Shown: one piece after another, positions 1 through 64,000 of the stretch
How the letters are laid out: every line of letters starts with the position of its first letter
Position numbering within the stretch: the first letter of the stretch is position 1
Virus record (IMG/VR): IMGVR_UViG_3300049215_000771
Span: 186,001-250,000 of that record
Length of the DNA stretch: 64,000 nucleotides
Strand: one strand, 5' to 3'
Made by a program: the position numbers and the translations under genes
The notes under the pieces: generated by a model
Told to the model about the DNA's origin: nothing
Databases searched by the model: none
What the model saw: only the letters and a program-made list of their open reading frames with translations

Positions 1-212
1 AGTTCACGGTTGTCCTGGAAGGCGTGCCTGACGCTACGAAGAAGCTGGGCGTGGTCAAGCTGTGGCGGGAAGTCACGTCCCAGGGCTTGAAGGAATCGAA
101 GGATTCGGTCGATCAAGCGCCCAAGGTGTTGAAGGAAAACATCCCGCTCGCCGAGGCCAATGCCTTGAAGGAAAAATTCGAGGCGGCTGGGGCGAAGATC
201 ACGATCAAGTGA
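1..212 (+). CDS. rplL: ribosomal protein bL12 (L7/L12) C-terminal domain, 5' partial
   Basis: FTVVLEG...KLGVVKLWREVTSQGLKESKDSVDQAPKVLKENIPLAEANALKEKFEAAGAKITIK matches the bL12 CTD pattern (GLKEAKDLVE.AP..LKE...K.EAE..K..LE.AGA.V..K). Confidence 0.92.
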   Translation, partial: FTVVLEGVPDATKKLGVVKLWREVTSQGLKESKDSVDQAPKVLKENIPLAEANALKEKFEAAGAKITIK

Positions 213-797
213 AGCCATTGATGGGGGCGGCGACTGCCTGTTGGCAACGAAAGTCGTTGGTTTGGTATGCACCACTTAGGAAGTTACACGGATAGCAACC
301 GAGTAACGACTGATAGACGCATAACCCGTTCTGACATGCAGGGCAAGTATGTCCGGGTAAGGCTGGCCCGTTAGACCCGCAAGGTCGGCCCGCACCAACA
401 GCGCAAAATGGCCCGTCCTTTGTAGGGAATACGAGGGCGACTAGCACAGGTCGAAAACGCCGTCCGTAGTTGACGCTAAACGACTCTTCTTGATACCGAA
501 GTAAAACCCTATCGGCCTGGATACCGGCCTTAAACCGTATCGGTCCTGGTTTGACCTTAAACTAACCCTGTTTTAACCAAGTTTGTCGGTACAAACTGTA
601 TCTTTCAGCAGGTTGAGGTTTCAACCGCCGTTTCTTGCCGAAGTCCCCGTGAAGGGAATCGGTCGTCTGGTAGAAGGCCGTGAAGCCGGGTTGCTAACCA
701 CTCGTCCTGCGTGTGGTTCGCCATTGCAGGGAGATGCAACCCCTTGATATTGATCGGTCCATATCAGTCGCAATCATTCGTGGAGGGGAGGATAGCT
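213..797 (+). ncRNA. candidate large structured ncRNA (unassigned)
   Basis: 585-nt gap with no credible ORF in a gene-dense region; many hairpins, a UUCG loop, GNRA-like loops; long-range TAGCAACC/GGTTGCTA pairing (293-300 with ~689-696). Confidence 0.5.
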
Positions 798-1085
798 GTG
801 ACCGAGTTTCGCAAAGATGATGAAGGCTATCCTCCCCTTCCACGTTCCTGGATTCACCCTTTGGACGCCGCCCGCTATCACCGGGCCGCAAGAATGATCG
901 AGGATGATGCCGAGCAAGCCTACTTCACGGTTAGAAGGTTGTTCGGCCCCGACGTGGCTGGCGTATTGTTGGTTATGTACATGCGGCAAAAACTCAACAA
1001 GCATCCCGACCAGTGGCCCCCGCCCGAAGACTTGATTGAAGAAGTCAACAACTTCCTTCGAGAGAAAGGACTGATGGAATCATGA
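798..1085 (+). CDS. hypothetical protein
   Basis: GTG start after GGAGG SD; coupled to next gene. Confidence 0.7.
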   Translation: MTEFRKDDEGYPPLPRSWIHPLDAARYHRAARMIEDDAEQAYFTVRRLFGPDVAGVLLVMYMRQKLNKHPDQWPPPEDLIEEVNNFLREKGLMES

Positions 1086-1522
1086 TTAACCAAGCACCCG
1101 AAGTGACTTCTTTCGTAATTTGCGACAACGCCTTCCGTTGTTGCACGAGTGGTAAGTACATGCTCCAGGGCATCTACAACGGATTCATGCTCCCCTGCAT
1201 TCCGTTCACCATCCCCGTTCCCGTCGTCATGTACATCGCCGTGACCGATGGACGGGGACAGATGACCTTCACCGTCAAGATCGTCGATGATGATGAGGAA
1301 ACCACACTCGTCGAATCCAACTGCCCCGCCGAGTTCGATAACCCCATGAACGTCGGCGAAATGATTTGTGCCATCGGCCCTATTACTTTTCAGCACGAAG
1401 GCGTCTACCGCTTCGAGTTGTGGGCCGGCGACGAACTGCTGAAGGTGCGGCGCATCCAGGCCAGTTTCTACAAACAGCCCAAGAACATCAACGACGAAGG
1501 CGAGGAGTGGAAGAAGAAATGA
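1082..1522 (+). CDS. DUF6941-like protein
   Basis: ICD...GKY.L.GIY N-terminus and G.YRFELW...L..R C-terminus. Confidence 0.6.
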   Translation: MINQAPEVTSFVICDNAFRCCTSGKYMLQGIYNGFMLPCIPFTIPVPVVMYIAVTDGRGQMTFTVKIVDDDEETTLVESNCPAEFDNPMNVGEMICAIGPITFQHEGVYRFELWAGDELLKVRRIQASFYKQPKNINDEGEEWKKK

Positions 1523-1980
1523 GCATCTTCGGCGAACAACAACCTGAAAAAACCGACTTCGAGAAGCTGGGCGTGAACGTGGTCCGGCCCTACAAGAAGG
1601 ACGGCAAGTGGTTGTTCAACAAGAACGGTGCTGCCTGGCCGATGGCCCCGGCTGGCATCACCGATGTTGCCCTCTCGCCCGTTGTTGTTGGTGCTGACCG
1701 TGCTATCAACATCGCCTGCCAGATGAAAGGAATCAGCAACCCGGAAGATGGTTTTTGTTTGTTGTTTTCCGAAACCTACTTCCCGACCTGCGACGTGAAA
1801 TTCACCTACCGGGAAAACAAATTCGATGGTTGGGTGTACGACGTGCATGAGGAAAACCTCAAGGGTTTGATGACCGACCAGCAGGCGTGGGTTTGTCCTT
1901 ACTTGGGGTTTTATTTCGACAAGCCGCCTCAGACACTCTATCTAAAGGTGGAACCCCATGACGGAAGAAGTGATTCCTGA
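1519..1980 (+). CDS. DUF6717-like protein
   Basis: V.RPYK..G.W.F ... GF.LLFSE..FP ... W.CP.L..YFD.PP..LY; paralogue of 10639-11067. Confidence 0.7.
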   Translation: MSIFGEQQPEKTDFEKLGVNVVRPYKKDGKWLFNKNGAAWPMAPAGITDVALSPVVVGADRAINIACQMKGISNPEDGFCLLFSETYFPTCDVKFTYRENKFDGWVYDVHEENLKGLMTDQQAWVCPYLGFYFDKPPQTLYLKVEPHDGRSDS

Positions 1981-2260
1981 TGGACAAACCCGGCACGAGC
2001 CGGTCGTCAACGTGATGAACTGCTTCTTCTGCATGAAGGACAAGAAGAACTGCGGCGCTTACCTCGTCCAGTTCAGGGAGAATTGTGATCCGATCCTTCG
2101 ACCGTATCGAGGGCAACGATTCGCAATGTGCCCTGAATGCCAGGAGCGGGCCAGAAAAGAAGAACAATACCCCGCTCATTGTATCCTCAGTTGGATTCTT
2201 TCGGAGAAGAAACTGAAGGAGTTGGAGGGCCGCAAACGCAAACGCAAAGGAAAAAAATGA
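1958..2260 (+). CDS. hypothetical zinc-finger protein
   Basis: CxxC...CxxC, basic tail. Confidence 0.65.
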   Translation: MTEEVIPDGQTRHEPVVNVMNCFFCMKDKKNCGAYLVQFRENCDPILRPYRGQRFAMCPECQERARKEEQYPAHCILSWILSEKKLKELEGRKRKRKGKK

Positions 2261-2688
2261 AGGCTGTTTTACATCTCGACATGGAGTTGATGCCCAGGAC
2301 GTTCGATACGCCCGATGAGGCAATCACGTTCGTCGAGAGAAAGTTCCAAGACCCGGAACTGAAAATCAAATGGAGGCGAGACGACAACTACCCCAACAAC
2401 TACACAGACTACACCAGGCAACAGTTGTTGGAAGAATACAACAGAACCGGCGAAATCTGCCTGCAACTCGTCGGCGGCGAAGGTGAAGACATTATCATTG
2501 GCGAAATCGCCAACATCATCACCGAGGAGAAGGAAAACCAGGACGTTGCCGAAGCTGAGGCGGAACTGACCAAAGTTGGGCAAGAACTGGCCGACACCTA
2601 CCAGACCAAGATCAGTCTCGGCTGGCAAGGCTACAACCAGAAAACTTTCAAGCCCAAGAAAGCCAGGATCAAAAGAAAGAAGAAATGA
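2257..2688 (+). CDS. hypothetical protein
   Basis: ATGA overlap with upstream stop. Confidence 0.7.
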   Translation: MKAVLHLDMELMPRTFDTPDEAITFVERKFQDPELKIKWRRDDNYPNNYTDYTRQQLLEEYNRTGEICLQLVGGEGEDIIIGEIANIITEEKENQDVAEAEAELTKVGQELADTYQTKISLGWQGYNQKTFKPKKARIKRKKK

Positions 2689-2948
2689 AACAACAACGAC
2701 CCAAGGGTGTTCCCGACACTGCCAGGTTGTCTATGTTGTACAACGCCCTGGACTTCATCAAGACCGCCAACGCCTTGCTCAAGCCCCACGGCCTTCGCCT
2801 CCGCACCAAAGCCTCCCAGCGGGGCGGCGGCGTGCCTTCCTGGGTGTGGATTGAAGAAACCGGCACACCACCCGTCGTGCCCATCAAACCAGTGGATTGG
2901 GAAGGATTGAACAAACACCTGGCAAGCATGGGCCTCCCTAGCAAGTAG
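2685..2948 (+). CDS. hypothetical protein
   Basis: ATGA overlap. Confidence 0.65.
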   Translation: MKQQRPKGVPDTARLSMLYNALDFIKTANALLKPHGLRLRTKASQRGGGVPSWVWIEETGTPPVVPIKPVDWEGLNKHLASMGLPSK

Positions 2949-2955
2949 GTTTGAC

Positions 2956-3282
2956 ATGGCCTGGTTCGGTGCCAAAATCCTGATGCGTAGCTTCATTCCC
3001 AAGACAGGTGAAGAACTGCTTGGCGAAGAAACCGTCCGTCTCGTGTCGGCTAAAAACCTGGAGGATGCTGAGAAGAAAGCCATCAAGCTGGGCAAGACCC
3101 TGCAACACAAGTACAAAAGCGCCGATGGAGCGATGATTCATGTCAGGTTCCAGGAAGTCCTCGATGTCTATGACATTCAAGAACGGATTCATGATGGTGT
3201 GGAAATTTACTCTTTACTCATCACGCCAAAAGAGGTAGCCTACTACATGAAGATGTATCGCCCCAAGGGTTTCAGGAAATGA
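2956..3282 (+). CDS. DUF4288-like protein
   Basis: W..A..L...EE...L.SA...EDA..KA..LG ... DG.E.YS pattern. Confidence 0.65.
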   Translation: MAWFGAKILMRSFIPKTGEELLGEETVRLVSAKNLEDAEKKAIKLGKTLQHKYKSADGAMIHVRFQEVLDVYDIQERIHDGVEIYSLLITPKEVAYYMKMYRPKGFRK

Positions 3283-3465
3283 ACTTCCTCAAATGGCTGG
3301 TGCGTAGGGAACTTGACAGGATGATTGGCAACTTGCGAAAGGCTGGGATTCACTGTGAGTTCCAAGAAGAAGACGACCGAGAAGAAATTGAAGTCCTCGA
3401 AAGACTACCGGGCGGCATCCGAGGCATCCTTCGCCCAGGCGCAAACGCTCGCCGGCACGAAAATA

Positions 3466-3759
3466 ATGAGCGACGAAGCCTTTATCGAAAGTATGTCAAG
3501 AAGCGACGACTTGGCAGACCACCCCGATGCGTGGACGGAAGCAGGAACGTGCGGACATTGCGGCATGATGATTTGCATGGCGCAAACTGCCCGTGACATG
3601 CTCGCCGCTGGTGACACTGGCCCCGGAGCTATTGGCCGCTGGAGCGATGAAAGCCACAAACGCTGGCAGGCTGGCAAATACTTTCAGTTTTACCAAAGCG
3701 AGAAAGCCGCTGGGCGTGATCCCAACAAATCCTTCGAGGAGCGGGGATGGGAAATGTGA
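3466..3759 (+). CDS. hypothetical protein
   Basis: ORF in gene-dense run; start uncertain. Confidence 0.55.
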   Translation: MSDEAFIESMSRSDDLADHPDAWTEAGTCGHCGMMICMAQTARDMLAAGDTGPGAIGRWSDESHKRWQAGKYFQFYQSEKAAGRDPNKSFEERGWEM

Positions 3760-3959
3760 CGCCAGAACGTGAGTTCTCCAACTTCGTCCTCGAAGAAGCC
3801 AAACGCCGTGGCCTGGGCGTTTTCGTCTGCGTCGTCAATGAGCAAACCGAACAAATTGCCTACGACATGCGGATCGAAACTGGCAACAAAATGGCCGCTG
3901 CCTTCTTTCAATGGCTTCAGGACAACTTGTCGAAAGTTACAAGGAAACCCAATGGCTAA
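3747..3959 (+). CDS. hypothetical protein
   Basis: ORF in coupled run. Confidence 0.6.
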   Translation: MGNVTPEREFSNFVLEEAKRRGLGVFVCVVNEQTEQIAYDMRIETGNKMAAAFFQWLQDNLSKVTRKPNG

Positions 3960-4179
3960 AGTTACCATCACCCTCGTCGATGAAAACGACAAGGGAACAA
4001 TTACTGTCAAGATTGAGTCTGACCCTGGTTTCCCTGGACCTGCTGCCCCGCCCGAAGAACAAAGCGTGACCGTGGCCCAAAGCCTGGGTTTGCAACTCAT
4101 GGAACACCTGAACAATATCATCAAAGGTCAAGGTGACAACCATGACAACGAACCAGAACCCGCCATCGTCGAAAGATGA
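3952..4179 (+). CDS. hypothetical protein
   Basis: AGGA SD, coupled. Confidence 0.65.
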   Translation: MAKVTITLVDENDKGTITVKIESDPGFPGPAAPPEEQSVTVAQSLGLQLMEHLNNIIKGQGDNHDNEPEPAIVER

Positions 4180-4552
4180 TGACGACAGCATTTGGGACGT
4201 GTTCAAAGTCCTCAAGCACGAGCGCCAAGTGCAAGGCCGGAAGCGCCGCAGCCAAGCGTGGGAAGATTTCAAGCCCGCTGCTCAGGCTGCCTCGCAGTTT
4301 GGTATGGTGCTGATCCAACATACGGAGACGCATTACTCGCTCCGTCATCAGCGTGGATGGATTCTCAACATCTATCCAGGCAACCGCCGCCTGTATCGTG
4401 ACCCAAACACCAAGGTTCGCAGCCCCTACCTCCAACTGCCCGAAGAATGGAATCTGATCGACGTTGTTGAAGCGTGTGCCAGGCATGAAGAAAAAGAACA
4501 ACTCAAAGCATCTGAAGTTGTTCGAGGCGAATTGCAAGACGGAGACAAATGA
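4133..4552 (+). CDS. hypothetical protein
   Basis: ORF in coupled run. Confidence 0.6.
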   Translation: MTTMTTNQNPPSSKDDDDSIWDVFKVLKHERQVQGRKRRSQAWEDFKPAAQAASQFGMVLIQHTETHYSLRHQRGWILNIYPGNRRLYRDPNTKVRSPYLQLPEEWNLIDVVEACARHEEKEQLKASEVVRGELQDGDK

Positions 4553-5118
4553 TGGATGCTTTGTTCTGTTCGCTCACGCCTGATATGACCGATGATGAGT
4601 TGAAAGAGTGCATCCACAGAATGTACCCTAAAGCCGTGAACTCGGAACAGGGCTTCCTGCTCACCATCAGCGGTTACGACCAAGACCCTCGTGAACTTTG
4701 GGAAATTCCTGAAGTCATCACGTTTTTCAACAGGCTCATCGACATTGGCTTCCTGGGCCTGCTCGCCCTCAATGCCCAAACCGTCATGCCCGGCACGCCT
4801 GGGTTCGGCGCAGCAGAAGTCTGGATGGTCGCTACGGGCAAGATCACCCGTAGGGCCAAGTTCCCCATTCTCCCCGAATACCTCAAGGAAGTCATGAGGA
4901 TCGTACTGGAAAGCAATGAGAAGATCGCCCAAGTCCTCAAGGAGCCATGCCCCAACACCGGCATCAAGGAACATGAGGAACGCTTGGGTCGCAACAGCCT
5001 CCAGGAAATCGGCAAGCGACTCAGGACTGTTGAAACCCTCGACAAGTTGAAAGGCCAAGTGCCTGACGCCCCACAACGTCATGGCGACCGCTGGTGGAAT
5101 CATCGCAAGAAGAAATAA
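4549..5118 (+). CDS. hypothetical protein
   Basis: ATGA overlap, GGAG SD. Confidence 0.7.
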   Translation: MMDALFCSLTPDMTDDELKECIHRMYPKAVNSEQGFLLTISGYDQDPRELWEIPEVITFFNRLIDIGFLGLLALNAQTVMPGTPGFGAAEVWMVATGKITRRAKFPILPEYLKEVMRIVLESNEKIAQVLKEPCPNTGIKEHEERLGRNSLQEIGKRLRTVETLDKLKGQVPDAPQRHGDRWWNHRKKK

Positions 5119-5127
5119 GGAGACGCT

Positions 5128-5520
5128 ATGTTCTGGAAAGGCAAAGAACTCAAAACCATCGAAGACCTAATGCTTCGTGGTATTGACCAGTGCAACAACA
5201 AGGAAGAAGCACAACAGTTCATCCTCCAGTATGTCGAGGAAAATATCCATGCCAGGGAGAACATTGGCTATCTGGCTGGTTACTATGACCGAGATGACCA
5301 GGCTCGCATCTTCGACTGGTTTGATGTCTGTCACCCCATCTACGGCAGGAATCCACTCCCTACCAAAATCATGATGGAGATGGGGATGCGCATGGGCGAA
5401 CGGATGAGGAACCCCGAAAAGTTCAAAACCGATGATCTCAACGTCGCTGACTTCATCCGGGCCAACATCGACATCGCCGCCAAGGAGGGGAAACTTCCAA
5501 ACTTCCGATGGCATACATGA
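5128..5520 (+). CDS. hypothetical protein
   Basis: AAGGAG SD. Confidence 0.7.
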   Translation: MFWKGKELKTIEDLMLRGIDQCNNKEEAQQFILQYVEENIHARENIGYLAGYYDRDDQARIFDWFDVCHPIYGRNPLPTKIMMEMGMRMGERMRNPEKFKTDDLNVADFIRANIDIAAKEGKLPNFRWHT

Positions 5521-5897
5521 AAATTACACCCTGGCTGTTCCTCAAATGCTGGCTTCAGGTCAGCTTTTGTAAGGATATGTGGGGCAGTTGGTACTTCCTT
5601 CTGCTTTACTTGGTGATTATCATCTCCAATGCCAGCGAACCATCTACGATCCATAAGTGGCCGGGCCAGATTGTTGTACTGGTCGTGATTGCCCTGTTTT
5701 TCGGCATGATGGGTACGGTCATGGGTTTGATGAAACATCGCCAGCAACAAAGGGTACAACGAGAAATAGAACAACGCATGGGCCGTGCCAAAGCAACATC
5801 GCAGTTTGACAACCTGGAGGTTGAGGCTGTTGGTAATGCCGACAATGCCGACATCAACCTGATAAAATCCTACTGGCTGAGAAAGAAAAATGGCTGA
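5508..5897 (+). CDS. hypothetical membrane protein
   Basis: two hydrophobic segments. Confidence 0.6.
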   Translation: MAYMKITPWLFLKCWLQVSFCKDMWGSWYFLLLYLVIIISNASEPSTIHKWPGQIVVLVVIALFFGMMGTVMGLMKHRQQQRVQREIEQRMGRAKATSQFDNLEVEAVGNADNADINLIKSYWLRKKNG

Positions 5898-6225
5898 CCC
5901 TATTCCTGGCACTGTTCGCCCTATCGACCTTACTGGTTGTTTCTTCCCTGCCCGGCCCAGCGGTCGCATCGGCATCCCCGATCAACCATGCTATTTTGAG
6001 ATGCCGGATACGCCCAACACATTGTTCTTGCCCGTTTTCTCGGACGTGGATGATCTGAAGAAGGCGATGGAGTTGGTCGGGATCGAAGAATACAAAATCA
6101 AACACATCGACGACGGAAAACAATTTACGGAGTCCGTGTTGGAAACCGGCATCTGTCGTGTGATGCTCAACCCCCGTCGTACTGAAAGAGGTACAACCCG
6201 ATGGACGGAAGTGATCTTGGACTGA
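5890..6225 (+). CDS. SseB N-terminal-like protein
   Basis: LPVFSD.DDL ... V.LNP motif. Confidence 0.45.
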   Translation: MADPIPGTVRPIDLTGCFFPARPSGRIGIPDQPCYFEMPDTPNTLFLPVFSDVDDLKKAMELVGIEEYKIKHIDDGKQFTESVLETGICRVMLNPRRTERGTTRWTEVILD

Positions 6226-6614
6226 AAGGGAAACCCTTGTCCTTCCAGAAATGCTACCTGGGCGACGTTCAACCGCCTCCTGGTGGCATTACGCCCATTA
6301 CCGAGCCTATCCTGGCCGAGAATCCCAGCATCATCCTCGAAGCCCAGGACATTGAAGCTGCTATCCGTGAAGGCGCTGCTGCCAACCCTGCCAACATTCA
6401 CAGCCGAGAAGTGATGGCTACCTATGCCGCCAATCCCGAATATGGGAAGTTGCGGTACTACATGCACCCCAAAGATGCCCGCCAGCTTACTTGTGGCTTG
6501 ATCTACGCCCTCGCCGACATGGACGACAGGGTTGCCAAACGCCTCGCTGAAGTTCTGGATGAAATGTACGCACAAGGCCCAACGATGGGCTTCGAGGAGG
6601 AGGAAAATGGCTGA
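6201..6614 (+). CDS. hypothetical protein
   Basis: ORF in coupled run. Confidence 0.65.
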   Translation: MDGSDLGLKGKPLSFQKCYLGDVQPPPGGITPITEPILAENPSIILEAQDIEAAIREGAAANPANIHSREVMATYAANPEYGKLRYYMHPKDARQLTCGLIYALADMDDRVAKRLAEVLDEMYAQGPTMGFEEEENG

Positions 6615-6867
6615 TGCTTTCACCTACGATGTCATCATAACTGGCATGGAAAACATTCCATTGCGCACTACCAAGGAAGGTGCTAAAGCCTTGATGACGG
6701 CTTTTGACAACGGCGACAAAGCCTGTGAGGTTCTTGTCAACGCAATGGCTGAAGGGATTGAATTCAACAACAATCTCGTCACCATCAGGAAAGGGGCAAC
6801 AAATGAGCCAGGAACCGGAGACAAGCCTGCTCGTGTGCAAAAATCTCGAACAACTAAGCGAAGCTGA
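6607..6867 (+). CDS. hypothetical protein
   Basis: GGAGG SD. Confidence 0.6.
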   Translation: MADAFTYDVIITGMENIPLRTTKEGAKALMTAFDNGDKACEVLVNAMAEGIEFNNNLVTIRKGATNEPGTGDKPARVQKSRTTKRS

Positions 6868-7099
6868 TGCCGCTAGAACAAACTCCATCAAGATAGCCTG
6901 CGAATACTGCGCCAGCGTCGTGTGGGTCGTACCTCGCAATCTCATCATCAAGGAAAAGAAAAATGCCAAGATTGCTTGTACGAAATGCGCCCGCAGGCTG
7001 GTGAAGGAAGAAATCGACAAGGGTGAGGAAGTGTTTGAAATTCCTGCCGCCCCTGTTGCCGAGAAACTGCTGAAGGAAGAAAAACTGTCGAATGGCTAA
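6803..7099 (+). CDS. hypothetical zinc-finger protein
   Basis: CEYC...W..P...CTKC; same spacing as 61426-61713. Confidence 0.6.
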   Translation: MSQEPETSLLVCKNLEQLSEADAARTNSIKIACEYCASVVWVVPRNLIIKEKKNAKIACTKCARRLVKEEIDKGEEVFEIPAAPVAEKLLKEEKLSNG

Positions 7100-7107
7100 A
7101 TAATGCC

Positions 7108-7860
7108 ATGAGAACTTTCAGGCAGTATCATCAGTGGCGGGAAGCCTTCCTTGGCGCAGGTAATTCATACCATCCTGACGGAAACAGTGGTGGACAACCA
7201 CCACCAGACCGAACCTCCGAGTACATCCCGCCCCTGCCGCCTGGAGGCCCACCCCGCCCAGGACCGCATGGCACGATACAAGATGGCGATTTCCTCCGCA
7301 AGCTGTTGGCGATATTGACCAAAATAGATGCCTTCCGGGACGACAGAATTACTCCCAGCGGAGCCAGTGTGCGAGGCATGGCCGGCACACCTGATTATAT
7401 GTCCCCGGAGATGGGACAACGGACACAATCGCCCGGAGGTTTTGAAGAAGAAAACGAACACGATGACCTGGAATCTTTCCTGGTCAACGGGGCACGCATT
7501 TTCCCCGAAGTTGCAGCCGAGGCCCAGCAAGTCATGCGAGCCTGGTTGCAGTTTCGGAATTTGTTCCTTCCTGCCCTGCATAGTCGTTACACCCAACAGG
7601 AACAACAACAAAACTATCTCTACTACAAGGTCACACTCAGAAACTACAACAATGTGACCCCGTTATTGAAGGAATTGGATAAACTCATCATGGGCGAGAG
7701 CGGCCAGCACAACCCCGCTATCTCGACCAACTGGACCGCATTTATCCAGCAATGGCGGCGACTCGCCCCAAAACTGGCCGGGATGCTCAACCAGGCAATG
7801 GCAGAACACCCGAATCCATACCAGGCCGAGCCTATACAAATGACGCAAGACGTGGTATAA
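7108..7860 (+). CDS. putative virion/internal head protein
   Basis: CTAAATA-N5-ATG upstream; N-terminus MRTFRQYHQWRE. Confidence 0.6.
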   Translation: MRTFRQYHQWREAFLGAGNSYHPDGNSGGQPPPDRTSEYIPPLPPGGPPRPGPHGTIQDGDFLRKLLAILTKIDAFRDDRITPSGASVRGMAGTPDYMSPEMGQRTQSPGGFEEENEHDDLESFLVNGARIFPEVAAEAQQVMRAWLQFRNLFLPALHSRYTQQEQQQNYLYYKVTLRNYNNVTPLLKELDKLIMGESGQHNPAISTNWTAFIQQWRRLAPKLAGMLNQAMAEHPNPYQAEPIQMTQDVV

Positions 7861-7880
7861 TCCCCATCATCGGAGTGATT

Positions 7881-8273
7881 ATGGAAACGGTCAGCGATTT
7901 TCTCAGTGCCCATCGGGATGAAGTCAGCACCGCTTTGAATGAAGTGGGCGGCTGGCGTGGCTTGTTTGACCCTTACTGTGCCGAATGGCAGGAGGCTGAC
8001 CTTCGCCAGAAAGCCGGCGTGCTGCGTTTGCTGATGCAGCATCGCACATTCCCTCAACTTGTTGCTATCTTTCTCAACTCCGAGAGAAGGGAATACATCC
8101 GACAAGATGTGCCATGCGCTATCTTCAAGTTGATGGATCACCTGCCCGAAGCCAAGGAATTTTTCCTCAACGACCCGATTTGCGTCAACAGTGTGTACCA
8201 CGAGTGCCTGACGAGAAAACTCGATGCTGAAAGATGGACAGCACCAGCACGGCCATCAGATAACCACACTTGA
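7881..8273 (+). CDS. hypothetical protein
   Basis: GGAG SD. Confidence 0.65.
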   Translation: METVSDFLSAHRDEVSTALNEVGGWRGLFDPYCAEWQEADLRQKAGVLRLLMQHRTFPQLVAIFLNSERREYIRQDVPCAIFKLMDHLPEAKEFFLNDPICVNSVYHECLTRKLDAERWTAPARPSDNHT

Positions 8274-8511
8274 AGTTGAGAATGATGGGCTGATTCTCGT
8301 AGCCCTCCACTTCAGAACTGGTTGTTCTGTCCTTGGCAAAATGCTTCGCCCTGAAGATTCCGTGCCCGTAGAATTAGTCTTGGAGGATGCAGACCCCAAT
8401 CTTGCAACCGTTGTTTGCGGCGCTTGCAAGCAGAAATTGGGAAAATGCAAAGTAAAACAACAAAATGTTCAAATCGGTAGGAAGACTTCGGTACAGCCCG
8501 AAGCTGAATAA
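8224..8511 (+). CDS. hypothetical protein
   Basis: ORF, Cys-rich; start uncertain. Confidence 0.5.
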   Translation: MLKDGQHQHGHQITTLEVENDGLILVALHFRTGCSVLGKMLRPEDSVPVELVLEDADPNLATVVCGACKQKLGKCKVKQQNVQIGRKTSVQPEAE

Positions 8512-8911
8512 GGGCACCACGGATCGCCGGGATGGAGGTTCTACGAAGTGGTGGCTTGTTATCGACGTTAGCCCCGGCATCGGTCGCTATTACCGTGACT
8601 TGTATGCCATGTCCCGCTGGAACGTCGATACCCTCCAGCGACCCCTGTGGGAAGCGCACATCTCGGTCATTCGAGATGAGAAGCCAAAACCTGGATTCGA
8701 GCCATTGTGGAACAAATACAACGGCAAGAAGATCGAATTCCTTTATGATGGCTACAACGCAACAGGTGACGGCGTTTACGTTTGGCTGCCCGTCGTCTGC
8801 GAGGAAGCATTGAGGATTCGGGAAGAACTCGGCCTGCCCAAGCATCCGTACTTCCCCTTGCACCTGACATTCGGCAATGCTAAAGGACAAACGCAATCGC
8901 TGCCTGAATGA
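8465..8911 (+). CDS. 2H phosphoesterase superfamily protein
   Basis: two Hx(S/T)x motifs: AHISV and LHLTF. Confidence 0.7.
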   Translation: MFKSVGRLRYSPKLNKGTTDRRDGGSTKWWLVIDVSPGIGRYYRDLYAMSRWNVDTLQRPLWEAHISVIRDEKPKPGFEPLWNKYNGKKIEFLYDGYNATGDGVYVWLPVVCEEALRIREELGLPKHPYFPLHLTFGNAKGQTQSLPE

Positions 8912-9302
8912 ACATTGCAACAAACAGCGCAGATCAAACCATATGGTTTGTGCTTTCTGTTGGAATTTGTTGCCAAGAAGCTGGAGGGTTGCAGTACCAA
9001 ACCAATGCACCAGTTTTACCAGAAAGGAATGGGAAGATCGTATCATCCGATTCTTCCGACTGACTAGCTTCCCAATGCCCAAGGTGAAATGTTGGCCGGA
9101 CGCCGATCTCGACAACTACGACCTGGTTAAGTTCGAGATTAAGCTGATGCAACATTTGTACCCCGAACTTGAAGATGACGGCCCACCGTGGGACGGCATC
9201 GAACGCTGCGAATGGTTGAAGCAGCAAATCACTGAAAGGTTTCAGGCCGAGGCCGCTGAAGTCGTGCGAGTGGAGTTAAAACGTGGAACCACCCCTCAGT
9301 AA
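8877..9302 (+). CDS. hypothetical protein
   Basis: ORF, N-terminal Cys cluster. Confidence 0.55.
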   Translation: MLKDKRNRCLNEHCNKQRRSNHMVCAFCWNLLPRSWRVAVPNQCTSFTRKEWEDRIIRFFRLTSFPMPKVKCWPDADLDNYDLVKFEIKLMQHLYPELEDDGPPWDGIERCEWLKQQITERFQAEAAEVVRVELKRGTTPQ

Positions 9303-9474
9303 AGAAGAATTGTACCGTCAACACGCCGATGATCTGGAAAAGTTCAGGAAAATGACCGAGGCTGCTGTGAGGGGTTGGGTTCTACTTCGACGACGTTGGA
9401 CTTGAAGAAGGGAAGGAAATCCTTGAACATTATCGTTGGATAGACTCCGAGAGAGTCCGAGAGGAATTAACATC

Positions 9475-9879
9475 ATGAGTAACACCGTGACGGTTGGGAA
9501 GATTAAACTACAAGATCATCCCACCAACCCTGACTTGCAAATCGGCACCATCAACGGACATCAAGTCGTTGTCGGTCGCCACTACGATCCAGACACCTTG
9601 GGATTTTTTATCCCCGAAGGTGCTATCGTGCCTGACAAACTGGCCGACGAGATGTGGGTCCGTGGACGACTCGCCGGCAAACAACGCAACCGTGTCAAAA
9701 CCAGGGAACTCCACGGCGTTCACTCGGAAGGACTGTTCTACGGCTCATGCTACTGGACCAAACAAGGCAACCAGTGGATCGAAGTCAGCAGCCCTTCTTG
9801 GAACAACAACTGGAAGGAAGGGGATGATGTCGCCAAAGAAGTCGGCATCACCTTCGCTGAAGAATTGGTCGAAGCATGA
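9475..9879 (+). CDS. stand-alone OB-fold like the N-terminal domain of DRB0094-family RNA ligases
   Basis: HP.NPDL ... VVVG......GFFIPEGAIVP ... RVKT..L.GV.SEGL. Confidence 0.6.
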   Translation: MSNTVTVGKIKLQDHPTNPDLQIGTINGHQVVVGRHYDPDTLGFFIPEGAIVPDKLADEMWVRGRLAGKQRNRVKTRELHGVHSEGLFYGSCYWTKQGNQWIEVSSPSWNNNWKEGDDVAKEVGITFAEELVEA

Positions 9880-10070
9880 TCCAAGAACCCCAACTTCATT
9901 GGTGGGAGAAATTGTTTTATTTTACGCTATGGTGTTTCATCATTGCCATGATTATCCCCATAGCTTCCCTGGTGTTCTTTCTCACCGGCACCTGGTACGG
10001 CAGCGGTGTTTATGGGGCACTATACCATCGCAGCGAACTTGGTAAATGGCCACCGAAGGAGAAGAAATGA
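9876..10070 (+). CDS. small membrane protein
   Basis: hydrophobic, ATGA overlap. Confidence 0.55.
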   Translation: MIQEPQLHWWEKLFYFTLWCFIIAMIIPIASLVFFLTGTWYGSGVYGALYHRSELGKWPPKEKK

Positions 10071-10288
10071 ACTGTGCTTGCGGTCGCCCACTTCACTACA
10101 ACGATCCCAATGCCCAGGCTCAGGTCCAACGCCTCGTGGATCAACTTGGTGAATATACCACCATTACCGTCCCTGGCATCGGTAGCTACAAGGTCCAGCG
10201 CCACTATATCGGGCTGCATGGCGTTGTCGCTGCCGAACTCCCTAAACTCGCCCGCAAAGGTATTGTTGAGGAAATCCACAATGGATGA
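10067..10288 (+). CDS. hypothetical protein
   Basis: ATGA overlap. Confidence 0.6.
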   Translation: MNCACGRPLHYNDPNAQAQVQRLVDQLGEYTTITVPGIGSYKVQRHYIGLHGVVAAELPKLARKGIVEEIHNG

Positions 10289-10649
10289 CCCGAAAGCGTT
10301 TGTTGAAGATTTCATCAAGGCCAACTTCGACCTGACACCTGGCATGATCCTCGAAGTCCATGACACTGAGGAAATCAACAGCCTCGCCGCCACGGTCAAG
10401 AACCTCGACTACGACTACCAGGCCGAACAGTGGGTCCAGGACATCATGACCGATGAAGTCAATGGTGGGCCACGCAAATTCGCCCTCGCCAAGTTCATCC
10501 TGAAAGACGACCAAGGCATCCGGGCCGTCTGGAAGGTTCTGCCCAACATGGATGTCGCAATTGTCGAAAAATCACCCCGCTTTACCGGCGAGTGGGTGTT
10601 GAATTTACCATTCACGCCGAGACGGAAGGAACAGTACGATGGCGAATAG
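10281..10649 (+). CDS. hypothetical protein
   Basis: GAGG SD. Confidence 0.65.
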   Translation: MDDPKAFVEDFIKANFDLTPGMILEVHDTEEINSLAATVKNLDYDYQAEQWVQDIMTDEVNGGPRKFALAKFILKDDQGIRAVWKVLPNMDVAIVEKSPRFTGEWVLNLPFTPRRKEQYDGE

Positions 10650-11067
10650 CCTCATGGTCATCAAACCCTACCAGTGGGAAGGCATTTGGGTGTTTGATGA
10701 CGAAACCACCGGCCTCGTCAAAGAAGCCTTGGTCGCAGGGACCGACAAAATCCTTGAAGGACTTTGTAACTTCAACAACATCCCGATGGAGTCCGCCAAG
10801 AAGGGCTTCCGGCTCATCTTCTCCGAGACGCCGTTCCCCGGCTGGCAACTCCACGCCAAACACGACAAGTCCGACGTGGGCGATGGCGACCTGGGCAGCG
10901 ACCAGGTGTTTGGCAACTGGTACGAAGTCGTTGACATGCTCGACCACACCGGCAAGTCCCAGCAATACGTCAAGGGCATGAAGGGATGGCTGTGCCCCGC
11001 CCTGTTCAAATACTTCGACCACACGCCCAAAAACCTCTACGCCAAGGCCGAGGAAATCAAGGACTGA
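10639..11067 (+). CDS. DUF6717-like protein
   Basis: IKPY..EG.WVFDD...GL..E.LV.G.D ... WLCPAL.KYF...P.N.Y. Confidence 0.75.
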   Translation: MANSLMVIKPYQWEGIWVFDDETTGLVKEALVAGTDKILEGLCNFNNIPMESAKKGFRLIFSETPFPGWQLHAKHDKSDVGDGDLGSDQVFGNWYEVVDMLDHTGKSQQYVKGMKGWLCPALFKYFDHTPKNLYAKAEEIKD

Positions 11068-11080
11068 TAACACCAACAAA

Positions 11081-11117
11081 ACAACGCCTACAGCCGGCAT
11101 TCCTGCCGGCTGTTGTC
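11081..11117 (+). terminator. intrinsic terminator-like hairpin
   Basis: CAGCCGGCA-TTCC-TGCCGGCTG followed by T-rich bases. Confidence 0.55.
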
Positions 11118-11128
11118 ATTTATACGGT

Positions 11129-11344
11129 ATGAACAACCTCAAATATCGTGAGTGGGAAAATAAGAGATTCCGTTTCAACGACGGCACGTTCTACCACGAC
11201 CGCTTCAAGGATAACACAGGCACTATCCTCAAGATCGGACCAATACTTGCGCATTACCAGATGGATGACGATAAAACTGTGTACACCATGCCGCTGCAAA
11301 ACCTCGACAAAAAAATGGATGTGGTCACTTTAGTTCAGGATTGA
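11129..11344 (+). CDS. hypothetical protein
   Basis: ORF. Confidence 0.55.
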   Translation: MNNLKYREWENKRFRFNDGTFYHDRFKDNTGTILKIGPILAHYQMDDDKTVYTMPLQNLDKKMDVVTLVQD

Positions 11345-11373
11345 TTTACAAGCTAATCGCTCCGTGGTATAAT
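11345..11373 (+). promoter_or_regulatory. sigma70-type promoter, leaderless
   Basis: TTTACA-N17-TATAAT, ATG 5 nt downstream. Confidence 0.75.
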
Positions 11374-11378
11374 CCGGC

Positions 11379-11585
11379 ATGAAGTACATCATCACCGTGG
11401 AAATCACAAAGGACGACCGGCCTGTTAAACCCAAAGACCTGCGTGGGCAAATGGTCGCCAAGTTCCCCAGGGTCGCCCCAAAATTGTTCAAGAAAGCCAT
11501 TCGCCTTCTGTGCTGGCCGTTCGGAGCCAACATCAAAGTGGAATTCGTCGAAGAAGACGAAAAACCCAGGAAGAACAACAAGTGA
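11379..11585 (+). CDS. hypothetical protein
   Basis: directly after promoter. Confidence 0.65.
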   Translation: MKYIITVEITKDDRPVKPKDLRGQMVAKFPRVAPKLFKKAIRLLCWPFGANIKVEFVEEDEKPRKNNK

Positions 11586-11959
11586 CCATCGACGTGGATG
11601 CTCCTGAATACCAACTCGACCCTCCTCCACCACGATATTCCAAGTGGAAGGTCGGCTTGTTCTGTTGGTTTACGTTCTTGCTGTTGATTTGTTTCTTCTA
11701 TCCCTACGAGGATGGACAAATCAACTGGCTCGGCGTGGGGATCAATTCGTTGTTCATGCTGGTGTACGGACTGGAAATCTACAGAAGGCGAAAACAGGTC
11801 ATGCTCCTGGAACGCCTCCATCGACACTTTGAGGCGCTGAAACGCATTGTCAAAACACCTACAATGCGTTATGATGAGGAAACCAAGACATACTTCCTGA
11901 CCTGGCTGTTCAGCCTCACGCCGGAAGATGTTGACAAAATGATGATGAGGAAACAATGA
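11582..11959 (+). CDS. hypothetical membrane protein
   Basis: two TM-like segments. Confidence 0.6.
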   Translation: MTIDVDAPEYQLDPPPPRYSKWKVGLFCWFTFLLLICFFYPYEDGQINWLGVGINSLFMLVYGLEIYRRRKQVMLLERLHRHFEALKRIVKTPTMRYDEETKTYFLTWLFSLTPEDVDKMMMRKQ

Positions 11960-12381
11960 AAGAAACCATCGAACGCATTATGGATATTGTCTACCAGGAC
12001 AAGGCCCGCATTACTGGTCATATGGCCCAGGCACTTGCACTTACCATCAAGCCTATCCTGGAAGCACTCGGTAAACCCGAAGACGCCCCAGCAGTCTGCG
12101 AACAACTCGCCGAACAACTCACACCACTCGGCGAAGAAATCGGGCGGGAAGCATACGCCAAGTTCTACACGGATGAGCAACTGAATCGCCTTGCCGACTT
12201 CCACGAAGCAAACCCGTGGTATACCGGCACCCAAGGCGATGCCCAGGTGTGGATCACTGAACAGGTCGCTCAACGAAGCCGCCCGTTCGTCGAAGCGATC
12301 CTCAACAAATACATCGAGGACGACGATGAGCCTGCAACAGCAATCACCGACAACTCTCAAATTCCCGAAGCCCTTCAGTGA
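11956..12381 (+). CDS. DUF2059-like helical protein
   Basis: YAKFYTDEQL..LA.F pattern. Confidence 0.5.
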   Translation: MKETIERIMDIVYQDKARITGHMAQALALTIKPILEALGKPEDAPAVCEQLAEQLTPLGEEIGREAYAKFYTDEQLNRLADFHEANPWYTGTQGDAQVWITEQVAQRSRPFVEAILNKYIEDDDEPATAITDNSQIPEALQ

Positions 12382-12796
12382 TTACGCCGACGAAGTTCTC
12401 TACCTGCTTGTCAACCGTGGCCCACAAGCAGGTAGAGAACTTCGTGCTGCCCTCAATGAAGGCAAAACCTGGTTCTGGCAACGCTGGTCCACTGCCGGGT
12501 TCTACAAACTGATGTCCGACCTGGAAGATGCCGGCATCGTGCAGTTCACCGTCGATTGCCATATTGAAGGCTTCGATGACTACATGCTGCACCCACGCCA
12601 TCGCATCTATAACCCTGCCGAAATCGACAACGTGGCTGGGAAACAAGTCCTGTTCACCACGGCCTTCGGCAAGCCCCAAAAAGGAACTGTCAGCTATCAG
12701 GAAGGACACAAACTGTTCATCAACTGGTTGAATCCAAACCTCAACATCATGCAGGCTGTTCGTTTCGCCCACAAAGTTTTACTTACGGGGAAATGA
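12326..12796 (+). CDS. winged-helix (PadR-like) DNA-binding protein
   Basis: L.LL..GP..G.EL...L ... FY..M..LE..G.V. Confidence 0.5.
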   Translation: MSLQQQSPTTLKFPKPFSDYADEVLYLLVNRGPQAGRELRAALNEGKTWFWQRWSTAGFYKLMSDLEDAGIVQFTVDCHIEGFDDYMLHPRHRIYNPAEIDNVAGKQVLFTTAFGKPQKGTVSYQEGHKLFINWLNPNLNIMQAVRFAHKVLLTGK

Positions 12797-13128
12797 TGCA
12801 CGATCCAACCCACGAATACTCGGATGATTGTGAGGGCTGCCGCCCCTGTATGCAAGACCGTAATACCGGCGAAGTCCTGCCGGATGACCACCCCGACGTG
12901 ATCGCCATGCGCAAGGTCTTCTATGAAGACTTCACCCTGGCCGAACGCCGGGCCTACCATCGTGCTATTTTCCAAAACAGCAAAAATGCCTTCGACCACG
13001 CCTGCGCCAACCGGATCATGGAGGCAATGGTGAAGGCAATCGGCGGCACAATCGAACGCTGGGCCAAACCCGGCGAGATCGAGGCGATGCAGGAAGAGTT
13101 TCAAAGGAGAAAGAACAATGCCGGATGA
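12793..13128 (+). CDS. hypothetical protein
   Basis: ATGA overlap. Confidence 0.65.
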   Translation: MMHDPTHEYSDDCEGCRPCMQDRNTGEVLPDDHPDVIAMRKVFYEDFTLAERRAYHRAIFQNSKNAFDHACANRIMEAMVKAIGGTIERWAKPGEIEAMQEEFQRRKNNAG

Positions 13129-13801
13129 TTTCCAATACTTCAAGGGTCTGAACCCCAAGAAGAAACAACCCGAAGGTTTCGCCGAGATTCCTCCTCAGCC
13201 GCCCGAAGTTCGACAACCTGCCAACCCGCAAGGTTATGTTGAATTCGCCCAGGCATGGAACCCCGCTGCCCAGGCAGAAATCGACGAGATGTTCCGGGCC
13301 TTCAACGAGTCCGGGCAAGACTCCCAGCGTGTTTTCTCCAGCGCCCTCGTCGGCAACATCAACGGCCCCCACGGAATGCACACCCTGCATATCCAACGTG
13401 GTAAACCAGAAGGTACAATCTGGCCCAACGGCAGCACGGCGGGTGATAGCCTCGAAGATGAATACAACAGCTTGCGACAGGTCATGCTCGAAGCCCAACC
13501 GCCAAACCCGCCTTACCACAACGGCATCCCGGCTGAAGACATCGGCCCCATCGACCAGGCATGGTTCGTGCTGTTTGATGACTGCACCAGGCTCGATCCG
13601 CCCCTCATGGATGAGTACAACAGGCCATTTCACGATGAGTGGAATGCCTTGATGAATTGCTGGCCCAACAACGCCCTCATCGCCGACATCTGGAATCGCC
13701 GCCGCATGACCTTCGCCCAACTCGTCGAGCGTGTGCGCAATATGGTTGTCGCCCCCGAAGACCCCAACCTCAAATATCACTGGTATGACAGGACGGAGTA
13801 A
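13118..13801 (+). CDS. hypothetical protein
   Basis: AGGAG SD. Confidence 0.7.
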   Translation: MPDDFQYFKGLNPKKKQPEGFAEIPPQPPEVRQPANPQGYVEFAQAWNPAAQAEIDEMFRAFNESGQDSQRVFSSALVGNINGPHGMHTLHIQRGKPEGTIWPNGSTAGDSLEDEYNSLRQVMLEAQPPNPPYHNGIPAEDIGPIDQAWFVLFDDCTRLDPPLMDEYNRPFHDEWNALMNCWPNNALIADIWNRRRMTFAQLVERVRNMVVAPEDPNLKYHWYDRTE

Positions 13802-13804
13802 ACC

Positions 13805-14119
13805 ATGCGCAGACTCATCCAACGGATCAGAAACTTCATCAGCCCGCCCGAACCACCGAAACCGCATCTGCCTGTCCTCTACACCAAGGAGCAGGCGGAA
13901 CAAATCCTGCAACTTGTCATCGACGGATGCTGGCAACAACGAAACTTCTGCATCCGTGAAGGACATCAGGGCATGGCCGGATTGTTCGGCGAAGAAGCAC
14001 AACGAGTCCAACGTGCCAAAGATGAACTCCAGGATTTCAACGATTCGGATGTCATTCTCGCCAATACCCGCCCTTACTTCAGCCTGCTACAGACCAGGTA
14101 TCCAACAAGGGCCAACTAA
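13805..14119 (+). CDS. hypothetical protein
   Basis: GGAG SD. Confidence 0.65.
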   Translation: MRRLIQRIRNFISPPEPPKPHLPVLYTKEQAEQILQLVIDGCWQQRNFCIREGHQGMAGLFGEEAQRVQRAKDELQDFNDSDVILANTRPYFSLLQTRYPTRAN

Positions 14120-14293
14120 ATGTACGAAATAAGGAAAGAAAGCGCCGTCCTCTCCCAAGGACAAACTCCCGAAGAAGCCATCAGCAAACTCACTGGCCGG
14201 CACGAGAAAACTGAATTGTGGTTCCGGGGCCAATTCGTCGCTGAACTCGAACATACGGAAGAAAAAATCCACACGCATTGGGTGGGAGACTGA
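14120..14293 (+). CDS. small hypothetical protein (57 aa)
   Basis: fills gap; stop overlaps next ATG. Confidence 0.5.
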   Translation: MYEIRKESAVLSQGQTPEEAISKLTGRHEKTELWFRGQFVAELEHTEEKIHTHWVGD

Positions 14294-14847
14294 TGGCAAT
14301 ACTCAAAGGCTTCCCTCCAAGCAGTAGCATCAGTCCTGGCCCACGCATCAGGACTGCTACCCGTTGGGAACAAACACAAGAAATCATCGACATGGCCGAA
14401 CCACTGACAATGCTCGACATGATGGGAAAAGTTCTCAACAATCCCACCATGTACCTCGCCGAAGCCAATATCTTCAAGTTTGAAGATTTCTGGCATGGGT
14501 GGACGCTGGGCAGGGTCCGGCCCGATGAGAATAAGTTCATGCTGGCGTTTTACGACTGGACAATAGAGAAAGTGAAAAGCAAATGCCCCCGTGAGAACGG
14601 CTGGGCCTTCATGTTTCACCAACTCGCCAAGGAGAAACAACGAGAAGAATCTGATTCCCTCAAAAACAAACCGCTCAGGAAGTCAGACGACATCTTGTTC
14701 TGCTCCAAGAGATCGGAAGAACTTGCCCTCGATTACCTTGCCACCTACTGGTTTCGCTTCATCCAAGAAACCCCAGCGGAGAATTTCCCCTATGACACCG
14801 AAAAAGCCAAACACGTCAAACCCTGGCGAACCATCGACGACCTATGA
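14293..14847 (+). CDS. hypothetical protein with C-terminal WRTIDDL motif
   Basis: TGATG coupling; C-terminal motif shared with five other ORFs. Confidence 0.7.
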   Translation: MAILKGFPPSSSISPGPRIRTATRWEQTQEIIDMAEPLTMLDMMGKVLNNPTMYLAEANIFKFEDFWHGWTLGRVRPDENKFMLAFYDWTIEKVKSKCPRENGWAFMFHQLAKEKQREESDSLKNKPLRKSDDILFCSKRSEELALDYLATYWFRFIQETPAENFPYDTEKAKHVKPWRTIDDL

Positions 14848-15058
14848 AGTGACCTTGCAACATAGCGTCAACGGCAAGGTCAAAGCTACCAAAGCCTGTG
14901 ATGTCACAGCCGACAGCGAAGATGAAGCTATCCAGTGCGCCCTCGAAGTCGCTGGAAGCTGCCAGGGCGGAATGTTCAACACATTCCTGGAAGGCAAACA
15001 TGAACTCACCGTCGTCTCCTGTACCATTGTGCCCCAACCACAACGCCCCATTCCATGA
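14792..15058 (+). CDS. hypothetical protein
   Basis: ORF; start uncertain. Confidence 0.5.
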   Translation: MTPKKPNTSNPGEPSTTYEVTLQHSVNGKVKATKACDVTADSEDEAIQCALEVAGSCQGGMFNTFLEGKHELTVVSCTIVPQPQRPIP

Positions 15059-15092
15059 CTGGCTTACATGCTACGATTGCTACATACTCTAC

Positions 15093-15458
15093 ATGAAAGC
15101 TACAAGGAACAAACGCAAGCGAGACAAACGACGGAAGTATCGTAACATCCGTATCCAAAGCCCCGCTAACAAGTGGACCCAACTTGAAGCCATCTTGGAT
15201 CATTGCAAAGAAGCCCTCGCCTATGCCTCCAAGAACAACGACTGGAATAACCTCGACTGGCCCCCAGGTTGGTCCTACGAGAAGTGGCGCTTCCTCCGAG
15301 ACTACGCCAGGGAGAAACTGGAAAACCATCACCAAGGTCGCATGAACCGTATCATGGGCGGTCCAAAACAAACCGAAGCCTTCAATGAGTGGCTGTTCGA
15401 TATGTGCGACATACTCCACCATGCTCGCCAAGAAGGAATCTTGCCCGACGAAAGGTGA
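15093..15458 (+). CDS. hypothetical protein
   Basis: CTACATA-N6-ATG upstream. Confidence 0.6.
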   Translation: MKATRNKRKRDKRRKYRNIRIQSPANKWTQLEAILDHCKEALAYASKNNDWNNLDWPPGWSYEKWRFLRDYAREKLENHHQGRMNRIMGGPKQTEAFNEWLFDMCDILHHARQEGILPDER

Positions 15459-15460
15459 AT

Positions 15461-15766
15461 ATGCTGGCCGTTCAAACCCAAAGCAAAATAGACGGACTTT
15501 GGCAAAACGTGAAGCGATTCCGTAAAAAAACCACCAAAACCGAAGTTGATCGTCAGTTTTTGTGGTGGAAGTGGAAAGGCGTTATCACAACACCCGAAGA
15601 TACGACTGCGTTCAGAAAACGAGTGGCGGAATTTGCCTCGTCAATCAACAACACTGGCGAAAACATCAGAATTCAAGAATACCTTCCAGCCTATGACGAA
15701 TATGGAATGAAATGGTATCCGAGCGACTGGTCTGAAACTGTGTGGCTTAATGGCGAATGGCTATGA
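15461..15766 (+). CDS. hypothetical protein
   Basis: AGGTG SD. Confidence 0.6.
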   Translation: MLAVQTQSKIDGLWQNVKRFRKKTTKTEVDRQFLWWKWKGVITTPEDTTAFRKRVAEFASSINNTGENIRIQEYLPAYDEYGMKWYPSDWSETVWLNGEWL

Positions 15767-15954
15767 ACGATCTCGACAAAGATTGGTCGCCCAATGACGA
15801 TTACTTCTATGAGATTCAAGATGCCAAGTTATGGACAACACCCATCAATGAAGAAGGATACCAAAAAATAATCGACCTTATCTTGGAACTGCCCAACCTG
15901 AAACCCAAGAAGAAACGCTGGCGATCTATCGACGACCCCATCGAACCGAGCTAA
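15757..15954 (+). CDS. hypothetical protein with C-terminal WRSIDDP motif
   Basis: ends KKKRWRSIDDPIEPS. Confidence 0.65.
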   Translation: MAMNDLDKDWSPNDDYFYEIQDAKLWTTPINEEGYQKIIDLILELPNLKPKKKRWRSIDDPIEPS

Positions 15955-15956
15955 TC

Positions 15957-16310
15957 ATGGAAAAAGAACTCAGCTTCCAAGTCCTCGACCTGGAAGACAT
16001 CAACGTGTGCTACTCCGAAGGCGTCCTGAAGGTCATCACCCTTCTCGACAAGCCTACCCACACCCTCAATGGCTACATCGAACTCCTCGCTCGTAAAGCC
16101 ATGCGTGACTACCCGCTCAAATTCGATCCCTCCGAGAACCCCTTCATCAATGCCGTCGCCAACGATAATGTCTTCAAAGCCCAAGTTGGCTACGTCAGTT
16201 TTATCTTCACCGCAGCTAACTACAACGGCAAGAACACCATCTTCGTGTTCCTTTGGGAAGAACTGGAGGAACAAGAAATCCAAGATGGCCAAACAAGGAG
16301 GAAAACATGA
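15957..16310 (+). CDS. hypothetical protein
   Basis: ORF in coupled run. Confidence 0.65.
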   Translation: MEKELSFQVLDLEDINVCYSEGVLKVITLLDKPTHTLNGYIELLARKAMRDYPLKFDPSENPFINAVANDNVFKAQVGYVSFIFTAANYNGKNTIFVFLWEELEEQEIQDGQTRRKT

Positions 16311-16807
16311 AGAAATGGATTATTTGCGTATTACTGCTACTGCCGGGTTGCCATCCCGATAAACCAGCCTACACCCCCGTCAATTGGGACGCTCCCACTA
16401 TCCCGCCTCAGTCCAAACCCTTCCCGCCAGCACCCCCGCCCGAACAACCCCAAACCGTCAATAGCCAACTCCTCGACCTGCATAATCACGAACGCACCAC
16501 CAAAGGTCGCCCAGCCCTGCAAATGGATGACCAACTCAACAAGTATGCCCAGGACCATGCCAACTGGATGGCCCAACATTCCAACTTGCAACACTCTAAT
16601 ATCTCCAATGTCCTCAAACTCGGCTACATGACCGCAGGGGAAAATATCGCCTGGAATCAGCAAACCCCACAAGAAGTCGTTAATGCCTGGATGCACAGTT
16701 CCGGCCACCGAGCTAATATCCTCAATAATCGCTTCACCAAAGTAGGTTTCGGTATGGCCTATAACCAACACGGAGAACCCTATTGGTGTACGGTTTTCGG
16801 TGGATGA
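16307..16807 (+). CDS. CAP (SCP-like) domain lipoprotein
   Basis: lipobox LPGC; HN.ER...G...L..D..L...AQ.HA..MA; GENIA; WM.S.GHRANIL. Confidence 0.9.
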   Translation: MKKWIICVLLLLPGCHPDKPAYTPVNWDAPTIPPQSKPFPPAPPPEQPQTVNSQLLDLHNHERTTKGRPALQMDDQLNKYAQDHANWMAQHSNLQHSNISNVLKLGYMTAGENIAWNQQTPQEVVNAWMHSSGHRANILNNRFTKVGFGMAYNQHGEPYWCTVFGG

Positions 16808-16823
16808 GAAGCTACATAAAGTC

Positions 16824-17555
16824 ATGAAGACTTTCTACGAATGGCTGCACGAAGCGAAATCAGCTAACATAGGACAAACTCCCGCCCAGCCTGCGCCCCA
16901 AGCAAAACCACCAGTAGCAAAACCATCAGTAGCAAAACCACAACCAATTAACCACGGTTATAACAAACCACAAGCCCCAGCCCCACAACCACAGCAACAA
17001 GCCCCAGCCCCAGCCCCAGCCCCACAAGCCCCAGCCCCAGCCCCAGCCCCACAACCACAGCAACAGCCCGCACAGCAGCCACAACAAGGGTCTGCGGGAA
17101 CCGCACCAGATGGCGAGCCGCTGGTGAAAACTCCCGATGGGAAAATCATCAGAAGTTCTGCTGTGTCCAATGCTATCTTCCAGCAATTTGATGAGTTGCT
17201 GAAAAAGAACGCTGATGGTTTCATCAAGAACAAAATAACCGATCCAATGCAACACCAGGGCTTCCAGAAACAAGTACAACAACTCATCAGCAAATGGAAC
17301 CTGCCGCCAGACCAGGCCAAACAAGTCCAAGATCAAATCTTCGGACCCCAAGGCTGGTACTACAAAGGACGTGGCGGACTCGGCGGAAATACCCTCGCCT
17401 TCATCCAACAATCCATCCAAGACCCTACAGCCTTCACAGGCGATAAAGGTGCAGCACAACGACAACAGCAGCAACAACAGCAAGTCCCCGTTGCCCAGGT
17501 AGCCCCACCCCAGCCTCAGAAAAAGTCCTGGATGAGTAGCTGGTTCGGCGGCTAA
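16824..17555 (+). CDS. Pro/Gln-rich putative internal head protein
   Basis: CTACATA-N5-ATG; N-terminus MKTFYEWLHE. Confidence 0.7.
   Translation: MKTFYEWLHEAKSANIGQTPAQPAPQAKPPVAKPSVAKPQPINHGYNKPQAPAPQPQQQAPAPAPAPQAPAPAPAPQPQQQPAQQPQQGSAGTAPDGEPLVKTPDGKIIRSSAVSNAIFQQFDELLKKNADGFIKNKITDPMQHQGFQKQVQQLISKWNLPPDQAKQVQDQIFGPQGWYYKGRGGLGGNTLAFIQQSIQDPTAFTGDKGAAQRQQQQQQQVPVAQVAPPQPQKKSWMSSWFGG
16973..17085 (+). repeat. coding tandem repeats (CCCCAG)n encoding AP/QP linker
   Basis: GCCCCAGCCCCA runs. Confidence 0.8.
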
Positions 17556-17561
17556 TCTGAC

Positions 17562-17590
17562 TTTACAATCCTCCAGAAACGGGGTAAAAT
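17562..17590 (+). promoter_or_regulatory. sigma70-type promoter
   Basis: TTTACA-N17-TAAAAT. Confidence 0.7.
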
Positions 17591-17611
17591 CCACCCCAAG
17601 GAGGATTGTTT

Positions 17612-18208
17612 ATGCTCCAGCAACTTCATGATGCGCTCGTCCGGCTTCCGGCCATGCTCGATGACCGTGCCCGCTGGGATAGCCTCATCATCAACCGCCG
17701 TAAGCCATTCACTTACCGGGTGTTCACCCAACTCGAAGAAGGCTTCCGGCTGTGCCTGCACAAATTCGACCCCTGCTTCACCCAGGAGGCGTTTTTCCAC
17801 CCCCACCCCTGGCCCGGTGCTTTCGTGCTGCTCCAGGGCGCTTACAAAATGAAAGTGGGATATTCCAAAGACGACACCGGCCAGCGACAGCATCGGCTCG
17901 CTAAACCCGATGAAGTCATGGAAATGGTCCTGAATCGCCACTCCATGTACGAGATCATCAACCCACTTACCTGGCATAGCGTCATTCCCCTGGAAACCAG
18001 CTACACAGTCATGCTCAACGGCTGGCCCTTCCCGCCCGAACACGCCCATGCCGAAGTCCGTACAACCAAAGGCAAAGACCTGGACAAAATGCCCGAAGAA
18101 GAACTCCTCGACCACCTGAGAACCTTCAAGAAACTCGTCCATGACTACATCACCACCTACGGCGCAACCCGCCAGTGGGCGCATCATGGGCATACCCTGG
18201 AGGAATAA
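17612..18208 (+). CDS. cupin-fold protein
   Basis: HPHPW...LL.G.Y and WHSV metal-binding motifs. Confidence 0.6.
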   Translation: MLQQLHDALVRLPAMLDDRARWDSLIINRRKPFTYRVFTQLEEGFRLCLHKFDPCFTQEAFFHPHPWPGAFVLLQGAYKMKVGYSKDDTGQRQHRLAKPDEVMEMVLNRHSMYEIINPLTWHSVIPLETSYTVMLNGWPFPPEHAHAEVRTTKGKDLDKMPEEELLDHLRTFKKLVHDYITTYGATRQWAHHGHTLEE

Positions 18209-18443
18209 CTTGAAGGCTGATACTTTCTTCGACAAGCTGACGCCCCAAGAATGCCATAAACCCATCCAGGCCGACATCGCCTGGCTACGGATGGTCTACC
18301 GACACCTGACCGACGCTTCCACCAGCTTGCACGACAAAGAAAAACCCGACGCCGAGCGTATCGACAACACCTTCTGCCCACTCGATAACGCCATCGTGTT
18401 TGTTGAAGATATGCTGTACAAGTCCCTTGAGGACAAAACTTGA
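18141..18443 (+). CDS. hypothetical protein
   Basis: ORF; start uncertain. Confidence 0.5.
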   Translation: MTTSPPTAQPASGRIMGIPWRNNLKADTFFDKLTPQECHKPIQADIAWLRMVYRHLTDASTSLHDKEKPDAERIDNTFCPLDNAIVFVEDMLYKSLEDKT

Positions 18444-18528
18444 CACGCAAAGAGAAAATCCTGTTCTGGACCGTGTTCACACTGCTTACAATTAAAGCAG
18501 CATTCTACATTTACTTCAGGATTCTCTA

Positions 18529-19140
18529 ATGGAAGTTTCAGTTGGCGATTACGGCAGAATGATGTTCGAGATGATGGTCGCAGAAAAATACTCCGATCTC
18601 CCCGAACACTGGCAATCTATCAAGAAAGAAGCCGAACCCCTCGTTCGTAAACTCCTCGCCCTCAACAACAAAATGTCCAACGGTGGCTACAAAATCCACG
18701 GCTACGTCGAGAAGAAAGGTAAGAAGAAAGTCAAAGTCCTCTCCGACCACGAGAAAATCAATATCGCCCAGGCCCAACTCGCTGTCGATGCCGGCACACT
18801 CCAGGAAGGTGATTACTTCTGGTTGTACAAACACTACGACCATGAAATGTATATCGGACAAGACGACCCACTGTCCGTCACGGAAGTCACCAAGAAAGCT
18901 GTTTACTTCGAGATGTCCCACTGCGGCGGACATCACACCGAATCCATCGCCCTTAACGACAAGGTGCTGAAAGCGCCAGATTTCTACAAGGAATACGACG
19001 AAACCTGCTCCAGACTACACAACGGGACCATCACCCACGAAGAGTTCAATAGGCTTCAGAAAGAACACTACGCCAAGGAAGATGAGTTCACGTCCGATGC
19101 CTACTGGCTCAAGAAGTACGAAGAACTGCACAAGGAGTAA
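18529..19140 (+). CDS. hypothetical protein
   Basis: ORF. Confidence 0.7.
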   Translation: MEVSVGDYGRMMFEMMVAEKYSDLPEHWQSIKKEAEPLVRKLLALNNKMSNGGYKIHGYVEKKGKKKVKVLSDHEKINIAQAQLAVDAGTLQEGDYFWLYKHYDHEMYIGQDDPLSVTEVTKKAVYFEMSHCGGHHTESIALNDKVLKAPDFYKEYDETCSRLHNGTITHEEFNRLQKEHYAKEDEFTSDAYWLKKYEELHKE

Positions 19141-19143
19141 ACC

Positions 19144-19902
19144 ATGAAGCGCACTGGCTACAGGGATTCCAACCAGCCCAAGGTTGCCCCTAAGTTCACC
19201 GCCACTCGCAACGGTAAGCCCATCACGCCCACCGTCGCCAATGTTGACGCCGCTGACGTTCTCGCCCAGCCTGATACCGTCCCCGACTTCCTCAAGTGGC
19301 TCAACAACTGGCCCAAGGAACCGCCCAAGTGGTCCGAAGTCGGCCCCAACCACTACAAACTCACCCTCGATGGCGTGAGAATGGAAGTGTTCTCCCAACA
19401 ACGGGACCACTCCAATAAACCTATCTTCGGCTTCACCCTGTTCGGCGTGTGGGGAACCCTCCATACCGTCCCCGTCCTTTCCTTCAACCTCAAGGAAACC
19501 CAACAGGCAGCTATCAACTGCATCGACTGGATCAACAACGGCCAGAAAACCACGGCCCCCTATACCATCGACCCTAGCCTCGCTCCTCAAGATCAACCAC
19601 AGCCTCGCCCCCGCCCCGTTCGACCCGTTCGCCCCCTCCTGCCCCTGCCCCCTGCCGAAGTCGTCACCCTGCCCGCTATCCGTCCCGATGGCGAAGTCGT
19701 CCCCATGCGCCCCGATGGCGCTGGCACCGCACCACAACGCCAACACCCAATGCAGTGGTTCAACGAATTCTTCCAGACCGATGTGCTGAGGCCCGAAGAT
19801 GGCGAAGGAATCGACGAAGATGGGTTCATTGAAGAATTCGAGGACGACATCCCCGATGACCAAATCGACGATGACGAAATCGACGAGGAACCCGATGCCT
19901 GA
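19144..19902 (+). CDS. hypothetical protein, Pro-rich linker and acidic tail
   Basis: AAGGAG SD. Confidence 0.7.
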   Translation: MKRTGYRDSNQPKVAPKFTATRNGKPITPTVANVDAADVLAQPDTVPDFLKWLNNWPKEPPKWSEVGPNHYKLTLDGVRMEVFSQQRDHSNKPIFGFTLFGVWGTLHTVPVLSFNLKETQQAAINCIDWINNGQKTTAPYTIDPSLAPQDQPQPRPRPVRPVRPLLPLPPAEVVTLPAIRPDGEVVPMRPDGAGTAPQRQHPMQWFNEFFQTDVLRPEDGEGIDEDGFIEEFEDDIPDDQIDDDEIDEEPDA

Positions 19903-20062
19903 CCAGGAAAATGAACTCGCCCAACTTAAAGAAGAAAATCAACGCCTCCGGGCCACTATCCGCCAACTCCGTAAACAACTTGAAGCCTATCAGCTTCAGG
20001 CCCGGAGGCGATCTGTCCATGACTACGACCATCTTGAATATGATGACGATGATAGAAGGTAA
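19895..20062 (+). CDS. small coiled-coil protein
   Basis: LAQLKEENQRLRATIRQL. Confidence 0.55.
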   Translation: MPDQENELAQLKEENQRLRATIRQLRKQLEAYQLQARRRSVHDYDHLEYDDDDRR

Positions 20063-20068
20063 TTACCC

Positions 20069-20719
20069 ATGCTCCGATTCCTCCATAAAGGACCAAAAAA
20101 TCTGCCCATCACCATCGTTGAATGCGCCCCCACTAACCGTACACTCAACATTCTCGGCACTCACCACTTCCTCCCCTTCCCCTACCAGGTGTTCGCTGTC
20201 GCCTTCCACCCTGGCGAACGAACCGAACAACGGGGCGGCTCATTGTTCCATGCCTTCGGCTCCCTTAAACCCATAATCTCACCACACGACGAAGTTTTTA
20301 TCTTCCCCTTCCCGAATTCCTACAATAATGGCTCCGTGTGTATGGGTGAGAACTACATTCACTATAACGGCGACATTCGACAATACATTGACATTTATTT
20401 CAATTCGCCCTTCTCGTCGGCGGTAAGTGCAGCCTATTGGCATGGCGGCAATAACCCCAGCAAAGGAGCTAATTCCTACTGGCGCACAGGCACCGACCCC
20501 TTCAAACTGCCCTGGCATACCCCAAAACTCAAACTAATTAACGCCTTCCCAGGCCATAGCTTCCCCGACATCTTCGACCCGACCTTCACCGAACATACAA
20601 TCCGACAACTCGCTGAACAAATCCGATCCCACGCCAATGGCTACAGCGACGAACAAGTGTGGATCGCCGCCGAAAACCATCTGCTCAAACAATGCTACAA
20701 ACGTGGTACTTCCGGGTGA
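20069..20719 (+). CDS. prokaryotic E2 family D-like protein
   Basis: LPFPY.VF ... PFPN....G.VCMG ... YFNSPFS. Confidence 0.55.
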   Translation: MLRFLHKGPKNLPITIVECAPTNRTLNILGTHHFLPFPYQVFAVAFHPGERTEQRGGSLFHAFGSLKPIISPHDEVFIFPFPNSYNNGSVCMGENYIHYNGDIRQYIDIYFNSPFSSAVSAAYWHGGNNPSKGANSYWRTGTDPFKLPWHTPKLKLINAFPGHSFPDIFDPTFTEHTIRQLAEQIRSHANGYSDEQVWIAAENHLLKQCYKRGTSG

Positions 20720-21327
20720 ACCTTCCCAGGCTGAATCAAATAGCGATGGTATTCGTGCAAAATGATCTTGTTCGCCGCCCGACCCCAGGCTGATCCCGTT
20801 CGCCTCTCCGAACCAACAACATGCAACACCGCATGAATGCAGTTGCACACGTCCGATGACCCCGACAACGCCTGATAATCTACACTTCCACTCTCCAAAC
20901 GTGCCTTCTCAGCTACAGCACGTTGCCATAACTCCTCCTGAACCTCATACGGCCCCAACTCCTCGATAATCCGACCATCAGCACGAGCCTTGTCCAACGT
21001 CGAAGCTAAATCCCAATTCTTCCCAGCCTGACGTTTCAACAAACCAAGATCAGTCCGAGCCGGATACCACGAAATCGTCACCCGCTGTATGTCCGCACCA
21101 GCCCAACGTACAAATGTCGCAAAATTGTGCGAGTTCGCCGCCCGGTTCGGCATAGACTCATAACAATACAACGATGCGTAAAACTTCGGAGGAGGCGGCG
21201 GTGGAGGAGGCGGTACTACGATTTCTTTCTTCTCAACCAACCTGCCCGACACTGGCCCCGAAATAGGTTCAGATTGACTACAACCTACTACCAATACCAA
21301 CAAAAACAACGAAAATGCCTTGAACAT
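20695..21327 (-). CDS. hypothetical lipoprotein
   Basis: signal peptide with VVGC lipobox; only credible - strand gene in the left block. Confidence 0.65.
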   Translation of the reverse strand: MFKAFSLFLLVLVVGCSQSEPISGPVSGRLVEKKEIVVPPPPPPPPPKFYASLYCYESMPNRAANSHNFATFVRWAGADIQRVTISWYPARTDLGLLKRQAGKNWDLASTLDKARADGRIIEELGPYEVQEELWQRAVAEKARLESGSVDYQALSGSSDVCNCIHAVLHVVGSERRTGSAWGRAANKIILHEYHRYLIQPGKVHPEVPRL

Positions 21328-21381
21328 ACCCACTCCTTTACAATCAAACCATCTCGTGGTACTATCCCACAAAGGAAAAAC

Positions 21382-21834
21382 ATGGGCCTCAAACAAAATA
21401 GATCGACAATGCCATCATCATCTAACCTGCCCCGACGTGCCTGGTATCCGTCCGGCCCCTGGATCAACGGTGTTCGCCCACCCGAAGTAGCTACGCCTGA
21501 ACCCAAAATTCCACCAGGCAACCCCGACCCCGATAACTACAAGATCGTTCAAGCCGAGGAAATCGGCCAATACCTCATCATCAAGCTGAACTACCCGAAT
21601 TGTACCAACTTCGAGGGTAACAAAATCCTCGTGTTCAAAGACATCACCCTCCTCAAACTCATCAACCAGAAGAAAATCGACCCCCACTTCTTCAAACACA
21701 AAAACTTCGCCTCCCCCATCGCACGCTTCACCCCTACCCCCGAAGGCTGGGAAATGGCCAAAACCTTCGTCCATGCCATGCTCAACCTCGCTCGCATCAA
21801 GTTCGAGCAGGCCGTCCAAGGCAAGAAATCTTGA
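21382..21834 (+). CDS. conserved phage hypothetical protein
   Basis: AAGGA SD; YPNC.NFEG.KI, DPHF, SP.ARF.P...GW. Confidence 0.65.
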   Translation: MGLKQNRSTMPSSSNLPRRAWYPSGPWINGVRPPEVATPEPKIPPGNPDPDNYKIVQAEEIGQYLIIKLNYPNCTNFEGNKILVFKDITLLKLINQKKIDPHFFKHKNFASPIARFTPTPEGWEMAKTFVHAMLNLARIKFEQAVQGKKS

Positions 21835-21840
21835 AAACTT

Positions 21841-21873
21841 CCCGAACCTTGTAAGGATCACCCAGGTCTTCCC
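21841..21873 (+). promoter_or_regulatory. motif B (ECF-type promoter) outlying copy
   Basis: CCGAACCT-N16-GTCTTCC as in the 27-44 kb copies. Confidence 0.7.
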
Positions 21874-21906
21874 TTCGGAGACACGAAACCCGTAGGGACC
21901 AAGACC

Positions 21907-22926
21907 ATGCTGACCAATCTGACCGTCATCGAAACCGACCGCCGCCCCAACACCACCAGCGTCAAGCCCCTGGACTGGTACGACTACATTCTTGTATCTT
22001 TCAGCGGCGGCAAGGATTCCGTCGCCCTCGTCCTGAAACTTCTCAAAGATGGCGTCCCGACCAGCAAGATCGTCCTGATGCACCAGCACATCGACGGCGA
22101 GCCGGGCGTCGATGCCCCCTTCATGGACTGGCCTTGCACCCAGGGCTACTGCCGGGCCTTCGCCAAAGCCCTCAACCTCAAGCTGCTGTTCCAGTGGCGA
22201 CACGGCGGCTTCGAGAAGGAAATGACCAAGAACAACGCCCGTACCGCCCCCGTCAGCTTCGAGTACCTGAACGGCGGACGAGGCACCGCTGGCGGCGTCA
22301 AAGGCAAGATCAGCACCCGCCGCATGTTCCCCCAGGTCACGGCAGACCTCAGCAAGCGCTGGTGTTCCTCCACCCTGAAGATCGACGTTGCTGCCATCGC
22401 CATCAACAACGACCCGGCCTTCAAGGGCAAGAAAATCCTGTTCCTGACCGGCGAACGCCGCCAGGAATCCGCCGCTCGCTCCAAGTACGCCGAAATGGAA
22501 CAACACCGCACCCACTCCAACAAGCGCCACGTTGACCACTGGCGCATGGTCATCGACTGGACCGAGGAACAGGTCTGGAACATCATGCAGGAATTCAACG
22601 TCATCCCCCACCCCGCCTACCGCCTGGGCTGGGGCCGGGTGTCCTGCATGGCCTGCATCTTCGGCCTCGCCGATCAGTGGGCCTCCGTCCGCAAAATCGC
22701 CCCGGAACTGTTCGCCAAGATCGGCCACTACGAAGCCGACTTCGGCAAAACCATCCACCAGGGCAAAACCGTCACCCAACTGGCCGACAAAGGCACGCCG
22801 TTCGCCGAAACCAACAACCAGGCGCTCGTCGCTGAAGCCATGAGCGAAGATTACCCCTACGAAGTCATCACAACCAACTGGACCCTCCCCTCCGGTGCCT
22901 ACAAGCACGGCGGCGGGCCTTCCTAA
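21907..22926 (+). CDS. PAPS reductase family protein (PP-loop, possible DNA modification)
   Basis: SFSGGKDS; G.RRQES..RS; HPAY.LG..RVSC..CIF. Confidence 0.85.
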   Translation: MLTNLTVIETDRRPNTTSVKPLDWYDYILVSFSGGKDSVALVLKLLKDGVPTSKIVLMHQHIDGEPGVDAPFMDWPCTQGYCRAFAKALNLKLLFQWRHGGFEKEMTKNNARTAPVSFEYLNGGRGTAGGVKGKISTRRMFPQVTADLSKRWCSSTLKIDVAAIAINNDPAFKGKKILFLTGERRQESAARSKYAEMEQHRTHSNKRHVDHWRMVIDWTEEQVWNIMQEFNVIPHPAYRLGWGRVSCMACIFGLADQWASVRKIAPELFAKIGHYEADFGKTIHQGKTVTQLADKGTPFAETNNQALVAEAMSEDYPYEVITTNWTLPSGAYKHGGGPS

Positions 22927-22941
22927 CCCTGAAAGGAACCC

Positions 22942-23052
22942 ATGTTCCGCAAACTCGTTCTCGCCTTCGCCCAGGCCATCGCCAGCCTGTTCCCGCCCCT
23001 CGTCGGCCAACGGCCCTACACCGGCCCGGATACGACCTACCAGCGATTGTAA
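22942..23052 (+). CDS. small peptide (36 aa)
   Basis: AAGGA SD, GC-rich codon usage like the preceding gene. Confidence 0.45.
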   Translation: MFRKLVLAFAQAIASLFPPLVGQRPYTGPDTTYQRL

Positions 23053-23099
23053 CACCAAAACGCACGGTAACACCAACCATGTTACCGTGCGTTGTTTGC

Positions 23100-23128
23100 T
23101 TTACAAACCCCCTTCTGCGTGGTATCAT
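23100..23128 (+). promoter_or_regulatory. sigma70-type promoter, near-leaderless
   Basis: TTTACA-N17-TATCAT with TGn; ATG 7 nt downstream. Confidence 0.7.
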
Positions 23129-23135
23129 CCCAAAC

Positions 23136-23675
23136 ATGAAACCACTCCATGCCGATCACTGGTTGTACAAACGCACCATCCGACTGTTCGGACGTGAACG
23201 CCTCGAACAGTGGAAAGACCAAATCGCTAAGTATTGGGAAAAACAACTCGAAAAAATTGACGAGGATCAACTCCTCCGTGCCCTCACCCGCCTCTACGGT
23301 CGCCGGGAAGGAAAAAAGTTGCTCCGACTCTCACGCTCCGAACAAACCCGCCGCATCGTCGCCCAGGAAGAAGCCTACCTCATCGGTCGCTTCGCCCATA
23401 AACTCGCCTCCATCGCCCAGGACCAGTCCGATAGGTTCTCCACCAACGGCCTCACCCTGGAGGAACACGACTACTCCACCGCTACCGTCATCCACGAAGG
23501 CCAACGCTACACAGTGGACGTTGAAGGACTCATCGTCATCACCGGCACCGTCACAGCTTCCCATGCCGATGGTTCCGAATCCGTCGTCAATGTGTTCTCC
23601 CGCTGGATCACCCACCCCTTCTGGCAGTACGCCCATCTCACCGCCCACTGCCCACCACCCAAATCCAAAACCTAA
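23136..23675 (+). CDS. hypothetical protein
   Basis: after promoter. Confidence 0.65.
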   Translation: MKPLHADHWLYKRTIRLFGRERLEQWKDQIAKYWEKQLEKIDEDQLLRALTRLYGRREGKKLLRLSRSEQTRRIVAQEEAYLIGRFAHKLASIAQDQSDRFSTNGLTLEEHDYSTATVIHEGQRYTVDVEGLIVITGTVTASHADGSESVVNVFSRWITHPFWQYAHLTAHCPPPKSKT

Positions 23676-23725
23676 TCCCCCAAGGCCAGGCCCAAATCCT
23701 GGCCCACTCCTGCGTACATATCAAC

Positions 23726-24040
23726 ATGAGCAGCTACTACCCACTCGATTCACAGAAGAAAGCCTCCTACCTCACTCCACCCGTCCAGGTTATCTACAAA
23801 TCCCCTCAACCTACCAAAAACTCCCCCAACCTCGCCCCTACCTACTCCCAACAGCCTAACAGCCCTATGATCTTCTTCCAAGGCTGCGACCCCCAATCAC
23901 GCACCGGAGCCTGGCTGCCCTTCAATACCAGTAGGTTCTTCAACCCCACACTCCAAGGCAACTGTGACCCACTCCCACCAAAATTCACTCCCTACAACAC
24001 CGTCGCCCCTATCTCCCCGCCACGCATCAATAGCTTGTAG
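23726..24040 (+). CDS. hypothetical Pro-rich protein
   Basis: GTACATA-N5-ATG. Confidence 0.5.
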   Translation: MSSYYPLDSQKKASYLTPPVQVIYKSPQPTKNSPNLAPTYSQQPNSPMIFFQGCDPQSRTGAWLPFNTSRFFNPTLQGNCDPLPPKFTPYNTVAPISPPRINSL

Positions 24041-24070
24041 AAAATTAACTCGAAGTAAATATCTACCTGC

Positions 24071-24658
24071 ATGATCCAACTGCGGTTCAAATTGTGGCTC
24101 GAATTGTTCGATAGAAGCAGTGGCAAACCCCTCACCGGCACCTGGAAACCACCCCTCCAAAGCCCTCCTATCAACAGACAATACAAATATGTCTTCAACC
24201 TCGACTCCGATCCCACCAAAGACTGCCGGGGCCAACCTTGTTTTTGGGTCAACTTCTACGAAAATTACGACGGAGTATACACCGTCACCTTCGGTCATGC
24301 CGAAACCAAATTCCAGGACCGCTCCACAATCAATAAACAAATCCATCAACAAACAGGCACCGACCCAGGTATCGAAATGATGGGAACTGTCATGAGGGTC
24401 ATGGAGGAATTCGTCAACCAAAAACAACCTGTCGGCTTCTCCTGGACAGGCGTTAAGAAATCTACCCCAGGCGCTATCAACACCGACGCCAGAGCTAAAG
24501 TCTATGACCTGTGGGCCAGAAAAACCCTCGCAGGGAAATACACCAAATACCAAGGCATCTGGCTGCGCAATGATGTCTACGAGAAAGAAAGAACTAAACC
24601 CCCTACCCCACCCGACCACCTGACCCCTCTCGAATGGCCCGATGATGAAGAAATATAG
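24071..24658 (+). CDS. putative virion protein
   Basis: TAAATA upstream; N-terminus MIQLRFKLWLE. Confidence 0.6.
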   Translation: MIQLRFKLWLELFDRSSGKPLTGTWKPPLQSPPINRQYKYVFNLDSDPTKDCRGQPCFWVNFYENYDGVYTVTFGHAETKFQDRSTINKQIHQQTGTDPGIEMMGTVMRVMEEFVNQKQPVGFSWTGVKKSTPGAINTDARAKVYDLWARKTLAGKYTKYQGIWLRNDVYEKERTKPPTPPDHLTPLEWPDDEEI

Positions 24659-24662
24659 CCCC

Positions 24663-24726
24663 AGGAGCTATATCTTCAAGGAGCTATATCTTCAAGGAGC
24701 TATATCTTCAAGGAGCTATATCTTCA
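24663..24726. repeat. 4 x 16-bp tandem repeat AGGAGCTATATCTTCA
   Basis: exact tandem copies. Confidence 0.95.
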
Positions 24727-24787
24727 ACCCCTCTAACACTACATTCACTCCCATATCGCTACAACCAAGGTAATAAACCAACCCCTT

Positions 24788-24845
24788 CTTGTGAAGCCCA
24801 CCCCAATCATCTTGTGAAGCCCCTCACTATCTCCTTGTGAAGCCC
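24788..24845. repeat. 3 x CTTGTGAAGCCC at 23-bp period (iteron-like)
   Basis: copies at 24788, 24811, 24834. Confidence 0.85.
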
Positions 24846-24942
24846 GTCCCAAAAACCACACCATTCATAACTTCGCCTCCACCACTTTGTTGTTGTTTTT
24901 CCAACAAACTAGCGATATAGTAAAACCATCAAGCAATCCACC

Positions 24943-25515
24943 ATGCCCAAAGGAAACTCAACCATGATCCCCTTCCTTGCTGAACGCTTTCGCATCTGGA
25001 AATGGGCCATCTTGCTCGCCAGCACCATCACCCTCCTGCCTGGCATCGTCGCCCCACTGTTCGCCCAAAATGGCCGAGGCAGCGAAGCCGCCCTTCGCAC
25101 CGGCTGCCCACTGCTTTGCTGCAATGACGTTCAAACACCCGACATCGGACCCGGCGGCGCTCTCACCCTCCTGGGCGTCATCGCCTTTGCCATCATTCTT
25201 CTGGCCACAGTCCAACACTTCGACGAGAAACGCATCAAGAAAGAACAACAACAAAGGGAACACGAAGAACAAGCAAAACAACAAGCCATCGCCAAGAAAC
25301 AGGCCGAAGATGCCCTCAAATACCCCCAACTCAAAGGCAAGAAAGTCCGCCTCCCTGACTTCAATAACCAACCCACCCAGGGCATCGTTGTTTCCCAATA
25401 CGAAGATCAACTCACCATCCACTTCCTGTCCGATGACGGCCAACTCGAAATGACCAAGAAGAAAATCGAAGAAGTCCAAGTCATTAACCCGGAGACAAAC
25501 ACCAATGAGAAATAA
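24943..25515 (+). CDS. hypothetical membrane protein
   Basis: two TM-like segments, coiled coil, SH3-like tail. Confidence 0.6.
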   Translation: MPKGNSTMIPFLAERFRIWKWAILLASTITLLPGIVAPLFAQNGRGSEAALRTGCPLLCCNDVQTPDIGPGGALTLLGVIAFAIILLATVQHFDEKRIKKEQQQREHEEQAKQQAIAKKQAEDALKYPQLKGKKVRLPDFNNQPTQGIVVSQYEDQLTIHFLSDDGQLEMTKKKIEEVQVINPETNTNEK

Positions 25516-25864
25516 CAACCTGCCAGCATTGCAAGAACATATCAACAATCTGCTCAAACAATACCATCTCACCGCCCGCTGGGAGAAAAAACCCCGCCCA
25601 GGCCATTACTCCAACTTCGACTACAAAGCCCATACCCTCAAACGCCGTGCCTACCTGCCACGCATTACCAGCGAAATCGCCTACTGGACCAGCCTCCATG
25701 AAATCGGCCACCTGGTCGCTGATAACGAACCTACCAGGGAACTCGGCGAAATCTCAGCCTGGCTGTGGGCTACCCAAAATTCCATCATCCAAGTCAGCAA
25801 ACAAGCCCGTAACTACATCCGTGATTGCCTCAACTCCTATAACGTCCACGTCGATGGCCTCTAA
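25505..25864 (+). CDS. HExxH (zincin-like) motif protein
   Basis: SLHEIGH. Confidence 0.55.
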   Translation: MRNNNLPALQEHINNLLKQYHLTARWEKKPRPGHYSNFDYKAHTLKRRAYLPRITSEIAYWTSLHEIGHLVADNEPTRELGEISAWLWATQNSIIQVSKQARNYIRDCLNSYNVHVDGL

Positions 25865-25928
25865 ATCACCACCAAAACACAATGCCAACATCCAACAACA
25901 AACAGAAACAAATTCACTACATAACCTC

Positions 25929-26279
25929 ATGCCCCTGCAATCGTTCACCACCTGGCTCACTGAAAACCAAAAACAACGTATCCAGTTCGCCGGCTGGTTC
26001 AAAGATGGTACTGTTATCGTCTACCTCAATGGCATCCGTCATGTCTATATCACCGACGCCATCTACCACGAACGCTGGAAAGCACTCAGTAAGCGTAATC
26101 CCATGCTCGTAATGTCCCAAATCGCTCAACTCGTCCGTGCCGGCCACGCCCAACAAACTGAACCACCATCCGTGTCCAGAAAACCTATCCAACCCCCTAA
26201 CCCAAAACCTGTCATCAAACAGCCTAGCTTGTTCGATAACGAGGACGATCAGGAAAACGACCACCAACACACCTTGTAG
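25929..26279 (+). CDS. putative virion protein
   Basis: CTACATA-N5-ATG; MPLQSFTTWLTE. Confidence 0.6.
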   Translation: MPLQSFTTWLTENQKQRIQFAGWFKDGTVIVYLNGIRHVYITDAIYHERWKALSKRNPMLVMSQIAQLVRAGHAQQTEPPSVSRKPIQPPNPKPVIKQPSLFDNEDDQENDHQHTL

Positions 26280-26403
26280 CTTCTGCGCTCGTCCTGCGCA
26301 ATCCTGGCATCATTACAAGGCCATCCCATCTGTCCCCCTTCCTTACACCCAACAGTAACCAGATGGGTATTAACACTCCAGCATCCATCATAGAAAGGAA
26401 TTT

Positions 26404-26721
26404 ATGCAACAACCTCCCATAGCCCTTTGGCAAGAATTCAATAACAACACCTTGCCGCCAACACTACGCTTCACACTCCCCATCGACTTCTGTGAAGCCT
26501 GCCATCGACCTACCTTCTTCGGCCACTGGCTCCCCCAACACTCCATCTCCCAGGAAATCCAACTCGCTCAACTCGATTGCCCCCTCGATGACCCTCCCCT
26601 CTCCCGTGTCCGCTGCAAATCATGCTTCCTCGACCTCGTGGAACCAAATCACCAACAAAGTCGTGCGCCTCGCAAGTCCAAACGGCGCAAACAGTTAAAC
26701 AAGCATTCCGAACCCAGGTAA
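26404..26721 (+). CDS. hypothetical zinc-finger protein
   Basis: CxxC...CxxC. Confidence 0.55.
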   Translation: MQQPPIALWQEFNNNTLPPTLRFTLPIDFCEACHRPTFFGHWLPQHSISQEIQLAQLDCPLDDPPLSRVRCKSCFLDLVEPNHQQSRAPRKSKRRKQLNKHSEPR

Positions 26722-26871
26722 AAATTGAATTGACGTAAGGGTGTAGCCAGCCTTCATTTACGTCGAGGCCACCCCAGGCTAGAAAATTCTGAAAGTATTT
26801 GGAGGAAATGGTGAAAAAATTGCGAGCCTGGGGCGTAGGGAGGGGCTTGTAGGAGGAGTTTGGAGAGATTT

Positions 26872-26939
26872 CCAGCCGCCCCCGCCCGCCTCAGCTAGTC
26901 GTGTGGTGGCTCAGTGCTGAGGCGGGCGGGGGCGGCTGG
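26872..26939. repeat. perfect 24-bp GC-rich inverted repeat, 20-nt loop
   Basis: CCAGCCGCCCCCGCCCGCCTCAGC / GCTGAGGCGGGCGGGGGCGGCTGG. Confidence 0.95.
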
Positions 26940-27573
26940 CGATATGGAGGAGTGGGTTGAGCGAATTGAACATAAGCGCCATTATCGGACGTTGAGAAAT
27001 GCGCAACAAAAAGCCGAGAGGCTGCCCCAACGGGTGTCGCCCAATCACCCGTTAGCTGCAAACCTCTCGGCGTGCTTGAATGATACTACGATTTACCGAG
27101 GTTGTAAAGCACACGACCAGGAAATCTGAAAGAAATCCTGGTCGTGGCCGTGCGTCGAGAACCCATCCCGGTCCCCGATCCCTCCAGCCTATCCCACCAC
27201 CTGCCCCCTGTCCAGCAAAATCATCAACAATTTGACACTGTGCGTTTGTGCAGTATCAAAAATGAGGCGTCAGGTACAAAGGTTTGAAGTGGTGGTTTTA
27301 GAGATTTGTACCCTCCGGTCATTTTCTGCGCACGGATGTACACCAGGTTATTTGGGATAATGCCAGGGGGAGATTGAGGGGTGTTGCGCCGGGCTGGGGT
27401 TGGCTGGCAAAGGCTGTTTTTAGCATTTGTACAGTATTGTTTTAGGCATTTGTACCGTAGGGGTTGGCTGCGCCGGGCGTGGCTGGGGTGGGGTTGCGCC
27501 GAATTGCGTTGGGAGATTCCGAACCTTACGAGTTTGGGGCGGTCTTCCTGGCAACCCATAGGGAGGAATTTCG

Positions 27574-28665
27574 ATGTCGGTTCAACATTTCAAGGTGTTC
27601 TTCGGGCCGGACGATCCGTGGGGAGCGGTAGCGCCCACGGCGGACGAGCGCCGGGAGTTGGTGGAGAGTGGGTTTGCCGGTTTCATCGGCAACGAGCGGG
27701 CGATCAAGAAGCTGAAGGCGTCGGCGTTCGATGCCCTGGGCAAGCCCGACCATCTTTGCCGTGACCTGGCGTTCAGCATTTTCGGCCCGGCGTCGAGTGG
27801 CAAGACGACGCTGGCCCGGCTGTACGCCAAAACCGTCGATCTGCCCTTCGTGGAGGTTTCCCCGAAGGCGGTGAAGACGATGGACGACCTGTTCCGGGAG
27901 ATCGACCGGGTGTTGACGGTCGAGGGCGTGCCGGTGGTGGAAGTGGTCCGGCGCAACTACCATGTTCTGCCGCCCTGTGTGATCTTCATTGACGAGGTTC
28001 ACGCACTGGCGAAGGCAGTCGAGCAGGGCTTGCTGAAGGCGACGGAGTACAACGACGCCACGCTGGTCACGGAGTCCGGCAAAACGATCAACTGCCACAA
28101 TGTTTGCTGGATCATTGCCACGACGGACGAGGGGCGGCTGTTCGACGCATTCCGCACCCGGTTTTCGCCGGTCAACCTTCGCTATCTGAGCAAGGCGGAC
28201 ATTGCCAAGATCGTTCGCCTGGCTCACCCGGACTTCGACGAGGCGACGGCGGCGCTGGTTGCTCACTACAACAGCCGCATTCCCCGCAAGGCGTTGGAGT
28301 TCGCCCGTTACATGAAGTTGGTTCGGCAGATGGGCGCTGACCGCACCTGGGCGGACGTGGCGCAGGAAGTTGCCACGGATGAAGGGATCGACCAGTACGG
28401 CATGAGCGAGGTTCACCTTCGCATTCTGAAGGCGCTGGGCCAGGGTCCGGTGGCGGCAAACCGGATCGTGAATGTCGCAGGAGCGAAGAAGGAGGAAGTC
28501 GAGCGGTTCATCATGCCGTGGTTGCTGACGGTCACGGAAGACACGCCGGCGCTGGTCACGGTGACGAGCAGGGGATACACCATCACCGAGGCGGGCCTGG
28601 CCGAGTTGGACAAGCGAGGGATCGCCCATCGAGGGACGTTCGCCACGCCGAACTATCGCCCGTAG
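27574..28665 (+). CDS. ruvB: RuvB-like AAA+ branch-migration ATPase
   Basis: FIG.E; Walker A GPASSGKTT; Walker B FIDEVH; ATT.....DAFRTRF; C-terminal winged helix G.D..G......L....GP......RG..T. Confidence 0.8.
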   Translation: MSVQHFKVFFGPDDPWGAVAPTADERRELVESGFAGFIGNERAIKKLKASAFDALGKPDHLCRDLAFSIFGPASSGKTTLARLYAKTVDLPFVEVSPKAVKTMDDLFREIDRVLTVEGVPVVEVVRRNYHVLPPCVIFIDEVHALAKAVEQGLLKATEYNDATLVTESGKTINCHNVCWIIATTDEGRLFDAFRTRFSPVNLRYLSKADIAKIVRLAHPDFDEATAALVAHYNSRIPRKALEFARYMKLVRQMGADRTWADVAQEVATDEGIDQYGMSEVHLRILKALGQGPVAANRIVNVAGAKKEEVERFIMPWLLTVTEDTPALVTVTSRGYTITEAGLAELDKRGIAHRGTFATPNYRP

Positions 28666-28776
28666 TTCGGCGGCTGGCCGGGGGCTGCCCACTCCTGGCC
28701 TGGGCGCAATAGCCTACTGGTACAAACCTTCAAGTTGATGTTTTAGAGATTTGTACCCTACGGGCTGGAGGGAAGC

Positions 28777-28932
28777 ATGAAATACATCGTGTGGGTACGG
28801 GAGAAGGGGCGTTGGGAGCCGAACGGCGACGGGCCTTTGACGCAGAAGCAGGCCGAGCGGATTGCCAAGGAAATCCGTCAGGAGTGCAACGTGCCGACGA
28901 AGGTGTTGCCGGTGGGACAAGAACCGAAATAG
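28777..28932 (+). CDS. small hypothetical protein
   Basis: GGAGG SD after motif A. Confidence 0.6.
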   Translation: MKYIVWVREKGRWEPNGDGPLTQKQAERIAKEIRQECNVPTKVLPVGQEPK

Positions 28933-28940
28933 GAGGGGAT

Positions 28941-29141
28941 ATGGACCCTGTTGCTTGCATCGAGGAAGCCGAGGCGCAGATCGAATCCAACAACCCGGAC
29001 GATGCTGCCTGGGCGCTTCAGGACTATCGGGAGTGGCGGCGCAAGGGTGGATTCACCGACGCCGGCCTGGACGAGCGTGCCCGGATTGTCAACAAGGAAA
29101 TCAAGCAGACCGGGCATCCTGGGGTGAACCTGGGATTTTGA
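28941..29141 (+). CDS. small hypothetical protein
   Basis: AGGAGG SD. Confidence 0.65.
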   Translation: MDPVACIEEAEAQIESNNPDDAAWALQDYREWRRKGGFTDAGLDERARIVNKEIKQTGHPGVNLGF

Positions 29142-29197
29142 TGAAAGTTTCCGAACCTTGCTGGCCCGGCAAGGTCTTCCATGCGGGAGGGGACGAC

Positions 29198-29332
29198 ATG
29201 AAGAAAACGAATCGTGTGCGTAAACATCGTAGGGACAAGAACAACGGCAAGAACGGTTGGGTGGGTGGAAATCCCCGCTACGACCGTCGCAAGGCGACCG
29301 AGGGAAAGAATCGGTCGATGGGCCGCAATTAG
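29198..29332 (+). CDS. small basic protein
   Basis: after motif B. Confidence 0.55.
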   Translation: MKKTNRVRKHRRDKNNGKNGWVGGNPRYDRRKATEGKNRSMGRN

Positions 29333-29344
29333 GGAGGGGCTGCA

Positions 29345-29590
29345 ATGCCTGTTTCGTTGAATCGTGTTCTGACCGTGGCGAAGGGCAACGGGGGCTTCCT
29401 GGACCGCCTGGGCATTGAGACGATTGCCAGGGAGGACCGGCTTCGCCTGTTGCTGGTTCGGTGTGGCAATGGTCGTTTCCTGGCCCCGGCGCAGGACGTG
29501 AACCATTTCATCGCCATCATCGAGCGAGACAACCAGGACTACATTCGGGACGTGTCGCTGCCGACTTCCGACCCGATCTGGAAAACCTGA
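29345..29590 (+). CDS. hypothetical protein
   Basis: GGAGG SD; stop abuts motif B. Confidence 0.65.
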   Translation: MPVSLNRVLTVAKGNGGFLDRLGIETIAREDRLRLLLVRCGNGRFLAPAQDVNHFIAIIERDNQDYIRDVSLPTSDPIWKT

Positions 29591-29657
29591 AAGTTTCCGA
29601 ACCTTGCTGGCCCGGCAAGGTCTTCCATGCGAGTCGAGACAACCTGGATAGGGAGAA

Positions 29658-30179
29658 ATGAACATGGTCACTTTCAGCAAGGGCGACAACATCATCGACA
29701 GCCGGGACGTGATTTCCCGCATCGAGGAGTTGGAGTCCGAGCGTGAAGCCTTGTCCGATGCCGTGGACAGCGCTCGTGAGGCGTTGGAGGAACACCAAAG
29801 CAACGAGCCGGACGAGGACGCCGACGAAGAAGTACACGAAGCGTACCAGGAGAAGCTGTCGGAGTTGAAGGAAGCGCTGGTCGAGGCGGCTTCCGACCTG
29901 GACGATTGGGACGAGGACGACGACCAGGGCGGCGAGTTGAAGGAGCTTCGGGCCTTCAGCGAGGAGGGCGAGAGCGCCACGTCGGACTGGCCGCACGGCG
30001 CAATGTGCATCCTGGAAAGCTACTTCGAGGACTACTGCCAGGAGTTGCTGGCCGACATCGGCGACTTGCCGAAGGACTTGCCGCATTACATCGTGATCGA
30101 CTGGACGGCCACGGCGAAGAACCTGGAGGCCGACTATTCGAGCATCACCTGGGGCGGCGAGACGTATCTGGTCCGCTGA
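29658..30179 (+). CDS. acidic ArdA-like antirestriction (DNA mimic) protein
   Basis: very acidic; C-terminus FEDY..ELL.D.G.LP..L..YI.ID....A..L..DY resembles ArdA. Confidence 0.6.
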   Translation: MNMVTFSKGDNIIDSRDVISRIEELESEREALSDAVDSAREALEEHQSNEPDEDADEEVHEAYQEKLSELKEALVEAASDLDDWDEDDDQGGELKELRAFSEEGESATSDWPHGAMCILESYFEDYCQELLADIGDLPKDLPHYIVIDWTATAKNLEADYSSITWGGETYLVR

Positions 30180-30252
30180 TCCCGAACCTTAGACCATTCG
30201 CCCCGGTCTAAGGTATGCGTCGAGTATCCATTACCCTGGTAGGGAGAGAGTC

Positions 30253-30429
30253 ATGCAAGCAACGGTCGAGGGCAACGAGTTGGTGGTTCGCATTCCGCTT
30301 CAGAAGCCGGCTCCGAGTTCGACGGGCCGCACCCTGATCGTGGCGAACAGTGGCGGGCCGAAGGCGACCGAGGCCGAGGTCAACGGCAAGAAGATCACGG
30401 TCAACCTGAGCGCCTGGATCAAGCCCTAA
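30253..30429 (+). CDS. small beta-rich hypothetical protein
   Basis: GGGAG SD; followed by terminator. Confidence 0.65.
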   Translation: MQATVEGNELVVRIPLQKPAPSSTGRTLIVANSGGPKATEAEVNGKKITVNLSAWIKP

Positions 30430-30555
30430 CGTGTGGGCAACCGGCCTGGGGGATGCAGCCGCCCCCAGGCCGTTTCTTTGCGATAGGGAGCAGGTACAAA
30501 CCTTCAAGTTGTAGCTTTATAGGTTTGTACCCTACCGGCCAGGAGGTAACGGACC

Positions 30556-30714
30556 ATGAAAACTGTCACGATGCCGAAGAAGCCGGACATGACGATTCGC
30601 CTGGAGCCGATCAAGATGCGGCTTCCCTTCGTGGGTCGGGGGCGCAAGACCCGGCACGAGCCTCGCAGGAGTCGGCGGGGCGACAAGCAACGGATGGCGA
30701 AGGAAAGTTTCTGA
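30556..30714 (+). CDS. small basic protein
   Basis: AGGAGG SD after motif A; stop abuts motif B. Confidence 0.6.
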   Translation: MKTVTMPKKPDMTIRLEPIKMRLPFVGRGRKTRHEPRRSRRGDKQRMAKESF

Positions 30715-30789
30715 AAAGTTTCCGAACCTTGCTGGCCCGGCGAGGTCTTCCATGCGAGAGACGAGACAACCCCCAACGGGAGATATGGA

Positions 30790-32400
30790 ATGGCTGCTTT
30801 CCTGAAGATTCAGAATCCTGGCGTTGCTGATCCCCTGGCCTTCACCCTCCTGGGTGCTTCCACGAGCCGGTCCAGCGACAACAGCGCCACCATCGGCAAG
30901 TTCGGGTCGGGCAACAAGCACGGTGTCGCCGTGTGTCTCCGTGAGGAGTTGCCGCCCGTTGTGTTCGCCGGCACGCTCCGCATGACGTTCGGCACGACCG
31001 ACGTGAAGATGGACGCCGGCACGCACAGCAAGACGTTCGCTCGTGTGCAGGTGAAGTACGGCGGCAAGGACAAGGCCGGCGTCAACCGTTCGTCCACGGA
31101 AGACCTGGGCTATGTCCTGGAGTACGGGGCTTCCGACTGGCTGGGCATCGACCTGGCGCTTCGGGAGTTCGTGTCCAACGCCATCGACCGGGCGATTGTG
31201 GAAGGCGAGATCGCTTTCATCGCCAAGTTCGCTTTCGAGTACAACGAGCGCAACCCCGGCTTCCACGCCCTCCTGGACCAGAAGGACGCCGAGGCGGTTT
31301 CCATCTGCCACAAGGCGCTGGAAACCTACCGGCTGACGGCGCAGGACTTCAAGAACGTCCGGGTCGAGGTCGTGGAGGAGAACCAGGTCCGGGCGAAGGA
31401 CGGCTACACCACGGTTTTCGTGCCGCTGAATGCCGACGTTCTGGCGTTCTACCAGTCGCTTGGCAAGTGGTTCCTGCACTTCTCGGAGCCGGAACTGCTG
31501 AACAAGACGATTCTGCCGAAGAAGAATCGCAACCTGGGCAACCGGGTCGCAGCGGTGATCTACCGTCGTGGTGTTCGTGTTCGGGAGTTCGAGAGCAGCG
31601 ACGTTCCTTCGCTGTTCGATTACAACCTGCCGAACATCGAACTGGATGAGGCACGCAAGGCCGACGACTGGCGGATTCGGACGGCGGCGGGCAAGGCCGT
31701 CCGTGATGCCGACCAGGACACGCTTCGGGTGCTGTTCCAGTCGTTCCGCAGCAGCCAGCGCTATTGGGAACACGACTTCGACACCTACGGCCTGGAAGTG
31801 TCGTCGTGGGAGACGGACAAGCCGGAAGCGGCTGCCGCCCGTCAGACCAACTGGCAGAAGGCGTTCGAGCAGGTTTTCGACGCCAACGCTGTGATCGCCA
31901 CGGCGACGGGCGGCGAGTTTGCCGAGCGGAAGGGTTACAACGTCATCACGGCCCCGGAGCCGTTCGTCAAGGCGGCTGGCAAGCATGGCGTTCGCACCCC
32001 GGAGAAGGTGTTGACGCAGGACGACCGGGAAGGGCGAGAGATCATCGACGCCACGCCGGACGCTCTTGCCGCCCTGGACTTCGTGTGGGACGTGGTTCAG
32101 CGCTCTGGCATGACCAACGGCAAGGAGCGCCCGGCCTGCAAGGTGTTCCGCAAGATCATGTCGGGAGGGTCGCAGACGTTGGGGTTCTACCGTGACGCCA
32201 CGGTGTACATCAACGAGGACATCGCCGGCTATGGTTCGCTGACGGGCGGCTGGCAGGTGTTGACGCAGCAGCTTCTCGTGACGGCGCTGGAGGAAGTGGC
32301 CCATCACGTTACGGGGGCGACCGACAACAGCCGGGACTTCCAGGACTACGTTCTGAACCTGGCGATCAAGCTGGCGAAGGTCCAGGCCGGCTTGATCTGA
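30790..32400 (+). CDS. GHKL-type ATPase with permuted motif order and degenerate zincin-like tail
   Basis: LLGAS...IGKFGSG.K precedes DW...LREFVSNAID; C-terminal EEVAHH. Confidence 0.7.
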   Translation: MAAFLKIQNPGVADPLAFTLLGASTSRSSDNSATIGKFGSGNKHGVAVCLREELPPVVFAGTLRMTFGTTDVKMDAGTHSKTFARVQVKYGGKDKAGVNRSSTEDLGYVLEYGASDWLGIDLALREFVSNAIDRAIVEGEIAFIAKFAFEYNERNPGFHALLDQKDAEAVSICHKALETYRLTAQDFKNVRVEVVEENQVRAKDGYTTVFVPLNADVLAFYQSLGKWFLHFSEPELLNKTILPKKNRNLGNRVAAVIYRRGVRVREFESSDVPSLFDYNLPNIELDEARKADDWRIRTAAGKAVRDADQDTLRVLFQSFRSSQRYWEHDFDTYGLEVSSWETDKPEAAAARQTNWQKAFEQVFDANAVIATATGGEFAERKGYNVITAPEPFVKAAGKHGVRTPEKVLTQDDREGREIIDATPDALAALDFVWDVVQRSGMTNGKERPACKVFRKIMSGGSQTLGFYRDATVYINEDIAGYGSLTGGWQVLTQQLLVTALEEVAHHVTGATDNSRDFQDYVLNLAIKLAKVQAGLI

Positions 32401-32529
32401 TCTTTCTCCCTGGGTTGGCCCGGTGGGGGAGCAATCCCCTGCCGGGCTTTTTTGTCAGCACAGGCCAGGTACAATCCTACAAGTGGATGTTTTAGAGATT
32501 TGTACCCTACCAGTCGGGAGGAAAAAACC

Positions 32530-32622
32530 ATGATTGCAGTCAAGTTGTTCATTGGGTTCTACGGCATGGCCATCGTGTCGGCCATCATCGCCTGGTTGAC
32601 CAATGGTGAACGAAAACAGTAA
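32530..32622 (+). CDS. small membrane peptide (30 aa)
   Basis: GGAGG SD, single TM, between motif A and motif B. Confidence 0.55.
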   Translation: MIAVKLFIGFYGMAIVSAIIAWLTNGERKQ

Positions 32623-32824
32623 AAGTTTCCGAACCTTGCTGGCCCGGCGAGGTCTTCTATGCGAAGGACACAACGCCGAACGAAAAGGGGGTTAGATGCA
32701 GCTTCTCACTTGTTTAGCTGAGGCTTGTAAGGAACCATGAGCCTCGAACAAGGTTCCCCCTACGCCGCCTGCGACGGCGTAGGATTGGCCTGCGATTTCA
32801 ACAACCCATACGGAGGAAAGTTTC

Positions 32825-33379
32825 ATGGTGATGCACGGTTCCGATCACGCCCTTCGCAGTCAGTTCAAGGTGGGCGACAAGGTTTATTTCGGTCGCAAAC
32901 GGGGCGAGAAAACGCTCGGCGAGATCGTCCGCTTCGGCCCGAAGAACGCCAAGGTCAAGCAGTTGGAGGATCGGGGTTCGATTCGGGATTATCCCATCGG
33001 CACGACCTGGACGGTCCCGCTCAAGCTGCTGACGCTGGCCACGGTGCAGTTTCCCGCCGACAAGCTGCCCAGCAGCGCTCCGCCCCCGCCCGTGAAGCGG
33101 GAGCCGTTGAAGTACAACCCGTTCGCCGGCATCGACAACCTGCTCCTGGAAGCCCTGGCGTCGGCCTACAGCGGCCTCAGCCCGGAGAACCTGACCTGTG
33201 ACGGCGAGGCCAGCGCCGCCCATGTCCAGGCCACCCGGACGCACCTGAATCGTGTCATTCGTGGCTGCAAGCTGGCCCTGAACCGTGATGATCTCGACGA
33301 AGGCGAGGTCTTCACCTGGCTGATGACCAAGCGGGACTATGAGCGCCAGCGGGCCGAGCGAAAATCGGCCACGGCCTAA
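32825..33379 (+). CDS. hypothetical protein (SH3/KOW-like N-terminus)
   Basis: FKVGDKV.F..G......K..KV. Confidence 0.65.
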   Translation: MVMHGSDHALRSQFKVGDKVYFGRKRGEKTLGEIVRFGPKNAKVKQLEDRGSIRDYPIGTTWTVPLKLLTLATVQFPADKLPSSAPPPPVKREPLKYNPFAGIDNLLLEALASAYSGLSPENLTCDGEASAAHVQATRTHLNRVIRGCKLALNRDDLDEGEVFTWLMTKRDYERQRAERKSATA

Positions 33380-33448
33380 GAAATTTCCGAACCTCCGCTC
33401 GCCCCGGAGGTCTTCCTTGCGGGCAACGACAACCATAGGGAGAAGGAC

Positions 33449-33895
33449 ATGAAGCATATCGACGACCTGATGAAGTCGCAACAGGGCGAGCGCAACCCAG
33501 GGCAGCACATCGGCAAGTTCCTGTTGGAACATTCCAACTCGCCGGAATACCTGGTGAGCCAACTGTCGGCCTACCTGGAAGCGGCCCAGGCCGACCTGGA
33601 AGCCGAGCGAGCGATGTTTCGGCGTCTCACGAAGCGGCCCGACCCGCCGAAGCCCACCAAGTTCGCCGTCGTGCAGGTGAAGGGCGGGGCGTCCAACGCC
33701 CTGGGGACGAGCGGGCCGGTCCAGGTCTGCCAGTACAAGCAGGACGCACAAGACCTGGCGGTGAAGATCGCCCTTGAGGGGTTGACCGAGCCTGGTGATC
33801 CGGGCGAGGCCGAGGTTCGCAAGGAAATCTTGGAAACGGGAGGCTACATCGACAACAGCGGCGAGTGGGCCGTGTGCATCGAGAGCATCGAGTAA
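33449..33895 (+). CDS. hypothetical protein
   Basis: after motif B. Confidence 0.7.
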   Translation: MKHIDDLMKSQQGERNPGQHIGKFLLEHSNSPEYLVSQLSAYLEAAQADLEAERAMFRRLTKRPDPPKPTKFAVVQVKGGASNALGTSGPVQVCQYKQDAQDLAVKIALEGLTEPGDPGEAEVRKEILETGGYIDNSGEWAVCIESIE

Positions 33896-34094
33896 CAACA
33901 ACGAAGGGAGAGGTACTGTGGGCATTCAGCAGTACAACTAACGAGGCGTTGAACCTACGCCTACAACCCAACCGGCCAGGCATCCCCTGGCCGGTTCTGC
34001 TTGCGACACCATCTTGGTACAAACCTTCAAGTTGATGTTTTAGAGGTTTGTACCCTACGAGTCGGAAGGCAAGAAACCTCATAGGGAGAACGAC

Positions 34095-34379
34095 ATGGCT
34101 GCTGCACTGTCCACCGCCGAGAACCTGAACACCGTGGCCCGCTCCTGCCTGTTGGTGGCGGCTGCCCTGACCGACCCGAAGGACGAGACGCCGTACACCT
34201 TCAGGAAGGTCACGATCAAGGGCGAGGGCCACTTCCGCTTCACCCAGCGCATCCTGGTGAACGGCGAACTGGTCGAAGTGACCGTTCGCACCCTGAAGGA
34301 TGAGAGCCGGGGCGAGGGGCTGGCATCCCCGGAGAATGTCGAGCGCTTTCTCGACAACGTGATGCCGTCGATTTCCTGA
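34095..34379 (+). CDS. hypothetical protein
   Basis: after motif A; stop abuts motif B. Confidence 0.7.
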   Translation: MAAALSTAENLNTVARSCLLVAAALTDPKDETPYTFRKVTIKGEGHFRFTQRILVNGELVEVTVRTLKDESRGEGLASPENVERFLDNVMPSIS

Positions 34380-34444
34380 AAGTTTCCGAACCTCCGCTCG
34401 CCCCGGAGGTCTTCCTTGCGAGACAACCATAGGGAGGGCGAAAG

Positions 34445-34645
34445 ATGGAAGTTGATTTCACGGTCGAGAACCACGGCTCGATCTGGATGTTCACGCCCCT
34501 GACCGAGCGGGCCAGGAACTTCACCGCCACGGACCTGAACGTGGAAGGTTGGCAGTGGATGGGCAATTCCTTCGGGGTCGATCACTCGGTCGCCCCGCAA
34601 CTGGTGTCGGCGCTGATCGACGAAGGCTTCGAGGTCCAGGAGTAA
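34445..34645 (+). CDS. hypothetical protein
   Basis: after motif B. Confidence 0.7.
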   Translation: MEVDFTVENHGSIWMFTPLTERARNFTATDLNVEGWQWMGNSFGVDHSVAPQLVSALIDEGFEVQE

Positions 34646-34680
34646 CCATGCTATTCTTCCTGTTGGTGGGCCTGTTCACG

Positions 34681-34960
34681 GCCCGCCTACAGGAGCCGGT
34701 TCTGCTGAGAGCAACCGTTGTTCTGCCAGGGGCGAATCCCCAAGCAAACAACCCTCCAGCCGTAGCTCGCTGCTACACGAGCGGCTTCCTGTAGGTCGGG
34801 CGGCGTGAGGCCGCTAAGGTTATCGGGCCGGACCTGGCGAAGTCGGCCCTATGGCGAATGGCATTCAACCTGGGGTATCCCCCGCATGTGGACCAGCGGT
34901 TTTCTCTAGCAGTAGCCACACCTACTTACATTGAGGGGCGGGGAACGCCAACCCGTCCGC
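34681..34960 (+). ncRNA. candidate structured RNA
   Basis: 18-bp long-range stem 34681-34698 with 34782-34801, plus further hairpins. Confidence 0.4.
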
Positions 34961-34991
34961 TGCGTTGCCGAGCTATATCTTCATAGGGAGA

Positions 34992-35258
34992 ATGACCATG
35001 CCAAGCGTGAAGGGGACGGGCAAGCCGAACATTCGCCAGGCCATCGAGTTGACCCGCCAGGCCGACAACTTGCTGGAAGACATTCGCAACCACTTCGATA
35101 TGGAGTGGGGCGACGGCCAGAACACCGACCTGGACCTGGCCCTGTCGAGCGCTATCCGCAACCTGGCGGAAGCCCGCAGCGAACTCGACAAGGTTCTGGA
35201 CAAGTTCCAGGGCCGGGCGCTGAAGCCCAACTACCCCCGCAAGCGGCGGGCTTCCTGA
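34992..35258 (+). CDS. hypothetical helical protein
   Basis: GGGAG SD; stop abuts motif B. Confidence 0.7.
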   Translation: MTMPSVKGTGKPNIRQAIELTRQADNLLEDIRNHFDMEWGDGQNTDLDLALSSAIRNLAEARSELDKVLDKFQGRALKPNYPRKRRAS

Positions 35259-35328
35259 AAGTTTCCGAACCTCGCTGGCCCGGCGAGGTCTTCCTTGCGA
35301 GCAACGACAACCATAGGGAGGACTGAAC

Positions 35329-35583
35329 ATGGCCCAGGCCGATCTCGTGCCCGATCAGAACGTGAACTTTCCCGCCGACCGCAAGCTGGACCATCACGAC
35401 GGCAAGCGGTACAGCAAAGCCTGTGGGTTCAGTGCTAACCCGGCGACTTCCGAGCAGGACAACAAGCCCATCATCCAACTGTGGCAGATCAACAGCAAGG
35501 GCAACCTGTCCCGCTGCTACCTGTCCATTCCCATCGAGAGCGTGGACGACGTGATCGCCCTGCTGCAACGGACAAAATCTTGA
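35329..35583 (+). CDS. hypothetical protein
   Basis: flanked by motif B copies. Confidence 0.7.
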   Translation: MAQADLVPDQNVNFPADRKLDHHDGKRYSKACGFSANPATSEQDNKPIIQLWQINSKGNLSRCYLSIPIESVDDVIALLQRTKS

Positions 35584-35651
35584 AAGTTTCCGAACCTCCG
35601 CTCGCCCCGGAGGTCTTCCTTGCGGGTAACGACAACCATAGGGAGAACGAG

Positions 35652-35870
35652 ATGAGCAAGTATCTGACGGTCGTTCCGGCCTACGGGCGTGACTACAAGA
35701 GCCAGAAGGAAGTCAAGGAGGCGTGGGCGGCGGGCCATGACTTTCTGATCGCCGACGCCTCCAGCCCCGACAACGGGCGTTACGTCAACAAGGACGACGC
35801 CGTGAAGGGCATCACCTTCAACATCCGGTACAAGGGCAACACTGAGGTCTGTGTCATCAAGGCCAAGTGA
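35652..35870 (+). CDS. hypothetical protein
   Basis: after motif B; TVVPAYGRDYKS. Confidence 0.7.
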   Translation: MSKYLTVVPAYGRDYKSQKEVKEAWAAGHDFLIADASSPDNGRYVNKDDAVKGITFNIRYKGNTEVCVIKAK

Positions 35871-35970
35871 GTGCTGGACTGCTAGTGGTGCTAGTCCCTA
35901 ACTCGCAAACCACCAAGGGGGTGCAAAGCCCCCGCTGCGAAACCATCAACCCCATACGGAGAATCGACTC

Positions 35971-36363
35971 ATGGCGAAAACGATCAAGCGAAAGCCGGCC
36001 AAGAAGGTGAAGGGGCCGGATTGGGCGGCGCTCAAGGCGACGGTGCTGGCGACTCCCATCGACGTGCTGAAGAAGGCGATCCAGGTGGACGGCTGGACGA
36101 TCTACGAGCCGAGCAAGTTCACGGACGCCGGCCTGGATGCTTCGGTCGTGGCGGCGTTCTCCCGCAACATCAAAAGCGACACCCGTGACCCCAAGTCCAC
36201 GATCTTCGGGAGCCAGGGCCAGGTCATCAAGGAGTTGCAGGGCGTGTACGGCCTCGAACTGCTGGAGTTCATCGCCCGCTGCTTCGACGTGCATTCCGAC
36301 AAGTCCGGGCGTGGCTTCCGCCAGGGCCACTTGACCGAGCAGCTTTACGCCATCTGGAAGTAA
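35971..36363 (+). CDS. hypothetical protein
   Basis: stop abuts motif B. Confidence 0.7.
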   Translation: MAKTIKRKPAKKVKGPDWAALKATVLATPIDVLKKAIQVDGWTIYEPSKFTDAGLDASVVAAFSRNIKSDTRDPKSTIFGSQGQVIKELQGVYGLELLEFIARCFDVHSDKSGRGFRQGHLTEQLYAIWK

Positions 36364-36440
36364 TTTCCGAACCTCCGCTCGCCCCGGAGGTCTTCCTTGC
36401 GAGTGACGAAACCATCAACTTGATAGGGAGGGATTGAACC

Positions 36441-36647
36441 ATGTGGAGTCCTGAATCGCTTTCCACGCTGAACGCCTTGGCCTCGAAGGTCGGCAGCCGT
36501 GAGGCACACCGGCTGTTTACCAGCCGCCTCCGGTCGGATACCGACAAGGCCAACGCCATCCTCGCCGGCCAGTCGAAGGTCTGTGACTCGTGTGGCGACG
36601 GCTGCCCGGTCGCCAGTCTCGCCGAGGCCGATTCCGAGGCAGCGTGA
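36441..36647 (+). CDS. hypothetical protein
   Basis: flanked by motif B copies. Confidence 0.65.
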   Translation: MWSPESLSTLNALASKVGSREAHRLFTSRLRSDTDKANAILAGQSKVCDSCGDGCPVASLAEADSEAA

Positions 36648-36720
36648 GAAATTTCCGAACCTCCGCTCGCCCCGGAGGTCTTCCTTGCGAGTGATGACAA
36701 CCATAGGGAGGATTGAAATC

Positions 36721-37068
36721 GTGACGAGCCAAACCTTCAAGCTGCCTTCGTTCCGTTCCTACGGCAACTACAGCAGCGAGAACTACGGGGCGCATTGCCT
36801 CGTGATCGACTTCGGGCCGGTGACGGTCTGGTTCAGCTACAAAACGCCCATCGCCTTTCACGTCGAGGGGCATAGCCGGGTCGTGCTGAAGAACTACTGG
36901 TCCACCACGACCGGCAAGCACCTGAACGCCATCGACGGCGGCAACAAGAAGGGCCGGGTCGATCAGGAGACGTTCGACCGGCTGTGGGCCGAGCAGGTGG
37001 AGGCAGTGTTCAACCCGCAGCCCAAGTCCGACCCGGACAGCCCCTTCAACGTGGGGGCGCTGAACTAA
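36721..37068 (+). CDS. conserved phage hypothetical protein
   Basis: FSY.TPIA ... WS.TTGKHLN. Confidence 0.7.
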   Translation: MTSQTFKLPSFRSYGNYSSENYGAHCLVIDFGPVTVWFSYKTPIAFHVEGHSRVVLKNYWSTTTGKHLNAIDGGNKKGRVDQETFDRLWAEQVEAVFNPQPKSDPDSPFNVGALN

Positions 37069-37135
37069 CGAGTACGGCATGGAGCCGGGCAACTTCGCCC
37101 GGCTCTTTTTTGTGAAGCATCATAGGAGAGAAACC

Positions 37136-37453
37136 GTGTTCCCGACCCCGACCGACCGCCGAGGCGTGCATGGCGCTGCCCGGCCTGCCTTCACCGTCCA
37201 TCGCTTCAAGCGGACCATTTGCCTTCTGCTGAATGAGGAGATGGCCGAGGAGATCAACACCTTGCTGGTGGCGAACGAGCAACGGCTGGAGAACGCCCCC
37301 GGCCTGAAGCGTGTGCCTCCGTTCCTGTACGAGTTCACCACGCAGCTTCAGGAGGCGCTCGACCAGCCGCCCCCGGCCAAGGGTGAGAAGCCCGAAACGC
37401 TCGCTCCGGGCCGTCCCCGGCCTCGCCAAAACCCCGCTGTGAAGGCTGTCTGA
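37136..37453 (+). CDS. hypothetical protein
   Basis: AGGAG SD, GTG start. Confidence 0.6.
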   Translation: MFPTPTDRRGVHGAARPAFTVHRFKRTICLLLNEEMAEEINTLLVANEQRLENAPGLKRVPPFLYEFTTQLQEALDQPPPAKGEKPETLAPGRPRPRQNPAVKAV

Positions 37454-37510
37454 AGTTCGGTGTGCCATGCCCAGGCACACCCTTGCGACATCCAACATAG
37501 GGGGCTTACC

Positions 37511-37705
37511 ATGACGATGAAGTACATACTCCTGAAGGTCGAGATCGAACACGAGCCGGACGCCGAACCTGATGACATTGCCGCCGAGGTCGAGGTTCAC
37601 TATGATGACACGGATGGAAGCATCACCAAGTCCGAGGTCGTTGCTGTGGGGAATTCCCCTGGCCTGCTTCGCTACATCAGCGACAAGCCGAAGCCGAAAA
37701 GTTAG
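37511..37705 (+). CDS. small acidic protein
   Basis: ORF with SD. Confidence 0.6.
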   Translation: MTMKYILLKVEIEHEPDAEPDDIAAEVEVHYDDTDGSITKSEVVAVGNSPGLLRYISDKPKPKS

Positions 37706-37878
37706 AGGATTGTACCTGCACTGTCGGCTAAAGGTTGAGTGGCCCAGCCCGGCGCAAGCTGAAGCTGGGCCTCCCATATTCTCCCAAGCAGGCCAGGTCA
37801 GCCCTGGCCTGCTTCTCCCTGCGCCCAGCCTGTACAAATCTCAAAATATCACCATTAGACCATTGTACCCTAGCGGTT

Positions 37879-38051
37879 GCCTCCGCAACGCTCTAAGCCG
37901 AGAGGCGGGTAAACCTTGAAACCTGGATGCCAGTCCTGGCGGTAGGGGTGAGCGTGATTAGGCCAATTACACCCGACTGGCTTCAATGCCTGCATCGGTC
38001 CTGGCAGACTGGTGTGCCGTGGTGGTGTGGGTTCGAGTCCCACCGGAGGCT
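37879..38051 (+). ncRNA. tRNA-like RNA (acceptor stem and T arm with ~140-nt insert)
   Basis: GCCTCCG (37879-85) pairs with CGGAGGC (38044-50); T arm GTGGG-TTCGAGT-CCCAC; 5' end 7-8 nt after TACCCT of motif A. Confidence 0.7.
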
Positions 38052-38145
38052 GCAATTTTCTTTGGGATTTTGCGAACCTTGAAGACTTGCCAGCGTCTTC
38101 TATGCGTAACGAGTCGAAACCATCAACCTGTAGGGAGAATCGAAC

Positions 38146-38403
38146 ATGGCGAAGTGTATCGTGACCGTGAACCCGAAGCGTGGTCGTCCGGCGATCTTCG
38201 TTGGCGTCCTGAAGACCAACATCGTCCGTCTGCTCCGGGCGCACGGCCTGGTGAAGACCCAGCGCATCCTGGCATCCGAGGGCGTCAGCGCCAAGGTCGG
38301 GGCGAAGAAGTCCCCGGTCAAGATCAGCCTGCCGACCCTGAGCAAGCTGGCGACCGAGGCCGGCATCGAGTTCAAGCGTGGTCGCCCGGCACTGGCGGCG
38401 TGA
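38146..38403 (+). CDS. basic DNA-binding protein with two AT-hooks
   Basis: KRGRP near both termini. Confidence 0.65.
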   Translation: MAKCIVTVNPKRGRPAIFVGVLKTNIVRLLRAHGLVKTQRILASEGVSAKVGAKKSPVKISLPTLSKLATEAGIEFKRGRPALAA

Positions 38404-38490
38404 GCCACTAAGGGCGAGGGGTAGCGGTGTGGAACGCAATGACCCCCTCGCCCCCAAACTTGCGAGCTATATCTTCATAGGGAGAATGCC

Positions 38491-38796
38491 GTGGCTGCCG
38501 CTTTGGACAAAGAAATCAGCTTCCACCTTGACCGGGCCGCAACGCTGGCCCGTGCTGAGGTCGAGCGCCTGGCCCGCAAGCTGCTCCGGGAACACCCCAA
38601 CCTTGAAGCCTTCATCATGGCGATGGGGTTGGCGACGTTCAGCGTCAAAGGCCAGGCCGACAGCCTGGCCCTGTACGAACGGAAGTATTTCAAGCCCCTG
38701 GAAGACTTCATTGTGAAGTGGGACAGCGCCCTGGGGCTGACGGGTGATCCCATGTGGATTGAAGGGCCGGACGGCGAGATCAAAACGGAGTGGTAG
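38491..38796 (+). CDS. hypothetical protein
   Basis: ORF with SD. Confidence 0.65.
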   Translation: MAAALDKEISFHLDRAATLARAEVERLARKLLREHPNLEAFIMAMGLATFSVKGQADSLALYERKYFKPLEDFIVKWDSALGLTGDPMWIEGPDGEIKTEW

Positions 38797-38848
38797 TTAG
38801 AGGTTTGTACCCTACAACCTGGGCAACGAACCATAGGGAGACAAGACC

Positions 38849-39091
38849 ATGAAGTTTCTGCCGACCATCACCCTGACCGATGCCGTGTATGCGGCTCTCC
38901 GCAACGGCCAGCTTCGCCTCCAGTGTGGGCAGTGGATTCGTATTCCTGGCGACCCGCCTGGCGTGACCAGCAAGCCCAGCCGCTTCGTCAAGGCGAGCCG
39001 GGTTCACCTGGACATCGTACACCCTGACGGGCCGTTCGCCACGGGCCGGGTGAGCAACGAGCGTTTCAAGACCAGGGCGAAAAATCGTTGA
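38849..39091 (+). CDS. hypothetical protein
   Basis: after motif A half; stop abuts motif B. Confidence 0.7.
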   Translation: MKFLPTITLTDAVYAALRNGQLRLQCGQWIRIPGDPPGVTSKPSRFVKASRVHLDIVHPDGPFATGRVSNERFKTRAKNR

Positions 39092-39160
39092 AAGTTTCCG
39101 AACCTCCGCTCGCCCCGGAGGTCTTCCTTGCGAGCAACGACAACCATAGGGAGACAAGTC

Positions 39161-39640
39161 ATGCTGCATGATTGTTCGCACGATGGGTGCAAGGTCGGCG
39201 GCTGCATCAAGCTGGAAGTCCTGGTCGCCCCCGACTACGAGAAAGACCCGCAACGCTTCAAGTGGTTCTGTGAAGCCCACGCCGAGGCGTTCGAGGCCGA
39301 CCTGGAGAAGCGCCACGACTACGCCAAACGGGTCGAGGTCATCCCGGTCGTGGGCATGGGAGCGACGGCGGGCTATGGCAGCGACCGTTACCCGTACACG
39401 GTCATCAAGGTCAGCACCAACGGCAAGACCATCACCGTGCAGGCCGACGACTACAAGCCGGCCCCTGGCCATCACTACATCAACAACCAGGTGTATACCT
39501 ATACTCCGAACCCGCAGGGCGAGACGAAGGTTTTCACCCTCCGGGACAACGGGCGCTGGGTGTTGAGGGGCGAGAGCAAGCAGGGCGGGCTGTGCCTGGG
39601 CCTGGGCGTTCGCCGCCACTACCATGACCCGTCGTTCTGA
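39161..39640 (+). CDS. conserved phage hypothetical protein
   Basis: VGMGAT..YGSDRYPYTVI ... G.R..Y.DPSF. Confidence 0.75.
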   Translation: MLHDCSHDGCKVGGCIKLEVLVAPDYEKDPQRFKWFCEAHAEAFEADLEKRHDYAKRVEVIPVVGMGATAGYGSDRYPYTVIKVSTNGKTITVQADDYKPAPGHHYINNQVYTYTPNPQGETKVFTLRDNGRWVLRGESKQGGLCLGLGVRRHYHDPSF

Positions 39641-39774
39641 CGTACACTAAGACTTGGGGGTGGGTGGATAGTTTGCAAAAGCCCTGGGCGCAAGTCCAGG
39701 GCGAACCCCCACTGCGTTAAGCCTTTGTACCCTCCAGGATGGGACGAAGGGCATCACAAAGGGAGGATGAGGAA

Positions 39775-40041
39775 ATGACGCTGAGACGGAAACTCTTCAA
39801 CGGCATTACGCTGTGGCTGGGGATGTACGCCATCACGGTGTTCATCTACTGGTTGAAGGTGGGCCACTTCTACGACGGCCTGCTGTTCGCCCTGATGACG
39901 GCGAGCGCCAAAACGGTCTGGAGCCTGGTCCACAAGGCCATCACCCACCGGGAGCCGAGCAAGGTCATCATCACCGAAGAAGCGCTGCCCACGTCGGCCC
40001 AGCTTGAGGCCGAGGTCTGTGATTGCAAAGAAGCTGCTTGA
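39775..40041 (+). CDS. small membrane protein (DUF2061-like topology)
   Basis: two TM segments. Confidence 0.5.
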   Translation: MTLRRKLFNGITLWLGMYAITVFIYWLKVGHFYDGLLFALMTASAKTVWSLVHKAITHREPSKVIITEEALPTSAQLEAEVCDCKEAA

Positions 40042-40045
40042 ACGA

Positions 40046-40130
40046 CGGCACGGCCAGGCCAAGAGGTAGGCCATTCCGACAACTGGTTGCCTACGCTAGT
40101 TGTCGAAATGCTCTTGGCCCGGCACGGCCA
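40046..40130. mobile_element. miniature inverted-repeat element flanked by 11-bp direct repeats
   Basis: CGGCACGGCCA direct repeats abut a 63-bp unit with 9-bp terminal inverted repeats GGCCAAGAG/CTCTTGGCC. Confidence 0.45.
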
Positions 40131-40265
40131 AAACTGGTCCTGCAAACAGGGTAAGTGGGGCGGCAGCGGGCCGTTCCCCACCAGTTTTTTGCGACTATAG
40201 CCCGGTACAAAGGTCAAGAGCTATATCTTTGACCTTTGTACCCTATGGGGCAAAGGAGGGCTGCG

Positions 40266-40562
40266 ATGGAAACTTTCGATAAGGCCGAATGGCGGCGACA
40301 AGGGGGCATGACCCCGCACGGTCGCTACGTTCCGACAACCAGCACAGGGCGCAAGGTTGTGGCGAAAGCACACCGGCCACCCCTGAAGGGTGAGGTTTAC
40401 CTGAAGCCTTCGGGTCGGCGTGGCATCTACCTGGTGTTGACTGCTCAGAACGACTTCGCCCGGCGTTCGTACACCATCGTTCGTGTGGTCAAGGGCGAGA
40501 GCGAGGCAAGGGCGCATTGGGAACAGGCCCGGCGTGACTACCTCCGAATTACTGGAAGATAA
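40266..40562 (+). CDS. hypothetical basic protein
   Basis: after motif A; stop abuts motif B. Confidence 0.65.
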   Translation: METFDKAEWRRQGGMTPHGRYVPTTSTGRKVVAKAHRPPLKGEVYLKPSGRRGIYLVLTAQNDFARRSYTIVRVVKGESEARAHWEQARRDYLRITGR

Positions 40563-40613
40563 TTCCGAACCTTGCACGCCCAGCGAGGTCTTCCTTGCGA
40601 GGAGGGCAGAACG

Positions 40614-40844
40614 ATGAAACAAATGGACCATGCGGCTTATCAACGCAAGTGCCGTGGTCTGCCAGAAGCGTCCCTTCGCTACATCTTGAAGGATGCGAAG
40701 GAAGCTATCGACGCCCAACCGTTCGGCGAGAACGCTGGTTACTACGCCGATGAAATCCACTACGCTGCAATGGAGTTGCGACGGCGAGGCCAGGAGGCCA
40801 GCGACCTTCCCCCACTTGTGAAGGACATAGGGATCAAATCATGA
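40614..40844 (+). CDS. conserved phage hypothetical protein
   Basis: L.YI..DA.EA ... G.Y.DE.HY...EL.RR. Confidence 0.7.
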   Translation: MKQMDHAAYQRKCRGLPEASLRYILKDAKEAIDAQPFGENAGYYADEIHYAAMELRRRGQEASDLPPLVKDIGIKS

Positions 40845-41344
40845 ACGTGGAACTTGTGAAGCGTCTGTTCGCCCACTTCGCCCCCGCCCCCGAAGTCAAG
40901 ATCGACAAGTACAGCGAGGATGGCTGTTGCCCTGCCATCATCATCGGCCCCTTCACCATCAGTCAGTCGCTTACCGTCGTCAAGGGGCTGAAGGGCGACC
41001 ACGAGGTTCCCAACTACAGCCTGGACGTTCACGTTGGCGACGGCGACATTATCGACCTGGCGACTGCCACGAACTTCGCCGACGTGGTTGTGGCTGCCGT
41101 CGAGAACTACGCCGGCTGGCTGGCACGGGCTGAACTGGACCGCATCGCTGACGACGCCTATGCCGCTGACCTGGAGAGCGAGCGTCTGGCCTTGCAAGCC
41201 GCCTTCAACGAGGGGCTGGAATACTACAGGACGACTGCCCCCGGCGAGCGTAGCAAGGACGCCAACCCCTACCCCCACGGCATCGAGCATTACTACAAGT
41301 GGGCGTCCGGCTACAGCCAGGGCGAGGCGGAAGCGGTGTTTTGA
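40841..41344 (+). CDS. hypothetical protein
   Basis: ATGA overlap. Confidence 0.7.
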   Translation: MNVELVKRLFAHFAPAPEVKIDKYSEDGCCPAIIIGPFTISQSLTVVKGLKGDHEVPNYSLDVHVGDGDIIDLATATNFADVVVAAVENYAGWLARAELDRIADDAYAADLESERLALQAAFNEGLEYYRTTAPGERSKDANPYPHGIEHYYKWASGYSQGEAEAVF

Positions 41345-41460
41345 CCTTTGTACCCTGTCGGTTGTCGAGGCCGGGCCGGACGAAAAAAGTTTCCGAACCT
41401 TCAACGTCCGGCCCGGTCTTCCTGGTGGGCAACGAACTCTTCAACGAAAGGCAGGTTGCG

Positions 41461-42117
41461 ATGAACACTTTCCGAGCCGGCAGCGACCAGTCCCAGCGTT
41501 TCATCAACGAGGGGCGGCGTCGTGAGAAGCAGATTGCGGACGCCTTGAAGAAACAGCACGGCCTGAACCTGGTCGAGCCGACTGACGCCGAAGACCGTTA
41601 CCAGAAGATCGACCGCTGGCTGGTCGAGGGCGACAAGCGGACGGCGGTTCAGATCAAGTACAGGGAGAGCGGCGACGACTTGCTGGTGGAAGTGTTCGAC
41701 CGTTGGCACGGTTGGGACCATCCCCGCAACAAAACGGGCCGGGACGTGGTTGGCGATAGCAAGCTGTACGCTGTGCTTCGCCTGGACCGGGAAACCGTCG
41801 TTCTCACCAGCGCCGCCATCCTCAAGGGGATTGTGCAGGAGATGGTGACGGCAGCGCAGGCGACGGGCTGGACCGTGGACCGTGGCACGCACAGCAAAGT
41901 CCTCCGCTACTTCAAGGCGGGTGGGTGCTGTGAGTTGAAGGTCCAGTCCGACCCCAACGACGGCAGGCCGAAGATGGTTGCATACATCCCGGCCAACGTC
42001 CTGATCTTCGAGCAGCAGGCCGAGGTCTACAAGGTCCGCCTGCCTGCCGACTGGTCAGGAGAGGGCAAGAAGAAGGAACGGCCACGCCGCACCGACCTTC
42101 GGGGCGGCACGAACTAG
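41461..42117 (+). CDS. PD-(D/E)XK nuclease-like protein
   Basis: G..RE ... D....ID ... VQIKYR. Confidence 0.6.
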   Translation: MNTFRAGSDQSQRFINEGRRREKQIADALKKQHGLNLVEPTDAEDRYQKIDRWLVEGDKRTAVQIKYRESGDDLLVEVFDRWHGWDHPRNKTGRDVVGDSKLYAVLRLDRETVVLTSAAILKGIVQEMVTAAQATGWTVDRGTHSKVLRYFKAGGCCELKVQSDPNDGRPKMVAYIPANVLIFEQQAEVYKVRLPADWSGEGKKKERPRRTDLRGGTN

Positions 42118-42239
42118 GCTAGTAGCAGGGACAACCAGGAGCAGCGACGGCTGACTCCTGGCCCCTGCGAACGCTGCGTTAGACCATTGTACCCTAGTTC
42201 GATGTGAGCTATATCTTCAACCTGGATATGGAGAAAGTC

Positions 42240-42887
42240 ATGGGTCGCAAACTGGTGGTGCGAATCGAACACGATTCCGACGTTGAAGTGCCGGACAGCG
42301 GGTATGACGGCTGGAAGCTGGTGTCCTTCGGACGCCGGCACAGCAACTACGAAGACCCCGACAACTACATCAAGGGCGTGAACGAGTTCCGGGAAATCAC
42401 CCCGGCCAACATCGGCCTTCGCCGCAAGCTGAACGTCGGCCTGGCCTTCTGGCTGTCCTACTACGAACACAGCCTTGGTTGCTGGTCCCTCAAGGGCGAA
42501 GGTCCGCAATGCCAGTGGGACACGGCGCAACTGGCCGGCATCCTGCTGTGGACCGGCAAGCCCGGCGACATTGGAGCGAAGACCCTGGAGGATCGGGCGA
42601 AAGATGCTCGCTGCTTCCTGGAGAGCTACAACGATTGGGCTAACGGCAACTGCTACTGGTACAGCGTCGAGAAAACGGACGGCACGGACGTTGAGAGCGT
42701 CGGCGGGTTCATCGGCGAAGAAGCTGTGAACGAGGCGCTGGCCGAAGTCCTTGAGGCCGGCGACGTTGTGACCGTCGAAGGTGACGCCGCCTGGACCTTC
42801 GACGCACCGGAAGGCGTCGAAGTGGTGGACGAACACGAGGAGGACGAGGAGGAGGAAGCGACGGTCAGCGACGGTGCAGGCATCTGA
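42240..42887 (+). CDS. acidic hypothetical protein
   Basis: GGAG SD; acidic tail. Confidence 0.7.
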   Translation: MGRKLVVRIEHDSDVEVPDSGYDGWKLVSFGRRHSNYEDPDNYIKGVNEFREITPANIGLRRKLNVGLAFWLSYYEHSLGCWSLKGEGPQCQWDTAQLAGILLWTGKPGDIGAKTLEDRAKDARCFLESYNDWANGNCYWYSVEKTDGTDVESVGGFIGEEAVNEALAEVLEAGDVVTVEGDAAWTFDAPEGVEVVDEHEEDEEEEATVSDGAGI

Positions 42888-43209
42888 CACGACAAGCCCC
42901 AGGCTGGCCCGGCCTGGGGCATTTTGGGAAATCCCCATCAGGTACAAACTTTCAAGTTGATGTTTTAGGCCATTGTACCCTAGCGGTTGGCCCGATGGCT
43001 GCCGGTGGCACGGTGGCATCGGACAACCTTCTGACGGCTCTAGGGGTAAGGGGCCGTATGGGGTTGCTGTGCTTGTGCGTTCGTCGCCACAACGACGCAT
43101 CGGCCTGCAATCTTTGCAACCATCCGTCAGAATTCTTGAAAGTTTCCGAACCTTGTTGGTTCGGCGCAGTCTTCCTTGCGGGTAGGACAGTCATACGGAG
43201 AATCGAGTC

Positions 43210-43575
43210 ATGTTGAAGCATCGTGTTGCGGTTATCATCCCCTCCACCGTCAAGGGCAACGAGCCGGCTCCTGCCGACCTGGTTGCCAAGTGGGTCAAGG
43301 CGGCGAAGATCAAGCTGGGAACCCTGTTCGGTGGCTTCACTGCCACGAAGGGCGAAGGCGGCTGGGTTTCCCCCGTCCACGGCTTGATTGAAGAGCCGGT
43401 CACTGTTGTCGCCGCCCACTGTGACGAAGAGGCTTTCAACCGTCACGCCCAGGACGTTCGTGAATTCGCCTTGACCGTCGCCGTGGCGCTGGAGCAGGAA
43501 GCCGTTTCCGTCCAGTTCGACAACACGCTGGAATTCGTCAGCGTGCCGCCCGCCGTCGCCGTCAACGTGGTCTGA
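43210..43575 (+). CDS. DUF3574/SAM-lyase-like protein
   Basis: FGG.T...G.GGW ... IEE...V ... EQEAV. Confidence 0.5.
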   Translation: MLKHRVAVIIPSTVKGNEPAPADLVAKWVKAAKIKLGTLFGGFTATKGEGGWVSPVHGLIEEPVTVVAAHCDEEAFNRHAQDVREFALTVAVALEQEAVSVQFDNTLEFVSVPPAVAVNVV

Positions 43576-43788
43576 TCGGAAGGCCAGGGTCGCCCACCCT
43601 GGCCTTTGTTGGTAATACCCTACAGGTACAAAGGCTGAAGCGTTGCTTTAGAGGTTTGTACCCTAGTGGTCGGGTGAAAACCCTCGCAACAACAATCCTG
43701 GGCGGCGAGCGCCGGCCCTTGTAAGTTTCCGAACCTTGTGGTCTTGTGAAGCGTCTTCCCTGCGAAGCATACGGAAAGGACAATAACC

Positions 43789-44532
43789 ATGCTGACCTAC
43801 ACGCAAGCCGTCGCCAAGCTGGGCAATCGGGAGCGTAAGAAGCTCGCCAGCAACACCTACCTGGAGCGCAACGGCGAGCATACCATCAACGTCGTGCTGC
43901 ACCGCACCGCCATCGTCCAGATTCACGACAACGGCACTTACACGCTCAACAGCGGGGGCTGGCGCACCGTCACGACGAAAGCCCGCATCAACGACTATAG
44001 CCCCGCCAGGCTACACCAGAGCAACAACATCTGGTATGTCGGCAATGCCATTTTCCATGATGGCATCGTCGTGGACGGCAACGGCACGCCGACTGTCGAA
44101 ACGGCCAACGTCGCCGAGACTGTGAAGGCCAAGCGAGCGCTGGATCGCAAGGTCAACGCCTACATCAAGGCTTTCGCTGCCGATGCCGTGGCGAATGGGG
44201 GCTTGACCGCTCCCAGCAATGGCGACTGCTGGGGCTGCCTGTTCAAGCGGGACAGCGCCAATGGCGAGCAGGGCCGGCTGTTCAGCAAGGGCGTGGACGT
44301 TCACGCCGACAACCCGATGGGATTCGACCATTTGCTACAGCACATGGAGGAGAATTACTTCGTGCCGTCCTTGCTCCACAAGGCGATTGTGGCGCACGGC
44401 TACGTCAACCCTGGCATCATCTGGGCGCATATCGACAGCGACATCAAGGCGGGTCGCACCGATAGCCTGATCCGAGAACTACGCTTCTACTTCACCCGCC
44501 TGAAGCCCGAACTGCTGAAGCTGGCTGCCTGA
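43789..44532 (+). CDS. conserved phage hypothetical protein
   Basis: LH.TAIV ... LNSGGW.T.TTK.RIN. Confidence 0.7.
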   Translation: MLTYTQAVAKLGNRERKKLASNTYLERNGEHTINVVLHRTAIVQIHDNGTYTLNSGGWRTVTTKARINDYSPARLHQSNNIWYVGNAIFHDGIVVDGNGTPTVETANVAETVKAKRALDRKVNAYIKAFAADAVANGGLTAPSNGDCWGCLFKRDSANGEQGRLFSKGVDVHADNPMGFDHLLQHMEENYFVPSLLHKAIVAHGYVNPGIIWAHIDSDIKAGRTDSLIRELRFYFTRLKPELLKLAA

Positions 44533-44601
44533 AATTTGTGAAGGGCGATCTTTAGGGCTTTGTACCCTAGAGGTCGCCCTACTTTCACCAACGAGGTCAA
44601 C

Positions 44602-44922
44602 ATGACGAATCAAGAAGTCCTGGAACTGGCAACCTTGCGTCAACGTGGTCAAGCCGACAGCGATGAAGTGGGCGTTGACATTCGCACGCATCATCCGACG
44701 CTAGGGCATCAGGGCGGGTATCTGACCGTCGATGAAGCCGGCGAGAGTGTCAGCTTCCACTATGACGATCTATGGTTCACTGGCACGGGTTGGGAGTCGG
44801 AAGATAATCTCGGCCTCTACAACGAAGACGGCGACCGCAATGAAGATGCCGAAGTGCCCGAAGTGAGCGCAGCCGAATTCTCCGCTTGGTTCACGGGCGC
44901 TGACTGGAAGCTGCTCAACTAG
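44602..44922 (+). CDS. acidic hypothetical protein
   Basis: GAGG SD after motif A half. Confidence 0.65.
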   Translation: MTNQEVLELATLRQRGQADSDEVGVDIRTHHPTLGHQGGYLTVDEAGESVSFHYDDLWFTGTGWESEDNLGLYNEDGDRNEDAEVPEVSAAEFSAWFTGADWKLLN

Positions 44923-45015
44923 CTGGACAGGCCAGGGCTGACCCGCCCTGGCCCTTGTTGGCGGACAGCACCAGGTACAAACTTTCAAGTTGTAGCTTTA
45001 GACCATTGTACCTTA

Positions 45016-45315
45016 GTGGTCGTCCGACAAACAACTCCCCCTGACGGGGGAAACGCCGAGAGTCAAGAGGGAGGGATCGAAAGTGCCCCCGCAAGGGGCC
45101 GACCCGGAATAAGCGTTGCGGAGTAACCGGATGCAGTCTGCCTGGTCCTAACGGATAATGAGTAGCTACCCCAGGCCAACGCAGTCTCGACGCAAGCGAC
45201 GAAGAAGGGCAATCCTGAAGCCTTGAACGGGCGACTAAGCCGAAAGGCAGTCAGTCACCGGCTTACAACACGGTGCGACGAAGGGAGCAGGCAGGCCGCT
45301 GCTCCCTTCGTTCTT
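45016..45315 (+). ncRNA. candidate ~300-nt structured ncRNA
   Basis: between two motif A copies, no ORF, several GNRA hairpins, terminal 13-bp hairpin. Confidence 0.6.
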
Positions 45316-45409
45316 CAACCCAAGGTCCGGTACAATCCTTCAAGTTGATGATTTAAGCCTTTGTACCCTAACGGCTGTCGCCCGACACCTTCACTCAGGA
45401 GCCTTGACC

Positions 45410-45736
45410 ATGCGTTGCGAAGACTTCCCCTGCTGCGGCCACGAACCCGGTTGCTGCCCGAACTTCGACGAGGCGGGCCGGCAGACCGACATGGTTTGCA
45501 CCTGTGGCGCTCGCCTCCCCATCACGTCTCGCTACTCCATCTGTGAGGCGTGCCTCCGGGCCGGCGACGAGGACTTCGACGAGCCGCCCTTCGACGACGA
45601 GGACTTCGACGACGAGCCGGACCCGTTCCACGGCGACGACGCCGCAGCGGACGCCGATGCCCTGGCCTCCGCTGGCTGGGGCACGGATGAGGACTACGGC
45701 GGATACGAGGACTTCGGCGACTATTGGGGCGATTGA
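45410..45736 (+). CDS. Cys-rich/acidic small protein
   Basis: RCEDFPCCG..CC; DADALASAGWGTDEDYG. Confidence 0.7.
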   Translation: MRCEDFPCCGHEPGCCPNFDEAGRQTDMVCTCGARLPITSRYSICEACLRAGDEDFDEPPFDDEDFDDEPDPFHGDDAAADADALASAGWGTDEDYGGYEDFGDYWGD

Positions 45737-45871
45737 TCGCCTGGCCAGGGCAGCCCAGCCCTGGCCTTTTTTGTTCGGTATAGGCCAGGTACAAACCTTC
45801 AAGTTGATGATTTAAGCCTTTGTACCCTAGTGGGCGGAAGGTCCGAATCTCTCAACCCTGCGAGGTGCGCT

Positions 45872-46660
45872 ATGCAGTTCACGAACTCCCGTACCGGCGA
45901 AGTCATCAACACCAACCTGGACCGTGCGGGCATCCTGGCCGCTTTCGGCGAAGTCGCTCAGGCCGATAGCTGGTTGTGGTATTGGCTGGTCAAGACCATC
46001 AACGATGCGGCCAGCGCCGCCGGCAACAAGGACATGATCGCTTTCCTGGCCGATTCCTTCGTGTTCGCCGTGGGCATGGGCTTGAAAGCCCCCATGATTC
46101 GCCTGGGCTTCCAGGAGCGCCGCTACAAGATTTACCTCTCCCGTCGTGGTACACTGTGCTTCAAGTCGGGCGCTGTCCGGCCTGGCACGTCCGATCCCAT
46201 CGGCGATGAGGAATACGTCGGCTGCCTGTATCAAGGGCGCTTCCTGCCCAACAAGGAGCGCCGCCCGCTGGCCGTGGAAAACGAATTCTTCGCTCGCCTG
46301 AGCGCCGACCCGGTTGGCTTCATGGCCGCTTGCTCGAAAGACATGAATCGCTGTTGCTACTGCAACCTCCCCCTGGAGGATGAGCGTAGCAAGGAAGTCG
46401 GCTACGGCAAGATTTGTGCAGAGCGCTGGGGCTTGCCCTGGGGCAAGGGCAGCGGCTCTCACGTCGTCAGCTTCGCCCAGCTTTGGGAACGGGCTGGCAC
46501 GACGGAAGCCCGCAACATCAGGGGCTTGTGCCAGGCCATTCGCCAGCAACCCCGCCAGGAAGAACTCTGGCTTATCCTGGGCGATGCCCTGGAGGAAGCG
46601 GGCTGGACCGGCAAGAAGCCGCAAGCCCCGCAGGGCAGCGTAGTCGTGCCCGCCCTGTAA
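45872..46660 (+). CDS. DUF6011-like zinc-binding protein with C-terminal TIGR02996-like domain
   Basis: CCYC..PL.D.RS...GYG.ICA..WGLPWG; L..AIR..P..E..WL.L.D.LEE.G. Confidence 0.65.
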   Translation: MQFTNSRTGEVINTNLDRAGILAAFGEVAQADSWLWYWLVKTINDAASAAGNKDMIAFLADSFVFAVGMGLKAPMIRLGFQERRYKIYLSRRGTLCFKSGAVRPGTSDPIGDEEYVGCLYQGRFLPNKERRPLAVENEFFARLSADPVGFMAACSKDMNRCCYCNLPLEDERSKEVGYGKICAERWGLPWGKGSGSHVVSFAQLWERAGTTEARNIRGLCQAIRQQPRQEELWLILGDALEEAGWTGKKPQAPQGSVVVPAL

Positions 46661-46771
46661 CGCTGAAGGGGGCTGACTTCATGTCAGCCCCCTTTTCTTC
46701 AACCTGTTGCTTTAGGCATTTGTACCTTAGTGGTTGTCGCCCGACACACTCAACACTGCGAGGTCAGAATC

Positions 46772-47164
46772 ATGGGCATCCGTCTCTACCCGAACACGAA
46801 GAACGTCGCCTCCCTGGAAACCATCTGCGGCGTGCCCGCTGGCACGGCTGCCCGCCTGGAGGCCGTGGAAGCCCGCCACGCCGAAGAGTTGAAGCCGCTG
46901 GCCGGCAAAGCCCCCTGGGAGCGCCAGGACGTTGAATATCGCCAGTGGTGCGAAATCAACGATGATGCGGCGCTGGGCGATTACCACGCCTTCCTGTTGT
47001 ACGGTTGGGGCAAATTCAACGACCCGCACGGCGTTACGGTGCGGGACGGCGAGCGCACCTGTTCGGGAAGCGTCAGCGATCCCGTCAAGGTCGTGCTGCT
47101 GTTGCGACCGAACGGGCTGGACGAAACGCACCTGGCCCTGATGGAAGGGGTTCACTGGTGCTGA
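46772..47164 (+). CDS. hypothetical protein
   Basis: GAGG SD after motif A half. Confidence 0.7.
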   Translation: MGIRLYPNTKNVASLETICGVPAGTAARLEAVEARHAEELKPLAGKAPWERQDVEYRQWCEINDDAALGDYHAFLLYGWGKFNDPHGVTVRDGERTCSGSVSDPVKVVLLLRPNGLDETHLALMEGVHWC

Positions 47165-47273
47165 GTCACCAGGCCGCAGGGGGCTTCAACCCCCTGCGGC
47201 TTTTTTAGTCCGACTTCTTTAGACCATTGTACCCTAGTGGTTGTCGCCCGACACCTTCAACCCGGAGAGTTCG

Positions 47274-47618
47274 ATGAAGCGTTTCACCCTGTCCGCCCTC
47301 GCCCTGCTCGCCATCGCCATCGCCGCCGTCCTGTTCTTCGTCAAGCCGCTCGGCAACAACAGCGCCAGCGCTCAGTCGCCCGTCGTGGCGCAGCCGCTCG
47401 TTGCCAACACCAGCGCCACCACGAGCGCCACGCCGATCACGCCGGCGCAGTATCATGCCCAGCGGATCGCCCAGCAGCAAGCCGCCGCAGCGCAACAGCG
47501 TATCATCGGCCTGCAACGGGCGCAGATTCGCAACGCCCAGCAGCAAGAGGCGCAACAGCGCTTCTTGAACTATCGCTGGGCATTGCAACAGCAGCGCTTG
47601 CAACGTGGTCAACCATGA
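47274..47618 (+). CDS. secreted/membrane-anchored Gln-rich protein
   Basis: N-terminal signal/TM segment. Confidence 0.6.
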   Translation: MKRFTLSALALLAIAIAAVLFFVKPLGNNSASAQSPVVAQPLVANTSATTSATPITPAQYHAQRIAQQQAAAAQQRIIGLQRAQIRNAQQQEAQQRFLNYRWALQQQRLQRGQP

Positions 47619-47627
47619 TGCAATGAT

Positions 47628-47662
47628 AAGCGCTCAGCGCCATGCAAAGGCGCTGAGCGCTT
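47628..47662. terminator. 14-bp inverted repeat at convergent block boundary
   Basis: AAGCGCTCAGCGCC-N7-GGCGCTGAGCGCTT. Confidence 0.75.
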
Positions 47663-47875
47663 TAGACTTTGGCTGTTGCAAAACTAACAATCAAACAATT
47701 CCGATGCAAAAAGTTTAGACCTTAGTATCATCCCCGGCCCCCGTATACGCAATGACGGCCCATCTTCTTATTTGTTGCAAAGATTTTCCGGCCCGCCAGG
47801 GAAAATGATTGCCAAGGGGCCAAAATTCTCGATTTTGCGGCTTTGCAAAAATACAGCCGGCGATATTTTTCTGGC

Positions 47876-48637
47876 CTACAGGGATTCGAGGTAGTCGGCG
47901 AAGGTCCGCAATCGAGGCCACAAGAAAGGATTGAACAACATGCTCCCCACCGCCACATGATCGGCCCCGGCCCGAACATAATCCTTCACGTCCTGCAAAC
48001 ACGTCACCCCGCCACCCCCGATCAACGTCACTCGCCTGCCAAACTTGGCCCGGAAATTCTCGACAGCTACCAACGAAATTTTCTTCAGGGGCTTGCCGGA
48101 CTTCCCGCCCGCCTCACAAGGGATCGTGTTGCACAGATGGAAATAGCGAATGCCCTGGTCGAATAATGCCACCCCATCTTCCACAGGGCTGACCGGCGAC
48201 AACTTGGCAATGATCGTCTGCTTGAATCCATTGATGGTTCGGATGGGTAGATGATGAACTTTCTCGACAGCAGTGATGTTGGGACAAGAAAGATTCAACT
48301 CCACAGGCACATCCAACAACTTCGCCGTTTCCAACAAGTGAACCCACTCGTTGATGTTGAACCCGTGAATGCTCAAAATGCAGTCTTCAGGAACTCGATG
48401 CGTCCACAGGCCATAGTACCAGTGCTTCTTCCACAGGGAATGGATGCCGGGATTGGGCAGGCCCAGCTTGTTGACCCAGGACTGTTCCTGGAAGTTATAA
48501 CGAACGGTCGTGAGAATTTTCCAGACCCGCCACCAGAACCCACCACGATTCTGAACGGTATAAGTTCCCAGCGTTGGCGTGGCGTGACGGAAATGCAAGT
48601 AGTTGCCGAAGGGCGCAGACACGATCAGTTTCTTCAT
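47876..48637 (-). CDS. pyrD: dihydroorotate dehydrogenase-like FMN oxidoreductase
   Basis: N..GL.NPG; LN.SCPN; KLSP; NT...GG.SG.PL; IG.GGV......GAD.V.VGS. Confidence 0.8.
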   Translation of the reverse strand: MKKLIVSAPFGNYLHFRHATPTLGTYTVQNRGGFWWRVWKILTTVRYNFQEQSWVNKLGLPNPGIHSLWKKHWYYGLWTHRVPEDCILSIHGFNINEWVHLLETAKLLDVPVELNLSCPNITAVEKVHHLPIRTINGFKQTIIAKLSPVSPVEDGVALFDQGIRYFHLCNTIPCEAGGKSGKPLKKISLVAVENFRAKFGRRVTLIGGGGVTCLQDVKDYVRAGADHVAVGSMLFNPFLWPRLRTFADYLESL

Positions 48638-48721
48638 GGCATCCTCCTTACCCAAGGATACCAAAACCAAGACTAAATACAAGCAGTTCTAACACTGCTT
48701 TCAGCAGAAAGGAGTCTGCGC

Positions 48722-49129
48722 ATGAGATGTTTTGCGTTTGCCCTTGCGCTTCTCGTGGCTTTATGTCATGGATGCGCCAACGAAACCCCAACGCCCGTCA
48801 TGGCTCCAGAAGCCGTTGAATCTTTGGATGAGGTTAATGCGGTGCGTGCCAAGCGAGGGCTTCCTCCCTTCATCAAAGATGAAGGTTTGACGGAAGGCGC
48901 TTTGAAAATTGCTCCCTACCGAGCCGAGCGTTTGATCGCCGGCCACACCAGCAATGACTTCGCTTTCTTGCCCAAGGGCGTTGAAGCGTCAGCAGCAGGG
49001 TGTGCCGCCTGGACACCGGATTGGGGTTGGGGTGCTTGTTGTACCTATGATCGCTACAAGTACGCTGGTGCGGCCTGGGCGATGGGCCGGGATGGAAGGC
49101 GCTACATGCACCTATTTGTCAGGCGTTGA
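48722..49129 (+). CDS. planctomycete-type CAP-like lipoprotein
   Basis: lipobox CHGC; L.EVN..RA.RGL.PF..D..L...A. Confidence 0.65.
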   Translation: MRCFAFALALLVALCHGCANETPTPVMAPEAVESLDEVNAVRAKRGLPPFIKDEGLTEGALKIAPYRAERLIAGHTSNDFAFLPKGVEASAAGCAAWTPDWGWGACCTYDRYKYAGAAWAMGRDGRRYMHLFVRR

Positions 49130-49648
49130 TTCGTTGAGATAATGGTCAACCCTTGTCTCGGCGATGGGAAGATACTCGATGTCTTCCCTCCAGTCGTAAT
49201 CGCAGCCCTCGTATTTGAGGGGAATCTCCTCCGAGGGCTGCCCTTCCATATACACTGCCTCGTGCATGAAAGCCATCTCCCGGTCAATCCCCACGGTTTG
49301 CCAATTGTACAAATCCAATGCCGACACCTGGTCCCCCGGCTTGTATCTCACTCCCCTTGTCGCCCGGAGGAAGTCGTGCATTCCAGCTTTTTCTTCTGCT
49401 TCATTCATCCACATGGCACCATGCTCCGTGTCCGGCCAGCCCGTGTCCGATGAGTCATCTCGACGTTCGTACTCCTCATACAACTCACGGTAGTAAATTG
49501 TGCTGTAGGGGCGTCCGGCACTATCACGAAAATTGGTTTTGTTCGGCCCACAATAGTTGTAGGCGTTACGCTTGTCCTTGTCCCGTAGCTTCCACAACGC
49601 AGCTTGTTCCGGCTGCTGGAGCCATTCCTGGTAATCGTTCCAATTCAT
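49112..49648 (-). CDS. hypothetical protein (F(M/A)H paralogue family)
   Basis: EMAFMHEAVY ... RVDHYL. Confidence 0.65.
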   Translation of the reverse strand: MNWNDYQEWLQQPEQAALWKLRDKDKRNAYNYCGPNKTNFRDSAGRPYSTIYYRELYEEYERRDDSSDTGWPDTEHGAMWMNEAEEKAGMHDFLRATRGVRYKPGDQVSALDLYNWQTVGIDREMAFMHEAVYMEGQPSEEIPLKYEGCDYDWREDIEYLPIAETRVDHYLNESTPDK

Positions 49649-49976
49649 CTTGCTTTGCCTCCAAAGTTTTAACTCTGGCTTGCAGGTCTTTCACAATCTC
49701 CCATACCCTTTCAAGTTCGGGCACCACTTCCTTCTTCATCTGATCCCAAACATCCACATTCTCGATCTTCTCATTATCCGAGTAGATAACATCGTGCATG
49801 AACATCATCTCAGGCGGCAGTTCGCACACTTCTGAGTTGTAGGGAAATGGCTGCCCGACAATCGGAATGCGTTCGATGAAACGCCTGACCCGTTCTTCCG
49901 GCGAAACTTCATAGAAGAATTCCTCGCCAACGTCCTCATCTTCGCTCTCAACCCTTAGTTTTTCTGTTGTGTCCAT
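49566..49976 (-). CDS. hypothetical protein (F(M/A)H paralogue family)
   Basis: CELPPEMMFMHDVIY. Confidence 0.6.
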   Translation of the reverse strand: MDTTEKLRVESEDEDVGEEFFYEVSPEERVRRFIERIPIVGQPFPYNSEVCELPPEMMFMHDVIYSDNEKIENVDVWDQMKKEVVPELERVWEIVKDLQARVKTLEAKQDELERLPGMAPAAGTSCVVEATGQGQA

Positions 49977-49981
49977 GAAAA

Positions 49982-51232
49982 TCACCAACCCCGCCCGCCT
50001 CTCGATACTAAGTTAGAAACGTAGACCGAAACTTTCGATAGGTCAACACTAGGCTCGAACTTGATCGACGTACCGTAATGATTGCCCCCAGGAACCATGT
50101 AAGTAAGCGATACATAAGTTTTTGTTTTCTTCACGTCAATCTTCGCCCCACTTTGCGCCGCCAACTTGCCCACCCCAGGTGCCTCCGATGTACCAAAATC
50201 TTTCCCAATGGCACCACTCCAGCCGGGTTCCCCAATGTTCCTAACTAACATCCGATAGGCTGGCAAAGTTTCAGCCCCACCCGTAACCAACAATTCCAAC
50301 AATTTTGCGAAACGACGTGGGCCGGCATTTCTACGGGCAGCTTTCTCGAACATAGAGAGGACGAGTTCAGGTCTTTCCGAATCTTCGTAGAGAGGGTTAG
50401 TGAGAATGTCCTTGAGTGCCTTGATGTTTTTACCTCCCAACAGGGCGTAGGATTTGCCGAGGCCGAAGCTGCGCACTTCGATCTGTGTCTCGGTGACGGC
50501 CTTGAGAGAGAAGCCCAGGGAGGAGCGGTCGGCCCCTGCTGCGGAGGAGCAAATGAGGCGCAGGTCGGCGGTGTCGGATTTGAGTTTACCGGCTCCAGCG
50601 CCCCAGCCTGCCCCACCCAGGAACTCGATGGAGTCGATGATGCAGGCCCGAATCAAGGCCGAAGATTTCTGGAAGATCAACTCGCCCATACCTCCACTGC
50701 CACCGCCCGCATGAATCCTGATGAATTCACAAACCAACTTGCCGAGATTGGGGTCTTTCAACTTGGTGGCAATCTCCCCTTCCAGGCGAGTTTTTTCCGC
50801 CGTGGCCGAGGCCAGATTCATGGTGCCGACAGGACTCAATTTGTGGGTGTTCAGAAGATACAAAAACACTTCAATCTCGAACAGGAGGCCCATCTCCTTG
50901 CCCACGACGGAAGGCAGAGATTTCTTGCCTGCATCCATCGCCTTCTCAAACGACGCCTTCTCCGCAGGCTTCCAGTGTCCGATCTGGCCAGCAATGGCTC
51001 CCGTCGCTGCCGGTCCCTTCCAACCCTTCTGTGTGATTTCTACCAAATCTCCGGGATGGACGACGCTGGCCGCAAGACGCATGGGAGTAGGCGCTGCCAT
51101 CTCGTCGGCGATCTTGGGGAAGGTAATACTCACATACCCCTCTCCTGTCGAGAAACGTACCCCTTGTTTGAGCCGGGTCACAAATGGCATTAGCTCCGCA
51201 TCAACACCAACAAATTCTTTGAATTGAAACAT
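49982..51232 (-). CDS. putative virion protein
   Basis: CTAAATA-N5-ATG; MFQFKEFV. Confidence 0.65.
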   Translation of the reverse strand: MFQFKEFVGVDAELMPFVTRLKQGVRFSTGEGYVSITFPKIADEMAAPTPMRLAASVVHPGDLVEITQKGWKGPAATGAIAGQIGHWKPAEKASFEKAMDAGKKSLPSVVGKEMGLLFEIEVFLYLLNTHKLSPVGTMNLASATAEKTRLEGEIATKLKDPNLGKLVCEFIRIHAGGGSGGMGELIFQKSSALIRACIIDSIEFLGGAGWGAGAGKLKSDTADLRLICSSAAGADRSSLGFSLKAVTETQIEVRSFGLGKSYALLGGKNIKALKDILTNPLYEDSERPELVLSMFEKAARRNAGPRRFAKLLELLVTGGAETLPAYRMLVRNIGEPGWSGAIGKDFGTSEAPGVGKLAAQSGAKIDVKKTKTYVSLTYMVPGGNHYGTSIKFEPSVDLSKVSVYVSNLVSRGGRGW

Positions 51233-51240
51233 GCAGATAT

Positions 51241-51690
51241 TTAGCACAAGCACGAAATCTTCTTGGAGTTCTTCAGGTAATCATCCACCCGGTTATCCAT
51301 GTTGCCACGGGCCACAATGTTCCGGTCGGCCTCAACCTCGTCCCACCAGTTCTCCCGATACTCCGGGAACGATAAATCAACATCTTCTACGGGTTCATCC
51401 TCCGGGAAGATCGCCTCGTGCGCAAACATCAAGTCGGGAGGCAACTCGCAATACTTTGGATCGTATGCCAACGACTTGCGGATCGGTTCTTCATTTTTTA
51501 CGTCCGGCCCCACAATCCCAAAGTAAGAAGGACAATCTTTCCATAACTTCTTCTGCTCAGGTTCGTTCAACCAGCGAGCAAACTCCTCGTCACTCATTAC
51601 TTCAAGCCAGTGACGAAACTCCGCTATGTTCTCAGGATTCAATGACTGCGTGACACACATATTGAACATGCCAGGAACACAAAATGCCAT
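51241..51690 (-). CDS. hypothetical protein (F(M/A)H paralogue family)
   Basis: CELPPDLMFAHEAIF ... RVDDYL. Confidence 0.65.
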   Translation of the reverse strand: MAFCVPGMFNMCVTQSLNPENIAEFRHWLEVMSDEEFARWLNEPEQKKLWKDCPSYFGIVGPDVKNEEPIRKSLAYDPKYCELPPDLMFAHEAIFPEDEPVEDVDLSFPEYRENWWDEVEADRNIVARGNMDNRVDDYLKNSKKISCLC

Positions 51691-51711
51691 AACTACCTCC
51701 TACATAATCAC

Positions 51712-52167
51712 ATGAACTTCAAACATTGGCTACACACCGAAGAAGCCCAACCTATCCAGCCCGCACAAGTTCAACAAATTCTTTCTGCGCATCGTGGACC
51801 CCTCAATACAGGGAATATCAGAACCGACCTCCTGGTAAGTGCCGCCAACCGAGGCGAACACATTATGTTCGATCAAGACTTCCCAATCACAAACATCGGA
51901 CGGCGCATCCAAGGGTATGATATGAATCATGTCATGACAATGATAAACACCATCTTCAAAACCATCGGCCTGCCCGCCATCCAAGATCGTACCCAAATCC
52001 AACCCCAAACAATCCAACCTCATATCGAACAAATCAAAGAAGCCCTGCCGCCCCTCATCGTGTCCCTCATGCCCGATGAATCGTACCACCTGGATGATGG
52101 CAACCATCGCCTGGGTGTCGCTAGAACTCTTGGCCTCCAAACCGTCAAAGCCTTCATCATTCAATAA
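51712..52167 (+). CDS. ParB/sulfiredoxin-like domain protein, putative virion protein
   Basis: PP.IV......Y...DGNHR..A...G...V.A; CTACATA-N5-ATG; MNFKHWLHTEE. Confidence 0.7.
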   Translation: MNFKHWLHTEEAQPIQPAQVQQILSAHRGPLNTGNIRTDLLVSAANRGEHIMFDQDFPITNIGRRIQGYDMNHVMTMINTIFKTIGLPAIQDRTQIQPQTIQPHIEQIKEALPPLIVSLMPDESYHLDDGNHRLGVARTLGLQTVKAFIIQ

Positions 52168-52621
52168 GATCAATCAACCACGGATCGTCAATACTACGGT
52201 ATTTATGCTGTTTGGAAAGATTTTTACCAGGTTCCAGTACAGCTTCGATTTGAACGAGTTTGTAGGAGGAGCCGACCTGGAGGATGCCCTGGTCGTCCAC
52301 TCGTCCGTTGCCGACGCCGACCATTTTGAAGCCAACGCCGTTGGGGTTATAGTTGAGGACGGACTGAAGGGTTTGGCCTGCGGGGGTGGAGAGGATTTTA
52401 ACTTCGGCCATGAGTTTATCGTCATCCATCCACAATTTTTCGATGGAGTGGGAGACATTGGTGAAGTGGATGATGGAATCCGTAACGGGGCCGAGTTCGC
52501 ACAACATGCCCCGGCCATCAATGATAGGTTTGAGCCGATCCACCTGTGCCTGGAGAAGTTCCTTGCTATAAACACGATTGGTCGGCGTTACCTTATCAGC
52601 GACACAAACAGTAACGATCAT
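52157..52621 (-). CDS. T4 gp21-like prohead protease paralogue, probably inactive
   Basis: N.RVY....L ... EL ... VSH.I..L ... KIL.TP.G; catalytic SSRG replaced by KMVG; ends YRSIDDPW. Confidence 0.7.
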   Translation of the reverse strand: MIVTVCVADKVTPTNRVYSKELLQAQVDRLKPIIDGRGMLCELGPVTDSIIHFTNVSHSIEKLWMDDDKLMAEVKILSTPAGQTLQSVLNYNPNGVGFKMVGVGNGRVDDQGILQVGSSYKLVQIEAVLEPGKNLSKQHKYRSIDDPWLIDLIE

Positions 52622-52630
52622 ACGCACTCC

Positions 52631-53038
52631 TTATGTACTGTCACGCAGATAGCGTTTTACTTTCTCCGTGGCGGGCAATCTATCATCGTACTGGCGAAGG
52701 TAATCGTTGTCATCCAGGACCGGGATGTAATACTCATCATTTTTGCCCCAACGTGCCCCTTCTTCCTTGGCAGAAAATGTCGTGTCCCACGAGGAATTGT
52801 CCCCGGAATCGAACACGGCATTGTGCATGAACAAGGTTTCGGCGGCGAAGGGCAACTCACCTGTTTGCAGGGACTTCAGCAGCGCCTCCTTCACTTCCAG
52901 ACAGTACGCATCCGTGTCGAACATCCGTTGGTCCTCCCGAATCCAGGTTTTGGGTCGGCCCGGCTTGTTGTCCATCTGGTATGGAGGTTTGCTGTAGTCC
53001 GACTCCTTCACTTCCTGGATGTATTTCTCTTCCGCCAT
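52631..53038 (-). CDS. hypothetical protein (F(M/A)H paralogue family)
   Basis: ELPFAAETLFMHNAVF ... KVKRYL. Confidence 0.6.
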   Translation of the reverse strand: MAEEKYIQEVKESDYSKPPYQMDNKPGRPKTWIREDQRMFDTDAYCLEVKEALLKSLQTGELPFAAETLFMHNAVFDSGDNSSWDTTFSAKEEGARWGKNDEYYIPVLDDNDYLRQYDDRLPATEKVKRYLRDST

Positions 53039-53669
53039 CTTCCCCTCCTAACATCACCCCAATTTCTTCTGGCGGCAACATGGTAACAATGGTAGCAATC
53101 TGGCCCAAGTCCAATGGCTCGCCCGGCTCTTCTTCCGTCCCCAAACTGTCGTAGTAGGCACGAGCCGCCGCACACGAAGCATACAACTCCGGTTCGTTCA
53201 AACCTACACAAGCACAAGCCGCATGACCCGGCCCGACATAATCCAAAAACATCTGCTCCAACAACTCCTCCGCTAACTGCTGCGCCCGCTCCTGACTCCG
53301 ATCCCGGCCCCGCAACCACCCCAATCCCCACTCGGAGAACATCTGGTTGGTCACAGTGTTCAAGGCGCAAACAATTCCAAAGGCTTGTCGCTGTGCCAAG
53401 GTCGGAACAACAACTTCTACCTCCTGAAGCAACTTCATCTCCTTGGAAACAAACCGATAATCGTATTTCAACTTGTCGGCCCCAAGTTCGGCCAGCCAAA
53501 CACGGGGATTCTTGTACTGGTCCGTGCCCGGATTCATCAGCAGGGCAACCAAAGGGTGGTCATAACAAAGAAACCAGTAGTTTGGATTCTCCTCCGTGAA
53601 AGAAGTCCCCACCGCCCACTGGCGACCGAGCCAGTCCTTGCCGTCGCTATTCGTTGTGAAGTAGTACAT
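52857..53669 (-). CDS. conserved phage hypothetical protein
   Basis: HPL.A...NP ... Q...F.I.CA ... W...WL.G.DRS; 3' end overlaps next gene. Confidence 0.6.
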   Translation of the reverse strand: MYYFTTNSDGKDWLGRQWAVGTSFTEENPNYWFLCYDHPLVALLMNPGTDQYKNPRVWLAELGADKLKYDYRFVSKEMKLLQEVEVVVPTLAQRQAFGIVCALNTVTNQMFSEWGLGWLRGRDRSQERAQQLAEELLEQMFLDYVGPGHAACACVGLNEPELYASCAAARAYYDSLGTEEEPGEPLDLGQIATIVTMLPPEEIGVMLGGEDGGREIHPGSEGVGLQQTSIPDGQQAGPTQNLDSGGPTDVRHGCVLSGSEGGAAEVPANR

Positions 53670-53689
53670 ATCGCATTATACATACCTGC

Positions 53690-54337
53690 ATGAAAAAATA
53701 TCTTGCCTCCATCTTGTTTGTCGCCGCTCTCCTGGCCCTTATCATCGGTCGTGCCTTCATCGACACCACCCACCCCGACGCCTACGAAAATCAAGGCTTT
53801 GAATTCATCGCCCAACCCGACAACATCACCTGCGGCCCCACCAGCACCACCATGCTGCTCAAATACTACGGCAAAGATGTTACCATCGCCCAGGTCGAGA
53901 AAGAAACCCGCACCAAATGGTTTCACTGGAAAGGAGAAGACATCGGTATGACCGCCCCGGAATATGTAGAAATCGCCCTCCGTCGCTTTGGCGTCCCCGC
54001 CAAAATGCAACGAGGTAGTTTCAACAACCTCAAACATTATGTTTCCCAGGGCCGTCCCGTCATCGTCAACGTCCGCTCCGGGCAAACTACCTGGCATTAC
54101 GTCGTTGTCATCGGCTACACTAACGATCAAGTTATCTTGGCTGATCCCGGCGATGGCGCTCGGATCACCATCTCCGCTGAGAATTTCCTTGGTTGTTGGT
54201 CGTTCCAGACAGATATGGATGGAACTGTTTGCGGGCATTCTGATCCGCTGTGGGGGCGAGTCGATCCACTCAAAGATTTGCTGTGGGCTGGTGAAGTGTA
54301 CCCCTACACCATGATCGTACCGGAAAGGAAGAAATGA
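53690..54337 (+). CDS. C39-like cysteine peptidase, membrane anchored
   Basis: Q.....CGPTS..MLL.YYG; HYVVV.GY; L.DP. Confidence 0.8.
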   Translation: MKKYLASILFVAALLALIIGRAFIDTTHPDAYENQGFEFIAQPDNITCGPTSTTMLLKYYGKDVTIAQVEKETRTKWFHWKGEDIGMTAPEYVEIALRRFGVPAKMQRGSFNNLKHYVSQGRPVIVNVRSGQTTWHYVVVIGYTNDQVILADPGDGARITISAENFLGCWSFQTDMDGTVCGHSDPLWGRVDPLKDLLWAGEVYPYTMIVPERKK

Positions 54338-54352
54338 CCACTATATACCAGC

Positions 54353-55228
54353 ATGAGGAAAGAATGGATTCTTATCCTGGTTCTGGTTCTCGGTATTGGA
54401 TTCGCCTACCAGCACAAGATGAAGCAAAGGCAAACCCAAGTACCGCCCGCCCAGGTTCCGCCTGTACCGACACTGCCAGTCCAGCCCCCAACAAACCCTA
54501 CACCCCCACAACCACCCAGCCGCCCGCCTGTCGTTGTAGACATCATCAACTGGCCCGCCGTGCGCCAGGTCAGTCCTGATGGTATTGGCAGCGTCCTGGC
54601 CGATATAGACAGCCATATGCCTGCGGGCCATCAATATCGGGCTGCCAACAAGATTACCTGGGCACACGAAACCACGCACGGTATCAACGCCAATATCCGA
54701 AACAAACACTTCCAAAGTGGCCGGAAAGTCAACGCTTTCTACGTCCTCCAGAACCGAGCCATCGTGGTGGAGGAACCCAAAACCACCATCGCTGCCGTTG
54801 CCAACAATGTGCCGCAGTCCTGGAAGGGAACTTGCTACCAACTCTACTTGGTTCAGCAAAGGAGTGGCTGGAACAATGAACCTCTCTACCTGTGTGATGA
54901 ATGGGTTGCGTACACAAATGGGGCCGCTTGTAGGAAAGATTTGAACATGGAGGACGGGGCCAGTGAGATGGAATTTACTTGCGAGTTCACGGGCTATGTG
55001 CTGTCCCTGACTTATACCATCAAGCAAAATTGTCCGAATTACGACGACAAGCAGTTCAAGGCGTTCGTGATGTGGAGTGTAGAAAGGACAATGCAGATAT
55101 ACAACAACGAAAGTGGGGCTAATACCCGCCTGACAGCTATCCGTACAGCCCCGGATGGCGAGACTATTAGACAATTCGCCCGTTCCTATTTCGGTACGGA
55201 TTGGTGTAAGGAAGTATTGGGATTCTAG
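54353..55228 (+). CDS. membrane-anchored HExxH metalloprotein
   Basis: TM segment, Pro linker, WAHETTHG. Confidence 0.65.
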   Translation: MRKEWILILVLVLGIGFAYQHKMKQRQTQVPPAQVPPVPTLPVQPPTNPTPPQPPSRPPVVVDIINWPAVRQVSPDGIGSVLADIDSHMPAGHQYRAANKITWAHETTHGINANIRNKHFQSGRKVNAFYVLQNRAIVVEEPKTTIAAVANNVPQSWKGTCYQLYLVQQRSGWNNEPLYLCDEWVAYTNGAACRKDLNMEDGASEMEFTCEFTGYVLSLTYTIKQNCPNYDDKQFKAFVMWSVERTMQIYNNESGANTRLTAIRTAPDGETIRQFARSYFGTDWCKEVLGF

Positions 55229-55938
55229 GCAGTACGGCGTAGAAGTCGATTGGCGTAACTGTCCATATCTTCCGAGCTACGCTGGCGTGGTGTGGAAGCG
55301 TAGTTGAACACATCATCAGCGTCGTTCCAGCGGCTTAACTGATCTTGCCGGTCCTTGGTGACGCTGGCCCGCTTGTTGTTCATAGCTCGTTGATGATCGT
55401 CTACTTGTCCCCGCATCATATTGGCGTGGCTTTGTCCGAAGCGTTGAACGTCTTTACGGAACGAATCTTTACGGACCAGCTTGCTACCCATTTGGGCGTA
55501 GGGTTGTTTCGATTGGCGGTTGACTACGGATACGACAAGTCGCATTAGCGAGTCTGAGGTAAGCTGACCCCTGCTGGCGGTATTGCCTTGCATAATCACT
55601 GCGAATTCATCCCAAACCTGAAAGAGTCTTTGGCAATCCAGGTGTCCGGGGTTGCGTTCGAGGATGAATTTACCGATGGCCCCGGCAACCAGTTTCATAA
55701 GTTGGGGGATGTTGTCCTTGATTTGGCTCCAGAACTCGTTGTCTCCACGGTTGCTGATGAAGGATCGGTCGCCGGGGAGGGATACGGATGCGCCGTCGCC
55801 TTCAGGATGGAAGACGAGGAAGTAGCCGAATTTGGTTTTGAATTGGGGGCTGTGGGCTGTGATAGCTCCACCCTGATCTTGGAGGGTGATGGAGTTGTCA
55901 GTCATTCTCTCAGCGATTTCGAGCCATAAACTAAACAT
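55225..55938 (-). CDS. putative virion protein
   Basis: CTAAATA-N4-ATG; MFSLWLEIAE. Confidence 0.6.
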   Translation of the reverse strand: MFSLWLEIAERMTDNSITLQDQGGAITAHSPQFKTKFGYFLVFHPEGDGASVSLPGDRSFISNRGDNEFWSQIKDNIPQLMKLVAGAIGKFILERNPGHLDCQRLFQVWDEFAVIMQGNTASRGQLTSDSLMRLVVSVVNRQSKQPYAQMGSKLVRKDSFRKDVQRFGQSHANMMRGQVDDHQRAMNNKRASVTKDRQDQLSRWNDADDVFNYASTPRQRSSEDMDSYANRLLRRTA

Positions 55939-56009
55939 GCCATATTTAGCCCTCCCTGGAAGATTTTCTGACCAGGGTGAATTTAATACCGTGGGGCATG
56001 TAGGAACAA

Positions 56010-56270
56010 CTAAGACAATGGCTCGAACTCGACTGCCACAACCTTTCCCTTGTTATGGGAGATGTTGAAGCGGTAGTCGAGCGAGCCATGTTCTACAAAC
56101 AGCTTCAGATCGTCTGAATGCGCTTTGAAGTAGCGTAAAACTTCCTTTCTCATTTCCGCTACAAGTTGTTCCATCGGGTCGATAGAATAACCAACAAATC
56201 GTTTCAGACAACGATTGAGTTCATCAACAACCCGTCTGCGTCCACGTCGTTTGAGCCATACGTTCTTCAT
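56010..56270 (-). CDS. hypothetical protein
   Basis: ORF in - strand run. Confidence 0.55.
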   Translation of the reverse strand: MKNVWLKRRGRRRVVDELNRCLKRFVGYSIDPMEQLVAEMRKEVLRYFKAHSDDLKLFVEHGSLDYRFNISHNKGKVVAVEFEPLS

Positions 56271-56278
56271 GAACGTAT

Positions 56279-56704
56279 CTAGTCATCTTCTTCTGCGCTT
56301 TTTCCAGGCATGGTTTTGCGCTGTTGGGCAATCAATTCGTCAAGCCGCCGTTCTTCTTCCTCGTCGGCGGACTTGTCACGCTTGGGAAGTTTCGGGGGCG
56401 GGGGTTCGACGACTTTGACGGCAGGTGGAGGCGGCGGGGCGGGAGGGTCGAACTTGCGGTCTGCGTAGTGTTGGGCCTTCTCGAAGTTGTGATGGTCCAG
56501 GGCTTTCCGCATCTTCTTCTTGTCGAGAATATGGGCGACGGCTTGTAGCTCGTCAAAGGTGATGGCTCGTGGGAACCACACCTGATCGTGTTCTCCGATG
56601 ATGCAAACTGTTGAGCCATAGGCATTGGAAAGTCTCACCACGTTCTTTCCGAAGCCAGCGTAAGTGTTGTCATGCGACTCCGTTAGATGGGCCAGTTCCC
56701 CCAT
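56279..56704 (-). CDS. hypothetical protein
   Basis: AAGGA SD. Confidence 0.65.
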   Translation of the reverse strand: MGELAHLTESHDNTYAGFGKNVVRLSNAYGSTVCIIGEHDQVWFPRAITFDELQAVAHILDKKKMRKALDHHNFEKAQHYADRKFDPPAPPPPPAVKVVEPPPPKLPKRDKSADEEEERRLDELIAQQRKTMPGKSAEEDD

Positions 56705-56882
56705 TGTGGTCGTTTCCTTTCAGGATGATGAATGCACGAATATCCTTCTTCATGACCCGGCCTGTGTCGAGTTCAACCCAGCGACTCGTCCGGTCCATGA
56801 ACTTCCCCTCCAGCTTCGTCCCGTTCCGAAGGATGATACGGACCTTCTTCCCCCGGTTCGTCCCCGTGTGCGGCACCCTCAT
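56670..56882 (-). CDS. small Sm/SH3-like beta-barrel protein
   Basis: GKKVRI.L.NG....G. Confidence 0.5.
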   Translation of the reverse strand: MRVPHTGTNRGKKVRIILRNGTKLEGKFMDRTSRWVELDTGRVMKKDIRAFIILKGNDHNGGTGPSNGVA

Positions 56883-57090
56883 TGTGGCCCCGCTTCCGGC
56901 GCTTCCGGTTCTTGCCATCCCGCCCATTGAGGGCAGATGACTGATCGTGTCCGTAGTCGTACTCGTCCCATTGTGCTTCTTCCGGGTGGTCGTCAAGTGC
57001 TTTTTTGAAGAACAGGCGGGCTTTCTTGTTACCCGTCTTCTTGACGTGACGCTTCAACTCCCTGTAAAATCGTTTGTCGTCGTTACTCAT
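56773..57090 (-). CDS. hypothetical basic protein
   Basis: AGGA SD; overlaps next gene. Confidence 0.5.
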   Translation of the reverse strand: MSNDDKRFYRELKRHVKKTGNKKARLFFKKALDDHPEEAQWDEYDYGHDQSSALNGRDGKNRKRRKRGHNEGAAHGDEPGEEGPYHPSERDEAGGEVHGPDESLG

Positions 57091-57122
57091 GGTAATGTTC
57101 CTGTCGGTATGTACCCTCCTGA

Positions 57123-57488
57123 CTAAGAAACCTCCATCACTTCGCCCTGGAGAACCAGTTCCTCCACCGGAACCCATTCCTCCAAGTTGTTACTCATGAC
57201 CGGCTTGCCACCCTTCATCCGATTCACGGCCAGCGTGACATGCTTGCGAGCGTTGGTTGAAGGAACTACACATTCGACTCCCGCCGCCAGCACTAAAGGA
57301 TTGATGGCCAAGGACTTAACGATCACGTCCACGGTCTGGCCGAGGAACGGCTGAACAGTTTCGGGGGCCGAACCCATGTTGCAAGTCATGTGGTGGGCGA
57401 TAACTTCCCAGCCTTCCGGCAAGTCCTTCTTGAAGGCGACGAGCAGTTTGGCCTGGGATTCCAGCGTCAAAACAACAGCGGTGTACAT
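57123..57488 (-). CDS. 2H phosphoesterase (tRNA-ligase CPDase-like)
   Basis: HHMT and HVTL motifs, GKP..SN. Confidence 0.7.
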   Translation of the reverse strand: MYTAVVLTLESQAKLLVAFKKDLPEGWEVIAHHMTCNMGSAPETVQPFLGQTVDVIVKSLAINPLVLAAGVECVVPSTNARKHVTLAVNRMKGGKPVMSNNLEEWVPVEELVLQGEVMEVS

Positions 57489-57490
57489 TT

Positions 57491-57715
57491 CTACGATCCT
57501 CCTTGGTAGTATAGACCGCAGATGTCCATCTTAGGTTCGGAAAGTTCTTCTCGAACGCTTTCTTCAGCTTCCAGGGCGTTGAACAAGGCATCGAGTTGGG
57601 AAGCCTCACGAGCAAACTTGGGTTGATTGCTCAACGCTTCAATCGCCAGCTTCCAGACACGAAGGGTTTCCAGCCCTTTGGGTTCGGCGTCAGCGAGTTC
57701 CATCAGGTCGAACAT
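57491..57715 (-). CDS. hypothetical protein
   Basis: ORF in run. Confidence 0.55.
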   Translation of the reverse strand: MFDLMELADAEPKGLETLRVWKLAIEALSNQPKFAREASQLDALFNALEAEESVREELSEPKMDICGLYYQGGS

Positions 57716-58094
57716 CTTTTCGATCCTTGACGGTTTGCGGCCTTGAGTCGAACGGGCTGCCGGCGAACTTCTTGATGTCGCCGCTTTCGTAGCCCGGCCT
57801 GAGAATGCCTTCGATTTCATCGAAGTAGGCGATGAAGTTTCGCCTGATCCCTTCCATGTCCTCGATGAAAACAACAGAAATCTTGCGGTCGGAGGGCGGA
57901 TACATCAACCGGATCATGTACATTTTTTCAACAGAAATGTCCACGCCCCGGTTGATGCGGGCTTGCTCCGCTGTCGCAACCATGCCGTCAAGAACGTCTC
58001 GTGGGATGGCATCCATGATGGAACCAGTCACCCTGTACTCCAGGATACCAATTACCAGTGTCGGACCCATGCTGTCCCAATTGAACCCGTTCAT
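57690..58094 (-). CDS. hypothetical protein
   Basis: ATGA coupling. Confidence 0.65.
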   Translation of the reverse strand: MNGFNWDSMGPTLVIGILEYRVTGSIMDAIPRDVLDGMVATAEQARINRGVDISVEKMYMIRLMYPPSDRKISVVFIEDMEGIRRNFIAYFDEIEGILRPGYESGDIKKFAGSPFDSRPQTVKDRKDVRPDGTR

Positions 58095-58852
58095 TGCTCG
58101 TCATCCCCCACTTCCTCATTTTCCCATTTCTCGATTTCTTCCTCCTCCTTGGGACGAGCCGCCGCCATTTCTTCCTTCGTGGACAGGTGATAGATGCGCC
58201 GGTAGAGTTCGGACTGGACGAAATCGAGGGCGTTCAACTCCTGAAGGTCCAGCTTCCTCTCCCGACTGAGTTTGCAGAACTGTGCCTGGGCAGCTTGCAA
58301 ATCTTCATCCGTGAGTTCGGGCTGGCGTTTGTCCATCGCCGGGCTGCGGCTTTCCAGGGTGGTCGGTTCACAGCGGCCTCGCTTGATGATCGGTTTCGCC
58401 TTGCCCGACTTGTTACCGATCATGACGGTTTCGCCGTTCTCGTCCTCATCCATCGTGTAGTAGGAATCACCATCTTCCCCGAACGGGCAGTAGTCGGAAA
58501 GCAAGATGATTTGTTCCGGGTGGTGTTGGAAATCGAGCGCCGAGTGAGTGGACTGGACATTCTCGCCCTTGTCGTCGCTACACATCTCCTGCACGGAGCC
58601 AATGGCGAAGGCAGGTTCCAGCATGATAGAATCGCTGATGCTGCCGCCTGGACTCAGGATTTGAACCTGTTGGGCCAGTTGTTCGGGCGTCATTTTGTCC
58701 AGGTATGCCTTCAGATCGGCGTAGGTGAAGTCAGGCTTGCGCTCGTATTTCAGGTTGTCCTTATTGCACCGTTTTTGCAGCATCAGGCGTTCCTTCTTCT
58801 GCTTGTGGTGCCGGTCGAACGCTTTGTTGGTTTGTTCCTTGCGTGTTGCCAT
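58091..58852 (-). CDS. hypothetical protein
   Basis: AAGGGA SD. Confidence 0.7.
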   Translation of the reverse strand: MATRKEQTNKAFDRHHKQKKERLMLQKRCNKDNLKYERKPDFTYADLKAYLDKMTPEQLAQQVQILSPGGSISDSIMLEPAFAIGSVQEMCSDDKGENVQSTHSALDFQHHPEQIILLSDYCPFGEDGDSYYTMDEDENGETVMIGNKSGKAKPIIKRGRCEPTTLESRSPAMDKRQPELTDEDLQAAQAQFCKLSRERKLDLQELNALDFVQSELYRRIYHLSTKEEMAAARPKEEEEIEKWENEEVGDDEQ

Positions 58853-58911
58853 ATGTCGATCCCTTTCTCGAACGGGTCCGGGGGCGATTCTTACGCCTAC
58901 GATGGCCTCGT

Positions 58912-59268
58912 TTACCCCTGCTCACCGTAGTCTCCTTCATCGTCAATGGATCGGTATTGGGTTTTGTTTTTTCCTTTCTTCTTGGCGGCTTCAGCCTTCT
59001 TCTTGCGGATTGTCTCCCAGGCTTTCTTGGCAGCAGCAGATCGCTTGGCGTGCAAAGCAGCTTTTTTGGCCTGTTCCTCCAGGGCTTTCTTATCCTGGGC
59101 AGTACCGTTGACCACGGTGGTCGGGATGTAGACAGGCTGTGCGGCCTGGTGCCCTCCGCTGCGTGGCTTGCGAAAGTGCCCTGCCCTAACGTGTTTCGTC
59201 TTCGTGTTGAACAGTTTGTTGTTCATTGCCGCCAATCGCTCAATAAAAAAATCTGCTACCGTAGGCAT
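58912..59268 (-). CDS. Lys/Ala-rich basic protein with C-terminal YRSIDD motif
   Basis: AAKKAWET.R motif; leaderless sigma70 promoter. Confidence 0.65.
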   Translation of the reverse strand: MPTVADFFIERLAAMNNKLFNTKTKHVRAGHFRKPRSGGHQAAQPVYIPTTVVNGTAQDKKALEEQAKKAALHAKRSAAAKKAWETIRKKKAEAAKKKGKNKTQYRSIDDEGDYGEQG

Positions 59269-59274
59269 TCAGGG

Positions 59275-59303
59275 ATGATACCACGAAAAAAGCCGAGTGT
59301 AAA
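59275..59303 (-). promoter_or_regulatory. sigma70-type promoter, leaderless
   Basis: TTTACA-N17-TATCAT on - strand, ATG 6 nt downstream. Confidence 0.7.
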
Positions 59304-59363
59304 CCACTCGGCTTCTTCCGGCCCAAGGCCAGCCCCCTTATGGCCCTGGGACTTCTCTCTGGA

Positions 59364-60536
59364 TCAAAGTATATCGGACACTGGCGGGGTCCGCAAGATC
59401 ACCCTGCCAAAATTCCGGGGACCAACTTTGACCACTTGGCCCGGACATACAGAACCATCTTGGTCTACTTTCTGTCCATCAACACTCACGCCGCCCTGCG
59501 CCAGCAAACGCTTGGCTTCTGTTTTACTGCATTTGCGAATGGCGATAATCGCCTGCATAAGTGTATCCACTTGCACAAAGGGAATATCTTTCGGGACTTC
59601 CTTCTGCACAATGGTCTTGGTGAAATGCTCCCAGGCGGCATTGGCTTCTGCTTGGCCGTATAGCTGCTTTGTAATATCCCAGGCCAGTTGCATTTTTTCT
59701 TCCATCGGACCAAGCACAGCGGCCTCGTTCGGCTCCGAGGACAACAAGGGAATCCACTCCCTCATTACGTCGTCGGAAATACTCATCACCTTGCCGAAAA
59801 CATCCACCGGATCGTCGTCCAGCCAGATGCAGTTGTTGTAAGATTTACTCATCTTCCTGCCATCCGTGCCGTTGATGATCGGCGTCAGCACGGACAACTG
59901 CGGCTTCTGGCCCCATTGTTCCTGAAGGAACCGGGCGATCTGGAAGTTGAAGAGTTGATCTTGACCGCCGATCTCAATTTCTGTTTTCAGGGCGACTGAA
60001 TCCCAGCCCTGGAGAATGGGCACCAGAAGTTCGTGGAGGCCGAGCGGGTTGTTGTTTTGCATCCTGGTCTGGAAAGAAGCACGAGCCAGCATTTGCTGGA
60101 CGGTGAACTTGCTCGCCAGAAGCATCATATCCGGCACTTTCATTTGATTGAAAGATGCCTCCCCGTTGTTGAAGATCGGGATGTCATGTCCCAAAATACG
60201 CCGGACCATGACCGTGATATGGCTGGCGTTATTCAGGACTTCTTCTTCGGTAAGAATAGGCCGTGTGGTATCCCGGCCAGAAGGGTCGCCCATTTGCGCC
60301 GTGAAGGTGCCGATGACAATGGTGACATCGTGGCCATTGTCCTGAAATTTCTTGACGACTCGGAGCGGTACAAGATGTCCCAGGTGCAAGCGGGGGAAGG
60401 TCGGATCAATACCGAACTTGACCCTGGCTTTTGTGGGAATGGTGTTGTGTGTTGGGCAGCCGTAGGGGGCAAACGAAGCATCAATGGGGAACTTCGTACA
60501 ATTGAGCGTCAGTCCGTGTTCTGTCCATTTCTTCAT
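59364..60536 (-). CDS. tyrS: tyrosine--tRNA ligase
   Basis: G.DPT...LHLGH (HIGH), GG.DQ.FN, KMSKS, C-terminal S4 domain. Confidence 0.95.
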   Translation of the reverse strand: MKKWTEHGLTLNCTKFPIDASFAPYGCPTHNTIPTKARVKFGIDPTFPRLHLGHLVPLRVVKKFQDNGHDVTIVIGTFTAQMGDPSGRDTTRPILTEEEVLNNASHITVMVRRILGHDIPIFNNGEASFNQMKVPDMMLLASKFTVQQMLARASFQTRMQNNNPLGLHELLVPILQGWDSVALKTEIEIGGQDQLFNFQIARFLQEQWGQKPQLSVLTPIINGTDGRKMSKSYNNCIWLDDDPVDVFGKVMSISDDVMREWIPLLSSEPNEAAVLGPMEEKMQLAWDITKQLYGQAEANAAWEHFTKTIVQKEVPKDIPFVQVDTLMQAIIAIRKCSKTEAKRLLAQGGVSVDGQKVDQDGSVCPGQVVKVGPRNFGRVILRTPPVSDIL

Positions 60537-60694
60537 CAGTCACCGACCTTTGCGAGAAAATAGCCAATGGCGACCCCGATCAGCAGCACAACGACCGTGC
60601 GAGACAAATGAATGAGGCTCCAGTAGGTGTACGGGTTCAGGGTACTGACCAGAAAAAGCACCACCAGAATGATGAGTATCCATTTGCCTTTCAT
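60536..60694 (-). CDS. small two-TM membrane protein
   Basis: MKGKWILIILVVLFL...VVVLLIGVAIGYFL; coupled on both sides. Confidence 0.55.
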   Translation of the reverse strand: MKGKWILIILVVLFLVSTLNPYTYWSLIHLSRTVVVLLIGVAIGYFLAKVGD

Positions 60695-61074
60695 TTTGGC
60701 TCCCAGGGATCGTCAATGGAACGATGATGCTTCAGGCCCATAGCAACCAGATAATCATCAAGGTTCATCTTCATGTGTTTCAAAATAGCGTCCCGTATTT
60801 GGGGGTGGCTATCCCAGCGGGCGGTCCCACGTCCGTACCCCACACCTGTTTGCCTTTCAACCTCGAAGTAGAACTCAGCAAGTTTCTTCCTGAAGTTGTC
60901 GATTTGGATAGGGTTAGCCCCTACCAGTTCATCAATCATACATTCCACCTGGAACATTATGATGGAGTCCCCGGTGGAATACTGTGTGCCCTGATGGTAG
61001 GCTAGGATGGCCTCCAGGAACAAGGCGAACACTTTGTTCGCTTCCTCATCCAGTTTCTTCTGCTTGCCAGTCAT
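60691..61074 (-). CDS. stand-alone PrkA C-terminal domain-like protein, ends HRSIDDPW
   Basis: A.K.F..FL..I.AY ... DNFR.....F ... WDSH..IR.AI. Confidence 0.55.
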   Translation of the reverse strand: MTGKQKKLDEEANKVFALFLEAILAYHQGTQYSTGDSIIMFQVECMIDELVGANPIQIDNFRKKLAEFYFEVERQTGVGYGRGTARWDSHPQIRDAILKHMKMNLDDYLVAMGLKHHRSIDDPWEPK

Positions 61075-61429
61075 CGTCGATGCTTCTGTATTTGCCTGTG
61101 ATTCCCTCCCATTTCGGGATAGGCTGGCCCTGTTTCAAATATAACTGAATAGCATGAGCCAGCGTGGGATTGCAATCCCAGGTTATCTTCTTCCCATTGT
61201 AGTTGAGATGGCCGAAGAAAGCGAAAACCATCCGGCGAAAGTCATCAGCCCCTTGTTCCGGGATGTCGGCACACTCCTCAACGGCTCGCATGAATTGATG
61301 TTCTTCATCCGAGAGTCTGCGAGTTTTCTCGTACAACGGATAGCCTTGACGGTCGCTCATGCCAACAGTGAGGTAGTGATCTACACACGAGGCATAATAC
61401 CCGAATAGCCTCTCCCGGTCATCCATCAT
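61046..61429 (-). CDS. stand-alone PrkA C-terminal domain-like protein, ends YRSIDDDW
   Basis: FMR.VEE...IPE...DDFRR.V..F.G.L...GK...WD.N..L..AI...L. Confidence 0.65.
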   Translation of the reverse strand: MMDDRERLFGYYASCVDHYLTVGMSDRQGYPLYEKTRRLSDEEHQFMRAVEECADIPEQGADDFRRMVFAFFGHLNYNGKKITWDCNPTLAHAIQLYLKQGQPIPKWEGITGKYRSIDDDWQAEETG

Positions 61430-61713
61430 TTACCCTCGAAAATTTCTCGAATGGATTTTGGCTCACTGACACCTTCATCGGTAAGGTGGTGCATCTTCAT
61501 GTTGTCGAGAGTTTCCTTGTCGGAAAGTATGATGATACACTTCATGCAAGCGACCCCAGCTTCTTGCAACTTGATTTTCTCAAGTTGTTTCGGGCCGAGC
61601 CACATGCTGTTTTTGCAGACTGGACAGTGGACGAGTTTGAACCCATCTTGGGTTGTCCAGTTGGGTGCCCCGAAAGGCATCCCGGCGATGATGGGAATGA
61701 TTTCGTCGCTCAT
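61426..61713 (-). CDS. hypothetical zinc-finger protein
   Basis: CPVC...W..P...CMKC. Confidence 0.6.
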   Translation of the reverse strand: MSDEIIPIIAGMPFGAPNWTTQDGFKLVHCPVCKNSMWLGPKQLEKIKLQEAGVACMKCIIILSDKETLDNMKMHHLTDEGVSEPKSIREIFEGK

Positions 61714-62123
61714 TGTGGGTCCACCTTCTCCATCAGCGTTTCCTGCGATGAGTTGTTGCGATCAGCCCATAGCATCTGAACAGGATCGGCTGTAGTGACG
61801 GTAATGATAACCTCACCTGCCAATTTTTCATTAGCATCGGTTTTGGTGTACAGTTTGACTGCCGATTTGTCGGCATTGAACTCCAGGCGAAGCTGTTGTG
61901 TTTGGCCCTGCTGATCCTTGCCGGCCACGAACTGAGTGGCAACACCATCTTTGATGTCGATATAGACATCGTTGCACTCGTAACCCTTGCCATCAGGCCC
62001 GACGATCTGAAGGATATACCACCGACCCTCGATTTCCTTCAGGTCAGTGATACCCTTCGTCACGGGCTTGTTGCTGGAGCAGCCAACCAGGGCGAACAAG
62101 ATGATGGGAAGTAACTTTCTCAC
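61710..62123 (-). CDS. lipoprotein, lipocalin/TIGR03067-like
   Basis: LVGC lipobox; DLK.IEG.W. Confidence 0.55.
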   Translation of the reverse strand: MRKLLPIILFALVGCSSNKPVTKGITDLKEIEGRWYILQIVGPDGKGYECNDVYIDIKDGVATQFVAGKDQQGQTQQLRLEFNADKSAVKLYTKTDANEKLAGEVIITVTTADPVQMLWADRNNSSQETLMEKVDPQ

Positions 62124-63673
62124 TTTGGCCTCTGATGAGGGAAGGTGATGACATCCCTGATGGCGTCCGTCTCGGCGTAGAGCATGGCGAGGCGGTCGAT
62201 GCCAATGCCCAACCCTCCTGCGGGCGGCATCCCGACAATCAAGGCGTCAAGGAAGTCGTAGTCGATCCTTGGATCGTGTTGTCCCGGCTGGAGGCCCAAC
62301 TGCTTCTCGAAGTTGGCCTGTTGCACGTCGGGGTTGTTGAGTTCAGTGTAAGCGTTGGCGATCTCCATACCGTTGACGAACAACTCCCAGCGGTCACAAA
62401 TCCAGCCCTGCCACTGTTCGTCGTCACGAGGCTTCGCCAGTGGACAAAGGACGGATGGGTAGCCGAACACGAAGGTTGGCTCGGTCAACTGCGGCTGGAT
62501 GATCTTGTCGAACACAGCCTCCAGACGATCAACCAGCGGCGTCAACAGGGGCAGACCGGACTTGTGCGCCAGTTCTGCGTCCAGGTCGTGGTGCCACTGA
62601 ATGACGTACCTTGGGTCGCCCTGCATCAAACTAGGGCTGTTTGGATCGTACTGCCATTCCGGGGCAAGGACGTGTTCCAACAAGGTGATGTTGCAATACT
62701 CCTGAAAAAGATCGCCGTAGGTCGTCGTCCTGGCATTGGCGATGTTGTTTAGGCCGAGAGCGCCGGCGATCTGGCGAGTGATGTAGGCCATCGACTCGAC
62801 ATCACCGTAGGCTTCGTACAATTCGAGCATCGTAAACTCAGGATTGTGGGTCCGATCCACGCCCTCGTTCCTGAAGTTCTTGCCGATCTCGTAAATCTTC
62901 TCCATACCGCCAACGAGCAACTTCTTCAGGTACAACTCCGGGGCAATGCGAAGGTACAAGTTGGCGTTGTAGGCGTTGTGATGGGTTTGGAACGGACGAG
63001 CAGCGGCCCCACCTGCAATGGGTTGTAGGATTGGGGTTTCTACTTCCGTGAAGCCGTGCTTGTTGAGACACTGCCTGATCTTCCAGACCATCTCGCTCCG
63101 CTTCTGGAGAGTTTTCACCGCCCCTTCCCGGTAGATCAGTTCCAGGTGTCGGTTGCGGGAAAAGACTTCAGGATCGGTAATTCCGTGGAACTTGTCGGGA
63201 GGCGTAGCCAGGCTTTTGCAAAGCATGGTGATCTCGTTAATGCGAAGGCTGATCTCGCCGGTCCTGGTGGCCGTGAGGTAGCCTTGAACGCCAACGATGT
63301 CGCCCGGCAAGAGATTCTGGACGATGTACCAGGGCATCGGGTAATCGGTGCCATTGATGCTGCAAGAACTTACGCCGTCCCACAGGTCGCCCTTGGAAGC
63401 CCAAATCTGAATGGTTTCCGTGGAGTCCCGGAGATGGAAAAATACCAGCTTGCCGAAGTCATTCTTGGACATGACCCGGCCAGCAGCCTTGAATGTGACT
63501 TCCTTGTTGTCCTTGTGCGTCTCGAATTGCCGGCGAATGGTGTCGATGGGCGTGATGCCCTCGAACTTCTGGCCGTAGGGGTCCAGATCGCCGTGCATGA
63601 TGCCGGTCGAGAGTTGTGACAGGATTTCCCGCCTGCGGAGGCGGTCTTGGTAGAGTTGATCTGCGGTGTGCAT
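62120..63673 (-). CDS. lysS: lysine--tRNA ligase (class II)
   Basis: OB anticodon domain AGR.M....FGK..F; F.EVETP.LQ...GGA.ARPF.THHN; YLRIAPELYLK; FRNEG.D.THNPEFT.LE.Y; GMPP.GG.G.GIDRL. Confidence 0.97.
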   Translation of the reverse strand: MHTADQLYQDRLRRREILSQLSTGIMHGDLDPYGQKFEGITPIDTIRRQFETHKDNKEVTFKAAGRVMSKNDFGKLVFFHLRDSTETIQIWASKGDLWDGVSSCSINGTDYPMPWYIVQNLLPGDIVGVQGYLTATRTGEISLRINEITMLCKSLATPPDKFHGITDPEVFSRNRHLELIYREGAVKTLQKRSEMVWKIRQCLNKHGFTEVETPILQPIAGGAAARPFQTHHNAYNANLYLRIAPELYLKKLLVGGMEKIYEIGKNFRNEGVDRTHNPEFTMLELYEAYGDVESMAYITRQIAGALGLNNIANARTTTYGDLFQEYCNITLLEHVLAPEWQYDPNSPSLMQGDPRYVIQWHHDLDAELAHKSGLPLLTPLVDRLEAVFDKIIQPQLTEPTFVFGYPSVLCPLAKPRDDEQWQGWICDRWELFVNGMEIANAYTELNNPDVQQANFEKQLGLQPGQHDPRIDYDFLDALIVGMPPAGGLGIGIDRLAMLYAETDAIRDVITFPHQRPK

Positions 63674-63676
63674 TGA

Positions 63677-63738
63677 TTGATCCTTTACAAACAGCCTTGG
63701 AGATGATACCCCGTTTCCGGCTGTTTGTAAAGGATCAA
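63677..63738 (-). promoter_or_regulatory. 20-bp hairpin occluding the lysS SD, with an embedded sigma70 promoter
   Basis: perfect IR 63677-96/63719-38; TTTACA(63731-26)-N17-TATCAT(63708-03) on - strand. Confidence 0.8.
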
Positions 63739-63744
63739 CGGGGA

Positions 63745-64000
63745 TTACTCGAACGTGTATGTCACGCCAACGTCGTACTTGAGTTCAGGGATGCCGATGT
63801 GGGTGCAAAGGTTATGTTTTTTCGCCTCCTTCGCCGTCAGATACCACTCGGCGTGGCCCTTGTCATGGATGATCTCGGTGAAATAGTTGTCGGGTTTGCC
63901 AACATTCTTCGAGATGATGGAGAAGATCAATTTATGCAATCTTTCCGTCTCCTTGGTGTCGGCTTTAACTTCTTCGACCTTTCCCCAGGAGGCGCTGGAA
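63745..64000 (-). CDS. clpP: ClpP-like protease C-terminus (5' partial)
   Basis: WG...E...D..E.ERL ... G ... EWYLTA.EA..H.L...IG. Confidence 0.7.
   Translation of the reverse strand, partial: SSASWGKVEEVKADTKETERLHKLIFSIISKNVGKPDNYFTEIIHDKGHAEWYLTAKEAKKHNLCTHIGIPELKYDVGVTYTFE

What the first reader, a model, noticed from the sequence alone, without database searches (positions are those of the whole stretch)
27273..47233. Motif A: 39-bp palindromic element GGTACAAA-N23-TTTGTACC with a promoter-like right half
About 13 full copies keep the arm spacing at 22-24 bp, and the 40204 copy is palindromic over 14 bp per arm. About 9 more sites retain only TTAG..(T/A)TTGTACCCT. The TACCCT keeps the three key -10 bases (T, A, T), and the tRNA-like RNA starts 7-8 nt after it. 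The right half is therefore probably a promoter and the full palindrome an operator or recombination site for a dimeric protein. Full copies usually follow a terminator, marking transcription-unit boundaries.
Basis: partly seen in the sequence, partly recalled or inferred. Interest (0 to 1): 0.7.

Follow-up and report, generated by a model that had tools for sequence, protein, structure and literature searches.

The report
Phage promoter with inverted upstream copy
A 20-kb block of small genes in an uncultivated phage of about half a megabase carries 21 same-strand copies of a promoter-like motif (TTGTACCCTA) shared by the phage's relatives. At twelve operon starts an inverted copy of the motif sits upstream and makes the 39-bp palindrome: a familiar kind of phage signal with an unusual symmetric addition.

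Summary
The window holds 12 full palindromes and 9 right-half-only sites, all on the + strand between 27273 and 47233. Chance expects none. In the whole 532-kb phage record, 21 of the 22 strong matches lie in this one GC-rich block.

The right half behaves as a promoter. It precedes genes and non-coding RNAs and often follows intrinsic terminators. Its core, TGTACCCTA, is conserved in the same gene block of many related huge phages with block GC of 43-61%. One relative has 39 of 39 copies in a single 26-kb block. No phage RNA polymerase was found, but two sigma-like genes were. I therefore favour host core polymerase directed by a phage sigma. No start site was mapped.

The left arm is an inverted copy of the promoter core. 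It is optional across the clade, from 0 of about 40 sites to 8 of 13. It occurs almost only behind an upstream hairpin. Its spacing falls into two classes about one helical turn apart, and its inner bases do not covary. This favours protein binding on DNA over an RNA hairpin.

No tyrosine or serine recombinase was found. The closest analogue is the T4-type PeSL terminator-promoter cassette. I rate it a new variant of a known kind, of moderate interest.

The parts
27232..47700 (+). The block that holds every copy. It has about 37 small + strand genes and several non-coding stretches. GC is 60% against about 52% in the flanks. A sigma70-like TTGACA-N16-TATCAA sits at its start (27232-27259).
27273..27312 (+). 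Full palindrome 1 (N24) with promoter core. It is the first copy, in the 420-nt non-coding lead-in to the AAA+ ATPase gene.
27440..27467 (+). Half site (core TTGTACCGTA), 124 nt before the AAA+ gene. A partial direct repeat of the core precedes it.
28719..28757 (+). Full palindrome 2. The start codon follows 26 nt after the core.
30493..30531 (+). Full palindrome 3. It lies behind the hairpin 30443-30471 plus T-rich tail and starts the operon with the 536-aa gene.
32468..32506 (+). Full palindrome 4 (left arm GGTACAAT), 20 nt behind the strong terminator 32417-32448.
34016..34054 (+). Full palindrome 5, behind the hairpin 33972-33994.
37700..37727 (+). Half site (core TTGTACCTG) overlapping the end of the upstream ORF.
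37831..37869 (+). Full palindrome 6 (arms TGTACAAA / ATTGTACC), behind the hairpin 37791-37809. It precedes the tRNA-like non-coding RNA.
38795..38822 (+). Half site directly abutting the upstream stop codon, 44 nt before the next start.
39715..39742 (+). Half site (TTAAGCCTTTGTACCCTC).
40204..40242 (+). Full palindrome 7 with 14-bp arms, behind the terminator 40155-40181 plus T6.
41338..41365 (+). Half site at a gene junction. One RNA read spans it (41254-41404).
42177..42204 (+). Half site, 53 nt before the next start.
42941..42979 (+). Full palindrome 8, behind the hairpin 42897-42919. A 237-nt non-coding leader follows. A strain-variant junction lies at 42965.
43625..43662 (+). Full palindrome 9 (N22), behind the hairpin 43582-43604.
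44550..44577 (+). Half site overlapping the end of the upstream ORF, 36 nt before the next start.
44974..45012 (+). Full palindrome 10, behind the hairpin 44930-44953. It drives a non-coding RNA of about 260-300 nt seen in metatranscriptomes (45030-45276) that stops at the hairpin 45283-45306. A strain-variant junction lies at 44972.
45329..45367 (+). Full palindrome 11, behind the hairpin 45283-45306.
45788..45826 (+). Full palindrome 12, 22 nt behind the terminator 45743-45766.
46710..46737 (+). Half site about 27 nt behind the terminator 46668-46692. It has no left arm.
47217..47244 (+). Half site about 25 nt behind the terminator 47171-47202. It is the last copy. An RNA contig covers 47256-47483.

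Best explanation
**Right half.** The block TTTAGnnnTTTGTACCCTA followed by GnGGTyG is the promoter of a dedicated transcription class. That class serves one contiguous block of about 20 kb of small, mostly unknown genes and a few small RNAs in a huge phage. The invariant core TGTACCCTA is most likely read as a -10-like element (TACCCT = TAnnnT, with upstream TTG/TTTAG contacts and no -35 element). Transcription would start in the conserved G-rich stretch 1-8 nt after CCCTA.

**Left arm.** The arm GGTACAAA is an inverted copy of that same core. It is added only at operon-start copies that sit about 20 nt behind a terminator hairpin. Together they form a composite boundary cassette: terminator, inverted core, spacer, promoter.

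**How the arm works (inferred).** I infer that the arm is a second, non-initiating binding site on the same face of the DNA for the protein that recognises the promoter core. It would either help load polymerase where no read-through arrives, or act head-on as a roadblock that backs up termination.

**Side effect.** Because the cassettes are repeated, they also serve as homology patches at which gene cassettes are exchanged between strains.

**Status.** The motif, its distribution, conservation, terminator association and spacing classes are shown. Promoter activity, the sigma assignment, the start site and the role of the arm are inferred.
For: **Enrichment and strandedness**
- 7 exact palindromes against 0 expected.
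- 21 of 22 weight-matrix hits in 532 kb lie in the block, all on the + strand.

**Placement**
- Where a gene follows directly, the core lies 25-53 nt before an SD-preceded start codon; the other copies have longer leaders or non-coding RNA.
- Many copies come right after a GC hairpin with a T-run, where transcription must restart.
- Sigma70-type promoters occur only at chance level in the block (3 against 3.4 expected).

**Conservation of the core in the homologous block of relatives (block GC 43-61%)**
- L029, L030, L032, L038 (36 copies), L039 (42 copies), L041, L051, L131, L155, L162 and L163 all carry it.
- In a 340-kb relative, 39 of 39 copies are on one strand within one 26-kb block.
- A deeper branch has switched to AATTGTATTTTT..., as expected if promoter and factor co-evolve.

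**Polymerase**
- No T7-like polymerase was found by PF00940 or a motif-B scan, and no multisubunit polymerase by PF00623, PF00562 or a DFDGD scan.
- There are two sigma-like genes. One is 322 aa with regions 2 and 4, with homologues in two relatives. The other is 179 aa with region 2 only and resembles the T4 gp55 late sigma.

**RNA**
- Three independent metatranscriptomes have a contig starting at 45030, 45035 or 45054 and ending at 45273-45276.
- That span runs from just after the core at 45006 to the hairpin at 45283. None of these contigs crosses the palindrome.

**Left arm**
- In relatives it reads (TA)GGGTACAAAT, the full inverted core. In L051 the element is perfectly symmetric.
- 28 of 31 arm-bearing copies have a stable upstream hairpin, against 24 of 72 arm-less copies (Fisher 7e-8).
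- The spacing from GTACAA to TGTACC is 25-27 nt in 24 copies and 16-18 nt in 10, about one helical turn apart.
- The inner arm bases show no copy-specific complementarity (own 3.17 against cross 3.35).

**Exchange**
- DNA contigs from the source metagenome join 37825-37854 to 42965 and 30461-30490 to 44972. A second strain has different cassettes between the same elements.
Against: - No transcription start site was mapped. The RNA evidence is a handful of low-depth assembled contigs without strand information.
- One RNA read spans the half site at 41348, and one spans the terminator plus palindrome at 45361. These may be read-through or DNA carry-over.
- No factor has been tied to the motif.
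  - The 179-aa sigma looks like a late-gene sigma, and this block does not look late.
  - The 322-aa sigma has a region 4 but the motif has no -35 element.
- CCC inside a -10 element is unusual.
- The IMG/VR record may be incomplete. The identical 536-aa protein is also on record from a 673-kb contig, so a polymerase gene could lie outside the 532 kb.
- The PF00940 search had no positive control.
- The hairpin association is not corrected for shared ancestry or GC content. Two arm-less copies (46720, 47227) also follow terminators.
- The helical-phasing argument rests on 34 copies from about 10 genomes.
- The role of the left arm is untested, and in this window the arm has lost the CTA part of the core.
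Confidence: 0.55

Rival explanations
1. The motif is a promoter, but for an unrecognised phage-encoded, possibly virion-delivered, RNA polymerase. It would resemble T7, N4 or crAss-type systems rather than host polymerase with a phage sigma. Initiation would be at the G immediately after CCCTA.
For: - The motif is a contiguous, asymmetric block of about 20-25 bp that abuts a conserved G-rich initially transcribed sequence, with no -35 element.
- It switches as a whole in a deeper branch, as single-subunit polymerase promoters do.
- It serves a compact block of small genes typical of early regions.
- The record may lack about 140 kb of the genome.
- Giant ORFs of 4553 and 2048 aa have no known function.
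Against: - PF00940, PF00623 and PF00562 give no hit.
- There is no Rx3Kx6-7YG motif outside a PolA-type DNA polymerase, and no DFDGD or DxDGD motif in any long frame.
- The 4553-aa ORF has no DxDxD. The 2048-aa ORF has a single N-terminal DxDxD and is a low-complexity Ile/Pro/Thr repeat protein.
- Two sigma genes are present.
Confidence: 0.15
2. The full palindrome is an operator for a separate dimeric or tetrameric phage regulator. The regulator would switch operon-start promoters on or off during infection. The overlap with the promoter core would be how it occludes or recruits polymerase.
For: - The arms are exact 8-10 bp inverted repeats at fixed spacing.
- The two spacing classes lie one helical turn apart, and there is no covariation.
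- Only a subset of promoters carries the arm, which would allow differential control.
- The block encodes many small proteins of unknown function.
Against: - The half site equals the invariant promoter core in every lineage, and the arm follows each lineage's own core variant. A separate protein with the same specificity is therefore an extra assumption.
- Relatives with about 40 promoters have no arm at all.
- Half sites 22 or 31 bp apart centre to centre are far apart for a simple dimer.
- No DNA-binding candidate was identified.
Confidence: 0.15
3. The elements are mainly recombination substrates. The repeated promoter cassettes, with the inverted core acting as a terminal inverted repeat of each gene cassette, would exist because they mobilise ORFan cassettes, as PeSLs do or as integron attC sites do. 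Any effect of the arm on transcription would be incidental.
For: - Strain-variant contigs have junctions inside the elements.
- The block is a mosaic of conserved backbone genes and lineage-specific ORFans.
- Read as a cassette, promoter core, gene, hairpin and inverted core form a unit bounded by inverted repeats.
- PeSLs are documented to work this way (PMC2839356, PMC4122927).
Against: - No tyrosine or serine recombinase is in the record, with positive controls ringing.
- Relatives keep dense arrays of the right half with no arm.
- The constant, helically phased spacing and the strict link to terminators are not needed for homologous exchange.
- The junction evidence comes from assembled metagenome contigs and may reflect diverged strains rather than events at these sites.
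Confidence: 0.1
4. The palindrome acts as RNA or as extruded DNA. It would be a hairpin in read-through transcripts (a back-up terminator or processing site) or a cruciform promoter like the N4 virion-polymerase promoters.
For: - The arms could form an 8-14 bp stem.
- The element lies just downstream of terminators, where read-through RNA would contain it.
- The copy at 40204 has an extended 14-bp stem.
Against: - There is no compensatory variation in the inner arm positions.
- Loops of 14-24 nt are poor for hairpins or cruciforms.
- Spacing varies in steps of one helical turn, which a loop would not require.
- Most promoters in the clade work without the arm.
- N4 promoter hairpins have a 5-7 bp stem and a 3-nt loop (from memory), which is unlike this.
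Confidence: 0.05

Closest known systems
PeSL (promoter-early stem-loop) cassettes of T4-type phages (Arbiol et al. 2010, PMC2839356; Comeau et al. 2014, PMC4122927)
   Same: - Both are small repeated composite elements: a GC-rich stem-loop terminator directly followed by a promoter.
- Both are concentrated in a region rich in small ORFans.
- In both, the copies flank cassettes that differ between close strains, with junctions inside the elements.
   Different: - The PeSL promoter matches the host sigma70 consensus with an AT-rich upstream region. This promoter is unrelated to it and has no -35 element.
- PeSLs have no inverted copy of the promoter core.
- These phages are not shown to be T4-like.
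- Here all copies sit in one block rather than in several hyperplastic regions.
Phage-specific promoters read by phage sigma factors (T4 gp55 late promoter TATAAATA; SPO1 gp28 and gp33/34; phiEco32 gp36). Consensus sequences are from memory.
   Same: - There is a phage-wide, non-host consensus centred on a -10-like element with little or no -35 element.
- The phage encodes sigma-family proteins, including a gp55-like protein with region 2 only.
   Different: - The motif is much longer (about 19-25 bp conserved within a genome) and G+C-rich in the -10 element.
- It is confined to one block of small genes rather than spread over late genes.
- No sigma has been assigned to it.
T7, SP6 and T3-type single-subunit polymerase promoters
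   Same: It is a contiguous asymmetric block of about 20 bp running into a conserved G-rich start region. It is repeated before many genes on one strand and changes as a unit between lineages.
   Different: No T7-like polymerase gene is detectable. The sequence is unrelated. T7-type promoters have no inverted upstream copy.
Start-associated and extended start-associated sequences (SAS/ESAS) of Cluster K mycobacteriophages (from memory, not checked here)
   Same: These are repeated asymmetric motifs just upstream of many genes. A subset is preceded by imperfect inverted repeats with a variable spacer.
   Different: SAS overlaps the ribosome-binding site and is thought to act on translation. Here the motif lies 25-53 nt upstream of start codons where a gene follows directly, follows terminators, and also precedes non-coding RNAs.
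Integron attC sites
   Same: These are imperfect palindromes between promoter-proximal gene cassettes.
   Different: attC needs an integron integrase and a single common promoter. Here there is no tyrosine recombinase, and every cassette has its own promoter, which is itself one arm of the palindrome.

Membership tests
PeSL composite terminator-promoter cassettes (T4-type phages) | The promoter part matches the host sigma70 consensus (-35, -10, AT-rich upstream region) | tested here: not met
   The motif has no -35 element and no TATAAT. The sigma70-type scan of the block gives 3 sites against 3.4 expected.
PeSL composite terminator-promoter cassettes (T4-type phages) | A stable GC-rich stem-loop lies directly upstream of the promoter | tested here: met
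   11 of 12 full copies have a hairpin of -12 kcal/mol or stronger. Strong terminators lie at 32417-32448, 40155-40181, 45743-45766 and 47171-47202.
PeSL composite terminator-promoter cassettes (T4-type phages) | Enriched in ORFan-rich plastic regions, with copies mediating indels and replacements between close relatives | tested here: inconclusive
   The block is a mosaic of backbone genes and ORFans. Metagenome contigs carry junctions inside copies. These are assembled contigs, not demonstrated recombination events.
T7-like single-subunit RNA polymerase promoters | The genome encodes a T7-like RNA polymerase (Pfam RNA_pol PF00940; motifs A, B, C) | tested here: not met
   PF00940 gives no hit in this record or in 3 relatives, though the search had no positive control. 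The only Rx3Kx7YG motif belongs to a PolA-type DNA polymerase. The record may be incomplete.
T7-like single-subunit RNA polymerase promoters | A contiguous conserved block of about -17 to +6 with a fixed start base | tested here: inconclusive
   The block shape fits. The start base is not mapped.
Sigma70-family dependent promoter (-10 TAnnnT read by region 2) | A -10-like hexamer with T-12, A-11 and T-7, and a start 6-8 nt downstream | tested here: inconclusive
   TACCCT is invariant across the clade. The 5' acceptor strand of the tRNA-like RNA begins 7-8 nt after it. RNA contigs begin a little further downstream. No start site is mapped.
Sigma70-family dependent promoter (-10 TAnnnT read by region 2) | A cognate sigma factor is available and no phage polymerase is present | tested here: met
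   Two sigma-like genes are present. No multisubunit polymerase was found, with controls ringing. Which sigma reads the motif, if either, is unknown.
T4 gp55-type late promoters | A short -10-only element upstream of late (structural) genes throughout the genome | tested here: not met
   The motif is confined to one 20-kb block of small non-structural genes.
Integron attC or other site-specific recombination site | A cognate tyrosine or serine recombinase is encoded | tested here: not met
   PF00589 and PF00239 are absent from the 532-kb record, with controls ringing in 14 and 12 of 14 genomes.
Structured RNA or DNA hairpin element | Compensatory changes keep the arms paired | tested here: not met
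   The core arms are invariant and so uninformative. Inner positions pair no better with their own partner than with other copies (3.17 against 3.35). There is no Rfam match.

The most novel reading that the evidence does not exclude
The palindrome is a two-faced polymerase-binding boundary element. The inverted, non-initiating promoter core would hold a second molecule of the promoter-recognition factor, or a whole holoenzyme, on the same DNA face. This molecule would face the upstream operon head-on, so that protein-roadblock termination and re-initiation are coupled in one 39-bp module. In lineages such as L051 the hairpins lack U-tracts and the inverted core is complete. There the module may be a true bidirectional promoter whose antisense arm does the terminating.
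Probability: 0.2. Interest if true: 0.65.

Novelty: new variant of a known kind. Interest (0 to 1): 0.5.

Why it matters
**A usable handle on uncultivated phages.** Huge phages of 0.3-0.7 Mb are known almost only from metagenomes, and their gene-expression programmes are unknown. This motif is a sequence-level marker for one transcription class. It is recognisable from GC 43% to 61% and defines a discrete block of small genes and RNAs in each genome. Annotators can use it to delimit the block, to predict operon starts, and to find small RNAs that gene callers miss.

**A testable pairing.** The phages appear to lack their own polymerase but carry sigma genes. Matching motif to sigma can be tested in vitro without culturing the phage. 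The motif switch in a deeper branch offers a natural specificity-swap experiment.

**Two wider questions.**
- If the inverted core works as a phased second binding site, it would be an unusual way of coupling termination and re-initiation.
- The repeated cassettes extend PeSL-style modular shuffling beyond T4-type phages.

Tried and rejected
- **IMG/VR motif scan.** A scan for TTTAGNNNWTTGTACCCTA gave only single, chance-level hits. The window's own record is hidden from that scan.
- **Metagenome palindrome scan.** Only L051, L131, L155 and L056 proved to be relatives.
- **Megablast of the block against GenBank phages.** No match.
- **RNA families.** Rfam at gathering score found nothing in the window. 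With permissive E-values it found only a sub-threshold mascRNA-like hit and nothing for 42900-45450. The RNA at 45016-45330 folds no better than shuffles (z = -0.9), and so does 37873-38062 (z = 0.07).
- **Search for a phage polymerase.** PF00940, PF00623, PF00562 and my own motif scans were all negative. The 4553-aa and 2048-aa ORFs have no PHROG, Pfam or PDB identity.
- **The conserved 536-aa protein.** I suspected a transcription factor. Language-model and structure neighbours place it with GHKL-type ATPases instead.
- **Foreign insertion.** I considered that the GC-rich block was a foreign insertion or satellite. I rejected this because its genes are core genes of the clade and the same GC step occurs in six relatives.
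- **The left arm as a -35 element.** Its position fits only the short-spacing class, so I rejected this.
- **Literature.** Searches for the motif strings returned only unrelated papers.
- **Lost look-ups.** Three contig look-ups returned no DNA.
- **Not used.** No complex prediction or structure prediction was run.

Full report
**Where the window lies.** The window is bases 186001-250000 of a 532,729-bp IMG/VR virus record. It was assembled from moss metagenomes. The record carries 56 tRNA genes and has no integrase or resolvase. A protein identical to one encoded in the window is also on record from a 673-kb contig. It is therefore a huge, probably lytic, phage, and the 'provirus' label is doubtful.

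**The observation.**
- The exact pattern GGTACAAA-N(20-26)-TTTGTACC occurs 7 times, with none in 100 shuffles.
- Allowing one mismatch in an arm gives 12 full copies of 38-40 bp. Nine more sites have only the right half.
- All 21 sites are on the + strand between 27306 and 47233. The shared consensus is TTTAGnnnTTTGTACCCTA(G)nGGTyG.
- A weight matrix built from them finds 22 hits of at least 18 bits in the whole 532 kb. Of these, 21 are in this block and none is on the other strand.
- The block (about 27.2-47.7 kb) has 60% GC against about 52% around it. All its genes are on the + strand.

**Anatomy of the block.**
- Using GC3 and ribosome-binding sites I placed about 37 small genes.
- Where a gene follows directly, the core lies 25-53 nt upstream of an SD-preceded start codon. 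Otherwise it heads a non-coding stretch: after 37863, 42973 and 45006, and in the lead-in after 27306 and 27450.
- Full copies lie about 20 nt behind a GC-rich hairpin, usually with a T-rich tail. Strict terminators are at 32417-32448, 45743-45766 and 47171-47202. Others are at 30443-30471, 33972-33994, 40155-40181, 42897-42919, 43582-43604, 44930-44953 and 45283-45306.
- Arm-less copies mostly overlap or abut the end of the upstream ORF. Two of them (46720, 47227) sit closer behind a terminator.
- Full copies therefore mark operon starts, and half sites are mostly internal promoters.
- Sigma70-type promoters are no more frequent in the block than in shuffles.
- Genes without a copy in front of them are separated by a second repeated element, described under 'Other observations'.

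**Relatives.**
- The 536-aa protein of the block has more than 700 homologues at 50-79% identity, many on contigs of 120-670 kb. It is a core gene of a clade of huge phages.
- I fetched the neighbourhood from eleven relatives. All show the same layout: an AAA+ ATPase, the 530-aa gene, and dozens of small same-strand genes.
- Nearly all carry the core TGTACCCTA in the same orientation in their intergenic gaps. The upstream extension differs by lineage:
  - L029: TTTAGGCGTT
  - L032 and L163: TAGTGTCA(T/G)
  - L162: TAGGTCCAG
  - L131: ATAGCGnnAT
  - L038 and L039: (G/A)AGTAA
- Copy numbers reach 36 in L038 and 42 in L039, each in about 21 kb.
- These blocks span 43-61% GC.
- In the 340-kb record G001, all 39 copies of GTGTACCCTA are on one strand inside a single 26-kb block.
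- A deeper branch (54% protein identity; L164 and L170) has replaced the motif by AATTGTATTTTT followed by GAAACGGAACTTCC.
- In all six relatives tested the block is richer in GC than its flank. The GC step is thus a property of the block and not a sign of recent import.

**Why I read the right half as a promoter.**
- It is the only conserved element between a terminator and the next gene.
- It is strictly co-oriented with the genes.
- It also precedes non-coding RNAs.
- It is conserved across wide divergence while the coding content turns over.
- It switches as a unit in a distant branch.
- The RNA data are thin but point the same way:
  - Three independent metatranscriptomes (X5, X11, X13) each hold a contig starting at 45030, 45035 or 45054 and ending at 45273-45276.
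  - That span runs from just downstream of the core at 45006-45012 to the foot of the hairpin at 45283-45306. None of them crosses the palindrome.
  - Another run has a contig at 47256-47483, just after the copy at 47227.
  - Two single reads do cross copies (41254-41404 and 45248-45398). They may be read-through or DNA.

**Which polymerase.**
- I found no T7-like polymerase. PF00940 was negative here and in three relatives, though without a positive control. The only motif-B match belongs to a PolA-type DNA polymerase at genome position 513229-514572.
- I found no multisubunit polymerase. PF00623 and PF00562 were negative with all controls positive. There is no DFDGD motif.
- The 4553-aa and 2048-aa ORFs have no recognisable family. 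The first has no DxDxD. The second has a single N-terminal DxDxD and is a low-complexity repeat protein.
- The phage does encode a 322-aa sigma with regions 2 and 4, with homologues in G001 and G002.
- It also encodes a 179-aa protein with region 2 only. This protein matches the PHROG of late sigma factors and is very conserved, with more than 1200 homologues at 62-87% identity.
- The most economical model is host core polymerase with a phage sigma, reading TACCCT as TAnnnT with upstream contacts and no -35 element.
- I cannot say which sigma. An unrecognised phage polymerase, possibly encoded outside this record, remains a live alternative.

**The left arm.**
- In relatives the arm reads (TA)GGGTACAAAT, which is the complete core inverted.
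- In L051 eight elements are symmetric over at least 10 bp per arm, so the full core is present on both strands.
- In this window the arm is reduced to nGGTACAAA. The weight matrix does not score the reverse strand as a promoter.
- The arm is optional:

| Genome | Sites with arm |
|---|---|
| L038, L039 | 0 of about 80 |
| L032 | 1 of 23 |
| L131 | 1 of 22 |
| L155 | 1 of 8 |
| L162 | 2 of 25 |
| L029 | 5 of 8 |
| Window | 12 of 21 |
| L051 | 8 of 13 |

- Across the genomes that have the arm, 28 of 31 arm-bearing copies have a stable hairpin just upstream, against 24 of 72 arm-less copies (Fisher 7e-8). This is not corrected for relatedness.
- The distance from GTACAA to TGTACC is 25-27 nt in 24 copies and 16-18 nt in 10 copies. 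The two classes differ by about one helical turn, and L051 contains both.
- Inner arm bases pair with their own partner no better than with other copies' partners.
- These facts argue for a protein-bound DNA site on one face of the helix and against a hairpin.
- The arm has the same sequence as the promoter core in each lineage. The simplest candidate binder is therefore the promoter-recognition factor itself. What that achieves (recruitment, roadblock or antisense initiation) is inference.

**Recombination.**
- The source metagenome contains contigs whose loose ends place 37825-37854 next to 42965, and 30461-30490 next to 44972. Both junctions are inside copies.
- A second strain at about half the depth has different sequence between the same elements.
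- With no site-specific recombinase in the record, this fits homologous exchange between repeated cassettes, as shown for PeSLs in T4-type phages (PMC2839356, PMC4122927).
- I treat this as a likely consequence of the repeats rather than their purpose.

**Comparison and verdict.**
- The element works like a PeSL: a terminator plus a promoter, repeated in an ORFan-rich region. It fails the PeSL membership test on the promoter type.
- It looks like a T7-type promoter in shape, but the polymerase is missing.
- It fits a sigma-dependent -10-only promoter, but no sigma is assigned and it is not on late genes.
- The inverted core with phased spacing has no counterpart that I could find in the literature searches.
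- I class it as a new variant of a known kind, with moderate interest.

**Other observations.**
- A second intergenic repeat (AGTTTCCGAACCT, a hairpin, then GTCTTCCTTGCGAG) has about 18 copies. Three of its six predicted pairs show compensatory changes.
- A tRNA-like or tmRNA-like RNA lies after the copy at 37863, and a relative's block encodes SmpB.
- The genome carries suppressor-type tRNA genes.
- The 536-aa protein resembles GHKL-type ATPases.

I named no alternative genetic code and altered no sequence.

Noticed in passing
window 27514, 29146, 29592, 30177, 30717, 32624, 33382, 34381, 35260, 35585, 36362, 36650, 38067, 39093, 40560, 41388, 43141, 43724 (each about 45-70 nt, + strand); one more at 21837, outside the block: A second repeated intergenic element: AGTTTCCGAACCT, a variable hairpin, then GTCTTCC(T/A)TGCGAG. 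It usually runs into a conserved CCATAGGGAG ribosome-binding site. It fills the gaps between genes that have no Motif A copy. Three of the 6 predicted stem pairs show compensatory changes, so it is probably an RNA-level signal for processing, stability or translation.
   Followed up: partly
window 37879-38054 (+): A tRNA-like or miniature tmRNA-like RNA follows the copy at 37863. The 5' strand GCCUCCG pairs with CGGAGGC at 38044-38050, next to a GGUUCGAGUCC T-arm. The Rfam mascRNA model gives E=0.009, below its threshold, and ARAGORN calls nothing. L039, L162 and L163 have a similar T-arm just before a promoter copy, and one relative's block encodes SmpB.
   Followed up: partly
window 45016-45320 (+): A non-coding RNA of about 260-300 nt lies between the promoter copy at 45006 and the hairpin 45283-45306. 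It is the part of the block best represented in three independent metatranscriptomes, one of them a soil sample with a sequence variant. It has no Rfam family and no unusual fold energy.
   Followed up: partly
G000 genome: tRNA genes at 145-121540 and 472882-497080: The phage carries 56 tRNA genes. Three have anticodon CTA (which would read TAG) and one has TCA (which would read TGA). This hints at stop-codon suppression or recoding somewhere in the genome. ORFs in the block are open under the standard code. I did not test recoding.
   Followed up: no
window 27200-47700 and the homologous blocks in L029, L032, L038, L039, L040, L162: The promoter-bearing block is 2-11 GC points richer than its flank in the window and in six relatives. 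GC3 is about 0.8 here. Its genes may be tuned to the host tRNA pool, while the rest of the genome relies on the phage's own tRNAs.
   Followed up: partly
window 30790-32400 (+): The clade-wide 536-aa protein has no Pfam domain. Its neighbours by protein-language-model features and predicted structure are phage and bacterial 'ATP-binding proteins' with HATPase_c_3 / MPN635_N domains (GHKL-type ATPases).
   Followed up: partly
G000 genome 262499-276160 and 293649-299795 (+): Two giant ORFs have no family match. One is 4553 aa. The other is 2048 aa, made almost entirely of Ile/Pro/Thr-rich repeats, and its repeats account for the commonest 11-mers in the genome.
   Followed up: partly
L164 / L170 (IMG/VR records, 54% identity in the 536-aa protein): In this deeper branch the repeated upstream motif is AATTGTATTTTT followed by GAAACGGAACTTCC, in about 17 copies, instead of TGTACCCTA. 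This is a natural switch of promoter specificity that could be matched to changes in the sigma genes.
   Followed up: partly
L162, L163, L032 (promoter copies): There are two promoter sub-types within one genome. Copies behind terminators read ...TCTAT/GTAAT-TGTACC, and internal copies read ...TCCAG/GTCAG-TGTACC. This suggests that operon-start and internal promoters are tuned differently even where no left arm is present.
   Followed up: no
G000 genome 349292 (+): This is the only strong Motif A match outside the block (20.4 bits, TTTTAGACCTTTGTACCTGCC). I did not examine its context.
   Followed up: no
window 27232-27259 (+): A good sigma70-type promoter candidate (TTGACA, 16 nt, TATCAA) lies 14 nt upstream of the first palindrome, at the entry to the block. 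It could be a host-polymerase entry point. It may also be a chance match.
   Followed up: no
whole record G000: IMG/VR labels the record 'provirus'. It has no tyrosine or serine recombinase, and the identical 536-aa protein is on record from a 673-kb contig. The record may be a trimmed part of a larger lytic phage genome.
   Followed up: partly

What the first reader, a model, noticed from the sequence alone, without database searches (positions are those of the whole stretch)
27519..43760. Motif B: ECF-sigma-like promoter whose spacer is a co-varying 7-bp hairpin
There are 19 copies including 21841. GAACCT and GTCT are fixed 15 bp apart (16 in three copies) even where the spacer sequence is unrelated, which is the hallmark of a bipartite promoter and close to ECF consensus (GAAC-like -35, GTC-like -10). 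Twelve copies also form a 7-bp stem with a 7-nt loop and compensatory changes: ACCTCCG/CGGAGGT x6, ACCTTGC/GCAAGGT x2, ACCTTGC/GCGAGGT x3, ACCTCGC/GCGAGGT x1; one more has a 10-bp variant. Possible readings: a phage regulon hijacking one host ECF sigma (Planctomycetes encode many), a cruciform or hairpin promoter as in N4, or a terminator-promoter composite.
Basis: partly seen in the sequence, partly recalled or inferred. Interest (0 to 1): 0.8.

Follow-up and report, generated by a model that had tools for sequence, protein, structure and literature searches.

The report
ECF-like promoter cassettes in a megaphage
A giant T4-like phage, probably of Planctomycete bacteria, places the same short two-box promoter-like signal in front of dozens of its small genes, and in about half of the copies the gap between the boxes is a small hairpin; this is a compact variant of the promoter/stem-loop cassettes known from T4-type phages, not a new kind of system.

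Summary
GAACCT-N15/16-GTCT occurs 19 times on the + strand (21844-43756) and once on the - strand (57513-57538), against 0.28 expected. Twelve copies have the stated 7-bp stems and one has a shifted 10-bp stem.

The motif is the core of a 65-90-bp cassette: upstream stop codon, AAAGTTTCC, GAACCT, spacer, (G)GTCTTCC, TGCGAG, short leader, ATAGGGAG (Shine-Dalgarno), ATG.

The boxes and spacing match the E. coli sigma-E (ECF) consensus. They persist with unrelated spacers at 14 more sites in the same 673-kb T4-like megaphage, and at 3 sites in a diverged relative binned with a Gemmataceae MAG.

A promoter for an ECF-type sigma is therefore well supported. No sigma gene was found in about 180 kb examined, so host versus phage origin stays open.

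The hairpin is optional: 18 of 34 copies lack it. It occurs only where the upstream ORF ends within 11 nt. Two-sided covariation is thin (2 pairs). It is most likely a PeSL-like attenuator or 3'-end stem-loop packed into the spacer.

Verdict: new variant of a known kind, moderate interest.

The parts
21844..21869 (+). Motif B copy, N16, no hairpin. Precedes the PAPS-reductase-like gene 21907-22926 (GC3 0.84).
27521..27545 (+). Motif B copy, N15, no hairpin; motif A lies 214 nt upstream. Precedes the RuvB/clamp-loader-like AAA+ gene 27574-28665.
29153..29177 (+). Motif B copy with hairpin ACCTTGC/GCAAGGT. Upstream stop codon is 11 nt away.
29599..29623 (+). Motif B copy with hairpin ACCTTGC/GCAAGGT. 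Precedes gene 29658-30179.
30184..30209 (+). Motif B copy, N16. Shifted 10-bp hairpin ACCTTAGACC/GGTCTAAGGT that includes the GTCT box. Lacks the TCC after GTCT.
30724..30748 (+). Motif B copy with hairpin ACCTTGC/GCGAGGT (T.G pair). Precedes the conserved 536-aa gene 30790-32400.
32631..32655 (+). Motif B copy with hairpin ACCTTGC/GCGAGGT (T.G pair).
33389..33413 (+). Motif B copy with hairpin ACCTCCG/CGGAGGT. Precedes gene 33449-33895.
34388..34412 (+). Motif B copy with hairpin ACCTCCG/CGGAGGT. Precedes gene 34445-34645.
35267..35291 (+). Motif B copy with hairpin ACCTCGC/GCGAGGT. Precedes gene 35329-35583.
35592..35616 (+). Motif B copy with hairpin ACCTCCG/CGGAGGT.
36369..36393 (+). Motif B copy with hairpin ACCTCCG/CGGAGGT. 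Precedes gene 36441-36647.
36657..36681 (+). Motif B copy with hairpin ACCTCCG/CGGAGGT. Precedes gene 36721-37068 (GTG start).
38074..38098 (+). Motif B copy, no hairpin. Follows a tRNA-like RNA candidate and precedes gene 38146-38403.
39100..39124 (+). Motif B copy with hairpin ACCTCCG/CGGAGGT. Precedes gene 39161-39640.
40567..40591 (+). Motif B copy with hairpin ACCTTGC/GCGAGGT and a different loop (ACGCCCA).
41395..41419 (+). Motif B copy, no hairpin; motif A lies 46 nt upstream. Precedes gene 41461-42117.
43148..43172 (+). Motif B copy, no hairpin. Precedes gene 43210-43575.
43731..43756 (+). Motif B copy, N16, no hairpin; motif A lies 74 nt upstream. Precedes gene 43789-44532.
57513..57538 (-). 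Probable 20th copy on the minus strand: TTTCC GAACCT N16 GTCT, then AAGGAGG and ATG of gene 57126-57488(-).
33376..33451 (+). One whole cassette as an example: stop codon TAA, GAAATTTCC, -35-like GAACCT, hairpin spacer, -10-like GGTCTTCC, TTGCGGG (predicted start region), leader, SD ATAGGGAG (33435-33442), ATG 33449.

Best explanation
Motif B is the core of a repeated regulatory cassette that gives individual genes of a 673-kb T4-like megaphage their own promoter.

Recognition (inferred). RNA polymerase carrying an alternative, ECF/group-4-type sigma binds a -35 box cCGAACCt and, 16 nt downstream, a -10 box (G)GTCTTCc. By analogy with sigma-E, transcription should start at the G or A of the conserved TGCGAG, 8-9 nt after GTCT. 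That gives a 12-41-nt leader with a strong SD (ATAGGGAG).

Class. Motif B is one of two interleaved promoter classes (A and B) in a gene-dense region of small genes and DNA/RNA-metabolism genes. It marks a regulon spread over at least 66-390 kb and about 552 kb of the genome. Whether the sigma is host (probably Gemmataceae) or phage encoded is not known.

Hairpin (inferred, less certain). It is an optional add-on. Where the upstream ORF ends flush with the cassette, the spacer is a GC-rich palindrome. On sense-strand read-through RNA it would fold into a 7-10-bp stem-loop that ends inside the -10 box. It most likely attenuates, terminates or 3'-stabilises the upstream transcript roughly where the next transcript begins. 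That is the role proposed for the stem-loop of T4-type PeSL cassettes, here nested inside the promoter spacer.

The near-identical cassettes probably also serve as recombination substrates for gene shuffling.
For: Shown.
- 20 copies against 0.28 expected.
- All copies are co-oriented with the genes. GTCT lies 20-49 nt before a start codon with an SD.
- The boxes are invariant while 25 distinct spacers are unrelated.
- 14 more copies occur elsewhere in the same genome, before SNF2 helicase, CCA/poly(A)-polymerase-like, DUF6011 and other genes.
- 3 intergenic copies with the same flanks (ttCC GAACCTTG..GTCT TCC) occur in a relative with 52-66% aa identity in shared genes, on a Gemmataceae MAG contig.
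- The geometry equals sigma-E: GGAACTT-N16-TCAAA with YGGTCAAAA, against CGAACCT-N16-TCTTC with GGTC (PMC1312014).
- Sigma-70-like sites are at chance level in the island (4 found, 3.8 expected), while good ones exist in the low-GC region.
- TAGGGAG is a shared SD that also follows other motifs.
- Hairpins: 8 distinct spacers (15 copies) fall within the best 0.2-6% of their own spacer shuffles, and the other 17 spacers look like their shuffles.
- Hairpins occur only where the upstream stop is within 11 nt (15/15 against 5/17; Fisher p=3e-5; p=0.0016 on distinct spacers).
- Wobble pairs are T.G on the + strand and never A.C, which fits sense-strand RNA.
- Cassette identity has sharp edges at the stop codon and at the SD.
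- Small-gene order is shuffled relative to L122.
- The genome has T4 hallmarks: Gp23, gp32, UvsX-like, endonuclease VII.
- PeSL anatomy and proposed function are described.
Against: - No transcript data, so no TSS or 3' end is shown.
- No Sigma70_r2/r4 domain in 127 window ORFs, in precomputed Pfam for about 115 kb more of the genome, or in 37 kb of the MAG contig.
- The hairpins lack a T-tract and are not called terminators. The island has three canonical terminators with T6 tracts, so the phage does use ordinary terminators.
- In 61-nt context the hairpin regions do not fold better than dinucleotide shuffles.
- Two-sided covariation is only 2 pairs and 5 cells.
- The link between hairpin and upstream stop distance is confounded by shared ancestry of the duplicated cassettes.
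Confidence: 0.6

Rival explanations
1. Same promoter, but the hairpin has no function. The palindromic spacers are inherited from a few ancestral cassettes that spread by duplication or gene conversion. The apparent compensatory changes arise from template-switch (quasi-palindrome) mutation, not from selection for pairing.
For: The six ACCTCCG copies are near-identical 45-70-bp cassettes. Only 2 pairs show two-sided change. 18 of 34 copies work without a hairpin, if they work at all. The relative L162 has no hairpin copy.
Against: At least four unrelated stem/loop solutions exist: CCG/CGG, TGC/GCA-GCG, ACCGGG/CCCGGT in L001, and the shifted 10-bp stem at 30184. The loops also differ: CTCGCCC, TGGCCCG, ACGCCCA, CCGCCCA, and a 3-nt CAG loop closing the 9-bp L027 stem. 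Fold energies are bimodal. Hairpins associate with flush upstream ORFs. Motif A cassettes also often embed their core in an inverted repeat.
Confidence: 0.2
2. The palindromic spacer is an operator. A dimeric phage or host regulator binds the inverted repeat between the boxes and represses or times a subset of motif-B promoters.
For: Inverted repeats overlapping promoters are the usual form of operators. Only a subset of promoters carries them, as expected for a sub-regulon. Regulators that bind ECF or sigma-70 spacer DNA are known (MerR/CueR, discussed in PMC5758882).
Against: The half-sites differ between copies while staying complementary, which suits base-pairing better than recognition by one protein. 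The T.G wobble breaks the DNA-level symmetry. The arm centres are about 14 bp apart, which is not a helical repeat. No candidate regulator was identified.
Confidence: 0.1
3. N4-like hairpin or cruciform promoter. A phage-encoded polymerase recognises the extruded hairpin, and the boxes are part of that structure.
For: A 7-10-bp GC-rich stem lies just upstream of the expected start. The genome is huge and could encode unusual polymerases. Motif A looks like a single-block phage-polymerase promoter.
Against: Half of the copies, including all three in the relative, have identical boxes and spacing but no hairpin. Loops are 3-9 nt and differ in sequence between copies. From my own knowledge, not checked here, N4 early promoters have a conserved 3-nt loop. 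T.G pairs would be A.C mismatches on the other strand. No RNAP family was detected in the window.
Confidence: 0.04
4. Not a promoter. The cassette is an RNA-level signal (processing or translation-control site) within polycistronic mRNA, or a DNA recombination site of a cassette array (attC-like).
For: Repeats lie between small ORFs, as in integron arrays. The cassette edges are sharp and gene order is shuffled. The leader and SD are conserved.
Against: Two short boxes at fixed spacing across unrelated spacers are typical of sigma domain 4 and domain 2 contacts, not of RNA motifs or attC sites. The boxes match an ECF consensus. No integron integrase lies next to the array. Copies are dispersed over more than 450 kb in front of large genes too.
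Confidence: 0.06

Closest known systems
PeSLs (promoter-early stem-loops) of T4-type phages (Arbiol et al. 2010, PMC2839356; Comeau et al. 2014, PMC4122927)
   Same: Short conserved cassettes (stem-loop + promoter + SD) repeated before small, mostly unknown ORFs in plastic regions of T4-like genomes. The stem-loop is proposed as a terminator or attenuator of upstream transcription. The cassettes are linked to modular gene shuffling. Here the genome has T4 hallmarks, the cassettes have sharp edges, and gene order is shuffled relative to a relative.
   Different: PeSL promoters are sigma-70 consensus early promoters with an AT-rich UP region, and the stem-loop lies upstream of them. Here the boxes are ECF/sigma-E-like and the stem-loop is nested inside the -35/-10 spacer, overlapping both boxes by 3 bp. 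The hairpin is present in only about half of the copies. Mini-circle formation was not tested.
ECF (group 4) sigma promoters, especially RpoE/sigma-E type (Rhodius et al. 2006, PMC1312014)
   Same: The AAC-containing -35 (GGAACTT against CGAACCT), the preferred 16-nt spacing to TC.., the GGTC at the -10 (YGGTCAAAA against nGGTCTTCC), A/T-rich DNA upstream of the -35, and high conservation of both boxes.
   Different: The second half of the -10 is TTCC, not AAA. No cognate sigma or anti-sigma was identified. The regulon is viral replication and nucleic-acid-metabolism genes, not envelope stress genes. GC-rich palindromic spacers are not a described ECF feature; the described spacer effect is a T-tract (PMC5758882).
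Phage-encoded two-domain sigma factors, e.g. phiEco32 gp36 (PMC12276001)
   Same: A phage redirects host core RNAP to its middle and late genes with a minimal sigma2/sigma4-like factor and a phage-specific promoter motif repeated through the genome.
   Different: gp36 promoters have the consensus AATGTA centred at -11.5, not GAAC/GTC boxes. No gp36-like or Sigma70 gene was detected in the sequence examined here.
N4 virion-RNAP hairpin promoters (from my own knowledge, not checked here)
   Same: A short GC-rich hairpin immediately upstream of the start site in a phage promoter.
   Different: In N4 the hairpin is obligatory and is itself the recognition element. Here it is dispensable for the conserved boxes.

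Membership tests
ECF/group-4 sigma-dependent promoter | -35 element with an AAC core (GGAAC-like) | tested here: met
   GAACC is invariant in all 27 aligned N15 copies. The extended consensus is TTTCCGAACCTtg.
ECF/group-4 sigma-dependent promoter | -10 element of (C/G)GTC type at 16 +/- 1 nt from the -35 | tested here: met
   GTCT is invariant and G precedes it in 16 of 19 copies. The distance from GAACCT to TC is 16 nt (17 in the N16 copies), the same as the sigma-E optimum.
ECF/group-4 sigma-dependent promoter | A cognate ECF sigma (sigma2 + sigma4 only) available in the infected cell, often autoregulated from the same motif | tested here: inconclusive
   No Sigma70_r2/r4 hit in 127 window ORFs, in about 115 kb more of the genome, or in 37 kb of the MAG contig. 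About three quarters of the genome and the host genome were not examined. The strict motif scan of 185,579 genomes gave only chance-level single hits, apart from the related element.
ECF/group-4 sigma-dependent promoter | Transcription start 5-7 nt downstream of the -10 | not testable with these tools
   No transcriptome data. The conserved TGCGAG lies at the predicted position.
PeSL-type promoter/stem-loop cassette | Conserved composite of stem-loop + promoter + SD repeated in intergenic spaces before small ORFs of a T4-like genome | tested here: met
   Cassette map; T4 hallmark genes.
PeSL-type promoter/stem-loop cassette | Sigma-70 consensus early promoter with an AT-rich UP region; stem-loop upstream of the promoter | tested here: not met
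   The boxes are not sigma-70-like. The stem-loop is inside the spacer.
PeSL-type promoter/stem-loop cassette | Recombination between cassettes (indels, mini-circles) | tested here: inconclusive
   Gene order of 8 shared small genes differs from L122 (1,3,6,2,5,4,7,8). Orthologs carry motif A in one phage and motif B in another. No direct evidence of cassette-mediated exchange.
Intrinsic (rho-independent) terminator | GC-rich stem-loop followed by a T/U tract | tested here: not met
   None of the motif-B hairpins is called. The tail is CTTCCTTG, with 4 T in 8. Three canonical terminators with T6 exist nearby at 32417, 37081 and 45743.
N4-type hairpin promoter | The hairpin is required and conserved in every promoter copy | tested here: not met
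   18 of 34 genome copies and 3 of 3 copies in the relative have no hairpin.
T7-like single-subunit RNAP promoter (the CCATAGGGAGA block) | A contiguous ~20-bp block ending at +1, independent of the SD | tested here: not met
   TAGGGAG always lies 5-10 nt before the start codon. It also follows unrelated upstream motifs, and conservation upstream of it is limited to duplicated cassettes. It is an extended SD.

The most novel reading that the evidence does not exclude
The palindrome nested between the -35 and -10 may be a functional coupling device, not just a squeezed-in attenuator. The same 25 bp would end the upstream transcript and start the next one. Hairpin formation, as RNA on read-through transcripts or as a cruciform under supercoiling, would then set how much each small gene is insulated from, or coupled to, its neighbour. 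As cruciforms, the palindromes could also be cut by the phage's endonuclease VII and seed cassette shuffling. In addition, the cognate factor may be a phage sigma too divergent for Pfam, which would define a new viral ECF-like sigma/promoter pair in Planctomycete megaphages.
Probability: 0.15. Interest if true: 0.75.

Novelty: new variant of a known kind. Interest (0 to 1): 0.5.

Why it matters
It gives a concrete, testable promoter model (boxes, spacing, predicted start, regulon of at least 34 sites) for an uncultured 673-kb T4-like megaphage. Transcription in such phages, and promoters in their likely Planctomycete hosts, are almost unstudied.

It shows that the 'one regulatory cassette per small gene' layout of T4 hyperplastic regions extends to very distant, very large relatives. 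It also shows that the promoter type in these cassettes can be swapped: motif A in relatives, and A plus B here.

A stem-loop nested inside a promoter spacer would be an unusually compact terminator/promoter overlap. If it works, it could be a useful part for synthetic insulated gene cassettes.

Tried and rejected
1. T7-like promoter reading of ACGACAACCATAGGGAGA. Rejected: TAGGGAG is an SD shared with other upstream motifs and always lies 5-10 nt from the start codon.

2. Sigma or RNAP gene in the window. Pfam and PHROGs on 127 ORFs of at least 95 aa found none.

3. Sigma hunt by walking the 673-kb scaffold and the 97-kb MAG contig using precomputed Pfam. None found in about 180 kb plus 37 kb.

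4. The 227-aa conserved unknown (42204-42887) as a cryptic sigma. No PDB sequence hit. In the relative it sits directly upstream of the clamp-loader-like AAA+ gene and has the size of T4 gp45, so it is more likely a sliding clamp. This is inference; no structure was predicted.

5. Host-ECF test by scanning 185,579 genomes for the strict motif. 29 single hits, mostly inside coding sequence. The only informative hit was the related mobile element in a Gemmataceae MAG.

6. Metagenome scan for more relatives. 10 single chance-like hits with no homology to the window.

7. Relatives found through the 536-aa protein (L122-L131) lack motif B, so cross-phage covariation could not be tested.

8. Megablast of the island against GenBank phages: no match.

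9. Sigma-54 and operator readings were considered from the sequence only.

10. Rfam and ARAGORN on the window: nothing at gathering thresholds.

Full report
OBSERVATION.

The pattern GAACCT-N15/16-GTCT occurs 20 times in the 64-kb window. Nineteen copies are on the + strand between 21844 and 43756, and one is on the - strand at 57513-57538. Dinucleotide-preserving shuffles gave 0.28 on average and never more than 2.

Sixteen + strand copies have a 15-nt gap and three have 16 nt (21844, 30184, 43731).

- ACCTCCG/CGGAGGT x6
- ACCTTGC/GCAAGGT x2
- ACCTTGC/GCGAGGT x3, with a T.G pair
- ACCTCGC/GCGAGGT x1

Their MFE is -9.4 to -14.1 kcal/mol. The copy at 30184 has a shifted 10-bp stem, ACCTTAGACC/GGTCTAAGGT, that includes the GTCT box.

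WHAT THE MOTIF IS PART OF.

The two boxes are the core of a longer cassette. In order it contains:
- the stop codon of the upstream gene
- AAAGTTTCC
- GAACCT(TG)
- the spacer
- (G)GTCTTCC
- tTGCGag
- a 10-35-nt leader
- (A)TAGGGAG
- 5-10 nt, then the start codon

TAGGGAG also follows other, unrelated upstream motifs and always lies 5-10 nt from a start codon. It is therefore an extended Shine-Dalgarno sequence. Its resemblance to the T7 promoter core is coincidental.

Among the six ACCTCCG copies, identity is perfect from about -9 to +37..+60. It stops abruptly at the upstream stop codon and at the SD. These are duplicated 45-70-bp cassettes.

GENOMIC CONTEXT.

The window is positions ~186,001-250,000 of IMG/VR contig IMGVR_UViG_3300049215_000771 (532,729 bp). 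The same sequence lies on a 673,178-bp ENA scaffold, which also contains the 134-kb IMG/VR contig _000772.

That genome encodes T4-type hallmark proteins: Gp23 capsid protein, gp32, a RecA/UvsX-like protein and endonuclease VII. It also encodes many translation-related genes. It is therefore a distant T4-like megaphage.

Composition splits the window:
- + strand genes at 27.5-47.6 kb, and the isolated gene 21907-22926, have GC3 of about 0.8-0.9.
- The remainder has GC3 of about 0.6.
- Every gene behind a motif-B copy, inside or outside the window, is of the high-GC3 kind.

Within the island almost every gene is preceded by motif B or by a second cassette, motif A ((GGTACAAAcc..)TTAGAggTTTGTACCCTA, 17 copies). 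In three places A sits 46-214 nt upstream of B.

Identifiable genes behind motif B are nucleic-acid enzymes:
- a clamp-loader/RuvB-like AAA+ protein
- a PAPS-reductase-like protein
- a SNF2 helicase
- a CCA-adding/poly(A)-polymerase-like enzyme
- DUF6011 proteins

IS IT A PROMOTER?

Five lines of evidence say yes.

1. All copies point the same way as the genes, and each ends 20-49 nt before a start codon.

2. The boxes are invariant and the spacing is fixed, while the 25 distinct spacers are otherwise unrelated.

3. Fourteen further copies with unrelated spacers and the same flanks occur elsewhere in the genome, at contig positions ~66-390 kb and at ~552 kb of the scaffold. Within IMG/VR, no other virus has more than a single chance match.

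4. A 97-kb contig binned with a Gemmataceae (Planctomycetota) MAG carries a related element.
 - It shares five genes with the window. Four have 52-66% aa identity; the fifth, the RuvB-like AAA+ gene, has 24%.
 - It has three intergenic motif-B sites with the same extended boxes, before a D12 methyltransferase, an ArdC-like gene and a third gene.
 - It also has three motif-A sites.
 Conservation of the boxes at this divergence argues for function. It also gives the only host clue.

5. The geometry matches a known promoter class. The E. coli sigma-E consensus is GGAACTT-N16-TCAAA, with the -10 logo (T/C)GGTCAAAA and a 5-6-nt discriminator (PMC1312014). Motif B reads cCGAACCT-N16-TCTTC, preceded by GG.

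By the same rule, the start should be the G or A of the conserved GCGAG, 8-9 nt after GTCT.

Other promoter classes behave differently:
- Sigma-70-like sites are at chance level in the island (4 found, 3.8 expected).
- Several good sigma-70-like sites exist in the low-GC3 region.
- Planctomycete housekeeping promoters are treated in the literature as sigma-70-like (PMC11958385).

Motif B is therefore a separate promoter class. A bipartite, ECF-type promoter is the best reading.

WHICH SIGMA?

This is unknown. No Sigma70-family domain was found in:
- 127 window ORFs of at least 95 aa, with Pfam or PHROGs
- precomputed Pfam annotations of about 115 kb more of the scaffold
- 37 kb of the MAG contig

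A strict-motif scan of one genome per species (185,579 genomes) gave 29 single hits, nearly all inside coding sequence. This neither supports nor excludes a host ECF whose own promoter differs in the flanks.

Phage-encoded minimal sigmas are a known solution, for example phiEco32 gp36 (PMC12276001).

THE HAIRPIN.

Fold energies of the 25-26-nt elements are bimodal.
- Eight distinct spacers (15 copies: 12 in the window, plus L027, L112 and L001) fall within the best 0.2-6% of their own spacer shuffles.
- The other 17 spacers look like their shuffles.

Several unrelated stem and loop solutions exist, and wobble pairs are always T.G on the + strand.

The evidence has clear limits:
- The first three pairs come from the boxes themselves.
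- Only two pairs (5 cells) show changes on both sides. The covariation score exceeds shuffles only modestly (22/500 reach it).
- In 61-nt context the regions do not fold better than shuffles.
- The tails lack a T-tract, whereas three canonical terminators with T6 occur in the same island.

The most informative regularity concerns the upstream gene. Hairpins occur only where the upstream ORF's stop codon lies within 11 nt of GAACC: 15/15, against 5/17 of the non-hairpin copies (p=3e-5; p=0.0016 on distinct spacers). Shared ancestry of the cassettes inflates this result.

INTERPRETATION OF THE HAIRPIN.

The hairpin is not needed for promoter recognition, because identical boxes occur without it. 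This excludes an N4-type hairpin promoter.

Its position is 10-11 nt after a stop codon and ends inside the -10. Together with the sense-strand wobble pairs, this fits a stem-loop formed on read-through RNA from the upstream gene. It would attenuate or end that transcript, or protect its 3' end, about where the next transcript starts.

This is the role proposed for the stem-loops of PeSL cassettes in T4-type phages (PMC2839356, PMC4122927). In PeSLs, however, the stem-loop lies upstream of a sigma-70 promoter.

Two observations fit the PeSL idea of modular shuffling:
- The order of eight shared small genes differs between this phage and relative L122.
- Orthologous genes carry motif B here but motif A in relatives.

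Alternatives remain open:
- a functionless palindrome maintained by duplication and template-switch mutation
- an operator for a dimeric regulator

VERDICT.

The promoter reading with an ECF-like architecture is well supported but lacks transcript data and a sigma. The 'co-varying hairpin' is real but optional and thinly supported as covariation. Its function is inferred.

This is a new variant of two known things: ECF-type promoters and T4-type promoter/stem-loop cassettes. Interest is moderate.

Noticed in passing
window + strand; TTGTACCCT starts at 27306, 28751, 30525, 32500, 34048, 37863, 38805, 39725, 40236, 41348, 42187, 42973, 43656, 44560, 45361, 45820, 47227: A second cassette, 'motif A' (TTAGAggTTTGTACCCTA), has 17 copies interleaved with motif B. 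In 11 of them an upstream arm GGTACAAAcc forms an inverted repeat with the core. A homologous contiguous ~25-bp block (TAGGTCCAGTGTACCCTAGTGGGTGT) precedes nearly every small gene in relatives L122 (340-kb contig) and L123, and 3 copies occur in the MAG element L162. It looks like a single-block promoter of a different class.
   Followed up: partly
window 27500-47600 and 21907-22926: Compositional island. Genes here have GC3 of about 0.8-0.9 against about 0.6 in the rest of the window. All genes behind motif B elsewhere in the genome are also high-GC3. This could reflect codon adaptation of a highly expressed class or a different origin; it was not resolved.
   Followed up: partly
window 37872-38056 (and perhaps 42983-43140): A ~185-nt structured RNA candidate lies directly after a motif-A copy. 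Its 5' GCCUCCG pairs with its 3' CGGAGGC next to a T-arm, GGGUUCGAGUCCCAC, forming a tRNA-like domain. There is a weak Rfam mascRNA hit (E=0.1). ARAGORN calls no tRNA or tmRNA. The phage encodes SmpB elsewhere (L180 12993-13424), so a tmRNA-like RNA is possible.
   Followed up: partly
window 24663-24726; also 34970, 38464, 40218, 42206: A tandem array of four 16-bp units, GGAGCTATATCTTCAA, lies in an intergenic gap. Single copies of GAGCTATATCTT lie just upstream of SDs in the island, and one lies inside a motif-A loop. This may be a regulator-binding or iteron-like site.
   Followed up: no
window 62120-63673(-), 59364-60536(-), 47876-48682(-), 1-212(+); loci L177, L180, L181: Large translation and metabolism repertoire: a class II (Asp/Lys/Asn-type) aaRS, a Tyr/Trp-type aaRS, a dihydroorotate-dehydrogenase-like gene, a ribosomal L7/L12-like gene at the window start, and elsewhere SmpB, an RF-1-like protein, PTH2, a HisRS fragment, PARP and ADP-ribosylglycohydrolase.
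   Followed up: no
ENA ERZ12294693 scaffold_68_c1 (673,178 bp); L179: The source genome is larger than the IMG/VR contig and joins the contigs _000771 and _000772. It carries T4-type Gp23, gp32, UvsX-like and endonuclease VII genes, so it is a T4-like megaphage.
   Followed up: partly
L162/L175/L176 (Gemmataceae MAG GCA_036557565.1, contig DATBHJ010000091.1, 60-97 kb): A related element carries a tyrosine recombinase, Dam-like and N4/N6 methyltransferases, ArdC, a clamp-loader-like AAA+ gene, a PAPS reductase and the 494-aa homolog. Both motif A and motif B are present. It could be a prophage or a mis-binned phage contig, and it is the only host clue.
   Followed up: partly
window 32417-32448, 37081-37106, 45743-45766 (+): Three canonical intrinsic terminators (9-14-bp GC-rich stems followed by T6) lie inside the island, so ordinary terminators are in use alongside the cassette hairpins.
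   Followed up: no
window 11345-11373, 2951-2978, 7833-7861, 17562-17590 (+): Good sigma-70-like promoter matches (10-11 of 12, some with TG) lie in the low-GC3 region of small ORFs. They may be the early promoter class.
   Followed up: no
window 27574-44532 compared with L122 6959-21549: Eight shared genes occur in a different order in the 340-kb relative (1,3,6,2,5,4,7,8), which suggests cassette-wise shuffling of small genes.
   Followed up: partly

What the first reader, a model, noticed from the sequence alone, without database searches (positions are those of the whole stretch)
37879..38051. 172-nt tRNA-mimic RNA with its own promoter
A perfect 7-bp acceptor stem (GCCTCCG/CGGAGGC) stacks on a canonical T arm (GTGGG-TTCGAGT-CCCAC). 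The D and anticodon region is replaced by ~140 nt of other helices: CTCT/AGAG; GCCAGTC/GACTGGC enclosing GGGT/ACCC and GTGATT/AATTAC; CTGC/GCAG. There is no encoded CCA, and the discriminator would be U. The 5' end coincides with the predicted start of the motif A promoter. The top-half-only architecture recalls tmRNA's tRNA-like domain and bacterial Y RNAs, but it matches neither in size. It is a candidate decoy for tRNA-targeting defences or a novel ncRNA class.
Basis: partly seen in the sequence, partly recalled or inferred. Interest (0 to 1): 0.75.

Follow-up and report, generated by a model that had tools for sequence, protein, structure and literature searches.

The report
Anticodon-less tRNA-Thr mimic RNA in megaphage
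A 173-base stretch behind its own phage promoter in a half-megabase phage keeps the upper half of the phage's threonine tRNA but has no working anticodon arm, and it is almost unchanged in three strains whose flanking DNA differs by 10-25%, so it is probably a working tRNA-like RNA of unknown role.

Summary
The core observation holds. GCCTCCG (37879-37885) pairs perfectly with CGGAGGC (38044-38050), directly next to a canonical T arm (38027-38043). The discriminator is T and no CCA is encoded. ARAGORN and Rfam report no tRNA, tmRNA or other family here.

New findings:
- The acceptor stem, T stem and discriminator are identical to the phage's own tRNA-Thr(GGU).
- The 3' 64 nt is a decayed copy of that tRNA.
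- In two other haplotypes the 173 nt show 1 and 0 changes, while the flanks show 48/235 and 24/235.
- The recurring promoter motif A ends exactly at the first base. A second promoter-like motif B lies between the element and the next gene.
- In a relative, a true tRNA-His sits in the same promoter-to-ORF position.

No read evidence exists for a discrete RNA. More distant orthologous loci lack the element.

The host genome is a 533-kb megaphage with about 59 tRNAs, a truncated ThrRS, and SmpB without a detectable tmRNA.

Verdict: a real, constrained, tRNA-Thr-derived, non-decoding tRNA mimic. It is a new variant of a known kind. Its function, decoy or otherwise, is untested.

The parts
37741..37812 (+). 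Two GC-rich hairpins (37741-37771 and 37788-37812) after the upstream gene (37511-37705). They probably terminate or insulate upstream transcription.
   Evidence: Read directly from the sequence. The second hairpin keeps its pairing through changed bases in L016 and L036. The simple terminator scan did not call either hairpin.
37855..37879 (+). Promoter motif A, TTAGACCATTGTACCCTAGCGGTTG. Its last base is base 1 of the element.
   Evidence: There are 4 copies within 3 mismatches where none is expected, and 10 copies within 5 mismatches, all on the + strand between window 27442 and 47219. Four of them lie 25-35 nt before a start codon. The same motif precedes genes in relatives. The transcription start site is inferred, not measured.
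37879..37885 (+). 5' acceptor strand, GCCTCCG.
   Evidence: Identical to the 5' acceptor strand of the phage tRNA-Thr(GGU) at genome 17758-17830. Pairing probability is 0.83-1.0 when the 173-nt RNA is folded alone.
37886..37987 (+). Inner domain of 102 nt with unresolved structure. The only variable site among the three haplotypes is 37964, which falls in the predicted apical loop.
   Evidence: No Rfam match, no second copy in the genome, and folding no better than shuffles.
37988..38026 (+). Decayed tRNA-Thr body: the old 5' acceptor copy GCCTGCA (37988-37994), a D-arm-like hairpin (37992-38015, loop CTGGCA), a GGU anticodon remnant (38011-38013), and a mini-hairpin (38016-38026).
   Evidence: Among the 56 phage tRNAs, the best global alignment is to tRNA-Thr(GGU), score 21 against 10 for the next best. 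RF00005 gives 15.8 bits and the mascRNA model 24.7 bits, both below their cut-offs. Hairpin probability is 0.54-0.95.
38027..38043 (+). T arm, GTGGG-TTCGAGT-CCCAC.
   Evidence: Together with the 3' acceptor strand and the discriminator it matches, base for base, the 3' end of the tRNA-Thr(UGU) gene in two Gemmatimonadales MAGs.
38044..38051 (+). 3' acceptor strand CGGAGGC plus the discriminator T. No CCA is encoded.
   Evidence: The phage's own tRNA-Thr genes also lack an encoded CCA.
38070..38106 (+). Promoter-like motif B (TTGCGAACC ... GTCTTCTATGCG), lying between the element and gene 38146-38403.
   Evidence: About 45 plausible copies (with GGTCTTC 13-18 nt downstream) among 59 core matches genome-wide; those checked lie about 40 nt before starts. 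The phage encodes two sigma-70-family proteins. Reading the motif as an ECF-type -35/-10 pair rests on my own knowledge.
38146..38403 (+). Downstream gene of 85 aa, with no known family. It was used as the synteny anchor.

Best explanation
The element is a functional, non-decoding tRNA mimic that evolved from a copy of the phage's tRNA-Thr(GGU) gene.

Proposed mechanism:
1. Transcription starts at or a few bases before G37879, driven by promoter motif A.
2. The 5' end pairs with 38044-38050 and stacks on the T arm. This gives a 12-bp threonine-type acceptor/T minihelix, probably with a D-like hairpin at the elbow, and it closes a roughly 100-nt inner domain.
3. The 3' end is made the way the phage's other CCA-less tRNAs are finished, by 3' trimming and CCA addition. 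This releases a stable RNA of about 173 nt (plus CCA) from any read-through transcript.
4. Lacking an anticodon arm, the RNA cannot decode. It most likely acts by occupying or recruiting a factor that reads the upper half of tRNA-Thr. Candidates are the phage's truncated ThrRS, the CCA enzyme, EF-Tu, processing RNases, or a host enzyme that attacks the acceptor end.

What is shown: the sequence anatomy, the tRNA-Thr origin, the promoter adjacency, and the strong conservation of the block. What is inferred: the start site, the folding, the processing, and the target.
For: - Acceptor stem, T stem and discriminator are identical to tRNA-Thr(GGU). The 3' 64 nt aligns best to that tRNA out of 56. 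The D stem carries a two-sided change (T-A to G-C) that keeps pairing.
- T arm, 3' strand and discriminator are untouched (an exact 25-nt match to real bacterial tRNA-Thr genes), whereas the anticodon arm is destroyed. This is not the pattern of random decay.
- Against L016 the element has 1/173 changes versus 48/235 in the flanks (p = 1e-11) and 34/261 in the adjacent CDS (p = 3e-7). Against L036 it has 0/173 versus 24/235 (p = 1e-6). Conservation starts at motif A and ends at 38053.
- The single change, at 37964, lies in a predicted loop.
- The 51-aa ORF across the element is frameshifted by an indel at 38054/55 in L016 and L036, so the constraint is not protein-coding.
- The relative L021 has promoter, then a 26-nt leader, then a true tRNA-His, then 20 nt, then ATG. 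A tRNA slot in a leader is therefore native to this phage group.
- The acceptor and T arm appear in the MFE of the isolated RNA.
Against: - There is no transcript evidence for the element.
- There is no covariation. Only three near-identical haplotypes were found, and scans of IMG/VR and of JGI metagenomes found no others.
- The conservation could reflect a recent recombinational sweep of the block rather than long-term selection.
- When the 100 nt downstream are included, the acceptor and T-arm pairing probability falls to 0.01-0.02.
- No intrinsic terminator follows the element.
- Overall stability is no better than shuffled sequence.
- Loci around more distant homologues of the downstream gene (L017, L019-L025) lack the element.
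- A distal perfect 7-mer can arise by chance, as at genome 176739.
Confidence: 0.45

Rival explanations
1. The element is a cis-acting leader module. It is the 5' part of the motif-A mRNA for gene 38146. Its tRNA-like 3' end serves as a processing or stability signal (tRNA punctuation by RNase P/Z/E), not as a trans-acting RNA.
For: - No terminator lies between the element and the gene.
- At three other sites, motif A is followed by motif B 50-80 nt later and then a gene, so A transcripts normally run into genes.
- L021 has a tRNA inside a 5' UTR.
- A second anticodon-less tRNA-like sequence lies 27 nt before a start codon at genome 176835-176905.
Against: - The gene has its own motif B, and the locus of its homologue in L017 manages without the element.
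- All 173 nt are conserved, not just the 64-nt tRNA-like part.
- This reading is not exclusive with the best explanation, because processing would also release the RNA.
Confidence: 0.25
2. The element is a tRNA-Thr pseudogene. A ~100-nt insertion with a duplicated target (GCCTCCG ... GCCTGCA) disrupted a tRNA-Thr gene. The near-identity among strains comes from recent recombination or hitch-hiking.
For: - There are two copies of the 5' acceptor strand, one of them decayed.
- The anticodon arm is collapsed.
- The element occurs in only one narrow lineage.
- The fold is not unusually stable.
Against: - The contrast between 0-1 changes in 173 nt and 10-25% divergence immediately on both sides appears in two comparisons.
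- Decay is selective: the T arm and 3' strand are perfect and the D stem is compensated.
- The distal 5' strand is perfect and sits at the predicted transcription start.
Confidence: 0.17
3. The element is a minimal tmRNA-like partner of the phage SmpB. It would be a top-half tRNA mimic that enters stalled ribosomes with SmpB, charged with Thr rather than Ala.
For: - The phage encodes SmpB (186.9 bits).
- Neither ARAGORN nor four Rfam tmRNA models find a tmRNA in the 533-kb record.
- The element has an acceptor and a T arm and no anticodon arm.
Against: - The third acceptor pair is C3-G70, not the G3-U70 alanine determinant.
- No convincing resume codon or tag frame was found by inspection.
- It keeps a D-like stem, which tmRNA lacks.
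- RF00023 does not match it.
- About 140 kb of the original 673-kb scaffold could not be searched.
- SmpB could simply use the host tmRNA.
Confidence: 0.04
4. The element is a true tRNA-Thr with a large intron, spliced to give a decoding tRNA, like the intron-bearing tRNAs reported in megaphages.
For: - This genome has many tRNAs with 12-48-nt insertions near the anticodon loop.
- Lak megaphages have highly conserved tRNA 'introns', including one in tRNA-Thr (10.1101/356790).
Against: - ARAGORN allowing introns up to 3000 nt finds nothing. At lowered thresholds it finds only models with broken stems.
- No pair of exons rebuilds an anticodon stem-loop.
- RF00005 scores 15.8 bits against a cut-off of 29.
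Confidence: 0.03

Closest known systems
Phage T4 RNAC (species 1 RNA), a small stable RNA of unknown role
   Same: - It is phage-encoded, longer than a tRNA, and does not decode.
- My scan of the T4 tRNA region found a canonical T arm (CCGGG-TTCGAAT-CCCGG) followed by a 7-nt strand whose partner lies 67 nt upstream.
- Its function is still unknown (PMC3014915; PMC9697503).
   Different: - T4 RNAC lies inside the tRNA cluster and is co-transcribed with tRNAs.
- Its acceptor-like closure is not made by the RNA's 5' end.
- No sequence relationship to this element was tested.
- The element here has its own promoter, sits in an accessory gene region, and is traceable to tRNA-Thr.
Megaphage tRNAs with 'enigmatic', highly conserved introns (Lak phages, Devoto et al., 10.1101/356790)
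   Same: - Huge phage genome.
- A tRNA frame interrupted by a long insertion.
- The insertion is nearly identical across strains.
- One reported case is a tRNA-Thr whose insertion itself looks tRNA-like.
   Different: - In those cases the exons still predict a full tRNA with an anticodon. Here they do not.
- The phage lineage and base composition are different.
tmRNA tRNA-like domain
   Same: - Acceptor stem plus T arm without an anticodon arm, closing a large inner region.
- The partner protein SmpB is encoded by this phage.
   Different: - C3-G70 instead of G3-U70.
- About half the usual length.
- No tag frame, and no match to the tmRNA models.
Bacterial and phage Y RNA YrlA
   Same: A non-coding RNA that mimics the tRNA acceptor, D and T arms. 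Some members are cut by RNase P and receive CCA (PMC4201824).
   Different: - YrlA is encoded next to Ro60, and no TROVE gene is present in this phage.
- In YrlA the RNA ends form the Ro-binding stem, not the acceptor stem.
- There is no Rfam match here.
mascRNA / MEN-beta tRNA-like RNAs
   Same: A small tRNA-like fold with a reduced anticodon arm. This model gave the best, though sub-threshold, Rfam hit, over 37997-38050 (24.7 bits, E = 0.013).
   Different: - It is a vertebrate family.
- The score is below the 42.5-bit cut-off.
- The alignment uses a poorer 5' strand than the distal GCCTCCG.

Membership tests
tRNA (including intron-bearing) | Full cloverleaf with an anticodon stem-loop, recognised by tRNA models | tested here: not met
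   ARAGORN finds no gene in the window and none at this place when introns are allowed. It finds only broken models at 70-90% thresholds. RF00005 gives 15.8 bits against a cut-off of 29.
tRNA (including intron-bearing) | 7-bp acceptor stem stacked on a 5-bp T stem with a TTCRANY loop | tested here: met
   The arm is identical to real tRNA-Thr genes.
tmRNA | G3-U70 alanine identity pair in the acceptor stem | tested here: not met
   The third pair is C37881-G38048.
tmRNA | Match to tmRNA covariance models or ARAGORN tmRNA detection | tested here: not met
tmRNA | Internal tag reading frame with a resume codon and a stop | tested here: inconclusive
   Reading the three frames by eye gave only short frames without tag-like ends. 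No statistical test was possible.
tmRNA | SmpB partner available | tested here: met
   PF01668 scores 186.9 bits at genome 107580-107993. The ORF is 143 aa.
Y RNA (YrlA) | Encoded near a Ro60/TROVE gene and matched by the YrlA model | tested here: not met
   No TROVE gene in the 533-kb record. No Rfam hit with E up to 10.
mascRNA-menRNA | Score at or above the Rfam gathering threshold | tested here: not met
   24.7 bits against 42.5.
Megaphage tRNA with conserved insertion | Insertion-bearing tRNA frame that is almost invariant between strains | tested here: met
   description of the family.
Megaphage tRNA with conserved insertion | Removing the insertion restores a complete tRNA | tested here: not met
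Discrete small RNA gene | Defined 5' and 3' ends seen in RNA data | tested here: inconclusive
   The RNA-run contigs cover only 38354-38607 and short pieces near 39200, not the element. Contigs can show presence but not absence.

The most novel reading that the evidence does not exclude
The RNA receives CCA and is charged with threonine, possibly by the phage's own editing-domain-less ThrRS. It then works as an anticodon-less aminoacyl-tRNA mimic. It could be the first non-alanine, tag-less tmRNA-like partner of a phage SmpB, or a sacrificial substrate that absorbs host defence enzymes aimed at the tRNA acceptor end.
Probability: 0.07. Interest if true: 0.85.

Novelty: new variant of a known kind. 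Interest (0 to 1): 0.55.

Why it matters
Huge phages carry large tRNA sets and translation genes, and the oddities among these, such as conserved tRNA insertions and T4 RNAC/RNAD, have stayed unexplained for years. This element is a clean case for study. Its origin (tRNA-Thr GGU) is traceable, it has lost decoding capacity while keeping the part of a tRNA that enzymes read, it has its own promoter, and it is strongly constrained. If it is processed and charged, it would show that phages evolve tRNA mimics for purposes other than decoding. It would also give a direct handle on which host or phage factor is being targeted.

Tried and rejected
- **Rfam:** at gathering thresholds and at E up to 10, only sub-threshold mascRNA and tRNA hits.
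- **Homologue hunts:**
  - blastn against phages found nothing.
  - Three IMG/VR pattern scans found nothing.
  - A promoter 18-mer scan gave two chance hits in AT-rich phages.
  - The one JGI metagenome scan gave one unrelated, eukaryote-looking tRNA locus.
  - The GTDB scan gave only ordinary tRNA-Thr genes.
- **Synteny through flanking proteins:** 9 homologues of the downstream gene were found. Only L016 carries the element, and L036 was then found through the upstream gene.
- **Distant megaphage relative LR756511 (35% aa identity):** no element in the syntenic 31 kb.
- **Read laying:** no coverage of the element in RNA runs. Run X17 is an L016-like strain.
- **Leader homology:** a possible link to other motif-A leaders through the shared GGTAGGGGTRAGC is not significant (12 of 300 shuffles score as well).
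- **Coding explanation:** rejected because of an indel in the only + strand ORF.
- **attP idea:** rejected because the element lies mid-genome and no integrase context was seen.
- **Complex prediction with SmpB or ThrRS:** not run, because RNA jobs give no verdict and I do not claim binding.

Full report
**What is in the sequence.**
Positions 37879-37885 (GCCTCCG) and 38044-38050 (CGGAGGC) are perfectly complementary. The 3' strand directly follows a canonical T arm, GTGGG-TTCGAGT-CCCAC, at 38027-38043. T38051 would be the discriminator, and no CCA follows. ARAGORN finds no tRNA or tmRNA in the window, and Rfam finds nothing at gathering thresholds. With permissive thresholds there are only sub-threshold hits to the 3' part: mascRNA-menRNA at 24.7 bits over 37997-38050, and tRNA at 15.8 bits over 37988-38051.

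**Genome context.**
The window lies in a 532,729-bp IMG/VR virus record, cut from a 673-kb moss-metagenome scaffold. The record carries:
- about 59 tRNA genes in arrays far from this locus;
- two sigma-70-family genes, and no T7-type RNA polymerase hit, although the controls for that search did not ring either;
- SmpB;
- a ThrRS lacking the N-terminal part of the thrS profile, residues 1-170, presumably the editing region.

The closest catalogued relative of a neighbouring protein is a 595-kb uncultured huge phage, LR756511.

**Origin of the element.**
The acceptor stem, T stem and discriminator are identical to the phage's own tRNA-Thr(GGU) at genome 17758-17830. The T arm, the 3' strand and the discriminator match the tRNA-Thr(UGU) genes of two Gemmatimonadales MAGs base for base.

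The last 64 nt align best to tRNA-Thr(GGU) among the 56 phage tRNAs. This stretch contains:
- a decayed copy of the 5' strand (GCCTGCA, 5 of 7 positions);
- U8;
- a D arm, GGTC-CTGGCA-GACT, with one two-sided compensatory change;
- G26;
- a GGU remnant of the anticodon;
- about 7 nt missing from the anticodon arm.

The anticodon arm is what has been lost. The perfect 5' strand lies 109 nt upstream of the decayed one. That arrangement looks like an insertion with a duplicated target, or a partial duplication.

**Promoter.**
The 25-nt motif A ends on base 1 of the element. It recurs 10 times, all on the + strand, between window positions 27442 and 47219. In four cases it lies 25-35 nt before a start codon, which makes it a promoter with a start near its 3' end. 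Relatives carry the same motif before nearly every small gene.

I noticed a second motif, B: TTCCGAACC, then 15-17 nt, then GGTCTTCC. About 45 plausible copies occur among 59 core matches genome-wide; those checked lie roughly 40 nt before starts. One copy lies at 38070-38106, between the element and gene 38146. The element therefore sits between two promoter-like sites. Where transcription starts and stops was not measured.

**Conservation.**
I used homologues of the flanking proteins to fetch syntenic contigs.
- Two further haplotypes carry the element.
  - L016: 1 change in 173 nt, at 37964, in a predicted loop.
  - L036: 0 changes in 173 nt.
- The flanks differ far more: 48/235 columns in L016 and 24/235 in L036. 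Fisher p is 1e-11 and 1e-6.
- In L016 the adjacent coding sequence differs at 34/261 columns.
- The conserved block runs from motif A to 38053, which matches the proposed RNA.
- An indel at 38054/55 frameshifts the only + strand ORF across the element, so the constraint is not protein-coding.
- Loci around more distant homologues of the downstream gene lack the element (L017, L019-L025). It is therefore a lineage-specific insert in that leader.
- In L021 the order is: a motif-A-type promoter, a 26-nt leader, a genuine tRNA-His, 20 nt, then an ORF. A tRNA slot in a leader is thus normal for this phage group.

**Structure.**
Folded alone, the 173 nt place the acceptor and T arm in the MFE, with acceptor pairing probability 0.83-1.0. 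There are several caveats:
- The total energy is no better than shuffles (z = -0.55).
- The inner domain is not unusually stable.
- Adding the next 100 nt abolishes the tRNA-like pairs in the model.
- With three near-identical sequences, no covariation test is possible.
- A distal perfect 7-mer is expected about once by chance among this genome's T-arm-like sites. One probable chance case exists at genome 176739, where the partner lies inside a coding sequence upstream of a terminator.

The case for the long-range stem therefore rests on its identity to tRNA-Thr, its position at the predicted transcription start, and the conservation of the block.

**Known families.**
- Not a tRNA with an intron.
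- Not a tmRNA: the third pair is C3-G70, no model matches, and no tag frame is evident. The phage does have SmpB without a detectable tmRNA in 533 kb, and 140 kb of the scaffold could not be searched, so a small probability remains.
- Not a Y RNA: there is no TROVE gene, and the architecture differs.
- Closest analogues:
  - T4 RNAC, an unexplained phage stable RNA in which I found a T arm with acceptor-like closure.
  - The highly conserved 'enigmatic' tRNA insertions of Lak megaphages.

**Conclusion.**
The element is most likely a functional, non-decoding mimic of the upper half of tRNA-Thr, released by tRNA-type processing. Its target is unknown. A cis-acting leader or processing role, or a recently spread pseudogene, remain serious alternatives.

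Noticed in passing
window 26706-43727 (+) and genome-wide; for example 36365, 36653, 38070, 39096: Motif B, (A)AAGT-TTCCGAACC-N15-17-GGTCTTCC(T/A)TGCG. About 45 plausible copies among 59 core matches genome-wide; those checked lie roughly 40 nt before starts. It resembles an ECF-sigma -35 GAAC / -10 GTCT promoter (my own knowledge). The spacer is often an inverted repeat whose arms covary (CCTCCG/CGGAGG, CCTTGC/GCAAGG, CCTCGC/GCGAGG). The phage encodes sigma-70-family ORFs of 179 and 336 aa.
   Followed up: partly
window 42990-43143 (+): A second long spacer (about 155 nt) between a motif A and a motif B. It is strongly structured in prediction (-61 kcal/mol), its 5' and 3' ends are complementary, and it shares TAGGGGTAAG and CTGCAAT with the element's surroundings. 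It may be another promoter-driven non-coding RNA.
   Followed up: partly
window about 26000-48000: An island of about 60% GC in a genome of about 52% GC. It is packed with short + strand ORFs that have GC3 of 0.8-0.9, almost all without a known family, and it holds all the motif A copies.
   Followed up: partly
genome G000:C1 871-995, 4872-4971, 6212-6337, 14780-14905, 34759-34889 (outside the window): Five tRNA-like genes with different acceptor stems share a conserved insert of about 45 nt in the anticodon-arm region: AGTCTCAGCGCCAATTTGTCCT(A/T)CGGGAATGCTTAGTTGGGATTACAT. Other tRNAs have unrelated inserts of 12-36 nt.
   Followed up: partly
genome G000:C1 107571-108002 (outside the window): The phage encodes SmpB (143 aa, 186.9 bits), but ARAGORN and four Rfam tmRNA models find no tmRNA in the 533-kb record.
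   Followed up: partly
genome G000:C1 176835-176905 (outside the window): A 71-nt tRNA-like sequence with a GGGA tetraloop in place of the anticodon loop. It sits right after an intrinsic-terminator-like hairpin and 27 nt before a start codon.
   Followed up: partly
genome G000:C1 about 462527-463753 (-) (outside the window): A 408-aa ThrRS (thrS equivalog, 452.7 bits) that covers only profile positions 171-549, so it lacks the N-terminal region. SerRS-like, HisRS-like and GlyRS-like fragments are also present.
   Followed up: partly
genome G000:C1 121393-121540, 80837-80930, 25614-25717 (outside the window): Candidate suppressor tRNAs with anticodons CUA (two copies), UCA and UUA. No alternative genetic code was needed or used for the window's genes.
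   Followed up: no
window 38146-38403 (+): The 85-aa product carries two KRGRPA repeats (AT-hook-like) and ends in ALAA, the same last four residues as the E. coli ssrA tag (my own knowledge). It has no Pfam or PHROG family.
   Followed up: no
L021 2386-2531: In a relative's contig, a true tRNA-His(GTG) lies inside a 5' UTR: a motif-A-type promoter, a 26-nt leader, the tRNA, 20 nt, then ATG.
   Followed up: yes
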